IMG/VR virus record: IMGVR_UViG_3300032132_000009
Coordinates: 1 to 58,539 of that record
DNA from: a virus
Lineage: Duplodnaviria; Caudoviricetes
DNA: 58,539 nt
Direction: 5' to 3' (one strand)
Shown here: in pieces, positions 1 through 58,539 of the stretch
Layout: every line of letters starts with the position of its first letter
Numbering within the stretch: position 1 is the stretch's first letter
Made by a program: the position numbers and the translations under genes
The notes under the pieces: generated by a model
What the model was told of the DNA's origin: nothing
Databases searched by the model: none
Seen by the model: the letters and a program-made list of their open reading frames with translations, nothing else

Positions 1-1222
1 CCCATGCAATCAACATTTCTTCAATCATACTTTCTTCGTCCACATCGCGTACTTTCGTAACATACAGCCGAAGTTGCTTAGTCGCACGATCTTCGGGTTC
101 CTGATGAAGCGCAAGCACAACGTCAGGATTGATCACCCACTCCTTACCATATCTGACTCCCCACATATTAATTTTTGGACCTTTTTTACCCCGACTTACT
201 CGTCCTTTGTCATTTGAATCTCCAAATTGGGTAGTCACCACCCAAGGAATATTACTAAGCTCCGCGTATCGTTGTAAGTCGTTGACTACAGATACTGTAC
301 CCTCCCAACCACTTTTAGTTTTTCCGGACGGTGAAAATCTGTAACCTCCATCAATCACTACCATTGCGGGTTTCTTGTGGTTAACTAACGACATCACATC
401 AGTAACCGTCTCTACTTGCTGCTTGTCAGCTACCCATAGCTCGCCAGGAGTTGTGTCAGCCTTAATGGCTGTTTCCCATCTATCTCGGGTTGTAGGGTCC
501 ATGTCAGCATTCCTCAATCCCCCGAAAGGTATTTTATACCGAATCGCATCAAGTCTTCGCGCAATTCGAATAGTTGGCATTTCTAAACTAACATATAAGA
601 TATCGTAGTTTAAAGTCAAAGCGTGATTAGCCACGATACAAGACCACCAAGTTTTGCCCACATTAGGTTTCGCCATCACTACAGTCAACGTGCCATCCAC
701 AAAACCTTGGGTAGCCCCATTTATCTCGTCCCACGGTGACAAAATGCCTTGAGTGGGTAATGCAGACAACTCATCATACTGTGTTATCCGTTCTAGTCCT
801 CCTGACTTTAAACTATGTAAGTTAGCAACCGTTGACGGTACAATTGACGCCTTTGACACAAAGGACGTTAAACGCGCCATCGCCAAATCCGGTGCATGGG
901 CGTCTAAATCCTTTGCCACTCCTTTTAACGCTTGAGTTATTTGAAATGACGTATGCCTATTTTCAATTTGCTCGACAAGATAAGCTATATCTTCAATTTC
1001 ATCGGGCAAACTAACATCGCACTCTTCGTTTACTGCTAAAGTAGCGGGCCACGACTTCTTACTAAATACATAGTCTTGAACCCATTCGAATGCGTCTAGC
1101 GATTTTCCTGGAATTATGTAAGACTTTTGAAATCCTGCATTGTCCAATACGTCAAAATCTTTAGCGTCAAGAACTGCTCGTAGGATTCGCAATCCCAATA
1201 AGTCCTCAACTCCACTACTCAT
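1..1222 (-). CDS. dnaB: Replicative DnaB-like helicase (3' end truncated by the window edge; absent from the ORF track)
   Basis: Manual translation from ATG at 1222 (MSSGVEDLLG...) gives Walker A GTLTVVMAKPNVGKT, motif 1a ILYVSLEMP and Walker B MVVIDGGY. The frame is open at base 1. Lies downstream of a DnaC-like loader. Confidence 0.9.
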   Translation of the reverse strand, partial: MSSGVEDLLGLRILRAVLDAKDFDVLDNAGFQKSYIIPGKSLDAFEWVQDYVFSKKSWPATLAVNEECDVSLPDEIEDIAYLVEQIENRHTSFQITQALKGVAKDLDAHAPDLAMARLTSFVSKASIVPSTVANLHSLKSGGLERITQYDELSALPTQGILSPWDEINGATQGFVDGTLTVVMAKPNVGKTWWSCIVANHALTLNYDILYVSLEMPTIRIARRLDAIRYKIPFGGLRNADMDPTTRDRWETAIKADTTPGELWVADKQQVETVTDVMSLVNHKKPAMVVIDGGYRFSPSGKTKSGWEGTVSVVNDLQRYAELSNIPWVVTTQFGDSNDKGRVSRGKKGPKINMWGVRYGKEWVINPDVVLALHQEPEDRATKQLRLYVTKVRDVDEESMIEEMLIAW

Positions 1223-1683
1223 TTCGTGTCCCCTGTAAAATCATTCTTATCCATCATCAGTTTATGCAACTCTTCTCTACGTCCACGTATATCAAGTAAC
1301 ATTTTTTGTCGTGCAATCCTGAATTCCGTTTCCTGTGTAGAAAACACAAATTCACCAGTTCCTTTTACTTCTTCGATTATTCTAGTTGACTCCCCCACAG
1401 CCATATCAATCATTTCACGTTCTAGAATTCCATACAACTTGTCGCTCTGCTCTGCAAATGTAGGATATCGCTGCTCCAATTCACGAATTACTTGAGCTTC
1501 TTCCGCCTCTGTACCCCAACCAATTGCTGACAAATATTCAAATAGGTGTCCTTTCAAATGATGCAGGAACACGCTTTCTTCCATCGGTTCACTAAATAAT
1601 TGCTCTAAGCTCGGCTTAGGCAGTTCAACGCCTTCATCGCCATCGAAGTTGAAAGATTCGTTCATTTCAGGTGTCCAATCCAC
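1219..1683 (-). CDS. Hypothetical protein in replication module
   Basis: ORF track 1219..1761. GTG at 1683 with GGAGG RBS at 1692-1696 is the likelier start. Acidic; its stop overlaps the dnaB start. Confidence 0.6.
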   Translation of the reverse strand: MDWTPEMNESFNFDGDEGVELPKPSLEQLFSEPMEESVFLHHLKGHLFEYLSAIGWGTEAEEAQVIRELEQRYPTFAEQSDKLYGILEREMIDMAVGESTRIIEEVKGTGEFVFSTQETEFRIARQKMLLDIRGRREELHKLMMDKNDFTGDTK

Positions 1684-2251
1684 TAACTTTTCCTCCAAAA
1701 GATTTCCTAAAATCATGCCCTTGAAATCGGACAGGATACAAACTCTCCTGCAATACAGCATACATTGCAGGATAACGCAGTTTTAAATCGGTCAAGACCA
1801 CATTGCTGGTTAAAATTGTCGGCAACTGTCTATCAATACGATATCTAACTACGTCTTCCACCAAACTTTCGGTATACTTTACTTCTTTTCGTAACTGAAA
1901 TTCATCAATTACTAAAAGTGAAGTATTACGCAAATCCTCAAACAGCAACTCTCCAGATTCCGGCATCAAATGATTTTCAATTTGTATTCCTGGTAATTCT
2001 TTAGCTCTAACCCACCGTCCAAATATCCTAGATCGTGCCGCAGCTTTCAAACAAATAGAAGCCGCCGCCGACTTACCCATTGAGTAGTCACCCCAAATAT
2101 AAAGACCTTGACCAGCTTGAACATTGGAAATAATGTTCTCGCAATACGTGATCAAGGTTTTCTTATGACTACAATTGTCAGGTATAAGTTTTAGGCGGGC
2201 ATCCCAATGATTTTGAGGAATCCCAATTATTCGTAATAACTCCGAATTCAT
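1667..2251 (-). CDS. DnaC/IstB-like AAA+ ATPase (helicase loader)
   Basis: Walker A LYIWGDYSMGKS, Walker B LLVIDEF, PTILTSN and C-terminal FQGHDFR typical of DnaC/IstB. Sits between the initiator-like gene and dnaB. Confidence 0.85.
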   Translation of the reverse strand: MNSELLRIIGIPQNHWDARLKLIPDNCSHKKTLITYCENIISNVQAGQGLYIWGDYSMGKSAAASICLKAAARSRIFGRWVRAKELPGIQIENHLMPESGELLFEDLRNTSLLVIDEFQLRKEVKYTESLVEDVVRYRIDRQLPTILTSNVVLTDLKLRYPAMYAVLQESLYPVRFQGHDFRKSFGGKVSGLDT

Positions 2252-3123
2252 TAAAAACCCTCATCTGGTGACTCGCTTGCTTCGGCAGCATTAAATCTGT
2301 CAGCTACCGTGGATGTTCGAACACTTTGCCCTAACTGATCGTCCGCATACATTTCTTTGATTGTTTTAAACGTCAAAGTTGCTGACAGCATCCCTACGTT
2401 GTATGCACCGATCCAACCCAATCTATTTGTAACTTTATCCCAATTCTTGAATACCCACTCAATCATTGCCATCGCTAAGTTTTCATCATTGTGGCAATAC
2501 CCAAAAAATCTATTTATCATTCCCATTTCTTTCGGAAATGACTTCTTGCCCGTTTTATTGTCTACTGACATGGGGTATTCAGTTTCAAACACTTGCAAAT
2601 GTAATTCCTGTGCTCGTGATAGTATCCTGACTCCCGGCACTTTTGAATTTTTCTTTTTTCGTACCAGTGCAAGCGCTTGCATTCGTACCGAAGGTGCTAA
2701 TTTTGTCACAGCCTGTACTGCTCGTTTTTTACGCCGCTGCTCTGCAATCGCCCGAAGTTTGTCTGCGCTGCTTAACTTTGTAGCAGGGGTTATCGGCAAC
2801 TTGGGTAATTGTACACGTTTACTCGCCATCCAGCAAGGTTTTTTTAACTTAATTTCCCCCAATAGCCAATATCCGTTTTTGTTGCCTACCCACTTCAACT
2901 GCATTAACTTCTTTAGCAGCACTTTAATTTCTTCAACGCCAAGATTCATATCGGTGGCAAGCATTTCAATAGTAAGATTCGAAATCAATGTGCCATCATT
3001 TCGAAATGTCTTAACCGGATCTTCTGTACACGATAAAGAATTGTACGCCAATTTACAGTAAACATACCAAACATCAGGTGTAACTTGTGGATCTTCGTTC
3101 AACCGCAAAACCTCGATATCCAT
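2251..3123 (-). CDS. Putative replication initiator / DNA-binding protein
   Basis: N-terminal wHTH-like segment (TIEMLATDMNLGVEEIKVLLKKLMQLKWV), basic linker, position directly upstream of DnaC-like and DnaB genes. Confidence 0.5.
   Translation of the reverse strand: MDIEVLRLNEDPQVTPDVWYVYCKLAYNSLSCTEDPVKTFRNDGTLISNLTIEMLATDMNLGVEEIKVLLKKLMQLKWVGNKNGYWLLGEIKLKKPCWMASKRVQLPKLPITPATKLSSADKLRAIAEQRRKKRAVQAVTKLAPSVRMQALALVRKKKNSKVPGVRILSRAQELHLQVFETEYPMSVDNKTGKKSFPKEMGMINRFFGYCHNDENLAMAMIEWVFKNWDKVTNRLGWIGAYNVGMLSATLTFKTIKEMYADDQLGQSVRTSTVADRFNAAEASESPDEGF
2667..2682. repeat. Dispersed palindrome copy 1 (intragenic)
   Basis: GTGCAAGCGCTTGCAT; encodes MQALAL. Confidence 0.9.
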
Positions 3124-3142
3124 AAATAGTGCATCTCCATTT

Positions 3143-3158
3143 GTGCAAGTGCTTGCAT
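3143..3158. repeat. Dispersed palindrome copy 2 (intergenic, central TG variant)
   Basis: GTGCAAGTGCTTGCAT, about 20 bp upstream of the initiator-like start. Confidence 0.85.
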
Positions 3159-3354
3159 GTCTAAAAGAAATAAATCTAGGTTTGGCTCCTTTGGCTCAAG
3201 TGATACAAATGTAATGTCATACAATGCTTTTGTCTAGCTCACTAAAAACACTCATTCGCTACGCTCATTCGCGTTTTCTTACGCTCGCAGCCGATGTCCG
3301 TTCGCTGCGGCTCACAGCCGCAGCTCTGCGTACATCGACTCCCCCTCCGGGGGA

Positions 3355-3383
3355 ATTATACCAAATACCCAAAAATAGGTCAA
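3355..3383 (-). promoter_or_regulatory. Sigma70-type promoter for the replication genes
   Basis: Minus strand reads TTGACC-17 nt-TATAAT with an extended -10 TG. Confidence 0.7.
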
Positions 3384-3445
3384 CTCTTAATTTTCAAGTC
3401 TCTTTGGATTTTAATTTGCTTCGTCCAACCCCTCCGTAAATACAA

Positions 3446-3476
3446 AGACGGAACTTGGAAATTCCAAGTTCCGTCT
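3446..3476. repeat. Perfect inverted repeat (15-bp arms, 1-nt spacer)
   Basis: AGACGGAACTTGGAA-A-TTCCAAGTTCCGTCT in the intergenic region upstream of the replication module. Confidence 0.9.
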
Positions 3477-3681
3477 CTGATTGGAGTCGGTTTTCGCTGC
3501 AGTTACCAGCGTATCAGTTTGGAAAACCAGCACAGAGGTGGCCGGGCAATTCAGCCAAAGAACAATCTTAACGCAGCCTCGAACCATAGCGGCATAGTCG
3601 ATAATCTTGTAACTTCGTTTCTGCTAAATCGGAAGAACTGACACCCACTTCCTATCCCCGTCCGACAACGACTCAAACGTA

Positions 3682-3697
3682 GTGCAAGTGCTTGCAC
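3682..3697. repeat. Dispersed palindrome copy 3 (overlaps TAG stop, central TG variant)
   Basis: GTGCAAGTGCTTGCAC. Confidence 0.85.
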
Positions 3698-5142
3698 TAT
3701 ATCAAATTTACAAGATTAAATCCAGGAACTTTGTCCGACTCCTCAATCCCCGGATCATCTGTAAAATGAACTTGTGGATCAAACTCAGTACGAATCATGT
3801 CATCCTCATACTCACGATACAGTATTTTATCATATCCATGCTTACCCCACAATGCCGGATTCATGTGAATACCCGTTTTTCCGATGTACTCACTCCTGTT
3901 AACTACAGGTGCTAATCTACGCCAACCTCGATAATCCATAGTTAACATTGTCACACCATCTTGACCTGTAGGTGGCCCCGATACATATCGTGTCCTCCAC
4001 TTATTAAAATCGGCTTGCAGCGGATAATCAGTTATGTCACTGGACACTTCAACATTATCGCTCCACTCTTTAAATCGTTTAAGGATAGCCTTATGCGGTC
4101 TTCCTCCGTACAGACCAAACAGGAATTGTTCTTCATACTTATAAATCAAAGGGGAGATATCATCCCAGCACTGCTTAGACATCGAGTAACCCCACCAGTT
4201 TGACATTGTAGCTCGTACATAATTAAGGTAGCGCTCTCGTCCCAAATTTGAAAGTTCACACCATTCCCAACCTTGCACAGCTCCTACATCTCCATACCCA
4301 CATCGATCTGCCCATTCCCAAATATTTTCACACAACTGGATATACTGAGGACTAGGCACTAAATCATCTTCAAACACGTATACTCGATCAAATCCAACGT
4401 TATCGAACAGTTGACGCCTCGCATCAATTATGTTTCTACCACATCCATAATGTACAGGGCGCTGCACAATAGCACCCCGAGGAAACGTCTTCTTGAACTC
4501 CAACACTTGGTCATCAATTTTGTAATGTTCATGTTCTGCATCGTAGGGTTTATCAATAAAAAGAACAGTAGGCCAGCTAGTGACTGATTTACCATCAACT
4601 TTATTTTTTGCAAGCGCTTGCACAACTTTTTTAAAATAATCTGGTCGATTGCACGCAATCAATGCGATTGCAGGAAGGTGTGTGTACATTTTAAGATTGG
4701 GTCGATCATCATGCAAATTGAAATAAGGCAAATGGAACCTCGCGCCCACATCTTGGTCGTAGTGTACTGATGGTTTTTTTGGTACGATATTGCCCTTTGC
4801 TATTGCTTTTTTCGGACTAGACAGCTCTTTAAGCATGGAATGAAATTGAGGACACTTTAGTTGGAATGACCCCACACCTTTTATTCGACATCTTCCCAAA
4901 AATACACCTGTGGGTTTCAACTCCAAACGTGCCCACAAGAAGTCATCGTTAAACAGTGATAACGTCACAAGATCCGACGTTTGGTTGTAATTCAAATCCC
5001 AGTCTAACTCCGTATTTAGAATTTGCACCGTATTCGCAAACTCAATTTGAGTAGAGCACCCCGAACCTTCCCACAACGCACCACGTACTATTTTATCCAA
5101 TGTTGTTGTAATAGTTGCAATATCCATCTCAATCTCCATCAT
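3697..5142 (-). CDS. GT-A fold glycosyltransferase resembling GT13 (GnT-I-like), with an unknown N-terminal domain
   Basis: IALIACNRPDY, VFEDDL (DxD-type), WWGY, GQD and PVVNRSEYIGKTG resemble GnT-I-like motifs. Confidence 0.7.
   Translation of the reverse strand: MMEIEMDIATITTTLDKIVRGALWEGSGCSTQIEFANTVQILNTELDWDLNYNQTSDLVTLSLFNDDFLWARLELKPTGVFLGRCRIKGVGSFQLKCPQFHSMLKELSSPKKAIAKGNIVPKKPSVHYDQDVGARFHLPYFNLHDDRPNLKMYTHLPAIALIACNRPDYFKKVVQALAKNKVDGKSVTSWPTVLFIDKPYDAEHEHYKIDDQVLEFKKTFPRGAIVQRPVHYGCGRNIIDARRQLFDNVGFDRVYVFEDDLVPSPQYIQLCENIWEWADRCGYGDVGAVQGWEWCELSNLGRERYLNYVRATMSNWWGYSMSKQCWDDISPLIYKYEEQFLFGLYGGRPHKAILKRFKEWSDNVEVSSDITDYPLQADFNKWRTRYVSGPPTGQDGVTMLTMDYRGWRRLAPVVNRSEYIGKTGIHMNPALWGKHGYDKILYREYEDDMIRTEFDPQVHFTDDPGIEESDKVPGFNLVNLI
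4608..4623. repeat. Dispersed palindrome copy 4 (intragenic)
   Basis: TTGCAAGCGCTTGCAC; encodes VQALAK. Confidence 0.9.
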
Positions 5143-6995
5143 GCTGTGATATTAGTAGTGATTCTTGGATTCGTCATGAACCAAGTTCCTGAAGTCGCTG
5201 CAAACTCTACCCAAACATTCGTAGACGTGGGAGAAAAGTTATGAGTAATCGTACCAGATGCTATCAAAGGCAACGACGTACCACCCAAAACCGTTGCATT
5301 GTAATTTCTAATTTCAAAACTACCTGGGCCTGTATTTAATGTTAAATCTGCAGTAACTGTATACGTCAACCCCGTAGCCAGATAGAGTGGTTGATATACC
5401 TCACCTCCATTCTCAAACGCAAAGTAACCTGAAATTGCATACACATCTGTACTAGAGATAATCCAGTTTACCCCATTAATTCCACAGAGTTCAGGATACA
5501 CAAATAAGTTATCACTCGCAAACAATGTGCCACCCAACTCTTCAAACGACTCCACTGCTAAACTCATAGTCGTCTTAAACGGATCAGGTGTGTAGTTAAC
5601 TTTTATATTCGCAACTCTACCTGTGATAGTTCTAGCATCATCGGGTGTCGTAAATCGCACCACATCGTTTAATCTAATACATGGTAAGTATGCAGTTTCT
5701 ACCGCATACGTATTCCGTTGCATTTTGAATTTTTTAAATTCTCTAATTGCAACAGCCAATGCAGTGTACGGATTCCCTATGTACAAATTGTCAACTTCTT
5801 GAGTCACCACTCCAAACTCTATGAGTAAATCTGCATCCGAAAGGGTGACTTCCATCCGATTATTGTCTGATGAGTCAGATGTCTTGTCTGTGTCCGCTTC
5901 CCGGAATGCTCCTGGCGGAGTATGTGTCATTGCAGCTAGAATTTGGTCGTGTCGAGTTATTGCTTCCTTTTGACCTTTACCGCTAACCCCCGAATCACTC
6001 GTCTCTTCTTTTCCCAAATTCCTGCCAAACACTTTAGCAGCCGTTACAACTTTTACACCTTGAGCAAAACTAACGCCAGTGTCAGGCCGCACTGCAACTG
6101 TAGACGACCCTCCGTCTTGTGCGATATCCGTGACTTCATCAAAGTCAGAATCACCAGTAAGCACATAACCAGCATTCTTCAAGTCAGATTTTTTAGCTGA
6201 CAGATTTTTAAATGCTAACTCGGAGTAGGTTTCCATAACTCCCGGTATGTAGCACTTTTCTTTGGCAATTTCACTGGGTGTTTCAGACTTATTATTGTTT
6301 AAAACTTTAGATCCGCATCCCACCGAACCTGACCATCTCCCACGCACAACCATTCGGGATGGGCCTTTTTCTCTACTTCGTGACGACTTTACAGAGATAA
6401 TACAAGTATCTGGAATAGTTGTGTCTACTGATGAATTATCATCTTTCCATGCTTCAATTGTAAGATTCCCGCCCACCTGTACAAACATGTCAGACTCGCC
6501 TGCTTGTGCCAATTTTTGACACTCTGCAAGCATATCAGTGCCTTGTACAATAGTGCCCACACTGGGTGTTGCAGCCATGCTAAAGTTAAGCAACGCTAAC
6601 GGTACACCTGCGTAAACATTCAAAATATCCAGTATGATGTTTCCTACAGTATCCGAATAGTATTGAGAATTGATCGGATGCTGCTTCAACGTTTCAAAAA
6701 ATGAACCAAGATTAACCGTAACCATATCGTTATCAATGTTACGATCATCATTCAAGGAAATGATAAGCCCTTTAAACCAAGTTACTGACCCAGACATGCA
6801 AGTAGTGTCTGCCCCGGAAGTGGAAGTTACAGTTGCTGTCAAATCCAACTGGAAGGGCGACCATCTAAGGGTCCCTGCGCTGTACTGTTGGGCTTGATTA
6901 GTGAGAGTACAACTACCACTTAGCCCTGAGTATATGTCATACGTCACATTCCAGCTAACGAAATCATTGGCAAGGTTTTGTGTAGGGAACGGCAT
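5139..6995 (-). CDS. Virion tail / baseplate-hub-like protein
   Basis: ORF track 5139..7064; ATG at 6995 follows the upstream stop. Hub-like features (WFKGLI, AYLPCIRLNDVVRF...GRVANIKVNY) and a beta-rich C-terminal domain. Confidence 0.55.
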   Translation of the reverse strand: MPFPTQNLANDFVSWNVTYDIYSGLSGSCTLTNQAQQYSAGTLRWSPFQLDLTATVTSTSGADTTCMSGSVTWFKGLIISLNDDRNIDNDMVTVNLGSFFETLKQHPINSQYYSDTVGNIILDILNVYAGVPLALLNFSMAATPSVGTIVQGTDMLAECQKLAQAGESDMFVQVGGNLTIEAWKDDNSSVDTTIPDTCIISVKSSRSREKGPSRMVVRGRWSGSVGCGSKVLNNNKSETPSEIAKEKCYIPGVMETYSELAFKNLSAKKSDLKNAGYVLTGDSDFDEVTDIAQDGGSSTVAVRPDTGVSFAQGVKVVTAAKVFGRNLGKEETSDSGVSGKGQKEAITRHDQILAAMTHTPPGAFREADTDKTSDSSDNNRMEVTLSDADLLIEFGVVTQEVDNLYIGNPYTALAVAIREFKKFKMQRNTYAVETAYLPCIRLNDVVRFTTPDDARTITGRVANIKVNYTPDPFKTTMSLAVESFEELGGTLFASDNLFVYPELCGINGVNWIISSTDVYAISGYFAFENGGEVYQPLYLATGLTYTVTADLTLNTGPGSFEIRNYNATVLGGTSLPLIASGTITHNFSPTSTNVWVEFAATSGTWFMTNPRITTNITA

Positions 6996-6996
6996 G

Positions 6997-7314
6997 TTAG
7001 ACTCCAGCCTTTTTCCATTTGGACCCGCCCGGCGCTTTACACCCGTAACGAGCAGTTTCCTCATAAGCCACTAAATTTACAATGCTACTGTCACCTTCTA
7101 ATTTACAACCGCAAATGCTACAACGTGGAGGGTCATAAGTTTTATTAGACAGTGGGCATGTAACACAAATCTCTAATCGTGCTTTTATCCGTTCGTCTGT
7201 TACACTACGATCTCCACCAATTACTGCTGTTGCAAGTGAATATGCCTTTTTAAACATATCTACTTTGTCACCCAACCGACGAATTAAATCCCCATACATA
7301 CTTTCGTAACTCAT
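6997..7314 (-). CDS. Small Cys-rich protein (DUF6171-like)
   Basis: Pattern RLEICVTCP...RCSICGC...CKAPGGSKW. Confidence 0.55.
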   Translation of the reverse strand: MSYESMYGDLIRRLGDKVDMFKKAYSLATAVIGGDRSVTDERIKARLEICVTCPLSNKTYDPPRCSICGCKLEGDSSIVNLVAYEETARYGCKAPGGSKWKKAGV

Positions 7315-7324
7315 TGTACCCTCA

Positions 7325-7340
7325 ATGCAAGCGCTTGCAC
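7325..7340. repeat. Dispersed palindrome copy 5 (overlaps TAG stop)
   Basis: ATGCAAGCGCTTGCAC. Confidence 0.9.
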
Positions 7341-7972
7341 TATTTTGTATTGATATAACGTGGGTCGTCTATACGTAACCATTCAAATCCGGGATGATCG
7401 TATGCGCCCTCTCCAAACATCCAATCCAATAGCAACCCCAAAGTTCTAGGTGTAGTGAGCAGCTTTTCGTAGGAAACTAAGCACACGGGCAGCTCAGTGC
7501 TAACATAGAACTCCAATACTTTTTGCCATTTCTGTAACGCATTATAAAGCAACGGTTCGATTCTGAACTTTGGATTATCCAGTTGCTCGCGCACTCCTTG
7601 AGATAAAAAATCTCGTGTGGGGATAATAATAGTAGGATTATGCGTCATGGCCAAATAAGTATCTATTTTACGATAAAATAAATGGTAAGGACTCAAATCA
7701 TGCGCCTTGAATCCCCACGTTCCCCATTTAGTGTCGTTAAATAATAACTCTACTGGAAAGTTAGGATCTTGACAAATACTAGCAAAATCGCCACTATACT
7801 TCTTGGACTCCAAATTTCGAGGATTGTCAAAATCAATGTAAATTCCTAACGCTTCCAGTAAACGCATGATTGCAGTCGTGCCCGCGCGCGGCGCGCCTGT
7901 CACTACGAAAGTTCGATCATCAATTTCATAGTCCGGCACGTTACGAAACATTATTCCTGTATTAACGTCCAT
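7340..7972 (-). CDS. Sulfotransferase-family / P-loop protein
   Basis: FVVTGAPRAGTT (PAPS-binding-like loop), GFK, PTRD and LVSYEKLL. ATG at 7972 is likelier than the ORF-track start at 8104. Confidence 0.65.
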   Translation of the reverse strand: MDVNTGIMFRNVPDYEIDDRTFVVTGAPRAGTTAIMRLLEALGIYIDFDNPRNLESKKYSGDFASICQDPNFPVELLFNDTKWGTWGFKAHDLSPYHLFYRKIDTYLAMTHNPTIIIPTRDFLSQGVREQLDNPKFRIEPLLYNALQKWQKVLEFYVSTELPVCLVSYEKLLTTPRTLGLLLDWMFGEGAYDHPGFEWLRIDDPRYINTK

Positions 7973-7979
7973 GTGATCC

Positions 7980-8534
7980 CTAGTACGTAGGTAAATTTTT
8001 TGGCAGCTTCCCGGCGTATCCATACGCCTCTGCATCCGGTGTACACCAGGCTCTGACTTGGGGAATAATGGGATACTGAGTGTAATCTCGTGGAGTAAAC
8101 ACACTATCCCATTCGGGCTGGTCGTCTAGCGAAAATTCTACACCCAATTCACCCAACTCACTATACAAGTCCCCTACACGAATTATGTAATCGGGCACAA
8201 AGGTCCCAACATAATCAGTAATCCTTGACCTAAGATATGGCTCCACTCTTTCTTCGACAACGGACTCCACGAAGTATGCCCAACGCCCAGGAATGATGTC
8301 TCTATCTCGGAGTGAACTTGCATAAATATCATACAGTCGGCACAGGCGTACATACGGATTTTCCACGACTACTGCTACATCGTAGTGATCATCCTCGTCT
8401 TCGGCTTCTTTCCATTTCAAAAATCCATCTGGCTGCTCCATCCCATCTGCATCTTTTAAATTAAGTATGTCCTCTGCACCACACGTTGCGGGTGCGATGA
8501 ATACTGCAAGCTGCTGTTCGTCAAATACGATCAT
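7980..8534 (-). CDS. Divergent sulfotransferase-2-like protein
   Basis: VFIAPATCG, VVVENPYVRL..LY, PDYIIRV.DL..EL and D...YGY follow the family skeleton, but the basic PAPS-binding residues look substituted. Confidence 0.45.
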   Translation of the reverse strand: MIVFDEQQLAVFIAPATCGAEDILNLKDADGMEQPDGFLKWKEAEDEDDHYDVAVVVENPYVRLCRLYDIYASSLRDRDIIPGRWAYFVESVVEERVEPYLRSRITDYVGTFVPDYIIRVGDLYSELGELGVEFSLDDQPEWDSVFTPRDYTQYPIIPQVRAWCTPDAEAYGYAGKLPKNLPTY

Positions 8535-8536
8535 AT

Positions 8537-9427
8537 TTATTCCTTTTCTGATGAAGTTACTTTGGCAATTAACTCACGAACTCTATGAGTATATGTCAAA
8601 TTTGATTTGCAATGGGTGTGGCCTTCTTGTTTAATTTCGTCCGCCAATTTTTGATGATTGAGATAAAACTCTATTTTTTCTTTCAACTGTTTGAAGTTGC
8701 CGCGTTCATAGCTCACATAATGTACCCCATCTTGGAAGTCCTCCTCCAACCCCAATGTCTTAGGATGAAGTATAAATCCCCCACGACCTGTAATTTCGTA
8801 AATTCGGTTACTCCAATAGTAATCACTAGGATGACTGTCACCTACTACAATTTTAATTTTAGATAGGGCTTCATTTAACTCCATTCCTCGGGTTTTTGTA
8901 TGTTGAATAAAGCGAGAACCATAATTAGATCGAAGCCAACTTAAAAGTAAATAACGAGATCGCTCAGATCCTTCCTCGCCAACAAACCCTACATCATACT
9001 GATAACTTGATTTCATCATCGTGGCATGTGGCTCATGGATTCCTTGTCGAAGCACGGAATGATTACAATTTAGCTGATTCCATTCTTCATCATGCCCGCC
9101 ATCAGTAGTAAACAAATAGTCTGCCCAAAATTGCAAAGGCCGGTCATGGCGTAATCCTCCTAAAAATAAATCCCATTGCCAACATACGGTAATTATACCA
9201 TTTACTCTACATAAGTCAAGGATTGACTCCACGCCGGGAAAAGCATCTTTGCTGAATAACACAATATCAGGTTTAAACTGTACAATGCGTTCCCATCGTC
9301 GTCTAGGACACAAGGAGCAGTCATAAGGCTGACGCAACACCTCAGCACCCGTTTGCTTCAATGCATATTCTACATAAACTTCTGTGGAATAGGAATATCT
9401 AAATTTCCCAATATACACTATTTTCAT
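8537..9427 (-). CDS. Glycosyltransferase (CgeB/Glyco_trans_1_2-like, GT-B)
   Basis: YDVGFVG, SKIKIVVG, SNRIYEITGRGGFIL and TYTHRVREL. ATG at 9427 (MKIVYIG). Confidence 0.8.
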   Translation of the reverse strand: MKIVYIGKFRYSYSTEVYVEYALKQTGAEVLRQPYDCSLCPRRRWERIVQFKPDIVLFSKDAFPGVESILDLCRVNGIITVCWQWDLFLGGLRHDRPLQFWADYLFTTDGGHDEEWNQLNCNHSVLRQGIHEPHATMMKSSYQYDVGFVGEEGSERSRYLLLSWLRSNYGSRFIQHTKTRGMELNEALSKIKIVVGDSHPSDYYWSNRIYEITGRGGFILHPKTLGLEEDFQDGVHYVSYERGNFKQLKEKIEFYLNHQKLADEIKQEGHTHCKSNLTYTHRVRELIAKVTSSEKE

Positions 9428-9428
9428 G

Positions 9429-10409
9429 TCACCGCCCCTGTGCAAGCGCTTGCATTTGAGCAGCTACCATGTGTTCCACCATAGATTGAAAACTCACTTC
9501 AGGCTTCCATCCAAATGTAAATCGTGCTTTCTCTGCATCCCCGCATAGATGAGTAACGTCGTTAGCTCTCACAAACTCTTCAGATGTTTGCACATATTTA
9601 GTATAGTCTAAATCCAAGTACCCAAATGCGATTTCCAGTAACTCTTCAATGGAATGCTCGATGCCAGTTGCTACGACATAAGAATCCGGTTTATCTTGTT
9701 GCATCATCTGCCACATCGCGTTTACATAGTCACCCGCATACCCCCAGTCTCGTGTTGATTCTATGTTACCTAGAATTAACGTGTCTTGACGGTTAGCTTT
9801 GATTTTAGCGGCTGCACTACATATTTTTTGAGTAACAAACCCGCTACCTCGACGAGGGCTTTCATGATTGAACAAAATGCCACGACAGACAAATAAATCA
9901 AACGCTTGACTGTAGGTTTCCGCAACGTTATGCGCAAACACTTTAGCGCAGGCGTAGGGGCTACATGGTGCAAGTGACGTGTCTTCATCTTGTATTGCCG
10001 TTTCCGCATTACCAAACATCTCACTGGATGATGCTTGGTACACTCTCACTTGGTTGCCTGTTCTATTTTGATACTGTAACGCTGCATGAAAAACTGAAGC
10101 CGCCCCCAGACCTGTAACATTATAAGTATATGTAGGATGTTTGAATGACAAACCTACGTGACTTTGGGCTGCTAAATTGTAAATTTCATCCGGCGCAACA
10201 GTATCTATCACATACTGAATTCCCACAGGATCAGTTAAATCCATGTAATGCATGAATGCATTGTTTTCAGACGAATAACTCAGTTCTCCTGTATTTGGCT
10301 TATTCATGGTAGTAGTACCATGAACGATGTAACCTTTACTTTTTAACAACTTGGACAAGTACCAACCATCTTGTCCCGTTACTCCTGTAATCAATGCCAC
10401 GCTATGCAT
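9429..10409 (-). CDS. gmd: GDP-mannose 4,6-dehydratase
   Basis: ALITGVTGQDGWYL, YNLAAQSHV, YQASSSEMFG, SPYACAK, ILFNHESPRRG..FVTQKI and RDWGYA. Confidence 0.95.
   Translation of the reverse strand: MHSVALITGVTGQDGWYLSKLLKSKGYIVHGTTTMNKPNTGELSYSSENNAFMHYMDLTDPVGIQYVIDTVAPDEIYNLAAQSHVGLSFKHPTYTYNVTGLGAASVFHAALQYQNRTGNQVRVYQASSSEMFGNAETAIQDEDTSLAPCSPYACAKVFAHNVAETYSQAFDLFVCRGILFNHESPRRGSGFVTQKICSAAAKIKANRQDTLILGNIESTRDWGYAGDYVNAMWQMMQQDKPDSYVVATGIEHSIEELLEIAFGYLDLDYTKYVQTSEEFVRANDVTHLCGDAEKARFTFGWKPEVSFQSMVEHMVAAQMQALAQGR
9440..9455. repeat. Dispersed palindrome copy 6 (3' end of gmd)
   Basis: GTGCAAGCGCTTGCAT; encodes MQALAQ. Confidence 0.9.
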
Positions 10410-10605
10410 CTGCTTCCTTCCTACTTGACAATTTACTTCTAGCTACTTCGAATCCTGCAATCCCTAAGCCCACTTCAAAGATTGAGTTCCACTCTGTGGA
10501 ATCAAATTTATCTGCATTCAAATACAGTATCACCGTCAAAAATACTAAATAAACACTATGCTGGAGAATTGTCCAAATTTTGTGATCTGACGGATACCGC
10601 CTCAT
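10402..10605 (-). CDS. Small two-TM membrane protein (holin-like)
   Basis: 67 aa with two hydrophobic segments and a basic C-terminus; overlaps both neighbours. Confidence 0.45.
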   Translation of the reverse strand: MRRYPSDHKIWTILQHSVYLVFLTVILYLNADKFDSTEWNSIFEVGLGIAGFEVARSKLSSRKEADA

Positions 10606-11578
10606 TTGTAACTCCTTTTACTAAGTTCATGAAGTCATGTCTTTTAGTGGCCCATGATCGTTTCTCCGCCCAACGTCTAACTTCAATACTCTCCTGCCCT
10701 AAACCCATAGTCATAACTTCTTTACAAATATTTACAATATCGTTAGGACTTGACAAATGCCAATCCATCGGTCTACTTACTGCCTGACTTATAGACATGG
10801 TAGGGATGCGAAACAATGCTGGGTTTTCATTCCACGGAGAGGCGTCCGGAGTGATTACCAACATACCACATGCCATAGCCTCCCACGGCTCTAACCCAAT
10901 TCCGTCTACAGTATGAGGAGCTATAAGTACATCACCTTGCTGGTACAATTCATTATTGTCTTCCACAGATGGCAAAACAACAACATCCATAGCTTGCTCA
11001 GGTATGCGGATATCCACTTGACTGATAACTGTCAGGGGCATCTCCGGCCAAACTTCCAAAGCCTGTCTAACTGCATCCCAGCCTTTACGGCCATGCCAGC
11101 CACCGCGACCATTGAGGAATAAAAATCGTTTGCACTCATTACGTTGTACAAATGAAAATCTATCGGTGTCAACCGGCCAAGGAAAATGCACGCAAGGCAA
11201 GCCGTCCGCGCTCAAGATATCGTAGCATTGCTTAGTCGGGCAAATAAATAAGTCTACGTCAACCGTCCACTTGCCTCGGGGCGTCCACTCAAGCATAGGG
11301 ACGCATACGGTACGCTTACCTTGTGCCCGCGCCAGCGGAATAAGATTTGGAAAATAAGGAGTCTCACAGAACAGTAACACATCGCATTGTTCAATTGCTA
11401 CTTTCAGAGAGTCTGCAAACTTATCATCCAATTTTCGAGCGTTCGACTCAATGGCGGAAGGCCAGTGAGAATGGGTCTTCTTCAACCACAACTCCAAATC
11501 GCAGTAGCAATCAAGTTGTCGATTAAGCTCTCCCAATCCGGTGTGACAGTCATAACCTACTAATCCTACTTTTGACAT
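10556..11578 (-). CDS. GT4-like glycosyltransferase
   Basis: WPVDTDRF, RKG..AV, DVLIAPHTVDGIGLEPWEAMACGMLVI. Confidence 0.85.
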   Translation of the reverse strand: MSKVGLVGYDCHTGLGELNRQLDCYCDLELWLKKTHSHWPSAIESNARKLDDKFADSLKVAIEQCDVLLFCETPYFPNLIPLARAQGKRTVCVPMLEWTPRGKWTVDVDLFICPTKQCYDILSADGLPCVHFPWPVDTDRFSFVQRNECKRFLFLNGRGGWHGRKGWDAVRQALEVWPEMPLTVISQVDIRIPEQAMDVVVLPSVEDNNELYQQGDVLIAPHTVDGIGLEPWEAMACGMLVITPDASPWNENPALFRIPTMSISQAVSRPMDWHLSSPNDIVNICKEVMTMGLGQESIEVRRWAEKRSWATKRHDFMNLVKGVTNEAVSVRSQNLDNSPA

Positions 11579-11591
11579 TTTAATTTCCTCC

Positions 11592-11607
11592 GTGCAAGCG
11601 CTTGCAC
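11592..11607. repeat. Dispersed palindrome copy 7 (intergenic)
   Basis: Perfect GTGCAAGCGCTTGCAC between a stop and the next RBS. Confidence 0.92.
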
Positions 11608-11608
11608 A

Positions 11609-12172
11609 TCAAGCTACTTTTTTCAATATGGTTTGTCGCAATCCTTCCATGTGCATTGCGTAGCCGTGTTTTAATGCGTAGGGAATCACTAAGTCCCCTT
11701 TTCCGGGTGACACATCGCAATCATCTATCAACACAATTGAACCAACTGCCATGTGATTTTCACATACTTTAAAACAGTCCAGTGCAAACTGAACACCATC
11801 TTCTTTGGACGGATGAGGTCCGTCCAAATACAACAACCCAAATGGCCCTTTTTCCCGATAATCCATCTTCTCCAGATACTCAAACGCATCGGCACAAATG
11901 AAGTTGACATTGCTTCGCTCGCCAACCAAAGACTTTGCTGTTGCAATTGCTCGGGCTTCGATGTCAATACAAATAACATCTCTACCTGACTCGGCCCACT
12001 TCACAGTGGAATGCCCGTCAGACCTGGCAGCAACTGGACGAATATCTCTGATCGCCCCAATTTCCACGATAGGCCCCCACTCCGGCATCGCCTCTAACGC
12101 TTCTTTAAACAAAAATTTGTCCCATCGTGCTTCACTCATGCGTAGTTCCTTAGTAAATGCAGTATCAAGCAT
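11609..12172 (-). CDS. Class I SAM-dependent methyltransferase (Methyltransf_24-like)
   Basis: IVEIG, CIDIE, DAFEYL, LLYLDG, IVLIDD and GKG. Start uncertain (12172 or 12139). Confidence 0.8.
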   Translation of the reverse strand: MLDTAFTKELRMSEARWDKFLFKEALEAMPEWGPIVEIGAIRDIRPVAARSDGHSTVKWAESGRDVICIDIEARAIATAKSLVGERSNVNFICADAFEYLEKMDYREKGPFGLLYLDGPHPSKEDGVQFALDCFKVCENHMAVGSIVLIDDCDVSPGKGDLVIPYALKHGYAMHMEGLRQTILKKVA

Positions 12173-12182
12173 ACTGAATTTG

Positions 12183-12815
12183 TCACCTAAACAAAAAAGG
12201 ACTGATTTTGTATATGTTACACCCAAACTCTTGGATAAGTTTCTGTGAAACTCGCGTCGTATGCTCCTTTATCGACGACAACCATGAAACATACTCCTCC
12301 TTACTTTCCTGCATTGGGTGTATATTTTCGTAGTATCCAGCTACCCACGCCTGTCCGTCTACTTCACAACAGTCATGCCCGCATATGAAGATATTTTTGG
12401 CTCCAAAATACGCCGCCAAATGAATAGCAGATGTTGCAGTTGAGTGACTAACCACTATTTCGTTAGAATTTTCCTGAATGCATTTTAAGTTAGGACGTTG
12501 TTCAGGTTTACTAGGATGATCAAACACATAATAATCCACGTCAAGCGTATTAAGAGGCCCACCGAAGTCGCCAAACACATGCTTAGACAATACAATTTTC
12601 GCGTCATTTCGATGCTTCAATATCTCTGCGAATCCCGATGTGTCTTTAGAAACTATGTAATTGCACTTAAAGAACTTACAAATTCTATTGACTCCTACAG
12701 TAATTTTATTATCAAAAAAATCGTGTCGAAAATAATTCATGCTAGGACCGGCACAAAGCACATACACGTCTTGTCCAAGCTGATTGTTTTTAAGATCAGT
12801 TATAGGGCGTGTCAT
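12183..12815 (-). CDS. DUF115/Maf-like (MptE-like) putative sugar transferase
   Basis: VYVLCAGPSM, ITVGVNRI and STATSAIHLAAYFGAKNIFICGHDC. Confidence 0.7.
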   Translation of the reverse strand: MTRPITDLKNNQLGQDVYVLCAGPSMNYFRHDFFDNKITVGVNRICKFFKCNYIVSKDTSGFAEILKHRNDAKIVLSKHVFGDFGGPLNTLDVDYYVFDHPSKPEQRPNLKCIQENSNEIVVSHSTATSAIHLAAYFGAKNIFICGHDCCEVDGQAWVAGYYENIHPMQESKEEYVSWLSSIKEHTTRVSQKLIQEFGCNIYKISPFLFR

Positions 12816-13483
12816 GTCGCTACCATTTGATTGCGCTGTTGATTTTGTCTAAACACCGTGCCTGCGGTGTGCTGCTTAGTATACTCATTGTCCAATCCAT
12901 AACCTAGTGCTATTAGATATCTATGCTGTCCGTAGCGTTCTACATATTGACGCTGTTGCCCTCTATGTACTATCCGTTGGTCAAATACAATGGCGTCTGT
13001 AGGCTTACTGTGTATACACACTTCCTGTGACCTGTTAGAAAAAGGTTTAACCCATAAACCGTGGTCGTTATCGCTGTGGTCTTGCAAAAGGAAGCACACT
13101 TTGAGAATTTTATAGCCCTCGTCCTGAACATTCAGTGTCTGAAAATGTGCGAGTCGAGGAGGGAGCGTGTCGTCGTGCCAGCCAGTCAGTTTATTTTGGT
13201 GTAAATCGCTGTGCTCATTAAAAATCCAATCTTCTCCCAAGGCTTCGTCTACGATATTTGTGACACGAGAATCTTTGTGTAAGTTGTTCAATACGCCTAA
13301 CTCGGGAGTCACACCGGCCCATCCGGGTACAACCTTACCTCCGTCACAGGGAAAATAAGTAGAGGCAATATAATTATCACACAGTTGCCGGAACAGAGGT
13401 ATTTCGTTTCCTTTTAACACGTGAGGGACAACTGAAAATCCCTCTGACTTGAAAGTATTGCAAACATTACTCATGCTGCGCAC
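12812..13483 (-). CDS. Phytanoyl-CoA dioxygenase-like 2OG-Fe(II) enzyme
   Basis: F..EGF.VVP.VL at the N-terminus, WHDD (HxD) and DAIVFDQRIVHRG. Confidence 0.75.
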   Translation of the reverse strand: MRSMSNVCNTFKSEGFSVVPHVLKGNEIPLFRQLCDNYIASTYFPCDGGKVVPGWAGVTPELGVLNNLHKDSRVTNIVDEALGEDWIFNEHSDLHQNKLTGWHDDTLPPRLAHFQTLNVQDEGYKILKVCFLLQDHSDNDHGLWVKPFSNRSQEVCIHSKPTDAIVFDQRIVHRGQQRQYVERYGQHRYLIALGYGLDNEYTKQHTAGTVFRQNQQRNQMVAT

Positions 13484-14183
13484 CTTTTAATGCAACATTG
13501 TGATTTTGAACTAACTTTAATACAAGTTTTTTTTCTTGGTTGAAGTCATGCCCGTAGCCTTTTTCATACACCTTGTTAATGTCGGCAGAAGAGACTATTT
13601 TATCATAAGGATTCGGAAGATCATAAATAGACATAAGTTTCTCACAATATCGCGTGTTTGCTACATCATCGAAATAATGATACTTGTCACAATCCAAGTC
13701 TCGATTGAAGCCAAATAACGCAACTTTACTAAAATATTCAATAGCAAATAACAAGCCTACAGGGCCATTCGAAGTATCCAAACTTCTACTCGGTATAAAA
13801 TAATTATCAAAATATTTTCTATTTTCACTGCTTAAAGAATGTCTGTAATCTATATCAAAGTATTTAGTCATTGTAGAATGACCGTGAACGTTAAACTTGT
13901 TTGGCCGTAATACCAACTCGTCCTGCTCCATAAAATAGTATGCTTTCCCTCGATAACCTCCAAGCACACGATGCGTAGTTTTTGAGCCTACAAAGTTTTC
14001 ATACCCTGCTGTTGGAGCCATGTTAAACCTGACGACATAATCATACGAGTCAATACAATTACCGTCTTCCCGGTCAAGAAGCGTAGGGCCGTTAAATACG
14101 ACAGCGCAACTTTTGTCTTGAAAACAAAAGTGTTGTTCATACTTCTTTGCACCTAAAAATTGTCGTTTTTTTATTGAGTAAAT
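13467..14183 (-). CDS. GT29 (eukaryote-type) sialyltransferase-like protein; start anomalous
   Basis: The frame is open from 14195. Sialylmotif L CAVVFNGPTLLDREDGNCIDSYDYVVRFNMAPTAGYENFVGSKTT begins at 14108, upstream of the tracked ATG at 14021. Also motif S (SNGPVGLLFAIEYFSKVALFGF), motif III (HYFD) and VS (HDFNQE). Confidence 0.8.
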   Translation of the reverse strand: MYSIKKRQFLGAKKYEQHFCFQDKSCAVVFNGPTLLDREDGNCIDSYDYVVRFNMAPTAGYENFVGSKTTHRVLGGYRGKAYYFMEQDELVLRPNKFNVHGHSTMTKYFDIDYRHSLSSENRKYFDNYFIPSRSLDTSNGPVGLLFAIEYFSKVALFGFNRDLDCDKYHYFDDVANTRYCEKLMSIYDLPNPYDKIVSSADINKVYEKGYGHDFNQEKKLVLKLVQNHNVALKGAQHE

Positions 14184-14857
14184 TTCACCACTCCATCACC
14201 AAATCCTTTGGCGGCGTATCCATGTGCTGCCAATGTTTTTTCTATTTTTGCGCCTCTCACACCTTGCAATGGTACTGTCTTGTCGTCATGACGATGAAAC
14301 TCACATATCAAAGTGTGAAATTTTAAAAAGTAGTTGTTAGGGAGTAGACATTCCTCGAACAACTCGTACTCCCCATGTTCGATATCCATAACCAATACAT
14401 CAAAAGACATGGAATACTTACTCTCTAGCTCCGAAATAGTTGTCTGCTCAACTTGTATTTCTCTACGTGCATGTGTTGAATGCGCAGATCCACCCATAAT
14501 GTGATCGGGATGGACATAAAACGATCTGCTGCCAACCGCGTTACTTATCAAGCAATTTTCTATCTCAAACAAGCAATCATTTTCATTTCTGACCGCAGTT
14601 AATTGCTTTATGAGATAAGGATTTGCCTCGATAACAACATGCTGGCGGCTGTCGGCAAGCAACTTATTGGCAACGCACGATATGATCCCTATGCACCCTC
14701 CAATATCCAACACTGATGAGTAAGGATTTAAACCCACTAACGCCTTAGCTTCTGCGGGTTCCCAACTATCAGTTAACATCCTTTTCGTCAACTTAGCATT
14801 CAGCAGCCCGTCATCTTCAATTGTAACACTTAGGCCATGAGGCGTATAATGTGCCAT
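14171..14857 (-). CDS. FkbM-family methyltransferase
   Basis: VLDIGGCIG, VVIEANP, DVLVMDIEHGEY and ICEFH. Confidence 0.85.
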   Translation of the reverse strand: MAHYTPHGLSVTIEDDGLLNAKLTKRMLTDSWEPAEAKALVGLNPYSSVLDIGGCIGIISCVANKLLADSRQHVVIEANPYLIKQLTAVRNENDCLFEIENCLISNAVGSRSFYVHPDHIMGGSAHSTHARREIQVEQTTISELESKYSMSFDVLVMDIEHGEYELFEECLLPNNYFLKFHTLICEFHRHDDKTVPLQGVRGAKIEKTLAAHGYAAKGFGDGVVKFTQ

Positions 14858-14859
14858 AC

Positions 14860-15489
14860 TTACTTCTCCATCTTTATCAAATCTTTCTGAGTATCAACAT
14901 CCAATACATCGTCAACATCCATAAAATATGTCTCAGAATTGTATAAATTAGTGTTCAACTTTACTAAAGCACTGGGTAAAATAATTGATATGTAATGTGA
15001 AATCTCAAAACACTTTCGATAGTCTTGTCGTCTCGAAAAATCATGCTTAATAACTTGTACCCCTTTACCAGCCCCAACATCAAACATCATCAAGTACGGA
15101 CTTTGCTTAACTTGCTTTTTACACAAAAGACTACTAAGTTGATTGTGTTGAAACAGGTTGACTGCCCGCTCCACATCTCTCCATTCGCGTTGAGGATACG
15201 TCAAATAAAGCATCAAAACAGGCTCGTCATCCAACTGGATTTTGGAACAAAACTCCTCCATCATATCTTTCGTGGTCGCTGTATCTGCAGCGGACGCCGA
15301 TGATCTGGATACGGATTTAAAATTTTGTGCAAGCGCTTGCATTTGGATTACTTGGTCATCCGTAAAAACATGCACTAAACTTCGATACTTTTTAGGTATA
15401 CTATCAGCAGTGTACTTAAACAACTTCCTATTTTTAAACGGCATTCCTTTTGAATTTCTTCTAGCAGGAATTAGTATTTTCATAATCAT
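14860..15489 (-). CDS. Acylneuraminate (NeuA/PseF-like) cytidylyltransferase
   Basis: ILIPARRNSKGMPFKN, TDD, LYLTYPQR and DVDTQKDL. Confidence 0.85.
   Translation of the reverse strand: MIMKILIPARRNSKGMPFKNRKLFKYTADSIPKKYRSLVHVFTDDQVIQMQALAQNFKSVSRSSASAADTATTKDMMEEFCSKIQLDDEPVLMLYLTYPQREWRDVERAVNLFQHNQLSSLLCKKQVKQSPYLMMFDVGAGKGVQVIKHDFSRRQDYRKCFEISHYISIILPSALVKLNTNLYNSETYFMDVDDVLDVDTQKDLIKMEK
15327..15342. repeat. Dispersed palindrome copy 8 (in NeuA-like gene)
   Basis: GTGCAAGCGCTTGCAT; encodes MQALAQ. Confidence 0.9.
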
Positions 15490-15504
15490 TTGCCTTCACG
15501 ACGC

Positions 15505-16167
15505 TTAATCCATATCAAATTGAGCAGACGTGCGAACACTGAATGTCTCTTGCTTGAGTGACCAAAAAAAGCACGCTATAGACTTACGCCCCCGCTCATC
15601 TTGAATGACGCCAGGAACTCCATGATAGCTGTGCTCTGTGCATTCAAAAATAACAAGCCTGTTAGCCGTGGGAGTAATGCTAACAGACTCACTTCTGCCT
15701 TCGTTTTCAAAAATTAAATCCCCACCCCCATCGACATCATGCAGATACAAACACATCGAATACTTACGAGTCCAACCTGTCAATGGGTGAATATTGGAGT
15801 CAAGATGACGCTCTAAATACCCATGCTTGGGCACCCAATGCAAACCCGCACCATATCCAGATAAATCAGGAAAAACGTCACTTCCCGTCAATTCAACCAA
15901 ATCTATGGAGCACATGGAATTAAACAGTAACTTACTTGCCGGTGGCAACCGTTCAATGTCTTTCGTTGCAAACTTTCTGCTCGTATGGGTATCGTACAGA
16001 TGCCAATGCACCCAGTCCTCACTGGGCCATTCTATTTCAGCCGCTTTTACCAATGACGCTGAAAATGCATCATCTATCACCCAATGCGGGAAAGGACTTT
16101 TACTTACTCGCACGTTTCGCCCTTTTAGCATGTAACCATTTGTTAAATTCATCTCGGGGCTGCTCAT
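15505..16167 (-). CDS. 2OG-Fe(II) oxygenase
   Basis: SPFPHWVIDD, GAGLH, HLD (HxD), NRLVIF, SYHGV and RKSIA. True start probably 16131 or 16113. Confidence 0.85.
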   Translation of the reverse strand: MSSPEMNLTNGYMLKGRNVRVSKSPFPHWVIDDAFSASLVKAAEIEWPSEDWVHWHLYDTHTSRKFATKDIERLPPASKLLFNSMCSIDLVELTGSDVFPDLSGYGAGLHWVPKHGYLERHLDSNIHPLTGWTRKYSMCLYLHDVDGGGDLIFENEGRSESVSITPTANRLVIFECTEHSYHGVPGVIQDERGRKSIACFFWSLKQETFSVRTSAQFDMD

Positions 16168-17479
16168 TTAAATGATACATGCTCCCAACTTCGTCTCCCA
16201 TCACGCAATACGAATGCTCCACTGGGAAATGATCCGCAGGCCATGATTCCGTACCCCACCAATACTGCCTAAATGGAAAATCTGACATTGGAAAGAGTCG
16301 AGCAGACCGAAATGCATAGTAAGTACCAGAAAAATGCCACTTGTACCTAGTACCGAGCATCCTGCCATGCCGACGAAATGAACCTACAAATGTAGCTCCG
16401 TCTGACATAGCTTGAACTACTTCTTCCATGTTATCAAGTACCGTGTCATACAGTCTCTCTGTCCACCACTTTATCGCGGTACTCGAAGCCGCGTGTGACT
16501 GCATTCCTTTCCCGTGATGACAAAATACAATTTGATTAGGATCATCTGAACCCACCATTTTAACCATTTCTCTATAAGTAACTACTTCACGTAAATTACT
16601 TTGATTTTTTGTTGTAATAAATTCCCATCCCGGAAATGCCTCTTTTACAACATCTGCACTATCCGTGGAGTCATCCGTTGCAATCCCCATGATTTTTCTA
16701 TCATAAAGATGCTCCACTTTTGCAAGTTTATCAATGTGCCATTGCCAATTCCCCTTCACCGGCCACATATGACTCAAGAGCACAGTTTTAGGTTTGGCTG
16801 TAAACGGAAAAGGTATTGGCGATCCTTTCACACCCGGCTTAAACTTAGCGGAATACACTTTTGGCTGAGGCCGCTTTTGTTTACCTTTTCCGCATGAACT
16901 GCAACCAGCCGCCCGGCTTCGTCGTTTACCTTTATACGGAATTGCGCGAGGCGTAGTGGCGTCAAGTAAAGATTTAGCCGCTGCATCCACAGCGGCGGTT
17001 ACATCCAACTTCAATTTGATTTCAATTCCTTTAGTTTGTATCTTATCAGGAATCCATCGGGACGCCCAGGGTTTATTTTCAGATATCCACTCTTTTGCCC
17101 GTGGAAGCATGTCCTCTACGATGTCGTCAATTTTTTTACGACATTTCTCCACACCCCACTGATTCATTTCATGCGCGAGGTCCAAGCACTCCTGACAATG
17201 TGGAATTCCTGCTTTTTCATAAATTCGTAGCAGCTCGGTCCCTGGCCCAAACGCTGCTATTTCCATATTTGGACTGACTGAAACACCGTGAACTATTAGT
17301 TGCGGTTGTGCAAGCGCTTGCACAGTATCCACCGCTTCGGATGCTTCTTCAAACAGTGGAGGTAATCCCCAACGCTTTCTATACTTATTTATTTTACCTT
17401 CAGGTAAGTCTGCCAACCCGCAACAAATGTTCCATTGGCGACTACCATACTCAAAATCTATACATTCTGGATGCTCCAT
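16100..17479 (-). CDS. Multidomain protein: Cys-containing N-terminus plus putative glycosyltransferase-like C-terminus
   Basis: N-terminal CQECLDLAHEMNQWGVEKC and CSSCG; C-terminal FCHHGKG...WHFSGTYYAFRS...ESW resembles viral GT-like domains. Confidence 0.4.
   Translation of the reverse strand: MEHPECIDFEYGSRQWNICCGLADLPEGKINKYRKRWGLPPLFEEASEAVDTVQALAQPQLIVHGVSVSPNMEIAAFGPGTELLRIYEKAGIPHCQECLDLAHEMNQWGVEKCRKKIDDIVEDMLPRAKEWISENKPWASRWIPDKIQTKGIEIKLKLDVTAAVDAAAKSLLDATTPRAIPYKGKRRSRAAGCSSCGKGKQKRPQPKVYSAKFKPGVKGSPIPFPFTAKPKTVLLSHMWPVKGNWQWHIDKLAKVEHLYDRKIMGIATDDSTDSADVVKEAFPGWEFITTKNQSNLREVVTYREMVKMVGSDDPNQIVFCHHGKGMQSHAASSTAIKWWTERLYDTVLDNMEEVVQAMSDGATFVGSFRRHGRMLGTRYKWHFSGTYYAFRSARLFPMSDFPFRQYWWGTESWPADHFPVEHSYCVMGDEVGSMYHLNEQPRDEFNKWLHAKRAKRASK
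17308..17323. repeat. Dispersed palindrome copy 9 (intragenic)
   Basis: Perfect; encodes VQALAQ. Confidence 0.92.
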
Positions 17480-17488
17480 TTTAAATCT

Positions 17489-19414
17489 TCATTCTGTTAT
17501 CGTTAATACATACTCATGGACAGTTACATTGGGATCGAATATACAATTCGTTGGTCCCTCGGTGTTCAACACCAAGCTGGCTTCATAAGGATTACACGTC
17601 TCTGAGTCCAAGTCCCACTCTTCGTTATATCCGTCAGTGGTAGACACTGACACCACGCCTCCACTTAGACGTAAACTTAAAATACTATGAACTGTGTTTC
17701 CATGCACATCTATCCAAGAATAGTGATGGAATCCAGTGTAACCACAAATGATTTCCCAGTTACCGCCAGGATAGCTAATTTGTTCCCAATACAACAAGCT
17801 CATGTCGTTTATAAAGCAAGATTCATACTCAAATCCTGGCTCGCTCCCCGGTGGGTTCCAACCCAGAAGATCGACAACCACCTCGTCAGGGTGCGAGCCA
17901 CACAGACCACCACACGGTGTCGCTTCCTGGCAACTTAAATCAAATGCACAATCTGTGGCATCAAAACTTGTCCTAACTATTAACCAGCCATAATCTTCAT
18001 TGGGCGCTGTCGAGGAATTATCAAATTCCCATGTCTGTATGGGTCCACAGCTATCCCACTCCCAATCTCCCAAAGGATACACAGGTGCGGCATCATAGCC
18101 ATTAAGTATAGTCCTAAGCGAACACACTGATAAAAAACCATGATTGGACCCCAGTGATGTTGTACGTAGTTCTATTTCCAACCCCGATGGTTTAACGTTC
18201 CCTAAGTCGTCTAGCTCCTTCCAACTTCTAGTCGTGGCGACCCACACAAATCGTATATCTTTTACCATGACTCCGCCCAGGAAACCAACGGCACACAAAT
18301 ATCTGGGTATACACCTACATCGTTCACAATGCCAACGCCAACAGGTACAAGCTCCTGAACGAATATTCACTCCGATAGTTGGATGCATCGGATCAACCAC
18401 CAGTGGAAGAATATGTAACTCTTTGATGTCACATCCACACTCACTTAACGAAATGACAGGAAACAGCTCAGGCGTTCGATCACTACAAGTAGTGCCTGGC
18501 TCAAACGCTGTCCATAAAAAACACTCACCGTAATAATCTTGAATTAAGTAAATATACTCAAAATTCCCAGCCCCTTTATCATACACCCATCTACCCACCA
18601 CAAAATTACCATCACACTGAAAACCACCATAATACTGCTCCCACTCAAATTCTCCCATTATCAAACTTCGAGGATCAGCTATAGAACTCCCTGCGTGACG
18701 CTTACCACTCACACATAAAAAACGAGGTCCTTGCGTACATTCGCCACAAGATGCAGGTAGCGTGACTAAAGTATCTTCACCGTCTTCAAAACCATCAGGA
18801 AAATGACGACGACTAAATGGAATTTTAGCTGTATCCAAGTTACCTAAAGTTATTTTGCCTAAGCAACCATCACTATAACCATCAGCAAATGCGAGTACAT
18901 TCAGTATTTCAATAGACGGCACACCTAAACAAGTTACCTGAGTATGGTCAATTTCAATTTCTTGATCAATGCCAAGCTCAGGAATACGAATTGTCCAGCG
19001 ACATTCTAGCTCGTCATACGGCTCAATAATAGTCGAGCCACTTATTCGTTCCCTAGATAAATATACATAAATATCGTAACCTACCACTTCACCAACGTAT
19101 TGAATACCATGTGTCTCAAGCGCAGGTGTTGGTTCCCCAGCTAGAGGCGAAGCTACACCTCTACAACACTCGTTTGGTGGGTCCGTGTCATTAGGTGTGT
19201 ACTTGGCCGTTATGAATCTAGGATTACATCTACAACAATGTTGGTCTTCGGGTGATAGGTCGCTATCTTCCAGTGTCCGATACAAACACGGATTACAACA
19301 ACAGCACGAGTCTTTTAAACCCGTGCGTTTACCCGCTTGATGTTCACTGCAATTAGGATGCAATCTAATTTTGTCAGGACCATTACTTTGGCCCGGAGGA
19401 ATTCTCAATGTCAT
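17489..19414 (-). CDS. Cys-rich, acidic, internally repeated virion-associated protein
   Basis: 641 aa with very many Cys and recurring CxxC...PRxL units; lies in the tail-tip region after the tape measure gene. Confidence 0.5.
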   Translation of the reverse strand: MTLRIPPGQSNGPDKIRLHPNCSEHQAGKRTGLKDSCCCCNPCLYRTLEDSDLSPEDQHCCRCNPRFITAKYTPNDTDPPNECCRGVASPLAGEPTPALETHGIQYVGEVVGYDIYVYLSRERISGSTIIEPYDELECRWTIRIPELGIDQEIEIDHTQVTCLGVPSIEILNVLAFADGYSDGCLGKITLGNLDTAKIPFSRRHFPDGFEDGEDTLVTLPASCGECTQGPRFLCVSGKRHAGSSIADPRSLIMGEFEWEQYYGGFQCDGNFVVGRWVYDKGAGNFEYIYLIQDYYGECFLWTAFEPGTTCSDRTPELFPVISLSECGCDIKELHILPLVVDPMHPTIGVNIRSGACTCWRWHCERCRCIPRYLCAVGFLGGVMVKDIRFVWVATTRSWKELDDLGNVKPSGLEIELRTTSLGSNHGFLSVCSLRTILNGYDAAPVYPLGDWEWDSCGPIQTWEFDNSSTAPNEDYGWLIVRTSFDATDCAFDLSCQEATPCGGLCGSHPDEVVVDLLGWNPPGSEPGFEYESCFINDMSLLYWEQISYPGGNWEIICGYTGFHHYSWIDVHGNTVHSILSLRLSGGVVSVSTTDGYNEEWDLDSETCNPYEASLVLNTEGPTNCIFDPNVTVHEYVLTITE

Positions 19415-20544
19415 TACAGCTCATACTCCTCGGAGCAGCACAAACTGCTCACTATCCATCTACATGCTCCAGCCGCCACCACTTCGTATTGACAGTCTGT
19501 CAATAAATCAGCATCATAAGGGTCGATTGGATTATCCATTTTATGCGCCACGCCATGCAGACCGAGTAACAACTCAATAGGCATGTTGAAATAGCAGTAC
19601 ACAGGGTCCCAAATTCTAACTTCATCCCCTATGCTTACGTCAGCTCCAGTACACGATATCTGAGTTACTTCACCTTGTACAAAATCACAGCCCGTCGCAT
19701 TCATCCCGATAGCGGGTGATACTGAAAGTATTTTAAAATGAATTACATCCCCACCTCCACCAACTGCCTCCCCTTCGACTAAGACTTTTTTAGTTACCTC
19801 ACAATCGAATTGACCACCGTCATAAATTTGAAAAGTGACTGTCGCTTTTATGTCAAACGCTTGTTCTTCAGTGGCCGAGCAATCCACTTGAAGGTGAGTG
19901 TTAGGCTGCTCAGTGATAGTTATGTCCGCGTTCGCTTGTGTGAGAGTCCAAGCCACGCTAAGTACCGTTATTGCATTGCCACCTTCTGTGTTACAATCAT
20001 GATTAATATTCAATGGGAAAGTACGCCCGCTGTCACTAAGTCTAATTTGGTCTGGCCCTGTCAGTACCAAGTCCACCCCGTAGTAATCACAGTCAGATGT
20101 CTCCGTACCTGGCGTATCGTCAGGATCATAGCCCGTCCCCAAAATTCCAGGACACGTCAACTGCAATGATCGCGGCGCAGACAACAGCGAAGCAGCGCCT
20201 GCAGCATTGTATGCGGCGACTCGCCAATACAATTTACGATCTTGGCTAACTTCATCAATATAGGTTAAAGTTGCGGACGTGGATGCGGTTCGAATTCCTC
20301 GAACAGTCGGTCCAGAGAATGAAGAAGCATCACAAGTCTGAATTACATAAAATGACGCCCCAGACACTGCTCCCCACGAGAGAGTAACATCGGCAGACGC
20401 ACCTGTCCACAATAGTAACTGTGGACAATACCTAGTTTCGTCCGCTGGAAAAAGTAACTTAGGCGTGTCCAACACAGTGTCGGCTCGCCAAGTTACTGAA
20501 GGTTCAGATGCAAAAGCGGCTACAGCTTGACGAATATCTGTCAT
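19414..20544 (-). CDS. Tail-associated protein with FN3/Ig-like domains
   Basis: VTLSWGAVSGASFYVIQ...YWRVAAYNAAG is a fibronectin type III signature; tail context. Confidence 0.6.
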   Translation of the reverse strand: MTDIRQAVAAFASEPSVTWRADTVLDTPKLLFPADETRYCPQLLLWTGASADVTLSWGAVSGASFYVIQTCDASSFSGPTVRGIRTASTSATLTYIDEVSQDRKLYWRVAAYNAAGAASLLSAPRSLQLTCPGILGTGYDPDDTPGTETSDCDYYGVDLVLTGPDQIRLSDSGRTFPLNINHDCNTEGGNAITVLSVAWTLTQANADITITEQPNTHLQVDCSATEEQAFDIKATVTFQIYDGGQFDCEVTKKVLVEGEAVGGGGDVIHFKILSVSPAIGMNATGCDFVQGEVTQISCTGADVSIGDEVRIWDPVYCYFNMPIELLLGLHGVAHKMDNPIDPYDADLLTDCQYEVVAAGACRWIVSSLCCSEEYEL

Positions 20545-20556
20545 GATTTAATCCAA

Positions 20557-20572
20557 GTGCAAGCGCTTGCAC
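20557..20572. repeat. Dispersed palindrome copy 10 (intergenic)
   Basis: Perfect 16-mer. Confidence 0.92.
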
Positions 20573-20575
20573 GAA

Positions 20576-20965
20576 TTATGTGATGTTAGTCGCATTGATA
20601 GTTGTAGTTACGTATACAACTTGGAAAGTACCTGATACATCCATTAATCCCCCATATACATTATCTACGTTAAGCGTAGCCATGCGTACTTCGTATTCCT
20701 CGCCCCAATACCCCACAAAGTCATACAAAGTAAGCGCGGCTACGTTATACAAATTATGATATGTCTGAAACTCTTCAGGACACGCGGCTTGCTGTCGCCA
20801 ACTGAGAACGCCGCCGCCATGCACAATTTGACTGGAAGCGGCAGCTTGAGTGATCACTGCGTTCGCCGTTGGTGTTACGTTGGTACGTTTCTTTGGAATG
20901 TATGGTTTGTACCTAAATGACGTTGGTAAGTTCAACGCATTCAAAGTTGCGACTCGAATAGCCAT
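20576..20965 (-). CDS. Putative distal tail protein
   Basis: 129 aa, beta-rich, immediately after the tape measure gene; positional call. Confidence 0.45.
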   Translation of the reverse strand: MAIRVATLNALNLPTSFRYKPYIPKKRTNVTPTANAVITQAAASSQIVHGGGVLSWRQQAACPEEFQTYHNLYNVAALTLYDFVGYWGEEYEVRMATLNVDNVYGGLMDVSGTFQVVYVTTTINATNIT

Positions 20966-20994
20966 TCTATCTCCTCCTTAGTGCGTAGTCAAGA

Positions 20995-23900
20995 TCAAAC
21001 TACGTTAAGACCTGCATTTTTCATCGCATCGAACACAACAGCTTCAGCAACTTCTGCGTCGAACGAATTATTGATCGTCACATCTACCTGAGATGTACTC
21101 TCAGTGGTGCTAGTTACATTAGTCAACCCGTTTGCACCCAACGGACCTTGACCAACACCCGGCCCATTTGCCGTAAGCACCTGCATCCCAGTATTTCCAA
21201 GATTTGCACCCAGAATCCCGGCTTGCATTGCTAATAGTACGTCCAAAATACCTTGCTGAATAAGTTTAGTTTCGTCAAGAATTCGGAATATACCTATATT
21301 TTGAGCTTGCGCTTGAGTCACTTCTGGAGGCGCGAATAACTGCTCTACCGCTTGCCCCGCTTCCGCAGTAAGTCCCGCGTCTGTAAGTTTTTTACCCGCC
21401 ATGAGAGCTTCGATTCGAGCAGATTGCTGCGCTCGTAAAAGTGCTGCTTGCTTTCTCTCATTAGTAGGATCAGCCGCTGCTATTTTAGTCAACCGCTCCA
21501 CACGCGCTGCCTCAGAAGCTGCCCGTTTTGCCGCTTCACGCGCCCTAGCTTCTTTGATAGCTTCGAGTCGCATTAACGTAAACGTCAACGCTACCATTTC
21601 ACGCAACGACGTAACTCGCTTTGCCAACGATGCTGCGATCTTATCTTCCAGACTTTCACGTTCATCATCCAACGCTTTAAGTTTTTTCTGTTTTTCTTTT
21701 TCGGCGGCTTCTTCCGCTTTTTTAGCTTCTTCGTCCGCAGCTTCTTGAGCAGCCGCTATCTTTGCGTCTTTAATTTCTTCAGCATTTTTCAGCGCTTCCG
21801 CTTTTTGTTGTTGACTCGCATTGTCTTCTAGCAAGAATGTCTCTTCGATTCGTTTCTTATCCGCCTCGAACTCAGCATCAGCCGTTAACTGTGCCGCGAG
21901 TAGCTTATCGCCCGCTTGTTTAGCTTGTTGAATTTTTTGCTTGTTGAGAATGTCGTCTTGCTTATCCGCTACTTTTTGACGAGCTTCTGCCTCCTGCTCA
22001 AGCAATATTGCTTGAGTATTTGCGTTGTCTTGATCGCGTTTAGTTTCCGCATCTGCTAACTCAGCCCTACGCTCTTGCAGCTTGTCCAGGCGCCGCATAC
22101 TGGCAACCCTCTCCTCGGTAAGTGCCGCTTTTTTTCGTGGGTCTGTCTCGGCGGCCTCTTCGTCCATAAGATCTGACCAAGTAAAGAACTCATCCAGCCG
22201 CCTTTGTTTGTTTAACTCTTGTTGCGCCTTTATTTGTTCTTTTTGTGCATCTGCCAAATCCTGGGCTTGTTGCTTGAGTTCGTTAATTTTCTTAACTTCA
22301 AGCTCGTATGAGTTTAACCTGGATTCCGCCGCGTCGTTAACAAGGTCAGTCCACTCACTTAATGTCTCATTATACGCCTCCAGCGCCTCTTCACCTTCTT
22401 TAAGTATGTCGTTACGTCTCTTTTCAGCTTTTGAAGCAGCATCTAATGCTGCTACATTTTCCTGGAGCACGGAAGCACTGTTAGCTACTAACGTATTATA
22501 CTGAGCCTGCGCTTCCCCTAATCGTTTCAGCGCTTCCTTTTCCATTTCCAACAAAATATTAAGTTGCGCGTGCTCCAACGTCCCTTCTTCGGCTTTCGCT
22601 ACTTCGTCTTCCAACGTCTCAATGTGCTCCTCAGTTGTATCTATCAAATCTTGAAGGCTTTGCTCGCCATCGCCATATTCAGCTCTTAAATCCGCTAATC
22701 TTTTCAAATCTCTTGCATTCAACTGATCCCGCCGACTCATCAACGACATCATTTCCTCGACATCTTTGACTCGCTTTCGATGCGCTTTATTATCCTCCGC
22801 ATATGTGTCAATCAGCTCCCGCTGTTTTTCAGCCAATTTTTCAACCGCATCTGCCTGCTTGTCTAGTCTATTTTTAAGCTCCTCACTATCGTAATCAAGA
22901 ATCCCCATCCAATGCGCAAAATCTATGACAGCATCGACAGCTTCGTTGAGAACGTATGCAAGGCCGACTAATGTCCGTACGATAAGAGTCAGGATTGTGT
23001 AGAATATTTCAAACGCAGCAAAAGCAAATCCGGCTGCAAGTGTCAAAAGCCCCTCATTGACGGGCTTCATCACTTCGAACATCTTACGAAGTGCCTCTGC
23101 GATTTGGGAAAATATTAATTTGAAATCCTCCCATAAACTAAAGCCGCGCGGGTCAGAATCCGACCATGAGGAGATTAACTTATTCCACTCATTGTGCATT
23201 ACTATGAGATACCCAATCAGACGGGTGCTTAATTCGCCTATGAAGTCTGTAACCGCTGCAACGAGCGACCCAAACGTCCCCCACGTCGCTCCAAGGTCGT
23301 CAATACCTTTCTCCCATGTAGCCATCACCCCTACTACAACAGCTATAACAGCGGCGAGAGTAAGCAATACGGGTAGGAAGTACGCGGCAATGAACGTACC
23401 CACAGCCGTCATTGCTGTGCCTAACGCCGCCCACATGCCAGCCATTGCACCCGTGCCTGCTGCCGCAGTTCCTCCAGCAGTCGCGGCTAATGCGGCTATG
23501 GCTTCTTGAGACGCACCGGCTGCGAGGGCCAACGCGGCAAGGTCGGTAGTAGCTACACCTGCAGTAGTGGCTAAGGCAGCTAAGGCTGCAGCCGCGCCTT
23601 CCGCAGTTAACGCAGTCGCTGCTAACGTGGAGGCAGACGCGGAGGCAGATACCGCCATACTAGCCATTACTACTTGGCCGCCACCCCAGACAACAAACAA
23701 CATACCTAATGCAATAAGTGTGCCACCTATTACTGCCGTAATTACCGTCAACGCTGCAGCTACCGCCATCAGAGGCTTTACCATATGACTCCATGTAGGA
23801 TCAGCCATCAGGTCCAAAACTCTCTGCAGCATGTCAGCAGCAGTATCCACGACTGCCCTAATTTGCTTCTTTATCCGATTAAATATTTCCAGTTTAATCG

Positions 23901-25239
23901 CTTCGAGGCGACTCACAAATACTTTGATGGAGCCATTGAGGTTGTCCCAACGAATGGTTGCTTGTTTCAACCCTTCGCCAAAACTATCGTTAATGGCTTC
24001 GCCCATCTTATCAATTTCAGCCGTAGGCAGGTTCATCAGAGCAAGCATAGCGCGACCTGCACGCTCACCGAAAAACTCCATAACATCTGCAGCAGTGACG
24101 CCAACCCGTGAAAACTCCTTAATGATGTCAACAATAGAATGCATAGTGGGATCAACCGCCGCAAACGACGATCCATACTTTTCCATCAACTCTGTGGTAT
24201 CTTCGGTTTTTCGGATAAGTCCCGATAGGATCTGTGCGAGTCCTGTTCCCGCACGACTAGACTTGATACTGTTGTTCGCCAAAAGAGCAAGGGCAATCGC
24301 AGATTCTTCAACACTTTGCCCTAAAGTTGCCGCAACGGGAGCAGCGAAACTAAATGCGTTACCTAACTGCTGTACGGTGGTATTCGCGCTCGCTTGTGCC
24401 TTTGCAAACACGTCGCTCACCCTTGCAGCATCGGTAGCTTGCAAGGTGTACGCATTTACCATATCAGCAGTAATTTCAGACGCTCGCGCGAGGTCAAGCA
24501 TACCTGCCCGAGCAAGATTAACTGTGGCCTCCAGTGCTTGGGTCGTTTCGACCGCAGTAAATCCAGCCTGCCCCAGAAATTGAGCAGCAGTGGCGATTTG
24601 ACTGGCTGTGAAATTAGTAGTTTGACCTAAGCGCATAACTTCATCAGATAGCGCTGCAAACTGCTGTGTAGCGCTCTCGCTTACCCCTTGAAGCTCAGTG
24701 ACTACAGACACAACTATGTTCATGGTCTGTTCAAAATCACCACCTGTAGTCGCTAAGTCTTTCCACGCAGCAGCGAGCGCTACTGCAAATGCCAGCATAG
24801 CTACGCCCACCATCCTCATTTGAGCGCCTACTTGACGTACCATGCTACCCATGTTTATCATGCCTTGCAACGTGGCATTCACTTGGGCTTTAGCTTGCTC
24901 TAGCATGGCTTTAGCATGACGATTGTGCGCTTTTTGCACAATTGCTAAAGATTTGAGCCGATCTTTGGTCCTCCTAATCGCCTCGCTCAACGCCTCCATG
25001 TGTCTTCGTGATGTGTTGATACCCTCGCTAGGTATCATGCCCTTAGCTGCGAGGCGCACCCGTCGCAGTTGCCTTTGTAACCTAATTAAACGCTTCTCCA
25101 GATCATTCTGCGTGCGCCCCGCAGTGGAAGTAACAGAATTACTAACTTCAGCAAACTTAGTACGTACTTTATTCAAGTTACCGAGCAAGCCATCTACCCG
25201 TGCCGTAATGTTAAGAATAAGCTCATTAAACACGGGCAA
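20995..25239 (-). CDS. Tail tape measure protein (TP901 family)
   Basis: 1414 aa, Ala-rich. TP901 core (FEQTMNIV...LGQTTNFTASQIA...SANTTVQQLGNAF...AGTGL), hydrophobic middle and long coiled coil. Confidence 0.95.
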   Translation of the reverse strand: MPVFNELILNITARVDGLLGNLNKVRTKFAEVSNSVTSTAGRTQNDLEKRLIRLQRQLRRVRLAAKGMIPSEGINTSRRHMEALSEAIRRTKDRLKSLAIVQKAHNRHAKAMLEQAKAQVNATLQGMINMGSMVRQVGAQMRMVGVAMLAFAVALAAAWKDLATTGGDFEQTMNIVVSVVTELQGVSESATQQFAALSDEVMRLGQTTNFTASQIATAAQFLGQAGFTAVETTQALEATVNLARAGMLDLARASEITADMVNAYTLQATDAARVSDVFAKAQASANTTVQQLGNAFSFAAPVAATLGQSVEESAIALALLANNSIKSSRAGTGLAQILSGLIRKTEDTTELMEKYGSSFAAVDPTMHSIVDIIKEFSRVGVTAADVMEFFGERAGRAMLALMNLPTAEIDKMGEAINDSFGEGLKQATIRWDNLNGSIKVFVSRLEAIKLEIFNRIKKQIRAVVDTAADMLQRVLDLMADPTWSHMVKPLMAVAAALTVITAVIGGTLIALGMLFVVWGGGQVVMASMAVSASASASTLAATALTAEGAAAALAALATTAGVATTDLAALALAAGASQEAIAALAATAGGTAAAGTGAMAGMWAALGTAMTAVGTFIAAYFLPVLLTLAAVIAVVVGVMATWEKGIDDLGATWGTFGSLVAAVTDFIGELSTRLIGYLIVMHNEWNKLISSWSDSDPRGFSLWEDFKLIFSQIAEALRKMFEVMKPVNEGLLTLAAGFAFAAFEIFYTILTLIVRTLVGLAYVLNEAVDAVIDFAHWMGILDYDSEELKNRLDKQADAVEKLAEKQRELIDTYAEDNKAHRKRVKDVEEMMSLMSRRDQLNARDLKRLADLRAEYGDGEQSLQDLIDTTEEHIETLEDEVAKAEEGTLEHAQLNILLEMEKEALKRLGEAQAQYNTLVANSASVLQENVAALDAASKAEKRRNDILKEGEEALEAYNETLSEWTDLVNDAAESRLNSYELEVKKINELKQQAQDLADAQKEQIKAQQELNKQRRLDEFFTWSDLMDEEAAETDPRKKAALTEERVASMRRLDKLQERRAELADAETKRDQDNANTQAILLEQEAEARQKVADKQDDILNKQKIQQAKQAGDKLLAAQLTADAEFEADKKRIEETFLLEDNASQQQKAEALKNAEEIKDAKIAAAQEAADEEAKKAEEAAEKEKQKKLKALDDERESLEDKIAASLAKRVTSLREMVALTFTLMRLEAIKEARAREAAKRAASEAARVERLTKIAAADPTNERKQAALLRAQQSARIEALMAGKKLTDAGLTAEAGQAVEQLFAPPEVTQAQAQNIGIFRILDETKLIQQGILDVLLAMQAGILGANLGNTGMQVLTANGPGVGQGPLGANGLTNVTSTTESTSQVDVTINNSFDAEVAEAVVFDAMKNAGLNVV

Positions 25240-25242
25240 CTC

Positions 25243-25608
25243 CTAGCTATTTTTCATAGTGTCCGGAATATACAGTTTATCCAACGACCCTGGCGCGTCA
25301 TTTGCACTGTTCGCCGCAGTCACTGTATGTCGTTTGGGCTTCAATGAGTTGAAAAAAGTGTCTACGTCTTCGGGCTTGCCACCATGCTGTGCAAGCGCTT
25401 GCACGTTGTATGCTCGCACTGCTTCTACGTAATGCCGCAATCGAATCTGGTAAACTAACTCCTCCAACTTACAATACGGTTGGTCAAGGATTTGAGTCTC
25501 TGACCAACCGTATTCATTTGCAAGCATATCGACAATGATACCAACGGAGTCTCCGGGATCTATGTCGCTGTGGGAGTCACTGGATTGCTCAGTTTGAGAA
25601 AAAGCCGT
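25243..25608 (-). CDS. Tail assembly chaperone C-terminal extension (gpT-like), reached by -1 frameshift
   Basis: The -1 frame relative to 25560..25931 is open from 25608 through the tracked ORF 25243..25527 (LANEYGWSETQIL). Confidence 0.7.
   Translation of the reverse strand, partial: TAFSQTEQSSDSHSDIDPGDSVGIIVDMLANEYGWSETQILDQPYCKLEELVYQIRLRHYVEAVRAYNVQALAQHGGKPEDVDTFFNSLKPKRHTVTAANSANDAPGSLDKLYIPDTMKNS
25389..25404. repeat. Dispersed palindrome copy 11 (in chaperone extension)
   Basis: Perfect; encodes VQALAQ. Confidence 0.92.
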
Positions 25609-25931
25609 TTAAGGCTCTCCCAATTCACAACGTCTTCAGCAGCCTCCACCAAATCCATAAGGTCGGAAACTGTTATATCATCGAAAAACTCAGGGGGCTT
25701 ATCAGTACACGCCCCCGCGCTTACTTTCACGGCCTCAAAAGTGGCATCATCAGTAAGTAACTCCAAGAACTTCTCAGTGGTCGCCGCTCCCCCTTCGTCA
25801 CTGGCAAGTTTTGGAAGTATGGTGGCAAGCACGGGTCCAATTCTAAGAACTTTCCGCACGGGGGGATCAAATACTCGGACTTCTTCGCCCTTTACAGTGA
25901 TTACTTTTGGCTCTTTTACGAAATCAGACAT
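25560..25931 (-). CDS. Tail assembly chaperone (gpG-like)
   Basis: Acidic 123-aa protein between the tail tube and tape measure genes, with CTT TTT C near its 3' end. Confidence 0.75.
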   Translation of the reverse strand: MSDFVKEPKVITVKGEEVRVFDPPVRKVLRIGPVLATILPKLASDEGGAATTEKFLELLTDDATFEAVKVSAGACTDKPPEFFDDITVSDLMDLVEAAEDVVNWESLKRLFLKLSNPVTPTAT

Positions 25932-26221
25932 TACGATGCATTCCTTTTTTCATGAATAATATGTCGAAGTTTACTTTGTGAGGCAGTAAACTGCAAAGGG
26001 TCAACTAAAGCGTTACCGTTAAGGTACGCATATATTACCTCCTTTACAGCCGATTCGTCCTTGCCAGCAAACATAAACTCGAAGAAAATTTCGTGTGTAT
26101 TTCCCGCTGGTCGCGGGGTGTCGCTGACAAGGACGACATCGGGCAAACTCCAAAGATATGACGCTAAGTTCAAATCTTTAGTAGAATACTTCCACCCTTT
26201 GCTGTCTACTTTTGTCGTCAT
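25931..26221 (-). CDS. DUF5659-like small protein
   Basis: Pattern STKDLNLASYL...FFEF...YLNGNALVDPLQF...LRHII. Confidence 0.55.
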   Translation of the reverse strand: MTTKVDSKGWKYSTKDLNLASYLWSLPDVVLVSDTPRPAGNTHEIFFEFMFAGKDESAVKEVIYAYLNGNALVDPLQFTASQSKLRHIIHEKRNAS

Positions 26222-26244
26222 AATACTTCTGCCCTAAAAGGGGA

Positions 26245-26604
26245 TCAAACAGTGTCAGCGTATGGAATCGACGCAGTGAGATCACCAGAACTCGAAATGT
26301 TCGTTAGTGCAGTCAGGTCAACCTGAGCGTACTTCGATCCGAACACGAAATTGAACTTGGCGAAACCGTCACCAGACGCAAGAGCCGCACCCGTGACGTC
26401 AGTATCACCGTTGGTGTCCAGATCAGCGCGTTCTGCATCAATCCACTGCTGGATTGCGTCACACACGACGCCCCGGATCAGCCGAGTTTCTGTCAATTTA
26501 TTGGCAGTATCACCAATAGTGAACCGAACAATATTACCTGAAGGATTGCTTTTGGTAACAGTGAAATCACCAAGACCACCAACACCTGTGTACGAATGAC
26601 CCAT
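26245..26604 (-). CDS. Hypothetical virion protein
   Basis: G/T/S-rich 119 aa with a good RBS, directly after the tail tube gene. Confidence 0.55.
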   Translation of the reverse strand: MGHSYTGVGGLGDFTVTKSNPSGNIVRFTIGDTANKLTETRLIRGVVCDAIQQWIDAERADLDTNGDTDVTGAALASGDGFAKFNFVFGSKYAQVDLTALTNISSSGDLTASIPYADTV

Positions 26605-26639
26605 GACGGGTTCCTTTCATCCAAAAAGTAATGACCATA

Positions 26640-26655
26640 GTGCAAGTGCTTGCAC
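26640..26655. repeat. Dispersed palindrome copy 12 (intergenic, central TG variant)
   Basis: GTGCAAGTGCTTGCAC after the tail tube stop. Confidence 0.85.
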
Positions 26656-26661
26656 ACAAAC

Positions 26662-27144
26662 TTAACTGTCGATGATAGTTCCGAAATTACCAGAACTGTC
26701 TTTGAGCACTTCCAGCTCAACTTCGTATTCCACAGGGTTGTCACGAGTCATCGTGTACTCCCGTGTACCCATTGACACGCCTTTGGTAAACGCAAAAGTA
26801 CGAGTACCGCAGCTAGGTCCAGGCCCCACCAGTGTAATGGATACTTCATCCGTCCAGCAGGAACCATTGTATCCTAGTGTCAACGTGCTTCCTACCAAGT
26901 TAGCTGAAGGGAGCATCATCGCTATTCGCATTTGCTCCAAACTAACTTCCAGCAATCGTACCACAACGTGGGTACGCTCCATTGCCCGACCCTTACGGAC
27001 AATACCATTTGCCTGATCAGCATCGACATCCACAGGGGTACTTTCATACCGAACTGTAGTTCCTCCTCGGGTATAGCCAATGTCTGCCCCATTAAGGGAG
27101 ACTGTGGCCGCTCCGACGAGGATGTTATTGGCATTTACAGCCAT
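26662..27144 (-). CDS. Major tail (tube) protein
   Basis: NILVGAATV...DIGYTRGGTTVRYE...DQ...LLEVSLE is typical of siphoviral tube proteins; follows the tail terminator gene. Confidence 0.8.
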   Translation of the reverse strand: MAVNANNILVGAATVSLNGADIGYTRGGTTVRYESTPVDVDADQANGIVRKGRAMERTHVVVRLLEVSLEQMRIAMMLPSANLVGSTLTLGYNGSCWTDEVSITLVGPGPSCGTRTFAFTKGVSMGTREYTMTRDNPVEYEVELEVLKDSSGNFGTIIDS

Positions 27145-27155
27145 GTTTTACTCCC

Positions 27156-27614
27156 TCAACAACCAAGATACGGATTTGCGACAACTACTATCACATTTGA
27201 ATCGTCCCAGTACGTTACATTTTCATTTTCGTTTTTAACTCTTTGCAACCTCCGTTCCCATCGGGTCGATCTGACTGTACATGCACTGTCCGTAAAATCA
27301 TAAAAACTACGATTAGTAGCACTCACGTCAGAATCGTCAAATAAATATTGTACCCTATCCGCTAACTTAATAGCGTTAATTTCCTTTACTTGAGCCGCTA
27401 GTATCTCTATGCTATATTTTTTCCACCCGGTTGCTTCTTTTGCCAATGGCACAGACGCGACCACACGCACGCCAACAAACGGTGGATTCACACTCTCTGG
27501 CACAGGTGTTCGAGCAATGTTACTCGCGCCCCCTGCTAAAGTAACTAAACTACCCGCACCTGTATCAGTACGTAGTTTAGTCACAAGTGCGTTAAGGAAA
27601 TTTACGTCAGACAT
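27156..27614 (-). CDS. Tail terminator / completion protein
   Basis: Position and pattern (ALVTKLR...PPFV...IEI...LADRVQYLF). Confidence 0.6.
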   Translation of the reverse strand: MSDVNFLNALVTKLRTDTGAGSLVTLAGGASNIARTPVPESVNPPFVGVRVVASVPLAKEATGWKKYSIEILAAQVKEINAIKLADRVQYLFDDSDVSATNRSFYDFTDSACTVRSTRWERRLQRVKNENENVTYWDDSNVIVVVANPYLGC

Positions 27615-27622
27615 GCAAATGC

Positions 27623-28180
27623 CTATTCCTTGAATTGAACTTTAATATTATCAAACAGCAGGCTTTCAACTGACTCCAATGCGGGTGCTATGAATGGATG
27701 CTCGGTATTTCCATGCTTTCGAATAGCCTTTGCTACAAATGTTGCTATTCTTGTAGGATCTTGCGCTGGAAATTTAAAAGCTGCCCACGCTTCTAATCTC
27801 TGTACTTCATCGGCATTTACAGGCCGAGCTTTAGTTCCTCTTTCCACCCTTTCTGCGTAACCAACTGTAGACAGTAAACTTACAGATCCTTCCCCTGCAG
27901 GTTGCGTAATAAAACTATCATGCAACGCTTGCGTAAATACATGTTTCCCTCGCTTCAAATTTTCCTGAATAGCAGGAATTAAAACAGCCGTGATCGATGA
28001 AGTAATGTATGTCTGTGCCCGCTTTAACGTTCGCTTCTTAACTTGAGGCAAGCCTATCTTGTTCATCGTATTCGGAGAAATATGCCCAAACAAGTAGTCC
28101 CATACAGGTTGATATGTACGATAACCCGTAGACGGCTTGCTCGCGGCTGAAAACTTAACTTCAATGCCAGGTTTAGACAT
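27623..28180 (-). CDS. Neck protein (HK97 gp10-like)
   Basis: TQALHDS, YAERVERGT and HPFIAPALE. ATG at 28180. Confidence 0.7.
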   Translation of the reverse strand: MSKPGIEVKFSAASKPSTGYRTYQPVWDYLFGHISPNTMNKIGLPQVKKRTLKRAQTYITSSITAVLIPAIQENLKRGKHVFTQALHDSFITQPAGEGSVSLLSTVGYAERVERGTKARPVNADEVQRLEAWAAFKFPAQDPTRIATFVAKAIRKHGNTEHPFIAPALESVESLLFDNIKVQFKE

Positions 28181-28550
28181 CTTTGTCTGCCTCTTGCTGA
28201 ACCCAAATAGTCCAGTGATGAAATTTGCCGAATTCATCTTCCTGGGCAGTGACTTTAAAACAACGATAAACTCTGGCCGAATTCAATTTGTTACTGGTTG
28301 TTCCTGAAGTCACTCGACAAAAAACATCTCCATCATTGTCCAATCCAGTTTTAGGCTCAACTAAAAGTTTCCAACAATTTTTACCTGAATACCCTAACTC
28401 TTTCATTTGAGTTTCGGTATCAAGTAAAGTGGCTCGGCATTTTAATCCACCAAGTATAGCGGATTCAGCATTTTCTTCGAAGCCCCCGGCCCCGTCATCG
28501 GTGGTAGTATACCTAAAAAAATCAATCTTGTCAACCAATCCGGCTAACAT
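28173..28550 (-). CDS. Head closure / head-tail joining protein
   Basis: DDGAGG motif and synteny; ATG at 28550 with GGAGGT RBS. Confidence 0.65.
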   Translation of the reverse strand: MLAGLVDKIDFFRYTTTDDGAGGFEENAESAILGGLKCRATLLDTETQMKELGYSGKNCWKLLVEPKTGLDNDGDVFCRVTSGTTSNKLNSARVYRCFKVTAQEDEFGKFHHWTIWVQQEADKDV

Positions 28551-28562
28551 TTTACCTCCAAT

Positions 28563-28578
28563 GTGCAAGCGCTTGCAC
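28563..28578. repeat. Dispersed palindrome copy 13 (intergenic)
   Basis: Perfect 16-mer between a stop and an RBS. Confidence 0.92.
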
Positions 28579-28580
28579 TA

Positions 28581-29267
28581 TCAATGGGGTGCGTACACCT
28601 GTGGAGTAATGAACATGTCCGGACGAAACAGATACGTATGAAGCATCTGATCCACAGTTACAAAACCAGTGGAATCCGCAGGTCCAATATCTTCACTTTG
28701 AGCATATCGAACTCTGTAATCATCCCATCGACGCTCCTCTACTCCAGTTTGTTGTAGTCCCGTTGACCCAGGCAACAAACTCTCAAGCGTCAATAAAATA
28801 GTCGCACGGGTGACTAAGGCAGGTACACTAGCATACCCCCACGCTCCCGTAATTTTCAAATTCCTAATCCCCTTCGGCCATTCCGCACCCCCACCAAACA
28901 TGGCGCGTCTACTTTCAGATCGGTCTGCCCATGTTTTATTGACATACCACATGTCTCTATGGTAATCTGTGGCCGCATTGAATGTGAACAATGTGTTATC
29001 TTGTTCGTCCACTTCAAGGATTGCTGAAATAGAAATATTAGGAATGTTCAGCTTGGGATAGAAAAATAAAGTTCGATCCCCCGCACCATCAAGATAGTAA
29101 GTCGTGTCTGTTTCATGATAAAAAGATGTCCCAGTATACGTGTTAATTATTACTTCTATGAAATCAATTTCTGCCTCAAGCTCCGCTGTGCTAAACGCAC
29201 TGAGGTCCACAGCCGAACCTGCAACTTTGTACGCAAGCAGAGCTGCTTCAGTTGTATACGTGGGCAT
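28581..29267 (-). CDS. Head-tail connector (adaptor) protein
   Basis: INTYTGTSF, LDGAG, WPKGIRNLKITGAWGYASVPALVTRA. Confidence 0.7.
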   Translation of the reverse strand: MPTYTTEAALLAYKVAGSAVDLSAFSTAELEAEIDFIEVIINTYTGTSFYHETDTTYYLDGAGDRTLFFYPKLNIPNISISAILEVDEQDNTLFTFNAATDYHRDMWYVNKTWADRSESRRAMFGGGAEWPKGIRNLKITGAWGYASVPALVTRATILLTLESLLPGSTGLQQTGVEERRWDDYRVRYAQSEDIGPADSTGFVTVDQMLHTYLFRPDMFITPQVYAPH

Positions 29268-29276
29268 GTCAATTCC

Positions 29277-29786
29277 TTATTGATGAGCAGCCGCAGACTG
29301 TACTTCAAACACCACGACCCCACTCATAGTCAATGAATCAGCAGGGGCATTTGCTAACGCCACTGTAAATGTCTCACCTTCCACAACGATAGGTTCAAAC
29401 CCAGTTTTAGGAGTGTACGAAAGTCCAACTTGTACATCTTCCGCACTAACGTAAGTAAGTGCGGAAGTGCCCCCACTTACTTGAGTAGTGTTGTTCACTT
29501 CCCACCCTGTCGGAGCCGTACCCGTGCGATCACGCCCATTCAGAGCTGCAGGCGTAGCAGATGTGCCGCCTGACCCGCTAGATTGCCCGTTCCAATGACG
29601 TTTAATTTTAAACAGCAACTGCTCAGACTCCGAATCACCCGCATCACTGGATTGTGATGCTCGTACCTCATGTATTACATATTGCTTATTCGCAGGCACA
29701 GTTACTTCAAACAAGTCTTGAACAGCAGACACAGCTACATCTTCAAAACTAACAGTGTACAAGCCGCCTCGTCCACCCATGCTCAT
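29277..29786 (-). CDS. Hypothetical beta-rich virion protein
   Basis: 169 aa, S/G/T-rich, within the structural operon. Confidence 0.55.
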   Translation of the reverse strand: MSMGGRGGLYTVSFEDVAVSAVQDLFEVTVPANKQYVIHEVRASQSSDAGDSESEQLLFKIKRHWNGQSSGSGGTSATPAALNGRDRTGTAPTGWEVNNTTQVSGGTSALTYVSAEDVQVGLSYTPKTGFEPIVVEGETFTVALANAPADSLTMSGVVVFEVQSAAAHQ

Positions 29787-29819
29787 AGCATACCCTTTAT
29801 CGAAATGACAGTAAACGTG

Positions 29820-30068
29820 TTACTTAGACTCTTCCTTTTTCAATGTTTCAAGCTCAGTCATTAACCAAGCTAATTTCTCCTCACGAGCTTTTTCAGCATT
29901 TTTATCTAGCCTGGATTGAGCCGCTGCTTTAACCGCTTTAGTCCCGAGACCCCCAATTCCACGCTCACTTAGAATTTGGGATATCCAACTACCCGCCTTG
30001 TCACTGACCAAGTATACGACGAGTCCTTGGATCACACTACCTCCTGTAATAGCTGCAATAAATCCCAT
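29820..30068 (-). CDS. Small membrane-anchored protein
   Basis: Hydrophobic N-terminus and charged helical C-terminus; its start overlaps the upstream stop. Confidence 0.55.
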   Translation of the reverse strand: MGFIAAITGGSVIQGLVVYLVSDKAGSWISQILSERGIGGLGTKAVKAAAQSRLDKNAEKAREEKLAWLMTELETLKKEESK

Positions 30069-31528
30069 TATGCTGCCTCCTGTAAATCAACTTTGCCATC
30101 TTCTTTGCGACGACGATAGTACGCCCGAAATGCCCCTATCAATCCTAGCAAAGCAATAGGGTCAAACGACTTAATATCATGTACTGTGTCTTTCACAAGA
30201 TCAACTGTTGTTGGAATGTCTTTTTTGAGTGCGAGTGCCCCTTGAACTTTTAAAAATGGATTAGACGATTTAGCTTTTTCAATGTCTTCCCGTAAATCTG
30301 TAGCTTGAGCACTCAGCCGAGAACCCAGTTCTAGCTTTGCCTCCTTAGCCGTGCTAACTGCTTCGGCTGCCTCAGACTTAACTGTACCAATATCTGCCCG
30401 CAAAGTACGAATAGCTTGAATTTTTTCAAGAAATGATCCGTCCTTTATCGCTGCAATATCTGATTTTAATGTGTCCACAGCTACTCGTAACTCAGTGTCT
30501 TCGCCCGTAGCTGGTTCAGATTGAGGCGTAGCTGCGGCATCGTCATTTTCGGGTTTAGGCGGCAAATCAATAGGAAAAGGTGGAGATTGTTTTTGCCCCA
30601 CCACTACTGCTGCAACCCCATCTAAAATTTGTCCAATGAATCCAATTACGCCTCCTCGTCGAGACGGCAGGTATCCCGTAGTGTATTTGGACGTACCTCG
30701 TATCCAAATAACAGGGTACGCCAGTCGTGGCCCATTTTTATCTCGCATCTTCAAAAATTCAGAGTACGTATCTTGATCTGACCACACACCCGCTTTATTT
30801 TCAACGACAGTCATATTGAATTGTTTAAAATGCCCCGCACGAATATCGGCTTTAAGGTAATCGCAGTACGGGCAATTTTCAGAGCTAAACACAACCACTT
30901 CTCGTTTGGCTACTTTCTTAAACTCTGCTTTTTTCTCACCTTCTTCATAACCTTCTTCTGGGGGAGGTGGCGGTGGCATCCTAGCAGCTTTGATAGCCCG
31001 TGTCAATATTGTCTGACCCACAACTAAAGTACCACTTTCTGGACTAGACGCAATCACCACACCTATAACTTGTCCTTGATCGTTAACGAGCGGGCCTCCA
31101 CTGTCTCCACCCGTAGCGACAAACGACGCAATATTAAAATGCTTACCATCCCCACCTCGTAGTTTACCTTGCTTCCACGCGAACTTCCCTTTAGGATACG
31201 CAGGAAGTCGTACAGTCGTCCCCAGATACGGTGGTTCTTTTGCTACTTCAAGTGAAACATGTCGCCCCTTCAACTTAAAAATAGCAATACCATCAGTGAG
31301 AATACTATTCTTATCCGTATCCAGCGGGTTCATTTGGACTGTATACACTAACTCAGCCTGCACTCCATTCAATTTTTGCGTTGTGTCCTCATTTCGAATA
31401 ACATGTAATGCGGTAACAAGCAAATCCTTTTCAACTACGAACGCTGTGCCACCCAAAAATTTAAACACCCCAGGATGTCCGGCCTGAGCTGACACACATA
31501 GACATAAAAATACCATCAATGTTTTCAT
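30068..31528 (-). CDS. Secreted trypsin-like serine protease fused to a thioredoxin/glutaredoxin-like domain, coiled coil and C-terminal anchor
   Basis: Signal peptide MKTLMVFLCLCVSAQA; triad motifs VTALH, DGIAI and GGDSGGP; VVVFSSENCPYC; hydrophobic C-terminus followed by RRRK. Confidence 0.85.
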   Translation of the reverse strand: MKTLMVFLCLCVSAQAGHPGVFKFLGGTAFVVEKDLLVTALHVIRNEDTTQKLNGVQAELVYTVQMNPLDTDKNSILTDGIAIFKLKGRHVSLEVAKEPPYLGTTVRLPAYPKGKFAWKQGKLRGGDGKHFNIASFVATGGDSGGPLVNDQGQVIGVVIASSPESGTLVVGQTILTRAIKAARMPPPPPPEEGYEEGEKKAEFKKVAKREVVVFSSENCPYCDYLKADIRAGHFKQFNMTVVENKAGVWSDQDTYSEFLKMRDKNGPRLAYPVIWIRGTSKYTTGYLPSRRGGVIGFIGQILDGVAAVVVGQKQSPPFPIDLPPKPENDDAAATPQSEPATGEDTELRVAVDTLKSDIAAIKDGSFLEKIQAIRTLRADIGTVKSEAAEAVSTAKEAKLELGSRLSAQATDLREDIEKAKSSNPFLKVQGALALKKDIPTTVDLVKDTVHDIKSFDPIALLGLIGAFRAYYRRRKEDGKVDLQEAA

Positions 31529-31540
31529 TTGTTTACTCCT

Positions 31541-32284
31541 TCATTCCAAACTGGCAAGATACTGTGTCATTGCATGATCACGCACCAAGCTAACCTTCGC
31601 ACCCGTAACAACATTTCTCCAAAATGTGACTAATCTAGTGTACCAACTAGGTCTAATCCAGACTAAGCCCCGATGATCTATGAACACGGGGGTTCCTACG
31701 TGTTTGAATCGAACAAAAGTAGGGACACGCGCCACCACATCAGATCGATTAAACACACGAAAATATTTACCTGCTAACTTTAGCTCAAACTGCCTTGCGA
31801 ATGTCCGATCTCCAACCCGAGGACTCCCAAAAGTCGTAACAAGTTTACAGTTTAGACTGTCTGCTGCCAAAGTAGCTAACGCCCCACCAAGTGAATGTCC
31901 AGTAATAAACAAGTTATCTACAGAACTCAACCCAGACAGTAGTTCTTCAATTCGAGGACGTACAGATTCAAATGCTTTAGCGAACCCAGAATGTACCAAA
32001 GATGTACCCGAATGCCACACCACTTTACGCATGTCCAAATCAGACAGAACGTCATTCAAATGCGTAGGCTCAGTTCCTCGGAATGCCAGTACAGCATGAT
32101 TTCCATAATCTTTCAAATAACATTGAGTATCCGTGTCTTTGTCCTCAATCAACGTCCCGATACCGCCATTGTAAGCGGCATTGGCATGTATAGCCAACGA
32201 GTGTGCGACTTGCCTACTCCAACCATTTTTATAGCTTGATAACGCGATCATAGGAACCCTTTTCACTTGACTATTCGCCATCAC
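31541..32284 (-). CDS. Class 3 lipase
   Basis: LAFRGTE, VHSGF, ITGHSLGGALA, TFGSPRVG, DVVARVP and DHAM..Y. Confidence 0.92.
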   Translation of the reverse strand: MMANSQVKRVPMIALSSYKNGWSRQVAHSLAIHANAAYNGGIGTLIEDKDTDTQCYLKDYGNHAVLAFRGTEPTHLNDVLSDLDMRKVVWHSGTSLVHSGFAKAFESVRPRIEELLSGLSSVDNLFITGHSLGGALATLAADSLNCKLVTTFGSPRVGDRTFARQFELKLAGKYFRVFNRSDVVARVPTFVRFKHVGTPVFIDHRGLVWIRPSWYTRLVTFWRNVVTGAKVSLVRDHAMTQYLASLE

Positions 32285-32720
32285 GGTTTCCCGCCTGTTG
32301 CTGCTTATTCATGAGTTCCATCAGACGCTGTAGCTGTACGTCTTGACTCTGATCATGTTGTTTTTCGCTCCGACCCGTGAATGTTTCAATCGCCGTGTTG
32401 CTGGCAACACTACCGCCCAACAATATCGTGATCAGAAAGCCGATCATCTTCGGATTGGCATACTTCGCTGCCGATTTCAAGTCGTCAAGCTCTGCTACCT
32501 GCTGCTCACCCTGCGTCAAGCGTGACTCTAAAATGTCGATGCGCGTTTCCTGTTTGGTAAGTCGTTCCCGAAGTTTGTCCGGGTCCGCTGCAACAGCATC
32601 CTTCTCCAACTCACGCACGAATGTTTCCAATTTAGCAACTTTCATAGAAAGCTGCATGATTGCGTTAGTTTTCCCACCACTATTCCAGTCCAAAGTTCCA
32701 CCGTGATCACTACTTGGCAT
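32271..32720 (-). CDS. Coiled-coil membrane protein
   Basis: Heptad-rich N-terminus plus TM segment MIGFLITILLGGSVA. Confidence 0.6.
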   Translation of the reverse strand: MPSSDHGGTLDWNSGGKTNAIMQLSMKVAKLETFVRELEKDAVAADPDKLRERLTKQETRIDILESRLTQGEQQVAELDDLKSAAKYANPKMIGFLITILLGGSVASNTAIETFTGRSEKQHDQSQDVQLQRLMELMNKQQQAGNRDGE

Positions 32721-32757
32721 CCTGCCCCCTACCGTAATTAACTGTAGACGTAAACAT

Positions 32758-32773
32758 GTGCAAGCGCTTGCAC
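32758..32773. repeat. Dispersed palindrome copy 14 (abuts TAA stop)
   Basis: Perfect 16-mer. Confidence 0.92.
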
Positions 32774-32977
32774 TTACCTTCGTTGCTTTTGTTTTTTAAG
32801 CATTTGTAGCCGCCGTCGTAATTTACTGCGTGAACCGCTTCCAGGAGTAATGTTCTCCCCCGTTGAATTAGCAGCAACCATAGTCATCGCTGGAACATTA
32901 GGCGTTACCGTTATTTCGGTCTCGCCCTCCGACTCCGCCCCATATGGGACTTCACCATACGCTACTTGCCCATACAT
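32774..32977 (-). CDS. Small hypothetical protein
   Basis: AGGTGA RBS; YG repeats at the N-terminus and a basic tail. Confidence 0.5.
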   Translation of the reverse strand: MYGQVAYGEVPYGAESEGETEITVTPNVPAMTMVAANSTGENITPGSGSRSKLRRRLQMLKKQKQRR

Positions 32978-32987
32978 AAATCACCTA

Positions 32988-33518
32988 TTAAAACGTGCCA
33001 TTGATGTCTTCCCAGTCCGCGCCAGTCCATCGCCGAAACTGCGGTGTACCCGACGATGAGTTGTCACCATTATCTAAGTAAATGTCGTTCGTAGCCGGAC
33101 TTGAAGGTGGCGTACCTAGCATGTCCAAGTTAAGCGGCGAAGTAGTTGCAGGATTAGTGGGGGCTAAATAAAGTGTGTCGCCAATTGTCTTATTAGTAAG
33201 AGTTTGTGCTAGTGTCAATAGCACTGCCTCAATAGCAGGATACACTAAAAATATGTCTTTCGAACCTGCACCCCAATTTACAGCGGAACCCCCATTGCTA
33301 CTTGCTGACGTAACTCTAGTCACCGTCGTGCCACTTAAAGTGTATGTACCACTATTGATTTCCCAATTAGTACCATCAGTAACACAGTAATAACAATGTT
33401 GTCCATCCCCTACCACCGAGAACGCTTGAAAGCCAGTTTGAGCGCCCCCGAGTGTGTAAGGACCCGTGCCTTCAGTAGTAGTAGTTTCTTTTACTCTATC
33501 TTTTTGCACGTATGCCAC
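32988..33518 (-). CDS. Short fibre/appendage protein (paralogue of 33946..35403)
   Basis: N-terminal 95 aa or so (KDRVKETTTTEGTGPYTLGGAQTGFQAFSVVG...) are closely similar to 33946..35403. Confidence 0.7.
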   Translation of the reverse strand: MAYVQKDRVKETTTTEGTGPYTLGGAQTGFQAFSVVGDGQHCYYCVTDGTNWEINSGTYTLSGTTVTRVTSASSNGGSAVNWGAGSKDIFLVYPAIEAVLLTLAQTLTNKTIGDTLYLAPTNPATTSPLNLDMLGTPPSSPATNDIYLDNGDNSSSGTPQFRRWTGADWEDINGTF

Positions 33519-33545
33519 AATGTCACCTCGATTAAACTCAAAATA

Positions 33546-33944
33546 TTACACATCTACCGCGCCATCAAATTCAAGAGCATACTGCTTCAACAAGTTATAA
33601 ATAACTGTCTTAGCTTCATCCATCGCAGCAGATACAGCGGGGTCCGCTGTAAGCTCAGAAAAACTAGGTACAGTTTGTGCTGAACTAATAACTTCACCCG
33701 TAACTGGGTCGACTACCGCTTTTTTTACATTTTCTTCAGCTTCAATTCTTTTTTCAAGTATTCGAATTGGTCGTTTACTGGCAAGACGCGCTTCTTCGTT
33801 TGCCCATAGCCCAATTGTTATTATAAAAGTTTCGTCCAATTCATCGTAAGTAAACGCTACAACTTTAGCATAAGTTTGTAAAGTTTGAGGAGTCACGTCG
33901 AAATACGGGTCAACGTAACCATCTTGTGACTTAGACAGCGCCAT
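33546..33944 (-). CDS. Putative fibre-assembly / accessory protein
   Basis: Lies between the two fibre paralogues; C-terminal IYNLLK...EFDGAVDV. Confidence 0.45.
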   Translation of the reverse strand: MALSKSQDGYVDPYFDVTPQTLQTYAKVVAFTYDELDETFIITIGLWANEEARLASKRPIRILEKRIEAEENVKKAVVDPVTGEVISSAQTVPSFSELTADPAVSAAMDEAKTVIYNLLKQYALEFDGAVDV

Positions 33945-33945
33945 A

Positions 33946-35403
33946 TCAATCTCCGAGTTGAGCTGGTTTAGATTTCCGTGTACGTAAGTTAGGAATAGAC
34001 GTGACTTCCGACAATGTAGGCTCGCCCGACATCAGAGGATTTTTCAACCACTCTCTATAGCGACTAGCGTTGTCTACATGTCTCGCTAACACTTTATTCC
34101 TAACTTCTTCCGAATGAGCTTGCGCTCTATCTTCCTTATCTTCCCACGAATCTACCGGCGTGGACTGCATTTCTTCAACTAACTCAACCTCTTCCCCAAA
34201 TACCTGTTTATACAATTTTTCCAACACTAACATGGCTAAACCCATGTCACACGTAGTCCTTATGCCCGTGAACATGTTGTCTGTCGCGGCTGCCCACGTT
34301 TGCAGCAAAGGCACAACTCCCAAGTCTACAGCTTTGTCTGTATGGGACAACATGATCTCTGCCGGGTGGGGAGTCAACTGGGTATACATACCCATCTCGT
34401 CCACAGCAAACAACTCAGCGGACCCGAAGTCTTCTTTAGCATAGATAGCACATGAACTACCAGACGGTGTTACATCTACTGCCGATTCTCCAAACACAAC
34501 ACCTAAGTCTCCCGTGGACGGAGAAGTGAGTCCAGTACCCACACCAATGAATCCGTCTACCACGGCTTTTTGGGCTGGATCAGTGTCGCCTACACCCAAA
34601 GCCCCTCCCAAGTAAACTCGGGCAGTACCACTGTAATCACTCTGATAAATACCCCATGCGTCAGTGACCCAGCTTTGCTCTTGCCGATTGATCAGCAAAC
34701 CATAGTTGTTTGTAATTGTACCTGTAGACGTTCTACTGATTGCGGCAATATTAATACCAGAAGTATTAGACATGACTCCTGTGCCACGATGACGCACGCC
34801 TCCGTAAACACCGTCAACCGCACCTGTCACGTTAGTAGTAACGCCAGACGTGGTTCCAGCTTGAAAATGAATACCTCGCAATGTCGCTGCAGTTTGAGAG
34901 CTATGATCAAACCGCGCTGTAAAACTCAAGGCCGCATACGTATTCGATGCCGTGTCCGTGACATCGTAAACTAAACCTAAACCTTGACCCGTAACAAGTA
35001 CAGACTCTACGTCACCCACCGCAAGTATTGAACTACTTGGCGTACCTACGCCTCCGATACCTGCGGTAGCCGTAGCGATCAAATCACTCCGAGTAAATGG
35101 ATCACCTGCTTGCGATGCGGGAAGCACCAAAAATACATCTTTACTGCCCGCACCCCAATCTACAGCAGCCCCACCATTTGAACTATCATGAATTGAATCT
35201 CGACTTAAAGTTGTACCACTCGTAGTATACGTACCTCGTACAATTTCCCAATCTGTACCGTCTGTTACACCGTAATCGCACGTATTAGTGTTACCCACGA
35301 CGCTAAACGCTTGAAATCCCGTCTCCGCGCCTGCAAGTGTGTACGTACCCGTACCTGTTGTGGTCGTGGTTTCTTTAACTCTATCTTTTGTAATGTAAGC
35401 CAC
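33946..35403 (-). CDS. Long fibre/appendage protein
   Basis: Shared N-terminal domain KDRVKETTTTTGTGTYTL, G/T-rich beta-repeat body and LGVGDTDP motif. Confidence 0.7.
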   Translation of the reverse strand: MAYITKDRVKETTTTTGTGTYTLAGAETGFQAFSVVGNTNTCDYGVTDGTDWEIVRGTYTTSGTTLSRDSIHDSSNGGAAVDWGAGSKDVFLVLPASQAGDPFTRSDLIATATAGIGGVGTPSSSILAVGDVESVLVTGQGLGLVYDVTDTASNTYAALSFTARFDHSSQTAATLRGIHFQAGTTSGVTTNVTGAVDGVYGGVRHRGTGVMSNTSGINIAAISRTSTGTITNNYGLLINRQEQSWVTDAWGIYQSDYSGTARVYLGGALGVGDTDPAQKAVVDGFIGVGTGLTSPSTGDLGVVFGESAVDVTPSGSSCAIYAKEDFGSAELFAVDEMGMYTQLTPHPAEIMLSHTDKAVDLGVVPLLQTWAAATDNMFTGIRTTCDMGLAMLVLEKLYKQVFGEEVELVEEMQSTPVDSWEDKEDRAQAHSEEVRNKVLARHVDNASRYREWLKNPLMSGEPTLSEVTSIPNLRTRKSKPAQLGD

Positions 35404-35417
35404 GTTATGTCACCTCA

Positions 35418-35876
35418 TCAAGATATTGTAATGATACCACCCGCAGGCCAACTATTTTTAAAGTTAGAACCGTTTGGAGCAGTAGCTACAGAGTACGGAC
35501 ACCATGCCAAAGGTATGTGATCCGAGTCAGTCGTCACAAACTTAAACAGCAACGCCCCTTCGACAGAATGAGTACCCGCAGACAAAGATACCCAAGTTAC
35601 GTCACTAGCATGGAACGTCACTTCATCGTCCGCTGTACTTGCCGCGAGGGACTTGGACGACAACACTTTTCTGGAATAACCTGAACCATCAAACTCCACT
35701 CCTGCCACACCCGCTCCGCTATTCATGTCAGAGAGCGTATTCGGATCTTCAGCAGTGTCCCCAGGATCATATGCACCATTACTGGCAACGAGTAGGACGC
35801 GAATATCGTCATTTCGCAAATCAATTTCTTTTTTAGCCAAATCATGCATTGCTACAAGATATACACGATGTGCCAT
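35418..35876 (-). CDS. Virion structural protein (fibre/decoration-associated)
   Basis: IDLRNDDIRVLLV...GSGYSRKVL...FHASDVTW pattern common in phage structural modules. Confidence 0.55.
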   Translation of the reverse strand: MAHRVYLVAMHDLAKKEIDLRNDDIRVLLVASNGAYDPGDTAEDPNTLSDMNSGAGVAGVEFDGSGYSRKVLSSKSLAASTADDEVTFHASDVTWVSLSAGTHSVEGALLFKFVTTDSDHIPLAWCPYSVATAPNGSNFKNSWPAGGIITIS

Positions 35877-35900
35877 TTATACGCTCCTAACTTATCGCAA

Positions 35901-36260
35901 TTAATTCGAAGCCTTTGCACTATTCGTAAGCTGTTGCAAAGACTGTTCAATTTTATCCAGCCGCGTGTCTGCGGATACCCTATCCGATGTAACCGCTACT
36001 GTTATGAGTGGCGAAAAGATAGCCAAAATCAAACCCGCAACTATACCAAGAAACCACTTTCGATTGGCATCACGATCACTTGCCTGCTGCTCCATCAACT
36101 TTTCCATATCCTCAATCCTTACTAGGATGCCTCGGGTTCGACCCTTGCCGGATAAGTGTGATTCGTGTTCCTGTACTACTTCTAAGGCGTGTAAAAGTTT
36201 CTGATTTACGTCCTTACACTTAGACTCAAGTTTACCAATACGTTCAAAGTCAAATTCCAC
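35901..36260 (-). CDS. Coiled-coil plus single-TM membrane protein (holin/XhlA-like)
   Basis: TM segment WFLGIVAGLILAIFSPLITVAV. GTG at 36260 is likelier than the ORF-track start at 36353. Confidence 0.5.
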   Translation of the reverse strand: MEFDFERIGKLESKCKDVNQKLLHALEVVQEHESHLSGKGRTRGILVRIEDMEKLMEQQASDRDANRKWFLGIVAGLILAIFSPLITVAVTSDRVSADTRLDKIEQSLQQLTNSAKASN

Positions 36261-36309
36261 GATTAGCAACCTTTTCCAAACCGTGCCCTCACGAAAGGGT
36301 AATTTAAAC

Positions 36310-37446
36310 TTACTTAGATAGCAATATTTCTCGGATTGCTCGAATTGTTTCATTCACTTGACTAGAAATTTCGTATGTACCATGTTCGGTGTGCAAAGAC
36401 AAACGATCAGTGTAATCCAAGTAAGGTGGTTGTGGAGTTAAGGACGTTGATAGCACAGGTGCATAATTATTATCCACCAACCCCGCCAAAACCACATCAG
36501 GTACTCGTAAAGTACATGTCATTTCCGACGTACAAGGTGCCCCATTCAGCGTGTGCGATCTATGCAAATGCAAGCGCTTGCACACCACTTCCGGGGTCCA
36601 ACGGGCTTGTACCTCAATAGCTTGTGGGTCATCCAGTCTCAAACTCCTACTCGGCACTTCCCCTTCCAAATAAACGTGATGCCCACACAAGTTAGGATAC
36701 CGTGCAACTACTTGATCCGGATGTGTATTCACAAAAAATACGTCGCCTCGCACCCCCAAAATTCCTGCAATATGTGCGAAACCTGAATCATTCCCGTAGA
36801 ACTTAGAACACTTACGTACTAGCTCCATCTGATCCACTAAGCAATTGCTAGTATCCCACGCACATGCCATGCGTTTACCTGACATCCCAAAGTCGCCCAT
36901 CGTGCCTAACCACCAAACAAAGTTACCTTCCGCTATTACTGACGCTGCTATTTCTTCCCACGTAGCTTCGGGTAACTTACGATTCGGATTACTACTTCCC
37001 GCGTGAATGCACACGTACTTACCTACGCTTGGGTATACATTATCCGCTGACTCAAAAGATTGCACAGGCTTAGAAGGCAAATTTACTTGTAAGTAATCCG
37101 CCGTACACTTGTAATACTCTTTGGATGTTATTTGTCGTGCTGTAGCAAATAACATGGGGCAGTTTAACACGCCCCCGTAACTTCTACGGACTTGTGCTCT
37201 ATTTAACGACGTTGCCGGTTTTACAGTGTCAATGCCTTTAACTTTATGCATCAAAGACATTTGATTTTCTCGTACATACAAGTGTACGTGTTTCTTGCTG
37301 TGCGCGAGTACCTGCGCTACTATTAAAGCATCCCCAATCCCGCCTACAATTCGTACCGCCGTGGGCCTAGAATCTGCACTCCAACTTTCGACCAACGCTT
37401 CCGCTCGATCTATGTCATTGTGTATGGAAATTCCAGGTAAATCCAT
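36310..37446 (-). CDS. Glycosyltransferase family 9 (heptosyltransferase-like)
   Basis: GGIGDALI, VCIHAGSSNPNRKLP and YGNDSGFAHIAGILG. ATG at 37446 with GAGGT RBS. Confidence 0.85.
   Translation of the reverse strand: MDLPGISIHNDIDRAEALVESWSADSRPTAVRIVGGIGDALIVAQVLAHSKKHVHLYVRENQMSLMHKVKGIDTVKPATSLNRAQVRRSYGGVLNCPMLFATARQITSKEYYKCTADYLQVNLPSKPVQSFESADNVYPSVGKYVCIHAGSSNPNRKLPEATWEEIAASVIAEGNFVWWLGTMGDFGMSGKRMACAWDTSNCLVDQMELVRKCSKFYGNDSGFAHIAGILGVRGDVFFVNTHPDQVVARYPNLCGHHVYLEGEVPSRSLRLDDPQAIEVQARWTPEVVCKRLHLHRSHTLNGAPCTSEMTCTLRVPDVVLAGLVDNNYAPVLSTSLTPQPPYLDYTDRLSLHTEHGTYEISSQVNETIRAIREILLSK
36568..36583. repeat. Dispersed palindrome copy 15 (in GT9 gene)
   Basis: ATGCAAGCGCTTGCAC; encodes CKRLH. 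Confidence 0.9.
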
Positions 37447-37477
37447 TTTAACCTCAAAAAACAAAAAATTAAGTTAG

Positions 37478-37512
37478 AAAAAGGGGAGCCAACCTCATGT
37501 CAGCTCCCCTTT
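37478..37512 (-). terminator. Intrinsic terminator after the major capsid gene
   Basis: Minus strand forms the stem AAAGGGGAGC...GCTCCCCTTT ending in a T-run. Confidence 0.75.
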
Positions 37513-37551
37513 GGATGCACGCCTGCGATCACGGCCTCATGCTACGATTGA

Positions 37552-37567
37552 GTGCAAGCGCTTGCAC
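37552..37567. repeat. Dispersed palindrome copy 16 (between MCP stop and terminator)
   Basis: Perfect; extends to an 18-bp palindrome. Confidence 0.92.
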
Positions 37568-37599
37568 TGATCACCCCCTCTCAAGGGTAAAATTCGATC

Positions 37600-38595
37600 T
37601 TACGTATAATCCGTGCCAGACATAGCAACATTTTTAGCAAGGACGACAAGATCCGGATTTTCAACTTCGTAATCCACTTTGTAATGGATAGTAGCTTCCC
37701 ACATATCCTGACGCGGACGACGTTCAAATTCAATCGTGATTTCACGACGAATGAAGTAGATCAGGTTTTCAAACGGTGTCAGCCAAATTTGGCTACCGTC
37801 TGTACCTGCGGAACCCCAAGACAGGTCTTCCGGCATGAGCGGAACTTCAAGCATGTCGATGCCCCAAGGTCCGGGAACCATTCCCGTCGCCAGCGCGCTG
37901 TCACCACCGTCTGTGGCACGATTCGACCATTCCAACGCCCACTTATCCACAGGCCCACTGGGTGCAATCCAGCGATACAGAGGCTTGGCTGCTCGATAAC
38001 GAGACGGGATAGCCCGTTTCATTTCGTAATACAGCGCTTTCGACGGAGCTTTGCCTGCCGCATCAATCTGCTGTGCCGCCGGAACTTCAGCAAGGAGAAT
38101 CTTGTTGAAGCCGTCATTCACACCAAGCAGATTGTTTGATGCGGTTTGATCGTCACCGACAGTCAAACTATCGTCACCTTCGATAGCTGCCATTTCGCTA
38201 TCAATTGCCATACGCTTAGTGAACATACCGAGAACTTTGTCTCGGATTGCTTCACGTTCAAGATTCTGCTCAAGAAAATCAGTACGCAGATCAAACGCCG
38301 AACGATATTTAATCATATCGTATGTGACAACCGATTCAGTAGGTACAGAAGTGCTGGCTGTGGAAGTAGCACTTGCACCTTCGGTAACGATTGTACCAAG
38401 GTCGAGTTTATTAATTTCGCCCTTGTCGTTATCTTTGCGTTCACGCCGAATACGCTTCAGCAGAACCGATTCATCCACCAGAAGATCGATAAAACGGTCA
38501 GACTGTTCACGATTCAGTACACTGTTTGGCAGCGAAGTTGTGTCGATTGCTGCCTTGCTGACATCTTCGAAAGGAAGAGGAATTGAAAGTCCCAT
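37600..38595 (-). CDS. Major capsid protein (HK97 fold, P2-family-like)
   Basis: LNREQSDRFIDLL, FLEQNLE, AIEGD and NDGFNK; follows the protease/scaffold gene and precedes a terminator. Confidence 0.9.
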   Translation of the reverse strand: MGLSIPLPFEDVSKAAIDTTSLPNSVLNREQSDRFIDLLVDESVLLKRIRRERKDNDKGEINKLDLGTIVTEGASATSTASTSVPTESVVTYDMIKYRSAFDLRTDFLEQNLEREAIRDKVLGMFTKRMAIDSEMAAIEGDDSLTVGDDQTASNNLLGVNDGFNKILLAEVPAAQQIDAAGKAPSKALYYEMKRAIPSRYRAAKPLYRWIAPSGPVDKWALEWSNRATDGGDSALATGMVPGPWGIDMLEVPLMPEDLSWGSAGTDGSQIWLTPFENLIYFIRREITIEFERRPRQDMWEATIHYKVDYEVENPDLVVLAKNVAMSGTDYT

Positions 38596-38645
38596 TACGG
38601 ATTGCTCCTGAAATTCAGTTTGAAATTGAAGGAAAAACAGTTTGA

Positions 38646-40064
38646 TTAGCCATTGATGCCGAAGAACGAATTAAACACGCTATTCGGACTACCATCCGTA
38701 GGAGCAGGTGTAGCTTGTGAGCTTTCCTCCCTATGTGGATGAGACGGGGTAGCCTGTGCAACGCTTTTCGAAACTGTTTCAAGCTGCTTTTGCACATCTG
38801 CCAATTGCTTGGCAACTTCTTGAGATTTTTCAATTTCAAGTTCAGCCGGAGTAGGTGCAGGCGGAGTTTCTGGCTCCACGACACTTTTTTCTTTAAGCGT
38901 AGCAACTGTACCTGCCAGCTCTTTCAAAGTGTCGGTCATTGTGGAAAGAATAGGATTAATATTCTCCATCACTTTAGTTACTGCATCGTCAACCAGCTCT
39001 GTTGCACTTTTTTCAGTACCTTCAACATTCTCAGCTTCCACTGAAGTCTCCTCCGCATCGCTCGAACCTTCAGGGACTTCAGGAGTCTCTGGGGTCTCTG
39101 TAGTGGCTTTCGGATCTTCAACAGGTGGTGCAGTGGCCTCGGGGGCTACCGCAGTCGCAGCAGAGTCATTCATGTCCGCGTCCTTTTCGGTCTCTTGGGA
39201 AATAACGTTAGCAAACTGAGCAAGAAGGTCTCCATCAACTGTAGACATTGCGGGAGGCTCCTGCACAAGCAAGCTCACCCCATCGGCCATTTTGACAACC
39301 TGAAGGCCCTCCGACATAGAAGTACCTTCACAATATGCATAATAATTTTCATTGTCTTCAGCTACCACACACTCCCCCAATACACGCTGTGCAAGCGCTT
39401 GCACGCCCATTCGATCCTGACAATGTTGCTTTGCAAAGCACATTGAGTGGACCGCATCTTTTACAACATGAAAAGAAGAATGAGGGTTATTAGGAACTGT
39501 CACCAGCGACACTTCCCACATATCAATGTACTCGTAACCTTTGAACGTCTGCTGACGCTTAGGGTCATACGAATAATTGGGAACCGACTTTCCCCGCCAA
39601 GAGAATGAAGAAAGTTTACCTTCCTCCACCATCTTTACTACATCCTGGTCTGTTACGTGTATAAAAGCGTATACACCTTCAGTCCCTTGAATCAAACCTG
39701 GATAAGCGCTTTTGGGCACTCGATCAATTTCTTTACGAGCATCCACGTCCCAAATAGCGTTCACGCCTTTTTCGTCACTACGTTTAATTTTTACACGGTG
39801 AATACTTTTTACCGTGCCTACCCCAACTCGGTTTCCTTGTCGATCTGTCCAAAGAGAATGGTTAACGAGCACTTGAGGATTAGACATAAACTGATCAAGA
39901 TCAAACGCTTCAGGTTTGATCAAGTCACCGTCCCTATCTGGGGCTTGCACGCTAACAAACCCTTTGATCATTATACCTTCAGCGTTAGCAGGTGCGGCTA
40001 CGCGAAAACGCTCCGCTGAAGGTTGATATTTGACCGCCGCTGTAGGTGCAGATGGGGCAACCAT
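38646..40064 (-). CDS. Prohead protease fused to an acidic scaffold domain
   Basis: IKGFVS...DRDGDLI, LVNH, SSFSW and WEVSLVTVPNNP (HK97-type protease) plus an E/T/P-rich coiled-coil C-terminus. Confidence 0.9.
   Translation of the reverse strand: MVAPSAPTAAVKYQPSAERFRVAAPANAEGIMIKGFVSVQAPDRDGDLIKPEAFDLDQFMSNPQVLVNHSLWTDRQGNRVGVGTVKSIHRVKIKRSDEKGVNAIWDVDARKEIDRVPKSAYPGLIQGTEGVYAFIHVTDQDVVKMVEEGKLSSFSWRGKSVPNYSYDPKRQQTFKGYEYIDMWEVSLVTVPNNPHSSFHVVKDAVHSMCFAKQHCQDRMGVQALAQRVLGECVVAEDNENYYAYCEGTSMSEGLQVVKMADGVSLLVQEPPAMSTVDGDLLAQFANVISQETEKDADMNDSAATAVAPEATAPPVEDPKATTETPETPEVPEGSSDAEETSVEAENVEGTEKSATELVDDAVTKVMENINPILSTMTDTLKELAGTVATLKEKSVVEPETPPAPTPAELEIEKSQEVAKQLADVQKQLETVSKSVAQATPSHPHREESSQATPAPTDGSPNSVFNSFFGING
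39389..39404. repeat. Dispersed palindrome copy 17 (in protease/scaffold gene)
   Basis: Perfect; encodes VQALAQ. Confidence 0.92.
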
Positions 40065-40099
40065 GAATCGATATCCTCCTTATTAACAAATGTGGACGA

Positions 40100-40127
40100 A
40101 TTCTACCAAATGTACATATCTTGTCAA
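40100..40127 (-). promoter_or_regulatory. Sigma70-type promoter upstream of protease/MCP
   Basis: TTGACA-16 nt-TAGAAT with extended -10 TG; shares ATTTGGTA with the 3355-3383 promoter. Confidence 0.6.
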
Positions 40128-41881
40128 GTCATCTCGGAAGTATTTTGTGAAAATCTTTCAATCACATCTTGAGCACTGTTACCAGGCCCCAACTCATTTG
40201 GGTCTTCGGCTACTTGATCCCCTCCACGTTGATCATCTTGCTCAAACGACGTTAATGTTTGAATTTCATCTACAAACATAATGCCTCGGTTAGTTTTGAT
40301 ATATGGACGATCCCCTCCTTGAATTGGGGACAACCCCATATCTCGTCGAACATCATTGATACTCAGCACACCTCGATCCATTAATTGAGTATTGATACGC
40401 ATCGCGGCTTCTTTGTCCCGCGTGTCCAATTCATCGAATTTAAGCTCCACTGTAGTAATGCCCAAACCCAGACGAAACACTCGATTTAATAAGTCAGCCC
40501 ACAGTTTTTGACCAGGACTAACCACCCGATCTTTGTAGATTTCAGCCTGTGCAAGACCTTTACCCGAACCCATCCCCGATGCGTCTGCAAACGTGGCTAC
40601 CGACGTGGGCACACCATGTGAAATCCGAATATTTTCATTGTTATCTTGAGCTGTCCGACGAAACCACCCGTCTGCTGGATCACTATCCAACTTTTCAAAT
40701 TTAACTTCAATACTACCACGCCCCGAAGGAATTGGTAACACCAAAGTTTTATGCGCGCGGCCTCGAACATGCGTACTAAAGTAGTCCAAAATTGTCTTTT
40801 TTACTTCTGGACTCAGCTTTGCACCTTTAATTACGACGACGTATCGAGGTACAGTATTGTGATCAAAAAACTGCAATAGGTACTCACGAATTTTAGCATT
40901 CGCTAGTATATCAGAAGTAGCTGGAATATTGTCAGACATCCCATAATAAATAGTTGTAGGATGATGTCTAGGAATCCAAATAACTTCATTAGCCGACTCT
41001 CTGAAATCATCAGTAGGCTCTCCAGTTTTATAGTTTAGCATGTGCCACTTGGCATTATTAGACGTAAGTTCCCCATCTTCTTCGGGTTCATATGGCTCAG
41101 GCTTATTTGTTAGAGCGCTAACCCGCGTAGACGATACCACTTTAGTACCAAAAGGCTGATAATAGCATTTACTTCCATCTGGACCTGTTTCAACAAAACC
41201 TCGCCAGCCTCGAATGACTTTCAGACGATCTGCCGGAATGTGATCAAGTTTTACAACTTTCATATCCATAGATCGAATAACTTCAAGCGCCGCCCAACCT
41301 ACACCTTCATAATCTTGCGCGGCTTTAAACAGCGCTGATTCCGTCCCAATTACTTCATTCGCGTGTCCTAAGAAATGTGTTACTTCTTTATGATCCTGTG
41401 GATACGTGTCCGGAATGCTATTTTTAGCATCTTCTTCGTCATACTCTTTTGTCAACATTTCTTCCATTATAGGCATCAACCGATACCCTCGTCCAACGTA
41501 ATCAGTAGCCTTGACTCGCACGCACTGATGTACAACTTCATTAAGTTGCAAAAACTTTAGCATCAGCTCAGGCGAGTATGGAGGAGGTACTACTTTTTCT
41601 TCATGCGCACCCACTTCCACAAGTTGAGTAGACCCATCCACAAACTTACGCACATCTATGACCTTGTGCGCCTCTTCCTCAATTTCAGATGATTCAAAGC
41701 CTTGCATACTAACTGCGTTAACTATACTCTTTTTAACAGAATCACCGGACACAATGTCAGGAGTGCCATCAACGTCAGTAATATAGCACTCTTCGATAAC
41801 TACATCATCGTCTGACTCTGTACTTGATGTGGACACGGGTGGCTGCTCCACCAACTCTAACGGCAATTGAAGCTGTGGCAT
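40124..41881 (-). CDS. Portal protein (PBSX/HK97-like)
   Basis: VPPPY, GWAALEVIR, LDHIPA, NEVI...YYG, FFDHNTVP and LSINDVRRDMGLSPIQGGD. Confidence 0.92.
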   Translation of the reverse strand: MPQLQLPLELVEQPPVSTSSTESDDDVVIEECYITDVDGTPDIVSGDSVKKSIVNAVSMQGFESSEIEEEAHKVIDVRKFVDGSTQLVEVGAHEEKVVPPPYSPELMLKFLQLNEVVHQCVRVKATDYVGRGYRLMPIMEEMLTKEYDEEDAKNSIPDTYPQDHKEVTHFLGHANEVIGTESALFKAAQDYEGVGWAALEVIRSMDMKVVKLDHIPADRLKVIRGWRGFVETGPDGSKCYYQPFGTKVVSSTRVSALTNKPEPYEPEEDGELTSNNAKWHMLNYKTGEPTDDFRESANEVIWIPRHHPTTIYYGMSDNIPATSDILANAKIREYLLQFFDHNTVPRYVVVIKGAKLSPEVKKTILDYFSTHVRGRAHKTLVLPIPSGRGSIEVKFEKLDSDPADGWFRRTAQDNNENIRISHGVPTSVATFADASGMGSGKGLAQAEIYKDRVVSPGQKLWADLLNRVFRLGLGITTVELKFDELDTRDKEAAMRINTQLMDRGVLSINDVRRDMGLSPIQGGDRPYIKTNRGIMFVDEIQTLTSFEQDDQRGGDQVAEDPNELGPGNSAQDVIERFSQNTSEMT

Positions 41882-41899
41882 AATATCCTCACAAAGTTA

Positions 41900-41915
41900 G
41901 TGCAAGCGCTTGCAC
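41900..41915. repeat. Dispersed palindrome copy 18 (terL-portal gap)
   Basis: Perfect 16-mer. Confidence 0.92.
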
Positions 41916-41921
41916 ACGAAG

Positions 41922-43613
41922 TTAACCAATAACGGCATCAATCTCGTCACTATCCATAAGATCAGCCGCTAACATATCGTAAGTGTCGCAATGGCGTTGA
42001 TGGTCTTTGCCTTTAGTCCATATAAATCGACGAGACCCCCGCTTAGGGTCATCCACAGCTTCACGAATAGGCATACACATCTCTGACTCGTACTCACCGC
42101 CCAAAATAGCACCGTAGTTGGCGGGAAGCAAATTCTTTTTACGTTTCAACTGAACGAACGATCTATCAAGTGCGTCAGTTCGATCTATATTGATAACCAT
42201 TTCATTATCATTCAACTTCATTCCTGCACTTGTTCCTTCAGTGTGCCGATACTTACATCGCCAAACTGGAACCCCCGCCGTGTTTTGAAACTCTTCAGAT
42301 AGTGTAGCTTCTGGCTCGGCGTCAATCACAGCCATTTGCACATTATATCGCTCAACCAAGTCATACAACTCTTGAACGTGCCGCACCTTACCCATGAATA
42401 CCGCTAAACGATTTCCTCGATTTGTCCGATACGAAATACGAACATCAAACGCGCCACCTACGTCTATCCCCATGCTGCACGGTCCAACATGACCATCGCC
42501 TTTAACGTAACCACAATCTTCGTCCACTTGGAAATTATAATTAGGTACTACGCATCGTTCTAACAAACCAGTGGTAACTTTGTTACCGGATGCTGCGAAA
42601 GGCAAACCTAAGTCTGAATTATAGAATTGCTTTAGCAGTACAGGATCAATTGTAGCTTTTGTAAATCTAGCCCACATGCCAGAAATATCATTAATCAAAC
42701 TATCCAACATAGAAATATGGTAGCCTGTGTCGGGATGACTTGGATTTTGTGGAACCCACTTCCCTCGTTTACTGTCCCGGACAAGCCTACCACCACAAGG
42801 ACAAATCATATGAGTATCTCGACCGCAACCACGCGCCCACTCTGTGTCCCGTAATGTGTAATCAACAGTCTCACCACCTTTGTCTTTAGTGGCTTTTACT
42901 ACTACTTTAAACCAATCAGTCTGAATCAACTTGCCACATGCATAGCAAGGGACATGCCACTCGTTTTGGTTTGACTCCAAGTAAAAAGCATTGATTCCTC
43001 GCTTAGGCTCGCTAGGATTTCCCAAATAGCGCCTAAACTGGTACGGGGACGCCCGAATACGATCTAGTGCATAATTTACATTTTCCGAATTGCACTGATC
43101 CACTTCTTCTATGAAAATTGCGTCAGCGGGAAACTCTTTGAAGTCAGCAAGCACATTTGAGCCTACGTACTTGATAACCCCTTTACCAAATGACTTCAAA
43201 GATACGCTACCGAAAAATGCATCCCCCACGATGTCTTTGTACCGGGGCACGCTTTGAACACATTTGTCCACTCTATTTTGTACGTAAGTAACTTTCAAAT
43301 CATGCTTAGGAATTACGTAAAAAATTGAAAGCCCTGAGAAGGCCATTGCGAGATGATCCACAACCGCAAACTCACTTTTGAAACACTGCACTGACCCTTG
43401 CAACACCAACACTTGAGCAGTATTGTCATAAAGCTCTCGAATATGAGGGAACGCATTAAAATTCATCCTCTCGCCACGAGTGTTACAGTGATGATCCATT
43501 GCGAAAGTTACGCGAGTATGCCTTATTTCTCGCAGCTTCGCCATGCGAATAATTTCGTCATCACGTAAAGAATTAAGTTTATCCGTGATTTCTTCTTGTA
43601 AATCCATGCTCAT
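41922..43613 (-). CDS. terL: Terminase large subunit (lambda GpA-like)
   Basis: Walker B IFIEEVD, ESNQNEWHVPCYACG zinc motif, GYHIS, FYNSDLGLPF, nuclease MGIDVG and DH..H; upstream of the portal gene. Confidence 0.9.
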   Translation of the reverse strand: MSMDLQEEITDKLNSLRDDEIIRMAKLREIRHTRVTFAMDHHCNTRGERMNFNAFPHIRELYDNTAQVLVLQGSVQCFKSEFAVVDHLAMAFSGLSIFYVIPKHDLKVTYVQNRVDKCVQSVPRYKDIVGDAFFGSVSLKSFGKGVIKYVGSNVLADFKEFPADAIFIEEVDQCNSENVNYALDRIRASPYQFRRYLGNPSEPKRGINAFYLESNQNEWHVPCYACGKLIQTDWFKVVVKATKDKGGETVDYTLRDTEWARGCGRDTHMICPCGGRLVRDSKRGKWVPQNPSHPDTGYHISMLDSLINDISGMWARFTKATIDPVLLKQFYNSDLGLPFAASGNKVTTGLLERCVVPNYNFQVDEDCGYVKGDGHVGPCSMGIDVGGAFDVRISYRTNRGNRLAVFMGKVRHVQELYDLVERYNVQMAVIDAEPEATLSEEFQNTAGVPVWRCKYRHTEGTSAGMKLNDNEMVINIDRTDALDRSFVQLKRKKNLLPANYGAILGGEYESEMCMPIREAVDDPKRGSRRFIWTKGKDHQRHCDTYDMLAADLMDSDEIDAVIG

Positions 43614-44233
43614 TAGTCATCCTCATCATCCAAGCTGGGCATACGCCTCTCATGTACCAGAAAGTCTGTTAACTTTTTAATAGCTTCTTCCCGTGTCGCG
43701 GGCGCTGCCCCCGCTGTCAGCTCGTCTGTAGGCTTAGTATCATCTACGCTATGGTGAATTTCTTTAACTGCGTTTGGAAGTACACCCGTCTTTACAAGCA
43801 TATTAGTAGATTGCGTTTCAGCATTCATTGCTAGTGTCAACATCCTAAACTTTGCAATCCTATCAGGCTTGCCTCGTTTTACCGCTTTTCCAGTATGATC
43901 AACTTCCACACAATCCAAATCGATCTGATGCACTTCCTTCATAGCGACATCACGTACAGTACGAAGAAAAGCCAAAGAATCCAACAATAAATCGGATCGG
44001 GGTCTATCGTGGAATTCTCGTGCAAATTCTTCACGATACTCCTTCAACCACCTATAAATAGTAGCGTCAGCCACTGAAAAAGTAGCAGCAATATTTTTAA
44101 TCGGTACACCTTTGAGTTTCAACTCAAAAGCTCTCCGCAATTTATCTGGGTCTTCTCGTGTGCCCACTACAGCAGGGGCTTCGGATGTAGGATTTCGAAC
44201 ACTTTCAATCGTCGAGAGCAGTGACATACTCAC
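43613..44233 (-). CDS. terS: Terminase small subunit (HTH)
   Basis: HTH RAFELKLKGVPIKNIAATFSVADATIYRWL; translationally coupled to terL. Confidence 0.7.
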   Translation of the reverse strand: MSMSLLSTIESVRNPTSEAPAVVGTREDPDKLRRAFELKLKGVPIKNIAATFSVADATIYRWLKEYREEFAREFHDRPRSDLLLDSLAFLRTVRDVAMKEVHQIDLDCVEVDHTGKAVKRGKPDRIAKFRMLTLAMNAETQSTNMLVKTGVLPNAVKEIHHSVDDTKPTDELTAGAAPATREEAIKKLTDFLVHERRMPSLDDEDD

Positions 44234-44784
44234 CCCTTACACAAAGAAAGAAACTCGGCTCGTACTTCAGGTTTACTGAACACACCCGTAAGTTTAGACG
44301 TTACCATACTTCCATGTGATTTGACGCCCCTAAACTTCATACAGCTATGCTCGCCACTCATCTGTACGCCCACTCCACGACACCCTTCAATTGAAGTATG
44401 AAGACACTCTGCAATTTCATCAGTCAGACGCTCTTGCACTTGCAAGCGTCGTGCAAGCGCTTGCACCGCTCGCGGAATTTTACTTAGGCCCACTATTCGA
44501 CGATGTGGGATATATGCTACGTGTACTGTACCCCAAAACGGAAGCATGTGATGTTCACATAAACTTATGAACGGTACGTCCCTAACGACAATCATTTCGT
44601 CGCAATCAGAGTAAAATTGCTTACTCAAATAATTTTTCGGATTTTCGTCGTAGCCCGAAAGGAATTCACGATATGCTTTGACGACTCGTTGAGGTGTTTC
44701 TTGTAGCCCGTCCCGCTCTGCATTTTCTTCCAGAGTAGAAAGAAATTTTTTTAACGCCTCTCCCAGTTGTATATCTACCGGCAC
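44230..44784 (-). CDS. folE: GTP cyclohydrolase I
   Basis: GLQETPQRV, SLCEHHMLPF, VGLSKIPR, RRLQVQERLT and HSCMKFRGV. GTG at 44784 is the likely start (ORF track 44859). Confidence 0.95.
   Translation of the reverse strand: MPVDIQLGEALKKFLSTLEENAERDGLQETPQRVVKAYREFLSGYDENPKNYLSKQFYSDCDEMIVVRDVPFISLCEHHMLPFWGTVHVAYIPHRRIVGLSKIPRAVQALARRLQVQERLTDEIAECLHTSIEGCRGVGVQMSGEHSCMKFRGVKSHGSMVTSKLTGVFSKPEVRAEFLSLCKG
44451..44466. repeat. Dispersed palindrome copy 19 (in folE)
   Basis: Perfect; encodes VQALAR. Confidence 0.92.
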
Positions 44785-45377
44785 TTCCAAAACTTGTGAT
44801 TCTGAACACTTAGCATCCACGGGGTCTTGCTCGCCTGCTTGACTTGACTCACACACCATTTTAACGCCTCCCTATCCATTTCATTTCCATCGAATACTGG
44901 ACTTAATAGATAATACTTTGCTTTTGTATTAGGAACTGGAGGTTGCTTACCCGCAGGCAATACATACTTAACTTCATCGCATGTGTCTACTCGAATAGTA
45001 TGTTCTGCTGTTTTGGGACTCACCGTTACCCAGTCTAAAAAAGTTAATGCGGGATTGTCTACTGTCCCGTTGGTTTCAATTGCAAGGTAGTACCCCCGAT
45101 GCTTTAACTGATCCACCAGTGTCGCATCCAACTGTAAAGCAGGCTCACCTCCGGTAAAAATAATAGCTTTACAACTTTCTGCAATATCGTCAATACGGGC
45201 ACACAACTCATCAAGTGTGACATCTTCACTACCAGTGTAATCCGTATCGCAATCGAAACCATGTTCTTTCACGTTACACTTCAAATTACAATGAGAAAAG
45301 CGAACAAACACATTAGCTGTACCTGTTCGCGCCCCTTCACCTTGAATAGACAAAAAAATTTCATTGACTTTATACAT
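44775..45377 (-). CDS. queE: 7-carboxy-7-deazaguanine synthase (radical SAM)
   Basis: EIFLSIQGEG, CNLKC.......CDT, TGGEP, IETNGT, TVSPK and SVQNHK. Confidence 0.95.
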   Translation of the reverse strand: MYKVNEIFLSIQGEGARTGTANVFVRFSHCNLKCNVKEHGFDCDTDYTGSEDVTLDELCARIDDIAESCKAIIFTGGEPALQLDATLVDQLKHRGYYLAIETNGTVDNPALTFLDWVTVSPKTAEHTIRVDTCDEVKYVLPAGKQPPVPNTKAKYYLLSPVFDGNEMDREALKWCVSQVKQASKTPWMLSVQNHKFWKCR

Positions 45378-45834
45378 GGTCCCTCACAACAACAGCCGAA
45401 CAATTTTCAGTCTCATGGACAGTAACTGATTTTAGGGCAACGTTATACCCTTCTAACCTACTCTTAAAGTAGTCGTCGTGCATCAAAAAAGAAGCGAGGT
45501 TCTCAGCCGTAGGGTTTGAAGCAAGTAGGAATAATTTTTGTTGTTGTTTCCCTGTATCAAATCCAGTTAATACGTTGATCGCCTCGCTATCTTCTGTAAA
45601 CAAAATAAAACCGTGGTCCCAATGCCGCTGAATCCAAGGATCATAAATGTCCTTGATCACCGAAAAATCAACTATTCGACCTACCGAATCCAGTTCCTTT
45701 CGGCAGTCATGCAACGTCTCGGCCTCCAAGTACACCACATAGTTATGCCCATGCAAATGAGCACACTTGCTCTCATGATTCATTACTCTGTGGCCTGCAC
45801 AGAATTGCAATCGTCGCGTGCATGATATGGGCAT
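45370..45834 (-). CDS. queD: 6-carboxytetrahydropterin synthase
   Basis: FCAGHR, CAHLHGHNY, DFS, WDH, NPTAENLA and ETENC. Confidence 0.93.
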   Translation of the reverse strand: MPISCTRRLQFCAGHRVMNHESKCAHLHGHNYVVYLEAETLHDCRKELDSVGRIVDFSVIKDIYDPWIQRHWDHGFILFTEDSEAINVLTGFDTGKQQQKLFLLASNPTAENLASFLMHDDYFKSRLEGYNVALKSVTVHETENCSAVVVRDHV

Positions 45835-45861
45835 TATACTTCCTTTGCAATTAATGTCAAG

Positions 45862-46530
45862 TTATTTATCGTCCATATCCGCAAACGCAAATGCTTCAAT
45901 ACGCTCTTGGCACGCTCCGCACTTACCGCAAGCCTCGTCTAAGCCCACATAGCAAGTCCACGTTTTACTATACGGCACTCCCAGACCCTTACCGAACACA
46001 CAGATGTCAGATTTACTAAACGCAATAAAGGGGGCTTCCAGTAAGATGGGATGCCAGTCGCACAGACTGATCGACTGTGCAAGCGCTTGCACAAATCGAG
46101 GACGACAATCAGGATAGATGGAATGATCCCCGGAATGAGCGCCATACATCAACGTGGCCGCTTTTAACGAGATAGCCCATGCGGTAGCCACCGAAAGCAT
46201 AATCATGTTTCGGTTAGGCACTACAGTTGTCTTCATATTTTCATCTGCGTAATGCCCATGAGGTACGTCAACGTTAGGATTAGTCTGTGAGCTGTCACCA
46301 AAAATCTCAGAAATACTGCTGATATCAATTATCTTATGAGGAATACTTACCCCAAACACCTTTTCAGCGTTAGCAACAAAATTTTTAGCATACTCAAGTT
46401 CCTTGCTATGCCTCTGCCCATAATCCACTGAAACACAAGCTACAGACTTGCCAAGTTTAAGCCGCCACCACAATAGGGTAGCGGAATCCATGCCTCCCGA
46501 AAAAATAACAACTTCATCAACTTTGGACAT
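45862..46530 (-). CDS. queC: 7-cyano-7-deazaguanine synthase
   Basis: FSGGMDS, DYGQRH..E, VPNRN, YPDCR and TWTCY...CGKCGAC.ER. Confidence 0.96.
   Translation of the reverse strand: MSKVDEVVIFSGGMDSATLLWWRLKLGKSVACVSVDYGQRHSKELEYAKNFVANAEKVFGVSIPHKIIDISSISEIFGDSSQTNPNVDVPHGHYADENMKTTVVPNRNMIMLSVATAWAISLKAATLMYGAHSGDHSIYPDCRPRFVQALAQSISLCDWHPILLEAPFIAFSKSDICVFGKGLGVPYSKTWTCYVGLDEACGKCGACQERIEAFAFADMDDK
46077..46092. repeat. Dispersed palindrome copy 20 (in queC)
   Basis: Perfect; encodes VQALAQ. Confidence 0.92.
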
Positions 46531-47161
46531 TGTGTATACCTTTTAAATAACTAAGAATTGTCATAGGTCCGATACGCTTTAGGTTATCCCAATGCACATC
46601 TATACCATACTGCATACAACCTTGTAACATGAGTTGTGTAACCCTACCATTCAAACCCACTAGGTTTGTACCCAAACCTTCACTAGCCCAACCTGGCATT
46701 ACAGGAACGACGACTACTTTGGAATTCCCCACAAACCCCTTTAGTGCGGATTGCACCCCTACTACAATCGTCCTGTGTCGTGGGGGCTGTTCCAACAGGG
46801 AAAAAACAGAATAATAATGCTTCGACATGCCCACAACCTGTAACTCCGGCGTAGGAGATCGTCGAAGGAATGACTGTAATCTTTTACGGGAAGTAGTATG
46901 CACCTTAGTTAACTTTTTCATATTGTTTGAGGACTGGCCCACAAAAGTAAAATTATAGGGGGACACTACATTGCTTGCTGGAACATATCCATGTTTAGCA
47001 GACATGATTACCCAATCAATGTCGTAACGTGTCTCCAGGGTTTCAACTCCTAGCTTGACAAACTTGTGGCCCAGCCCCCTATACAAATCTCTAGCGGGTG
47101 CAAGTTGCGTACCTTTGTCCTTAGTGCAATTAGTGACTACTCGTATTAACTTACCCATCAA
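46517..47161 (-). CDS. DUF6884/YaaA-like protein in the deazaguanine cluster
   Basis: Pattern VTNCTKDK...ARDLYRG...WVIMSAKHGYV...PYN. Confidence 0.55.
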   Translation of the reverse strand: MMGKLIRVVTNCTKDKGTQLAPARDLYRGLGHKFVKLGVETLETRYDIDWVIMSAKHGYVPASNVVSPYNFTFVGQSSNNMKKLTKVHTTSRKRLQSFLRRSPTPELQVVGMSKHYYSVFSLLEQPPRHRTIVVGVQSALKGFVGNSKVVVVPVMPGWASEGLGTNLVGLNGRVTQLMLQGCMQYGIDVHWDNLKRIGPMTILSYLKGIHNVQS

Positions 47162-47538
47162 ATCTGCCTCTGTACCACTGCACCTGCTGTACCATCCTCA
47201 GTGACTTCACACGTATCAAGATGAAACTGCTTTAATAGCCACATAGCTAAGGCCGCACACGACGAATTTCCCAGATCAGGCAACCCCGACGTAGTTTCCC
47301 GGAAATTATCGATAAACCATTCCCTAATTTGATGTCTAATAGCTTGAGGCCACGCCTCGCGCTCTGAATGCTTAACTGATCTCATACATTTGATATGAAA
47401 TGTATGCATGTGAGGAAATCTCTCCTGAATACACCCAGGCGGGGCGTCCTCCGCACAATGCTGTGCCTCCACTGTAATATTACAAACGGCTGCAATCACT
47501 GGAGGGTATTCGTCACTATTTGCATGGAAATTGTTCAT
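47158..47538 (-). CDS. Second, divergent QueD-like (T-fold) protein
   Basis: PHMHTFHI...H.ERE...SC..LA...EVTEDG.AGA matches the short phage QueD-like family, with SCE changed to SCA. Confidence 0.5.
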   Translation of the reverse strand: MNNFHANSDEYPPVIAAVCNITVEAQHCAEDAPPGCIQERFPHMHTFHIKCMRSVKHSEREAWPQAIRHQIREWFIDNFRETTSGLPDLGNSSCAALAMWLLKQFHLDTCEVTEDGTAGAVVQRQI

Positions 47539-48281
47539 ATTAAATCTTCACTTCTATCTATAAGTTTGTTTAACTGCACGCGCCATCTAGCTTCTGACCA
47601 ATCTTGTCGGCGCATGTGCTCCACCACTTCCACCCATAAATCTTGAAGACCCCCTTTCTTCATACGTGATTTAAGATGAATTTGTTTACCCGTGTACCCC
47701 GCATACTGCCCAAACCGCCCTGGTGCTGTGCCCCATGACGATGAATCCACAGAATCGAATGGCACTGTTTCAACTGCTCGCCTACTCGCCATTCCAAATC
47801 CATGAAACTTAACAGGTTCCTTTTTCCAACTTCGCGCAAACACAGCTTTCAACCACTTGGGACGAGTCTTAATCTTTGATCCCAATCCCACCTTTTCAGA
47901 GTTCTCGCAGCACCAATCAAGGTACTCTAATGGTTCCTGATGATGATACACTGGCATCGCATTGATACCCGCCGCCCACATTATCTCCGCGTTCCGTTTG
48001 GAAATTTTCCACGACGTTAAATCGTCTAAGGACACTATTTCACACGCATCCACACTCCGACACGCATTGATGTATTCGTAGACACTAATGGTCTTTCCCG
48101 AATTGTACACGGAAAATGCACCCGAATCTAACATCCACTTTTCGATATTGAACTTCTTACGCTCACGCATAAAAGTATCCAATAGCGGATATGCTACTAA
48201 TAAATTAACTGGACGATCATTGAGATGCCGACGTAATGTCTCTGATCCCGCAGTGGTGTACGCAAGGTAAACTGTACTCAT
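47535..48281 (-). CDS. dpdA: DpdA-like DNA guanine transglycosylase (TGT fold)
   Basis: MLDSGAFS, SLDD, MPVYH, VGLG, FHGFG and PFDSVDSSSW; adjacent to queCDE/folE. ATG at 48281. Confidence 0.8.
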   Translation of the reverse strand: MSTVYLAYTTAGSETLRRHLNDRPVNLLVAYPLLDTFMRERKKFNIEKWMLDSGAFSVYNSGKTISVYEYINACRSVDACEIVSLDDLTSWKISKRNAEIMWAAGINAMPVYHHQEPLEYLDWCCENSEKVGLGSKIKTRPKWLKAVFARSWKKEPVKFHGFGMASRRAVETVPFDSVDSSSWGTAPGRFGQYAGYTGKQIHLKSRMKKGGLQDLWVEVVEHMRRQDWSEARWRVQLNKLIDRSEDLI

Positions 48282-48290
48282 GGTGTATCC

Positions 48291-48306
48291 GTGCAAGCAC
48301 TTGCAC
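48291..48306. repeat. Dispersed palindrome copy 21 (overlaps ParB-like TAG stop, central CA variant)
   Basis: GTGCAAGCACTTGCAC. Confidence 0.85.
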
Positions 48307-48974
48307 TAATCCTCGTCTGCAAACGAACTAATGTACTTAGAACATACAATAGTCAAAATTTCAGCAGGTGTTTGTCCCGCATCTTCCGCAACGGCTCTAA
48401 AGTTAGCCAAGGCTTCATCCACAATGGTTTTCTGTGGTACGGAAAACTGTACCACCATACCTCGGGCTTCCAAATCACTGCCCGGCGTGGAGGGTTCGTC
48501 TGTATCGAATTCTTCATCCTCAAACCCAGCCCCCATATCCATCTCAGAGTCCAGCAAAGGCGTAAGCTCATGCTCCGGAAACCCCGTAAGATGCAATAAC
48601 TCTTCATCCGTATCTTGCAACTCTCGTAAAGTCACAATTAGTTTCTCATAATCAAACTCTGAGTTACGTGGCGTTTTATTCAGCGTGATTCCTAACGCTT
48701 TTAGCTGGTCTGGCGTACCCCGCACCGGCCAGACCATAACTTTCGTCCAACCATTTTTCTTCATTATGCGAAGGCGACCATTACCTCCAATCACAGTATT
48801 GGTATCCGCGTCTACTATGAGAGTTTCAAGCTGATTAAACTTGTTAAGACTAGCTTCAGTGGCGTCCAAATCTTGGTCCGAATGCATGTTAACATTGTCC
48901 GGATCTTCCATTAAATCGTCAACATTCATCTCTTTAATATCAAGGCGTTCAAAACCTTCCAACATGTCAACCAT
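48306..48974 (-). CDS. ParB/Srx N-terminal-domain protein with acidic linker and small C-terminal domain
   Basis: VDDLMEDPDNVNMH, SLNKF, LIVD...VIGGNGRL (GxxR) and LN; start 48974 or 48965. Confidence 0.8.
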   Translation of the reverse strand: MVDMLEGFERLDIKEMNVDDLMEDPDNVNMHSDQDLDATEASLNKFNQLETLIVDADTNTVIGGNGRLRIMKKNGWTKVMVWPVRGTPDQLKALGITLNKTPRNSEFDYEKLIVTLRELQDTDEELLHLTGFPEHELTPLLDSEMDMGAGFEDEEFDTDEPSTPGSDLEARGMVVQFSVPQKTIVDEALANFRAVAEDAGQTPAEILTIVCSKYISSFADED

Positions 48975-49419
48975 CGAGTGTCCCTTTGTATTCAAGCGTA
49001 GACTCAAGTAAAATATTTACACATGCTTCTAAGCATTTGGATTGTACACTGGAATTCTCATCAAACAGAGTAGCAATTGCATCAAACCCACAACCTTGTG
49101 CGAATTTTACCAACCGCAAAACCTCAAGCCACTCCACGTATTGCTCACACGTTTGAAGGTATACAGATGGCAACCTAAATAGTGCCTTTGCAAGTGGAGC
49201 GTGCCCAGGAATACATATTACAACTTCGTGTACTATGGAAAGACCCGTAGTCACCCAATCCGCAAAATCTACAACAGTGTCACCTCGCCTCCAAAAATGT
49301 GGAGGGTCCGCAGGCGCACCGTAGTATTCTGGGCCTAAATGCCAAAATGAGCTGTCTTCTTTCAAAGCCTGCTTCACTACACTCTTGCACACCTTACCGC
49401 TGCCAAGTATCAACTTCAT
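48967..49419 (-). CDS. Hypothetical protein
   Basis: 150-aa ORF coupled to its neighbours. Confidence 0.55.
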   Translation of the reverse strand: MKLILGSGKVCKSVVKQALKEDSSFWHLGPEYYGAPADPPHFWRRGDTVVDFADWVTTGLSIVHEVVICIPGHAPLAKALFRLPSVYLQTCEQYVEWLEVLRLVKFAQGCGFDAIATLFDENSSVQSKCLEACVNILLESTLEYKGTLDG

Positions 49420-49805
49420 AGCGTAGTTCCGTTAGGTGTAATCAATTTACTACTTTGCTCTGTTTTTGCTTCTTTATGTGCCGCTACTGATTCATCTACA
49501 AACTTGTCCATACGAGTTTGAGCAAGTTTAAGAATTTCAGTAATCTGTTCGTCACCTTCCGTCGCCATCCCCATTGACTGTAAACTTAGTGCCGTATTCA
49601 TCACCAATAACTCTATCTTCAAAGACATTAATTCCGCTTGAATTCTTGCAATTTGCATTACAATCCAGTCGGGGGCTACATTGGGTCGCCCATTCCCTTG
49701 CATGGCTACAGTCGTAGGCGTCACAATCGGCAACAACTTGTTCACGCCTTCCCGAACCATGTCCTGGTATGCGTCAGACTCAGTGATGTCAAAGGCTTCA
49801 ACCAT
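49416..49805 (-). CDS. Hypothetical protein
   Basis: 129 aa, helical, C-terminal SKLITP. Confidence 0.6.
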   Translation of the reverse strand: MVEAFDITESDAYQDMVREGVNKLLPIVTPTTVAMQGNGRPNVAPDWIVMQIARIQAELMSLKIELLVMNTALSLQSMGMATEGDEQITEILKLAQTRMDKFVDESVAAHKEAKTEQSSKLITPNGTTL

Positions 49806-49806
49806 G

Positions 49807-50097
49807 TCAAATACTTCCCTTCATTTGCGCACTTATGTTGGACTTAACTTTGCTCGATAACTTACGTAACCACTCTTCGCCTTTGTCCTCTGCATGTCGC
49901 TCCCGCTCGTCAATTACTGAAGTTTCCATTTCAGCTTTTATGCATTTTCTAAGTTTGTTTAAGCTGGCATAGACTTTAAAACCCAAAGGAGTCGTTCCAA
50001 ATTTAATCATGGATGGAAACTGTGCGTCATCCACTTCAGTACACTGCTGAACAGCTTCAACTAAGCCTTCCACTGCTGAGTCCAAATTGTTGCTCAT
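49807..50097 (-). CDS. Hypothetical protein
   Basis: 96 aa with GAGGAG RBS. Confidence 0.6.
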   Translation of the reverse strand: MSNNLDSAVEGLVEAVQQCTEVDDAQFPSMIKFGTTPLGFKVYASLNKLRKCIKAEMETSVIDERERHAEDKGEEWLRKLSSKVKSNISAQMKGSI

Positions 50098-50109
50098 CTA
50101 TTAACTCCT

Positions 50110-50811
50110 CTACGAACCGTGTGTAGCATGTGCAAGCGCTTGCACGCTTTTCACAATGTTAGGGACGCAATATGTGTATACGGCTCGTTTCAAGTCGTCT
50201 AACGTACCCGTATTATCTACCACGCAATTTGGTTTGTCAATGTCCAATAGGCCATCCAACGCTTTTTTTTCAGTTCGCCCCGAGTCTCCTATTACTTTTA
50301 CGTAAAATGGTTCAAACTTCGAAGTTAACGCATCCCACTCTTCCGGCAATCGCATATCAGTGATCACGGGAACATGTACACTAATCCCCACATCCATACG
50401 TCCTTCAGTAGTTTTGGTATACAGTTTGGACACATCACTCTCTATTTTTCTCATAGCTAGTCTTACGCCAGCTTCAGGATGAATGCCCGTAAAAAACTTA
50501 CCTAAGTCCACCCATAAGTCCACGACAGACTCATAGCCCAACTTAGGTAACTTAAATTTACGTAACGCGGGGTTTCGCTCATACGAGTCTGATGAATGCA
50601 CCCCTGCAAATCCATACAAACGATGAGCAATATCTTTAACATACGTAGAAAATTTGTATCCTTTACAAGTAATATGCACATCGCCGTAGTTAGGATGCAT
50701 TTTGAAACAAGCTACCACCTGTTTACAAATAGCATCTTTACCCGCACGAGACTCATTAGAATAAATCACAACGGGATAAACAATCGCACCTCGTTTAAGT
50801 CCCTTCAACAT
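50110..50811 (-). CDS. Deoxynucleoside monophosphate kinase
   Basis: P-loop SRAGKD, FSTYVKD, VITDMRLPEE and DNTGTLDDL. Confidence 0.8.
   Translation of the reverse strand: MLKGLKRGAIVYPVVIYSNESRAGKDAICKQVVACFKMHPNYGDVHITCKGYKFSTYVKDIAHRLYGFAGVHSSDSYERNPALRKFKLPKLGYESVVDLWVDLGKFFTGIHPEAGVRLAMRKIESDVSKLYTKTTEGRMDVGISVHVPVITDMRLPEEWDALTSKFEPFYVKVIGDSGRTEKKALDGLLDIDKPNCVVDNTGTLDDLKRAVYTYCVPNIVKSVQALAHATHGS
50130..50145. repeat. Dispersed palindrome copy 22 (3' end of dNMP kinase gene)
   Basis: Perfect; encodes VQALAH. Confidence 0.92.
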
Positions 50812-51334
50812 ACTTGGTCACTCCCGGAATTTGATCTTCCAATGAAAACGCATTCAATACTTCATCGTTAGACCACACAGAAATCAACTCCAGCAGCTCT
50901 GTATGAATTTTATCGTAATGCTCTTTGAGTTTCAACATCTTTTTACTGAGACCCACCAATGGAAGTTTGGCTTGCGCGTCTTCTTTTGACTTGGCATACA
51001 TTTCTTTCAATCGAATCGAACTAGAATCAGTTTTGCTTTCCAGCGAAATCAATCGGGTGTCCAACTTGGAAATCTGCGTTTCCAACGCTTGTTTTTGAAC
51101 TTCTACTTCATCTGCGTCCACACCGACAACATCTTCAAGTCGAATATGCTTTTCCGTTACTCTTAACTCTGCAACACACGTAATTATACGTGTAAGCATA
51201 TCCTCAAGTTCAGGGTGCTCTCGCAAAGATAACGCCAACTCAAGCAACGCTTCTTGGGCTTTTTGCTTTTTGAGATGTGCTTTAAGCTCGTCCGTTGTTG
51301 CGGTTCTGAAATCAAGTTGTTTACGTTTTGCCAT
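50795..51334 (-). CDS. Coiled-coil hypothetical protein
   Basis: 179 aa, K/E/L-rich heptads. Confidence 0.6.
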   Translation of the reverse strand: MAKRKQLDFRTATTDELKAHLKKQKAQEALLELALSLREHPELEDMLTRIITCVAELRVTEKHIRLEDVVGVDADEVEVQKQALETQISKLDTRLISLESKTDSSSIRLKEMYAKSKEDAQAKLPLVGLSKKMLKLKEHYDKIHTELLELISVWSNDEVLNAFSLEDQIPGVTKYVEGT

Positions 51335-51346
51335 TTTACTTTTTCC

Positions 51347-51826
51347 TTACTGAAAAATAGTAACCATTCCACGTTGCACTTGCCGTAACAAGCATTCCTT
51401 ATTAAATCTGTACCACTTTCGAGCATCGCCATATTTATCAACTTGAGTTTGATACTTAAACTGCATACTTTTATCCTCCGGAGGGTCCCACTCCACAGGA
51501 GTTATTACAGGATAACTAACTTCGCAATTAAATGCAAACACTGCCAACGGTTCTTCACACGCAAATTGGGTGTCTTCTTTGATATACTCAGGAACATTAG
51601 GAGTGTTAGGTTTTAAAATCAAACCCGTGGCATGGTCGTCATCCCGATAAAAGAAAATACCCAAATTTCGTAAATGCTGTAAAGCTGCATCCGACGCCTT
51701 AGTTTTCTCTGAATTATCCCCAAAGTAATAAGGATCATACGGAAGATAAAACTTCCGTCGAAGCTCCTGATCCCACGAGATTAAGGAATACATCTGGATA
51801 GATTTCCTGCTGTCCGAAGAGTTCAT
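51347..51826 (-). CDS. Hypothetical protein
   Basis: 159-aa ORF within the operon. Confidence 0.55.
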   Translation of the reverse strand: MNSSDSRKSIQMYSLISWDQELRRKFYLPYDPYYFGDNSEKTKASDAALQHLRNLGIFFYRDDDHATGLILKPNTPNVPEYIKEDTQFACEEPLAVFAFNCEVSYPVITPVEWDPPEDKSMQFKYQTQVDKYGDARKWYRFNKECLLRQVQRGMVTIFQ

Positions 51827-52181
51827 GCTGCTTTAGCTCCTGACTTGATATAGTTACTTCATTAACTTTTCGTTTTATCCGCGCCCTAAGATCATTGTAT
51901 TCCGTGATTCTCTTGTAATTGACAAGCTGAGTCGGTTCCGACATACGAACCGAATCCTCCAAACGCCATAACTCAGCATGGATAACCATCAACCATCTAT
52001 GAGCGTCGTACACTAGCCTAGTCCACTTTAAATCCTTCAACGATTCCCATAGCGTCAAAACGTGAGCACCTTGCTTAACCACGTCTTCCACTGAGCCACT
52101 GCTCAAAATCGCACGGTATCGAACCTCCTCAATACACAATCTGTCGATAATTTCACCGTAACTAACGTCCATAGTAGGCAT
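51735..52181 (-). CDS. DUF6165-like protein
   Basis: VSYGEIIDRL.I...LWRLEDSVR...NDLRARIKRKVN. Confidence 0.65.
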   Translation of the reverse strand: MPTMDVSYGEIIDRLCIEEVRYRAILSSGSVEDVVKQGAHVLTLWESLKDLKWTRLVYDAHRWLMVIHAELWRLEDSVRMSEPTQLVNYKRITEYNDLRARIKRKVNEVTISSQELKQHELFGQQEIYPDVFLNLVGSGASTEVLSSV

Positions 52182-52183
52182 GT

Positions 52184-52753
52184 CTACCTCGAATATCCAA
52201 AATTGTCCAATAATACTTTTCTCAACTGCTCACCCCGATTTGCATCCAAGGTACGAGCAACACTTACATAATACGAAGAATCCACTTCAAGTTTATTGCA
52301 CATATCTTGGATTTGCAACTCCACTCCTAACGCCATGTCAATCCAAGATTCCTCAGTACGTAATCGAAGCAGTAAAGTTTTGAGTGTAGCTTCTTTTGAA
52401 TTACCTAAATACTTTACTAACAAGTTATGACTACGTTCCGCCGACTTCACATACTTCTGCATGAGATTAGCCAAAACACTACGTAATGACTTAAATCGTC
52501 TATCTTCCCGCAACTTTAAGTGTGCCTCTGTTTGCTTGATGTCCCTCTGTATTGACTCCAATCGCCGTTGTAACTCTGAGTTGTCAACCACACTTGACAT
52601 AGTTACCGTGTCTAGCACACGATACACTACTTTGTCACGCCGAACTCTTTGAATATGAAATTTTATCCTATCACGTTTACTCCTCTTTTGTAGTTTGTTT
52701 AGTAATGGTTCGTTTGCGTAGTAAGGTAAGTTTGTCTCCATTCGTGTCCTCAA
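52184..52753 (-). CDS. Hypothetical basic coiled-coil protein
   Basis: 189-aa ORF coupled to the exonuclease gene. Confidence 0.55.
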   Translation of the reverse strand: MRTRMETNLPYYANEPLLNKLQKRSKRDRIKFHIQRVRRDKVVYRVLDTVTMSSVVDNSELQRRLESIQRDIKQTEAHLKLREDRRFKSLRSVLANLMQKYVKSAERSHNLLVKYLGNSKEATLKTLLLRLRTEESWIDMALGVELQIQDMCNKLEVDSSYYVSVARTLDANRGEQLRKVLLDNFGYSR

Positions 52754-53328
52754 AATTCGTACAACTCGAACTCTTCATCCACTTCAGCGTCGTTTACCTC
52801 CTGTTCCCGTAAAGCATGAAACACCTGTAAAGTTTTTTGGCAATCGTCTAATGCCCGATGACCTGGGGGAGTCAAGTGCAAGCGCTTGCACACTGCCGAT
52901 AGGCTCCACGGCGAATTTTGTTCAGCATACGTTTCTTGCCATACCGTAGCTAAGTCTAAATGTCGGTTTGAATGCCGAAAATCGCACCCTGTATATCCAC
53001 ATTGATATCGTAGTAACACTGGATCAATCGCAGACCAACTGGCTATCGTCGTCTTTCTTGCGAAATCCGCGAATTCGTCGTACACTTCGGTCCACTTGGG
53101 AGCTATTTCTAATTCACTTTTATCGATTTGTGTAATTGCTTCTATTTTCGGAGTGTAGTCTTCCCAATGCAACGGGTACACTAAACTGGAATACTTTCCT
53201 GCAGGTTCCCCATTTTTAGTTACCCTTAGCGCGCCTAACTCCAAAATACTTGGCATCCCATGCCTAGAATACGCAACGGGTTGGTCGCCATACTCTAAGT
53301 CAAAAATAATAATATCCGTTTTGAACAT
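52750..53328 (-). CDS. DEDDh 3'-5' exonuclease
   Basis: IIFDLE, ILELGA, D and HRALDD motifs. Confidence 0.88.
   Translation of the reverse strand: MFKTDIIIFDLEYGDQPVAYSRHGMPSILELGALRVTKNGEPAGKYSSLVYPLHWEDYTPKIEAITQIDKSELEIAPKWTEVYDEFADFARKTTIASWSAIDPVLLRYQCGYTGCDFRHSNRHLDLATVWQETYAEQNSPWSLSAVCKRLHLTPPGHRALDDCQKTLQVFHALREQEVNDAEVDEEFELYEF
52876..52891. repeat. Dispersed palindrome copy 23 (in exonuclease gene)
   Basis: Perfect; encodes CKRLH. Confidence 0.92.
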
Positions 53329-53861
53329 CAGCGAACCTTGGTATTGAATCCAATGTGACCTTCAAAATGAACCATGTTCGGCTTTTCAAATCCTATCAGT
53401 GCGTAGTCCAGTATCTTAAACTTCCCCCAATCATCTGTCACCAACGCGAATATCAGCTCTTGACGCAATGCTCCATCTGTGTGTGCCAGCACATCTCGGT
53501 CAAATACTAACTTAACCTTGAATGGCACTTTTTTAAATTTCCGAATAATGGAAATAACTGTCTTAGGCGATCTAATTTTAGTGAATTCGTTTTCTGCCAC
53601 TAAACTATACGACACTCGATCAGCCTTCGCCAATCGAGTGCTTTCGTTTGTGTTAGATACAGACTTAAACGCTAAAGGCTTAGGTACGGGTTTACTAGGT
53701 GCCCAAGATGTAACTTCTAACACCTCACCTGTATTCAACTCCAACGTCAATCCTGTGTCTTTGTCAGTTGTAGTTCCTGCGTATTCATACTTCTGTTCAT
53801 TGTACTTAAAATACATAAACTTAGTCACATCCCTACTCCCCATATTGAGTGCCGATAGCAC
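53328..53861 (-). CDS. Hypothetical protein
   Basis: 177-aa ORF; start may be the ATG of MGSRD. Confidence 0.55.
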   Translation of the reverse strand: MLSALNMGSRDVTKFMYFKYNEQKYEYAGTTTDKDTGLTLELNTGEVLEVTSWAPSKPVPKPLAFKSVSNTNESTRLAKADRVSYSLVAENEFTKIRSPKTVISIIRKFKKVPFKVKLVFDRDVLAHTDGALRQELIFALVTDDWGKFKILDYALIGFEKPNMVHFEGHIGFNTKVR

Positions 53862-53890
53862 ATCATAACAAGTACCTTAACTGATTGCAA
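53862..53890 (-). promoter_or_regulatory. Possible sigma70-type promoter
   Basis: TTGCAA-17 nt-TATGAT with extended TG, in a short intergenic gap. Confidence 0.35.
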
Positions 53891-53906
53891 GCCCAATCGG
53901 ACTTTT

Positions 53907-54722
53907 CTACACAAATTGTGTAAAATATTCCAGCATCTCACTACACTCTATCCAAAACGGAGTTGTGGCAATAGTGACCCCTGGATACACACAGTTTACA
54001 TAATATTTGTATTTACTGTACACCCCTGGGCGTAACGCAGACATTACTCCATACTGCTTAGATTGAAACAATTTCATATACCAAGATATCGTAGTTTGTA
54101 TTGCATTCCACAAATGCAACGTCGTTAAAATAGGACTAGCGTGTGCAGTTAGTCCTTCCTGTGCAGGCACTACTTGGGTACGCTGATTCCATGCAATAAC
54201 CGTAGGTAGGTGTATGTACACACCTAACCAGCTTGGGAAGTGATAACGTAGAAGCAGCTCTGACATGTACTCCATAGGCATTTTGTCTTCTCTGCGAAAA
54301 CAAAAAGGTACGCCAGCTTTACTATAGGTAGCAGCCTGACTAATATCAGACGTTATCATTAATGCAACAGTGTCGTGCTTATTCCACTTGCGAAAAGAAG
54401 ATAGCTCGTCCGTTTGTGATATTTTAGAATATGCTCTAACTTTTTCGTCCCTATCGTCTACACAAGCCAGCAAATCAGTATCACCTTCAATGGCAACTAT
54501 CACAGGTCGAGTGTTACGTTGTCTGCACGTAGCTAAAGTGTCTTGCGACAACATAGTCTGCTGTGCAAACGCCGGATCTAGCTTTACAGGTAAAAATGAT
54601 CGTGCTTGAGTTTCCAGTGAGACTAAATAATTCCACGGCAACGCAGACTGATACGGATCAACGTACAGCGCATCACGTATGTTTCGAACTGAATTTTTAG
54701 CACGTAGTACAGTGCGGCTCAT
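53907..54722 (-). CDS. Hypothetical protein
   Basis: ORF track 53907..54797; ATG at 54722 (MSRTVL) follows the rnh stop. Confidence 0.55.
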   Translation of the reverse strand: MSRTVLRAKNSVRNIRDALYVDPYQSALPWNYLVSLETQARSFLPVKLDPAFAQQTMLSQDTLATCRQRNTRPVIVAIEGDTDLLACVDDRDEKVRAYSKISQTDELSSFRKWNKHDTVALMITSDISQAATYSKAGVPFCFRREDKMPMEYMSELLLRYHFPSWLGVYIHLPTVIAWNQRTQVVPAQEGLTAHASPILTTLHLWNAIQTTISWYMKLFQSKQYGVMSALRPGVYSKYKYYVNCVYPGVTIATTPFWIECSEMLEYFTQFV

Positions 54723-54729
54723 CTCCGAC

Positions 54730-55233
54730 TCACCACCCTGATTGTTGTTCACGTATCGAATCTGCCGCCGCTCTAGCGAGCTTGTCAACATGCTCATTCC
54801 AATAAAATCCTTGATGGCCTCTCACATGTTTGAACTGTAGCTCGCCTTCGAATGAGTCTACAGTTTCAAACAATTGAATCCAAATATCCTTATTCTTCAC
54901 CGGCCCTGCGCTACCTCTAAAGTCGCGCTGTTCCCAATTTTTTCGCCATTTAGTAATCCCGTCTATGACATATTTACTGTCTGTCACCAATGTTAAATCT
55001 TGGTCTACTCCATACACATCAGCTACGTACCGCATCCCTTCGTTAGCCGCAGCCATTTCCATTCTATTATTTGTGGTTTTTTTATACCCTCGTGCTGCGT
55101 CTTTCACGCAGTCACCACACTTATCTAGCAACTTGATTTGAAATGGATCAATCAACCCTTCCACAATCGCATACGCCCAGCCTCCAATACCGTTGGCAGT
55201 TAACGAACTCCCGTCGCTAAACACATATATCAC
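54730..55233 (-). CDS. rnhA: Ribonuclease HI
   Basis: VFSDGS, TTNNRME, TDSKYV..GI..W, VKNKDIW and HVRGHQG...NE.VD.LA. Confidence 0.95.
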   Translation of the reverse strand: MIYVFSDGSSLTANGIGGWAYAIVEGLIDPFQIKLLDKCGDCVKDAARGYKKTTNNRMEMAAANEGMRYVADVYGVDQDLTLVTDSKYVIDGITKWRKNWEQRDFRGSAGPVKNKDIWIQLFETVDSFEGELQFKHVRGHQGFYWNEHVDKLARAAADSIREQQSGW

Positions 55234-55481
55234 TTCGGCGGTCCTCCATAACCCTTAGCATCTTTTGGATGATGCAGCGGAATACCATGTTCTGCTCGAA
55301 GACGCATAACATTAGCCTTGGCCGAACTGCCCGGTAATGCATCTGTAGGTTCGAGCATTCCAAACGATTTACGATATCCCGCACCTTTACATACTTTGCA
55401 AAATTTCTTACTGTATTTACTTCTCCGCTCCAAACCATATCCAGTACCTTCACATGCCTTACACATATCTTGGCGCAACAT
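55230..55481 (-). CDS. Small DnaJ-type zinc-finger protein with a PTxALPGS...HPxD tail
   Basis: CKACEGTG and CKVCKGAG, plus PTDALPGSSAKANVMRLRAEHGIPLHHPKD. ATG at 55481 with GAGGT RBS. Confidence 0.65.
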   Translation of the reverse strand: MLRQDMCKACEGTGYGLERRSKYSKKFCKVCKGAGYRKSFGMLEPTDALPGSSAKANVMRLRAEHGIPLHHPKDAKGYGGPPK

Positions 55482-55493
55482 ATAAACCTCACT

Positions 55494-55509
55494 ATGCAAG
55501 CGCTTGCAC
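55494..55509. repeat. Dispersed palindrome copy 24 (overlaps TAG stop)
   Basis: ATGCAAGCGCTTGCAC. Confidence 0.9.
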
Positions 55510-55721
55510 TACGAGTGTGCGTCGTCGTACTTCCATGCTGGAACTACTTCCTTTATTGGAGTGTATATTAGCTTATTCCCATCTCGATGCACTTCAAATA
55601 CTTGATCGTCCGGATATGCATCTGAAAACTTCTTTGGAATCACTACTAAGCATTTCCTATGGTATTTTCCATTCGATTTAGGCACACTACATTGAGTCAT
55701 TTTAATTTTTTTAGTAGTCAC
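55509..55721 (-). CDS. AbrB/MazE-like small DNA-binding protein
   Basis: LVVIPKKF...FEVHRDGNKLIYTPI resembles a swapped-hairpin pattern. Confidence 0.45.
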   Translation of the reverse strand: MTTKKIKMTQCSVPKSNGKYHRKCLVVIPKKFSDAYPDDQVFEVHRDGNKLIYTPIKEVVPAWKYDDAHS

Positions 55722-55939
55722 ATCGACGCCCTATGATGAAATTTTTCACGTTTTGAATTCAAAAAGCACAATCTACATTTCTTATGTGCGTGATTGTACA
55801 CACACGTTGCAATGTGCCGACACGTAGGACACTGTAACTTGAATAGTGCTTTATGTTGTTTACGGTCCCAACCCAGATTTAAGATAACTCGACCATGTAT
55901 ACTGTCGCCTACTTCATAACCGTGATAATTTTTAATCAT
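55718..55939 (-). CDS. Small zinc-binding protein
   Basis: CPTC...CRLC; coupled stop/start with its neighbours. Confidence 0.5.
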   Translation of the reverse strand: MIKNYHGYEVGDSIHGRVILNLGWDRKQHKALFKLQCPTCRHIATCVYNHAHKKCRLCFLNSKREKFHHRASM

Positions 55940-56532
55940 ACTTTGAAGACATCCATTCTACGAGTACGCTTAATCGCCTCTACGTCATCGTAATCCACTG
56001 TACGCACCACACTACTTACTTGTTCAAACCTCTTAGCTATGTTGGAGCAGTCCATTCGTATTAAATCAGAAATCACAAAATACTTAGGACGATAACGCAA
56101 ATAATATTCAAGCAACGGCACATGACTTTCTGCAGCTACGATGAAATCTAAAATAGCAGAAAACACAATAACATCCACTCGGCCAATTTCGGGTGGATTT
56201 TCTACCCTGCCGGTTTCAAAATATTTTGAGTTGTCGCCTTTAAACTTCTCAATAGCTCTATCAATGGCTACTTTGGAACCATCAATACCGATATAAATGC
56301 CTTGAGTTAGTTCAGCTAATGCTCCCTCCCCGCAGCCCACATCAAAACAACTTTGAGTGCCTACGAAATCCGCTATCGGTTGTAGGAATGTATCTTTGAA
56401 CTCCTTACTGTGTAAGTATGCGTAGTAATTGTCAGCATAGGTTTTATTAAGATGGTCGGGTGTAATATTTTTCCGCAATTTTATCAAGGAGGCCATTGGG
56501 TATCCTTTCATCGTATCGAAATCGACACACAC
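55936..56532 (-). CDS. Class I SAM-dependent methyltransferase
   Basis: FDVGCGEG, YIGIDGS..AI and DVIVFS. True start probably 56496 or later. Confidence 0.85.
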   Translation of the reverse strand: MCVDFDTMKGYPMASLIKLRKNITPDHLNKTYADNYYAYLHSKEFKDTFLQPIADFVGTQSCFDVGCGEGALAELTQGIYIGIDGSKVAIDRAIEKFKGDNSKYFETGRVENPPEIGRVDVIVFSAILDFIVAAESHVPLLEYYLRYRPKYFVISDLIRMDCSNIAKRFEQVSSVVRTVDYDDVEAIKRTRRMDVFKV

Positions 56533-57040
56533 GCGATTTACTCACATGATCATGGCGCGGCGTCTTCCAGTCTCCATACTCTCGTTTCAAATATACTTCA
56601 ATGTCTTTTGGGATATTCCAACGTGTTCCAAACCACTGAATTTCCATGTATTCTTCCAGTAACTTACGTGGATGCACCAGTGAATACTCAGTAAGATTCG
56701 AGCTACAAAAGCGAACATCTTTCCACAGCAAATACGCCGCCAAGTCCGCCTTGATCCCATATTTGAATGCTTTAATTATCCTAATAGCATTGAATGGTTT
56801 GTTAACTGTGTGAACTTCAAATCCTGCTTCAATCAACCGACACGCTATCAACCCACCGTATTGCACCATGTCCTCGCCAAGAAAACTGATGTCAACGTCG
56901 AGTTCAGTAGGTGTGAATCCCCCATCCCTATATGCACCCAGAGCGCTGCCTTGGCAAAGAAAGCACGGAAACGGTTTAAGCACTTCATGCAAATCTTTAA
57001 CCAACTTTGCACCGTCTTCAAAATTCATCGGTTTAGTCAC
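56447..57040 (-). CDS. LicD-family nucleotidyl/phosphotransferase
   Basis: FLCQGSALGAYRDGGF.P..LDVDI and P.DIEVYL..EYGDWKTP. Confidence 0.85.
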   Translation of the reverse strand: MTKPMNFEDGAKLVKDLHEVLKPFPCFLCQGSALGAYRDGGFTPTELDVDISFLGEDMVQYGGLIACRLIEAGFEVHTVNKPFNAIRIIKAFKYGIKADLAAYLLWKDVRFCSSNLTEYSLVHPRKLLEEYMEIQWFGTRWNIPKDIEVYLKREYGDWKTPRHDHVSKSRVCRFRYDERIPNGLLDKIAEKYYTRPS

Positions 57041-57458
57041 AGTGTAGCTCCCGGTAAATTTTTTGTTTTATCTCTGAAGTGGACACTGAAGTTGTGTAGC
57101 CTATCTTTTCAACATCACAAAGATTATCTTTGCACCATCGCTCTGCGTCTCGATGTCGAATAGCCGATCCCCACTCAGACCCGACAGCCAAAATTTCAGG
57201 CCGCACGAACTCCAGTGGACTCAGAAACTCAAACTTCGAATACACTACACATTGTTTAACGAATGGCAAATAGGAAAGCATTTCCAAACGCTCTGCTAAA
57301 TTCATCGTCGGGGCCGAACCTTTATCCTCCAGAACAACTTCATCCGTTGGAACGCCGACATATAAATCACCGAACGCCGCCGCCCGAGAAAGGAACCTAG
57401 CATGACCATAGTGAAGTAAATCCCAACATCCAGGAGCAAACACTTTTGACGTGTCCAT
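57033..57458 (-). CDS. TagD/RfaE-like cytidylyltransferase (glycerol-3-phosphate cytidylyltransferase-like)
   Basis: GCWDLLHYGH (HxGH), LYVGVPTD, ER...L, VGSEW and YTTSVSTSEIK. ATG at 57458; the ORF-track extension is only the palindrome. Confidence 0.88.
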   Translation of the reverse strand: MDTSKVFAPGCWDLLHYGHARFLSRAAAFGDLYVGVPTDEVVLEDKGSAPTMNLAERLEMLSYLPFVKQCVVYSKFEFLSPLEFVRPEILAVGSEWGSAIRHRDAERWCKDNLCDVEKIGYTTSVSTSEIKQKIYRELHCD

Positions 57459-57482
57459 CACATGTCCTTTTACTTCAAACCA

Positions 57483-57498
57483 GTGCAAGCGCTTGCAC
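57483..57498. repeat. Dispersed palindrome copy 25 (upstream of TagD-like gene)
   Basis: Perfect 16-mer. Confidence 0.92.
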
Positions 57499-57714
57499 AA
57501 AATTTTTCAGCAAACACTCACCAGCAGACCAACAACCCAAAAAATTCTCCAGAGAGGCAACAAATGACTCCTAACATGCCATATGGTTGTTGCCGAATTT
57601 TTTTGATAATAAAGGAAAGTGTGGGGGTAATGTGGGGAGCATGTGGGGGATGCTTAGGAGGAATGATGGGGTGTTATGGGGTGTTATCACTGTATTAGTT
57701 ATGGGGGATGGGTA

Positions 57715-57742
57715 ATTATAACATGTTATAACATATTGTAAA
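57715..57742 (-). promoter_or_regulatory. Possible promoter overlapping an AT-rich palindrome
   Basis: TTTACA-16 nt-TATAAT on the minus strand; TTATAACATGTTATAA palindrome at 57716-57731. Confidence 0.4.
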
Positions 57743-57826
57743 TATTAAAATAAGTGTGGGAATCATTTTTATGCTGTTATAAACAAATTGTGTAGATATA
57801 AAGTGTGGGGGGCATGTGGGGAGCAT

Positions 57827-57842
57827 GTGCAAGCGCTTGCAC
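57827..57842. repeat. Dispersed palindrome copy 26 (inside the G-rich repeat region)
   Basis: Perfect; extends to the 18-bp TGTGCAAGCGCTTGCACA. Confidence 0.92.
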
Positions 57843-57922
57843 ACCGGATATAAAATGTGGGGATCATGTTGGGGAGCATGTTGGGGGTCATGTGGGGTAC
57901 GCCTAACCGGGGCATAAACATG

Positions 57923-57999
57923 AAAAAAATAAAAATAAATACACCTACACAAAAATAAACACACACAAAAATAAATACACATAAAAATAAATACACATA
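57923..57999 (+). repeat. Tandem A-tract repeats (AAAAATAAAYACAC)
   Basis: About four imperfect copies of AAAAATAAA(C/T)ACAC; the + strand lacks G here. Confidence 0.8.
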
Positions 58000-58020
58000 C
58001 GTTGAGTGTTCGGGGTGGCG

Positions 58021-58231
58021 AGTGTTGCAAAATGCGGCATACCCGTGTATCAAAACGCTACGTTCGATTTTGCAACAGTGTGCAAAAATGCTACACGTTC
58101 AATTTTGCAACACGCAAAATGCCACAGTGCCGCACTTTGCAACACTGTGGCATCCCGCAACACTGTAGCATAATTGAACACGCGGCGGTGTGTTCGATTA
58201 TGCCACACTGCATCAATTCGATACAGTGTGG
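58021..58231. repeat. Interleaved direct/inverted short repeats (TTGCAACA and TGCCACA/TGTRGCA)
   Basis: GCAACA(C/G) about five times and TGC(C/T)ACA or its reverse about six times within about 210 bp of non-coding DNA. Confidence 0.7.
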
Positions 58232-58279
58232 CAATATTGAACAGCGGGAGCAATTGCTCCCGCTGTCATCAATTCGACA

Positions 58280-58539
58280 TCACGTCATGAGTTCCGCAAC
58301 AATCCGGGATTCCGTATCAGCAGTTTGAATCCGGAATCGTTCCGCCCGTTTGACAGCGGCGGTGATGTTATCGATATCGCCACCGTTCAAGTGTCGGTTG
58401 ATCACCGCTACACAATCGGTTTCACTGCGGGCAATGACGTTGACCAATTGACCGTACTCAGTACAGCCACAGTACCCGCCGTCAACACTGCATGATGTCA
58501 AGCGGGCGGTCAGTGTGTGTGATGCTTTGACGATGAACA
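58280..58539 (-). CDS. Hypothetical protein (5' end beyond the window)
   Basis: The frame of tracked ORF 58280..58501 stays open to the window edge; visibly more GC-rich than the adjacent repeat region. Confidence 0.5.
   Translation of the reverse strand, partial: FIVKASHTLTARLTSCSVDGGYCGCTEYGQLVNVIARSETDCVAVINRHLNGGDIDNITAAVKRAERFRIQTADTESRIVAELMT

Follow-up and report, generated by a model that had tools for sequence, protein, structure and literature searches.

Introduction

Stoperators of the Cluster A mycobacteriophages are asymmetric, oriented with transcription and found in temperate phages that encode a repressor. Another type of dispersed site occurs in Cluster O (Corndog and its relatives), where more than 30 copies of a 17-bp dyad-symmetric repeat lie in a siphovirus genome of ~70 kb; in the portion of that report cited here, the Corndog repeats are placed 14 between ORFs, 10 near ORF 5′ ends and 10 within ORFs, and the authors predicted a dimeric binder with a role other than transcription initiation (PMC4351075). 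For the bacterial repressor CytR, the consensus TGCAA-N2-3-TTGCA, or inverted octamers with a 2-bp spacer, has been given, together with sites of variable spacing and direct-repeat layouts, and the portion of the source cited here places CytR orthologues only in Enterobacterales and Vibrionales (PMC3454398). Inverted octamers with a 2-bp spacer set TGCAA and TTGCA 4 bp apart. Phage ParB-like proteins lacking a DNA-binding domain are described, in the excerpt cited, as partners of DNA-modifying enzymes (PMC13229309).

Results

The window (the whole stretch of 58,539 nucleotides that was analyzed) represents 58% of the genome of an uncultured siphovirus, a marine tailed phage, and all its genes are on the minus strand. 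A first-pass annotation had reported 26 copies of a 16-bp palindrome dispersed along it. Upon scanning the window with the 14-mer core at up to two mismatches, 26 sites were obtained; every listed start position was correct and the counts of 15 perfect 16-mers and 22 exact cores were reproduced, the other four sites having a single central mismatch. The sites are the following.

2667..2682, motif copy GTGCAAGCGCTTGCAT, within the 290-aa ORF 2251-3123 (minus)
3143..3158, motif copy, centre GTGC, 19 nt upstream of where ORF 2251-3123 (minus) starts
3682..3697, motif copy, centre GTGC, abutting the stop of ORF 3697-5142 (minus)
4608..4623, motif copy within ORF 3697-5142 (minus); site at a comparable relative position in G006 (0.36 vs 0.40)
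7325..7340, motif copy abutting the stop of ORF 7340-8104 (minus)
9440..9455, motif copy where the epimerase gene (9429-10409) meets the glycosyltransferase gene (8537-9445)
11592..11607, exact 16-mer lying after the stop of 11609-12226 (minus) and before the ribosome-binding site and start of 10556-11578 (minus)
15327..15342, motif copy within ORF 14860-15489 (minus), frame 0
17308..17323, exact 16-mer within ORF 16100-17479 (minus), frame 0
20557..20572, exact 16-mer in the gap between 20576-20965 (minus) and 19414-20544 (minus); same-junction site in G006
25389..25404, exact 16-mer within ORF 25243-25527 (minus), frame 0
26640..26655, motif copy, centre GTGC, in an intergenic gap; same-junction site in G003
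28563..28578, exact 16-mer 2 nt past the stop of 28581-29267 (minus); same-junction site in G003 and G007
32758..32773, exact 16-mer immediately past the stop of 32774-32977 (minus)
36568..36583, motif copy within ORF 36310-37464 (minus); same relative position in G003 (0.77), near in G007 (0.71)
37552..37567, exact 16-mer in the gap that follows the capsid-like gene 37600-38595 (minus); one-mismatch copy at the same junction in G007
39389..39404, exact 16-mer within ORF 38646-40064 (minus); same relative position in G007 (0.47)
41900..41915, exact 16-mer at the TerL-portal junction; same-junction site in G003, G006 and G007
44451..44466, exact 16-mer within the GTP cyclohydrolase I gene 44230-44859 (minus); matching position in G007 (0.64 vs 0.65)
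46077..46092, exact 16-mer within queC 45862-46530 (minus); matching position in G007 (0.67 vs 0.66)
48291..48306, motif copy, centre GCAC, between the ParB-like and DpdA-like genes
50130..50145, exact 16-mer close to the 3′ end of ORF 50110-50811 (minus); same relative position in G007 (0.96)
52876..52891, exact 16-mer within the exonuclease gene 52750-53328 (minus)
55494..55509, motif copy filling the gap between 55509-55721 (minus) and 55217-55492 (minus)
57483..57498, exact 16-mer at the 5′ end of ORF 57033-57500 (minus)
57827..57842, exact 16-mer in a repeat-rich, probably non-coding region

In contigs of runs X1, X3 and X4 position 48299 is G, which turns the copy at 48291..48306 into a perfect palindrome.

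The array is real and non-random. No exact 16-mer was present in any of 100 dinucleotide shuffles, as the claim of non-chance occurrence anticipated, and the shuffle mean for the 14-mer core was 0.18 matches vs 26 in the window. Gaps between neighboring sites range from 344 to 4832 bp (0.3-4.8 kb had been estimated) and are more even than random: their coefficient of variation is 0.52, vs 0.97 under random placement (P 0.00035) and 0.96 when 12 junction and 14 in-ORF sites were held fixed in number (P 0.0004). Gene junctions, which comprise 12.9% of positions, hold 12 of the 26 sites (P 3e-5). Site flanks are unrelated, in agreement with the statement that the array is not a CRISPR, a MITE or a tandem repeat. 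An assembly artefact was ruled out, the stretch being present in four runs from four studies and the motif in many independent IMG/VR records. Neither was any of the bacterial genomes examined dense in the motif, as a host-wide repeat would be; among the matches listed, at least 119 bacterial genome stretches contain the exact 16-mer, one copy each, two of them coming from a single MAG contig.

The array is an inherited trait of a clade of siphoviruses of ~80-105 kb with all genes on one strand. TGCAA-N4-TTGCA arrays are present in at least 17 related IMG/VR records of 37-60% GC (G001-G003, G006-G013, G019, G020, G022 and G035-G037); G025 also has one, with sites less densely placed. Different 16-bp palindromes, built from related half-sites, are found in close relatives; the half-sites drift gradually, hybrid sites being present in G015, G016 and G017. 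Spacing is regular in the six genomes tested and in G031. Clade proteins are encoded by seven of nine multi-site viral loci and are missing from 13 of 15 single-site loci. Two cultured relatives, Vibrio phage KarBoss and Rhodobacter phage RcZahn, have TGCAA-type arrays as well. In KarBoss the motif takes the form of direct repeats; RcZahn has 11 sites per 50 kb vs 0.18 expected. The half-sites of G011 are separated by N3, and four of its sites are clustered in 73-bp tandem units within a non-coding region of ~3 kb.

The variants of the site are strand-symmetric. On the coding strand of G002 the centres are ACGC (11), GCGT (10) and GCGC (7). Outer-position pairs of the sites are G..C (94), A..C (25), G..T (15) and A..T (8), so that in an RNA the closing pair would more often be the mismatch A.C than the wobble G.U; one-base arm variants show no compensating change opposite. 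In-ORF sites of ten genomes fall in frames 0, 1 and 2 in 73, 33 and 20 cases (P 1e-8). Counterparts in G003, G006 or G007, at an identical junction or equally far along the ORF, were found for 11 of the 18 window sites with comparable orthologues; protein identity there is only 30-70%. Sigma-70-like promoters and intrinsic terminators occur at shuffle-level counts and do not coincide with sites. Since variants are strand-symmetric, in-ORF positions are kept and promoters or terminators do not match, the array points to duplex DNA bound by a dimer rather than to an RNA element, and selection, as judged from the sequence comparisons, acts on the site DNA itself. We consider it extremely unlikely that the palindrome works as an RNA or single-stranded DNA hairpin, for instance in mRNA processing or stability or as a signal for lagging-strand priming. 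A transcript could form a 6-bp stem with a 4-nt loop, many copies are immediately upstream of ribosome-binding sites, and Okazaki fragment length resembles the ~2 kb site spacing. Nevertheless, the hairpin is weak (-6.8 to -10.2 kcal/mol, z -0.5 to -2.4), its stem is strictly conserved with covariation absent, and it cannot form from the direct-repeat motif versions in KarBoss and RcZahn.

The location of the sites also bears on a possible role in gene expression. About half of them occupy the interval from a stop codon to the ribosome-binding site that follows, and they are denser at 2667-4608, upstream of replication genes. The motif of RcZahn is asymmetric, with 10 of its 11 copies on the coding strand immediately upstream of ribosome-binding sites, a few bases before GGAG and ATG; in this arrangement it looks closer to a signal for gene expression than to a site for loading. 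These data, and the G011 cluster, would fit expression signals for another small, fast-evolving phage regulator, acting as stoperator-like roadblocks or start-associated elements that time or level downstream genes. We regard this as improbable: half of the sites are deep within ORFs and conserved there, promoters and terminators stand apart from them, symmetric sites, as in most genomes, carry no direction, and neither phmmer nor jackhmmer found a conserved small regulator in 13 genomes.

In some contigs of the source run, flanks of different copies are fused, 41900 (left flank) with 52876 (right flank) and 17308, inverted, with 46077. Such junctions could be produced if a phage nuclease (a ParB-like “nuclease” domain protein or an HNH enzyme) cut, nicked or recombined the sites, leaving regular single-strand interruptions or recombination hot spots; a ParB-like gene adjoins the terminase genes in G003, G013 and G016, and G001 and G003 have multi-copy HNH endonucleases. 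This is very unlikely, however. Library or assembly artefacts at a shared palindrome explain the chimeric contigs equally well, nicks in both palindrome strands would break the genome, and no other sign of cleavage was seen.

The most likely binder is the protein of family phrog_17202, whose gene is outside the window. It is present in all ten array-bearing records that are at least 80% complete (G002, G011, G012, G013, G017, G022, G025, G031, G035 and G036) and absent from both array-less records of the same completeness (G026 and G032); it was not found in G000 or G001, both incomplete. The array of G031 was forecast from the phrog_17202 gene alone, and this genome has 20-21 evenly spaced copies (P 0.0006) of its own palindrome. 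In G002 the gene is directly upstream of two ParB N-domain genes, and in three of seven genomes a site lies within 200 nt upstream of it, vs 4-15% of genes generally. A ParB/Noc-like DNA-binding core is predicted for the protein (residues ~80-225, pLDDT 74-90, in an AF2 model of mean pLDDT 60 built on an alignment of six rows). ParB, Spo0J and Noc DNA-binding domains occupy 13 of the top 15 structural rows (rmsd 2.3-4.8 over 96-123 residues) with Z scores of 7.3-9.2, in a range where helical models frequently reach 7-8 by chance, and the next unrelated row has a Z of 3.6. As a fold match this is modest: Foldseek gave E-values no better than 0.6, Pfam and PDB sequence searches gave no match, and among six genomes the recognition-helix region shows no visible co-variation with the half-site.

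A protein related to ParB is encoded within the window, next to the site at 48291..48306:

48306..49007, minus strand, ParB-like protein (phrog_620, E 2e-30) with a nucleotide-binding N-domain and a short C-terminal domain, no HTH
47535..48296, minus strand, DpdA-like DNA transglycosylase (phrog_887, E 3e-35), directly downstream of the ParB-like gene

With the start supported by homologues, the ParB-like protein has 222 aa; its AF2 model (pLDDT 74.7) matches ParB, Noc and KorB N-domains in Foldseek with E-values down to 7e-6. It may act as a partner of the protein that binds the sites. Proteins with ParB-like N- and C-domains are found in 12 of 13 clade genomes, although their subfamilies do not track the motif, since G000 and G003 share it while their ParB-like proteins are related only at the HMM level. 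Outside the clade, 28 viral loci with relatives of the G001 ParB-methyltransferase lack a TGCAA-type array (0 or 1 site each); a repeated palindrome occurs in only one of these loci, with a different sequence and five copies. The array does not require the DpdA-like gene, as G001, G002 and G003 lack it and still bear arrays.

The main rival reading, which we consider unlikely, takes the sites as perfect operators of a host repressor from the LacI family (CytR/PurR type), one that governs nucleotide metabolism. As it replicates, the phage genome would act as a decoy, titrating the repressor and derepressing nucleoside and purine supply, or the repressor would serve as a metabolic sensor that roadblocks phage transcription. 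The match to known LacI-family operators is strikingly good, and all CytR site forms are found in the clade, most genomes having N4, G011 having N3 and KarBoss having direct repeats. Among the matches listed, 3 of 119 bacterial loci have the exact 16-mer within 300 bp upstream of a LacI-type gene, 8 of 119 contain a LacI HTH signature and 10 of 119 a second TGCAA-N4-TTGCA within 8 kb. The 12-mer core of the G013 and G031 motifs appears in PurR papers and the symmetrised G017 motif in PtxS papers, in the excerpts available, and titration of PurR by a high-copy plasmid is recorded in the excerpt of PMC3266220. No LacI-type HTH scored above the cut-off in the 16 phage records, and Vibrio is the host of 17 of the 21 cultured phages with a phrog_17202 homologue. 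Against this reading, arrays are limited to one phage clade rather than to the phages of one host, the Rhodobacter phage is outside the CytR range, and the same motif is kept over the whole GC range of the carriers. Gradual half-site drift and hybrid sites fit one co-evolving binder, even spacing and co-occurrence with phrog_17202 are unexpected for a sponge, and a strong roadblock every 2 kb would damage the phage.

Discussion

We propose that the 26 copies are double-stranded DNA docking sites, each made of two TGCAA-type half-sites, for a symmetric, dimeric, phage-encoded protein. Selection would maintain about one site per 2 kb, in tiny intergenic gaps if these are available or else within ORFs, where the V/M-Q-A-L-A frame predominates. 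A phrog_17202-type dimer would bind them and, together with the HTH-less, NTPase-fold ParB-like protein (48306-49007), may work as a “split ParB”. After loading at each of the sites, the complex would occupy the adjacent DNA or spread along it, so that evenly spaced loading covers the whole genome, as with Noc or KorB. As ParA and tyrosine integrase were found in none of ten records, segregation, one of the roles suggested in the first-pass annotation, is unlikely, and lysogeny is probably not the purpose either; marking, organising or shielding phage DNA, or global transcription control, would be more probable. Taken as a whole, this explanation of the array is plausible, though somewhat short of an even chance. 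The earlier interpretation is partly supported: strand symmetry, even spacing, clade inheritance and the ParB/Noc-type fold of the co-occurring protein fit its dimeric genome-wide binder, binding itself remaining a prediction.

The system had also been called undescribed. This is only partly so, in view of the very similar, unexplained array of Cluster O, with which, in the portion of the report cited, it shares a dispersed dyad-symmetric repeat with invariant arms, a variable centre and an orientation unrelated to transcription, the lack of integrase and parAB, and the presence of a ParB-like domain gene and glycosyltransferases; the Cluster O repeat has a different sequence (TGTTCGGNNNCCGAACA), and those phages differ in host phylum and in having genes on both strands (PMC4351075). 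That array is an analogue and not an explanation, as its own function and binder are unexplained. Cluster A stoperators resemble the window sites in being ~20-35 dispersed, mostly intergenic sites per genome, away from promoters and served by one phage protein, in part according to the cited portion of PMC4351075; the window sites are, in contrast, symmetric, and integrase was not found. CytR and other LacI-family operators have the identical half-site TGCAA in the same 14-bp frame and tolerate variable spacing and direct repeats, and most phage variants have a central CG; however, in the portion of the source cited natural CytR sites are few and weak and are bound at promoters together with CRP, whereas the phages lack a LacI-type HTH and the array extends to a Rhodobacter phage, beyond the reported CytR range (PMC3454398). 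The closest mechanistic likeness is to ParB-parS, Noc-NBS and KorB-OB, where palindromes for a dimeric HTH domain act as dispersed loading sites with action on flanking DNA; the candidate binder has a predicted ParB/Noc-type DNA-binding fold and the window encodes a ParB N-domain protein. In the phage the two ParB parts would reside on separate proteins, ParA is absent, the phage is apparently lytic, and the density of sites, ~1 per 2 kb genome-wide, is far higher.

Spacing and placement of the palindrome copies

The exact 16-mer GTGCAAGCGCTTGCAC, a palindrome made of the half-sites TGCAA and TTGCA, occurs 15 times in the window and was not found in any of 100 dinucleotide-preserving shuffles. 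Its 14-nt core yields 26 matches, 22 of them exact and four with one central mismatch, against a shuffle mean of 0.18. The first-pass annotation had located 26 copies by eye and described their flanks as unrelated; all 26 start positions proved correct in a motif scan of the window, and comparison of the flanks gave the same picture. Evenness of spacing, which it had proposed to check, was borne out as well: the CV of the gaps is 0.52, compared with 0.97 under random placement (P 0.00035) and with 0.96 in a null that keeps 12 sites at junctions and 14 in ORFs (P 0.0004). As the gaps between copies span 344-4832 bp, the flanks are unrelated and half of the copies lie in ORFs, a CRISPR, a tandem repeat, a MITE or a REP element is ruled out. 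An artefact is also ruled out, since the stretch is present in runs of several studies and the motif in other IMG/VR records. The metagenome runs containing the stretch are labelled marine, seawater or viral.

Gene junctions hold 12 of the 26 sites, this class comprising 12.9% of positions (P 3e-5), and there a site often occupies the entire gap from the stop codon to the next ribosome-binding site. The remaining 14 sites are located deep within ORFs, and 11 of these are in the frame reading V/M-Q-A-L-A; over ten genomes, in-ORF sites are distributed among frames 0, 1 and 2 as 73, 33 and 20 (P 1e-8).

Sigma-70-like promoters and intrinsic terminators remain at shuffle level in the window and do not coincide with the sites; a terminator-like score was obtained for only one of the 26 copies, on the non-coding strand. 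Near-consensus sigma-70-type promoters (11-12 of 12 matches) are located on the coding strand as follows:

45860-45833 (-), sigma-70-type promoter
57742-57715 (-), sigma-70-type promoter
50240-50212 (-), sigma-70-type promoter
40127-40100 (-), sigma-70-type promoter
28534-28506 (-), sigma-70-type promoter

None of them overlaps a motif copy, and the one at 28534 begins 28 nt downstream of a copy. At 57600-58260 lies a region that is rich in repeats and probably non-coding, a possible replication origin or early control region. A G-rich unit of about 30 nt occurs four times in it, its A-rich repeats measure about 34 nt, and several inverted repeats are built around TTGCAACA-type words.

Gene content of the window

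The window is a linear, whole IMG/VR virus record, estimated to be 58% complete. GC skew is negative along its whole length and minus-strand ORFs cover 93% of it. It encodes a large terminase, a portal, a capsid-like protein and a 1414-aa tape measure, as well as DnaB-like and DnaC-like proteins, glycosyltransferases and an epimerase. The search for a close GenBank phage gave no DNA match, and among isolates identity was at most 22% for TerL and 29% for the capsid. Neither a tyrosine integrase nor ParA (PF13614 search) was found in any of ten records, two of them complete, so that segregation and lysogenic silencing are unlikely functions. Further features are:

44230-49007 (-), 7-deazaguanine DNA-modification cassette: GTP cyclohydrolase I, QueD-like, QueC, DUF6884 and DpdA-like transglycosylase, with the ParB-like gene directly upstream of DpdA
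48306-49007 (-), ParB-like protein
43613-44233, TerS, with HTH matches
3697-5142, 7340-11578, 55936-56532 and 57033-57500, sugar-handling genes

The ParB-like gene beside DpdA recalls the bacterial DpdA/DpdB pair. Contigs of two sequencing runs, X3 and X4, which represent relatives about 94% identical, lack queC and the DUF6884 gene at window positions 45865-47180 and have 32 other letters there; the cassette thus varies within the population. The sugar-handling set comprises two glycosyltransferases, a nucleotide-sugar epimerase, a class I methyltransferase and a cytidylyltransferase, together with weak GNT-I-like and sulfotransferase-like matches. These genes may be used to glycosylate the virion or the DNA, as in Cluster O phages.

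The sites very probably act as duplex DNA

The way in which the copies vary speaks against an RNA element. On the coding strand of the related genome G002, the site centre reads ACGC 11 times, its mirror GCGT 10 times and GCGC seven times. At the outermost position pair we counted G..C 94, A..C 25, G..T 15 and A..T 8, A..C exceeding G..T, which means that an RNA mismatch is commoner than a wobble pair. Single arms change without compensation, the predicted RNA hairpin is weak (-6.8 to -10.2 kcal/mol, z -0.5 to -2.4), and the direct-repeat forms present in cultured relatives are unable to fold into a hairpin. Taking into account the weak fold, the lack of covariation, the excess of A.C over G.U and the single terminator-like copy, an intrinsic terminator or structured RNA was rejected; the sites very probably act as duplex DNA, not RNA. 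Very probably, the array is a set of protein-binding sites on that duplex.

Contigs of the source run end or switch exactly at motif copies, at window positions 36584, 39388, 41917, 46074-46075, 48305 and others. Position 41917 is joined to the flank of the copy at 52876, and 46074 to the inverted flank of the copy at 17308. Such joins could stem from recombination at the sites, from breaks there or, the palindrome being shared, from artefacts of the library.

Arrays in related phages

Further array records were obtained by pattern scans of IMG/VR and then by a capsid-alignment search. TGCAA-N4-TTGCA arrays are present in the viral records G001-G003, G006-G013, G019, G020, G022 and G035-G037, and at lower density in G025. 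GC content among the fetched array records ranges from 37 to 60%, and capsid identity to the window goes down to 22-26%. Each of the six genomes tested has a spacing evener than random, with a CV of 0.47-0.60 and, in five of them, a P of at most 0.0024. Near-complete relatives carry 30-49 copies, compared with 26 in the 58% of the genome that the window represents. The site centre differs from record to record: GCGC in the window, GTAC in G006, GCAC in G007, ACGC or GCGT in G002, TCGA and others in G022, CAAG or CTTG in G035 and any two bases in G011, the latter having about 30 further copies with a single central base. Eleven of 18 comparable window sites have a counterpart in G003, G006 or G007, at the same junction or the same relative position in the ORF, examples being the TerL-portal junction (G003, G006 and G007) and queC (0.67 vs 0.66). 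Protein identity at the genes with conserved sites is only 30-70%.

In G011 (locus L281), four motif copies lie in 73-bp tandem units at about 26400-26850, within a non-coding stretch of about 3 kb. Three of the four units hold a second palindrome, of 18 bp (AAAAGTGT-AC-ACACTTTT), and GGAATTTTTGGT-type repeats precede the region. Multi-copy HNH endonuclease genes, probably homing endonucleases, were observed in two records:

G001, 86-541, 39620-40075 and 56186-56629, HNH endonuclease genes
G003, 14164-14676 and 45009-45527, HNH endonuclease genes

A motif-like site overlaps one of the G001 copies near its start.

Several records with capsids 69-71% identical to that of the window have 0-2 TGCAA-type sites and dispersed 16-bp palindromes of their own.

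Dispersed palindromes of other types in related records
Record, palindrome, copies
G013, TTGCAAACGTTTGCAA, 44
G017, GTG[A/C]AACCGGGTTCAC, about 19
G016, GTG[TC/CA]CCCGGGGACAC, about 12-16
G015, TGCACG-NN-CGTGCA (hybrid half-sites included), about 9

The half-sites form a graded series (TGCAA, TGCAC, TGAAA/TGAAC, TGTCC), which suggests that one family of binders has drifted in specificity together with its sites. A search of the shared protein families for specificity-determining columns gave nothing convincing. Other repeated words were seen in viral contigs that encode ParB-like relatives: GTACCA-N5-TGGTAC five times in the 15-kb L404, a 14-16-nt word five times in L271 and CATCGCCGG six times in L272. 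Signature repeats of this dispersed kind may occur more widely.

Homologues of the phrog_17202 protein, the candidate site binder discussed below, were found by tblastn with the G013 sequence in 21 GenBank phages (17 of Vibrio, two of Rhizobium, one of Rhodobacter and one of Aeromonas). Vibrio phage vB_VibS_KarBoss (87 kb) and Rhodobacter phage RcZahn (101.6 kb) both have their genes on one strand in the 50 kb examined. KarBoss contains, per 50 kb, at least 10 copies of TGCAATTAA[G/C]TGCAA, the same half-site as a direct repeat. RcZahn contains 11 distinct TGCAATCANYTGCA sites per 50 kb vs 0.18 expected; the coding strand carries 10 of these, and several immediately precede GGAG and ATG. The terms 'motif', 'palindrom' and 'TGCAA' do not occur in the main text of the RcZahn paper, the supplementary files of which might list repeats. 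A literature search with the motif strings found no phage paper.

Phage or host trait

When 24 viral loci were re-examined, nine had at least two sites and seven of these nine carried clade proteins; 13 of the 15 single-site loci were without them. Among the matches listed, bacterial genomes contain the 16-mer as scattered single copies, a frequency that we estimate to be at chance level. The bacterial MAG G038, the only one among them with two matches to the 16-mer, has three sites in all, each within about 24 kb and none in the rest of its 1.5 Mb. A repeat spread through host genomes is rejected on these scattered single copies among the matches listed and on the confinement of the G038 sites to the island stretch of about 24 kb. 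As far as these matches show, the array is a trait of the phage clade, not of the host.

The G038 sites belong to a low-GC integrative island of a proteobacterial MAG (contig 6, about 380-425 kb; L393-L396), and their flanks are unrelated. The island encodes two integrase-like proteins, a primase, DNA methyltransferases, large helicases, an SbcC-like ATPase and a ParB-methyltransferase that is 51% identical to that of G001.

The sites might instead be decoy operators for host LacI-family repressors of nucleotide metabolism. Judged by its sequence, the window site fits a textbook LacI-family operator, with inverted TGCAA half-sites, a 14-16 bp frame and often a central CG. In PMC3454398, the CytR consensus is given as TGCAA-N2-3-TTGCA, or in the form of inverted octamers separated by a 2-bp spacer, with variable spacing and direct repeats, and orthologues are placed only in Enterobacterales and Vibrionales. 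Among the matches listed, three of 119 bacterial loci have the exact 16-mer at most 300 bp upstream of a LacI-type gene and 10 of 119 have a second TGCAA-N4-TTGCA site nearby; strings from the motifs of G013, G031 and G017 appear in papers on PurR, MalR and PtxS. A decoy array for such repressors is biologically sensible and, if real, would represent a novel way of taking over the host, by means of decoy operators encoded in cis. In 16 phage records searched, no LacI-type HTH passed the family cut-off, and just two weak generic HTH matches turned up. We rank host repressors below a phage-encoded binder because the arrays follow the phage clade rather than the host, occur in a Rhodobacter phage and span 37-60% GC, and because of the gradual drift with hybrid sites, the regular spacing and the co-occurrence with phrog_17202.

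Candidate binding proteins

Regarding a phage-encoded binder, only the capsid, the portal and the ParB-like family are common to all lineages among 13 genomes. The window ParB-like protein consists of a ParB N-domain and a short helical C-domain, and has no HTH (phrog_620, E 2e-30; Foldseek to ParB/Noc/KorB N-domains, E 7e-6). Its homologues come from marine metagenomes, one of them named by Tara; related loci sought with this protein alone were not found. According to PMC13229309, an HTH-less ParB N-domain plus C-domain architecture activates phage DNA-modifying enzymes, and a survey (PMC12704722) describes the ParB-like fold as common in phages and often fused to methyltransferases. As specificity determinant the ParB-like protein is a poor candidate: its subfamilies, phrog_620 and phrog_26387, do not track the motif, and a TGCAA-type array is missing from 28 non-clade viral loci with relatives of the G001 ParB-methyltransferase, one of which has a different palindrome five times.

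Three further possibilities were discarded. A link to 7-deazaguanine is not supported: DpdA is present in G006 and G007 and was not found in G001, G002 (complete) and G003, which keep their arrays; a PF01702 search was insensitive, missing the DpdA-like gene of the window itself. In G013, a small ORF with an HTH and a weak LacI-like match lacks relatives in the other genomes, and the similarity of TerS does not track the motif.

The phrog_17202 protein (330-450 aa, annotated as of unknown function) is encoded at the end of the replication module and gave no Pfam match and no PDB sequence match. Its AF2 model has a confident helical core at residues ~80-225 (pLDDT 74-90). Foldseek ranked ParB, Spo0J and Noc structures first, with weak E values (0.6 or worse). 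VIA-align to the DNA-binding domains of ParB, Spo0J and Noc gave Z 7.3-9.2 and rmsd 2.3-4.8 over 96-123 residues, these proteins filling 13 of the top 15 rows and the next unrelated row having Z 3.6; as helical models can reach such Z by chance, the match is only suggestive. On this modest fold match, the protein may belong to the ParB/Noc family.

The gene was detected in 16 records out of 30. Where completeness is at least 80%, it accompanies the array in all ten records that have one (G002, G011, G012, G013, G017, G022, G025, G031, G035 and G036), and the two that lack the gene (G026 and G032) showed no dispersed palindrome. G031, with the gene and no TGCAA-type site, served as a blind test and carries 20-21 copies of CCGCAAACGTTTGCGG at even spacing (CV 0.51, P 0.0006). 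In G002 the gene is directly upstream of two ParB N-domain genes. A site lies at most 200 nt upstream of the gene in three of seven genomes, vs 4-15% of genes generally. Comparison of the recognition-helix region with the half-site showed no obvious covariation in six phrog_17202 sequences. The gene is not in the window, which covers 58% of the genome; synteny would place it past the DnaB end. We consider phrog_17202 a better candidate than the ParB-like protein.

Proposed mechanism and significance

We propose a model in which an HTH-only, ParB/Noc-like protein would recognize the evenly spaced palindromes throughout the genome, and a separate HTH-less protein of the ParB NTPase fold would load at them and spread. 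Both would coat and mark the DNA of the phage, distinguishing it from that of the host. Such marking might direct post-replicative modification, as 7-deazaguanine through the adjacent DpdA in this phage and as methylation through ParB-methyltransferase fusions in others; alternatively, it might protect the DNA against host defences. From one relative to the next, the specificity for sites would drift as it does among incompatibility groups. The identity of the binder in this model is a tentative proposal, with somewhat less than even chances, and its purpose is more doubtful. That a lytic clade uses a split ParB, HTH-only plus HTH-less, to coat and self-mark its DNA is, taken as a whole, rather unlikely.

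Arrays of a single palindrome across a whole genome had been described in a few phages (Cluster O) and never explained. In a large, varied clade of siphoviruses from the sea and fresh water they now prove to be a trait that is conserved and evolves, and since this clade has cultured members (RcZahn and several Vibrio phages), the question is testable at the bench. If the split-ParB model is true, site-loaded DNA coating of the ParB/Noc/KorB type would extend to lytic viruses, and the model could explain how DNA-modifying enzymes partnered by HTH-less ParB find phage DNA.

Comparison with known systems

The nearest described case is that of Cluster O mycobacteriophages, which likewise have many dispersed, dyad-symmetric copies with no promoter link, a likeness that is descriptive only. 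According to PMC4351075, their 17-bp dyad repeat occurs more than 30 times, is divided between gaps and ORFs in a similar way and has no orientation; these phages have no integrase or parAB and do have a ParB-like gene, and the function of the repeat is given as unknown. Later papers, as far as surveyed, add nothing on its function. Cluster A stoperators are asymmetric, oriented and found in temperate phages with a repressor, whereas the window sites are perfect palindromes and no tyrosine integrase was found in the ten records; the oriented RcZahn variant resembles stoperators more closely. As in ParB, Noc and KorB arrays, the window has palindromes of about 16 bp in several copies and a ParB N-domain, here on a separate protein; lacking ParA, the system is not of the ParABS partition family. 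The array looks like a CytR operator; in its mode of action it would come closest to the site arrays of Noc or KorB.
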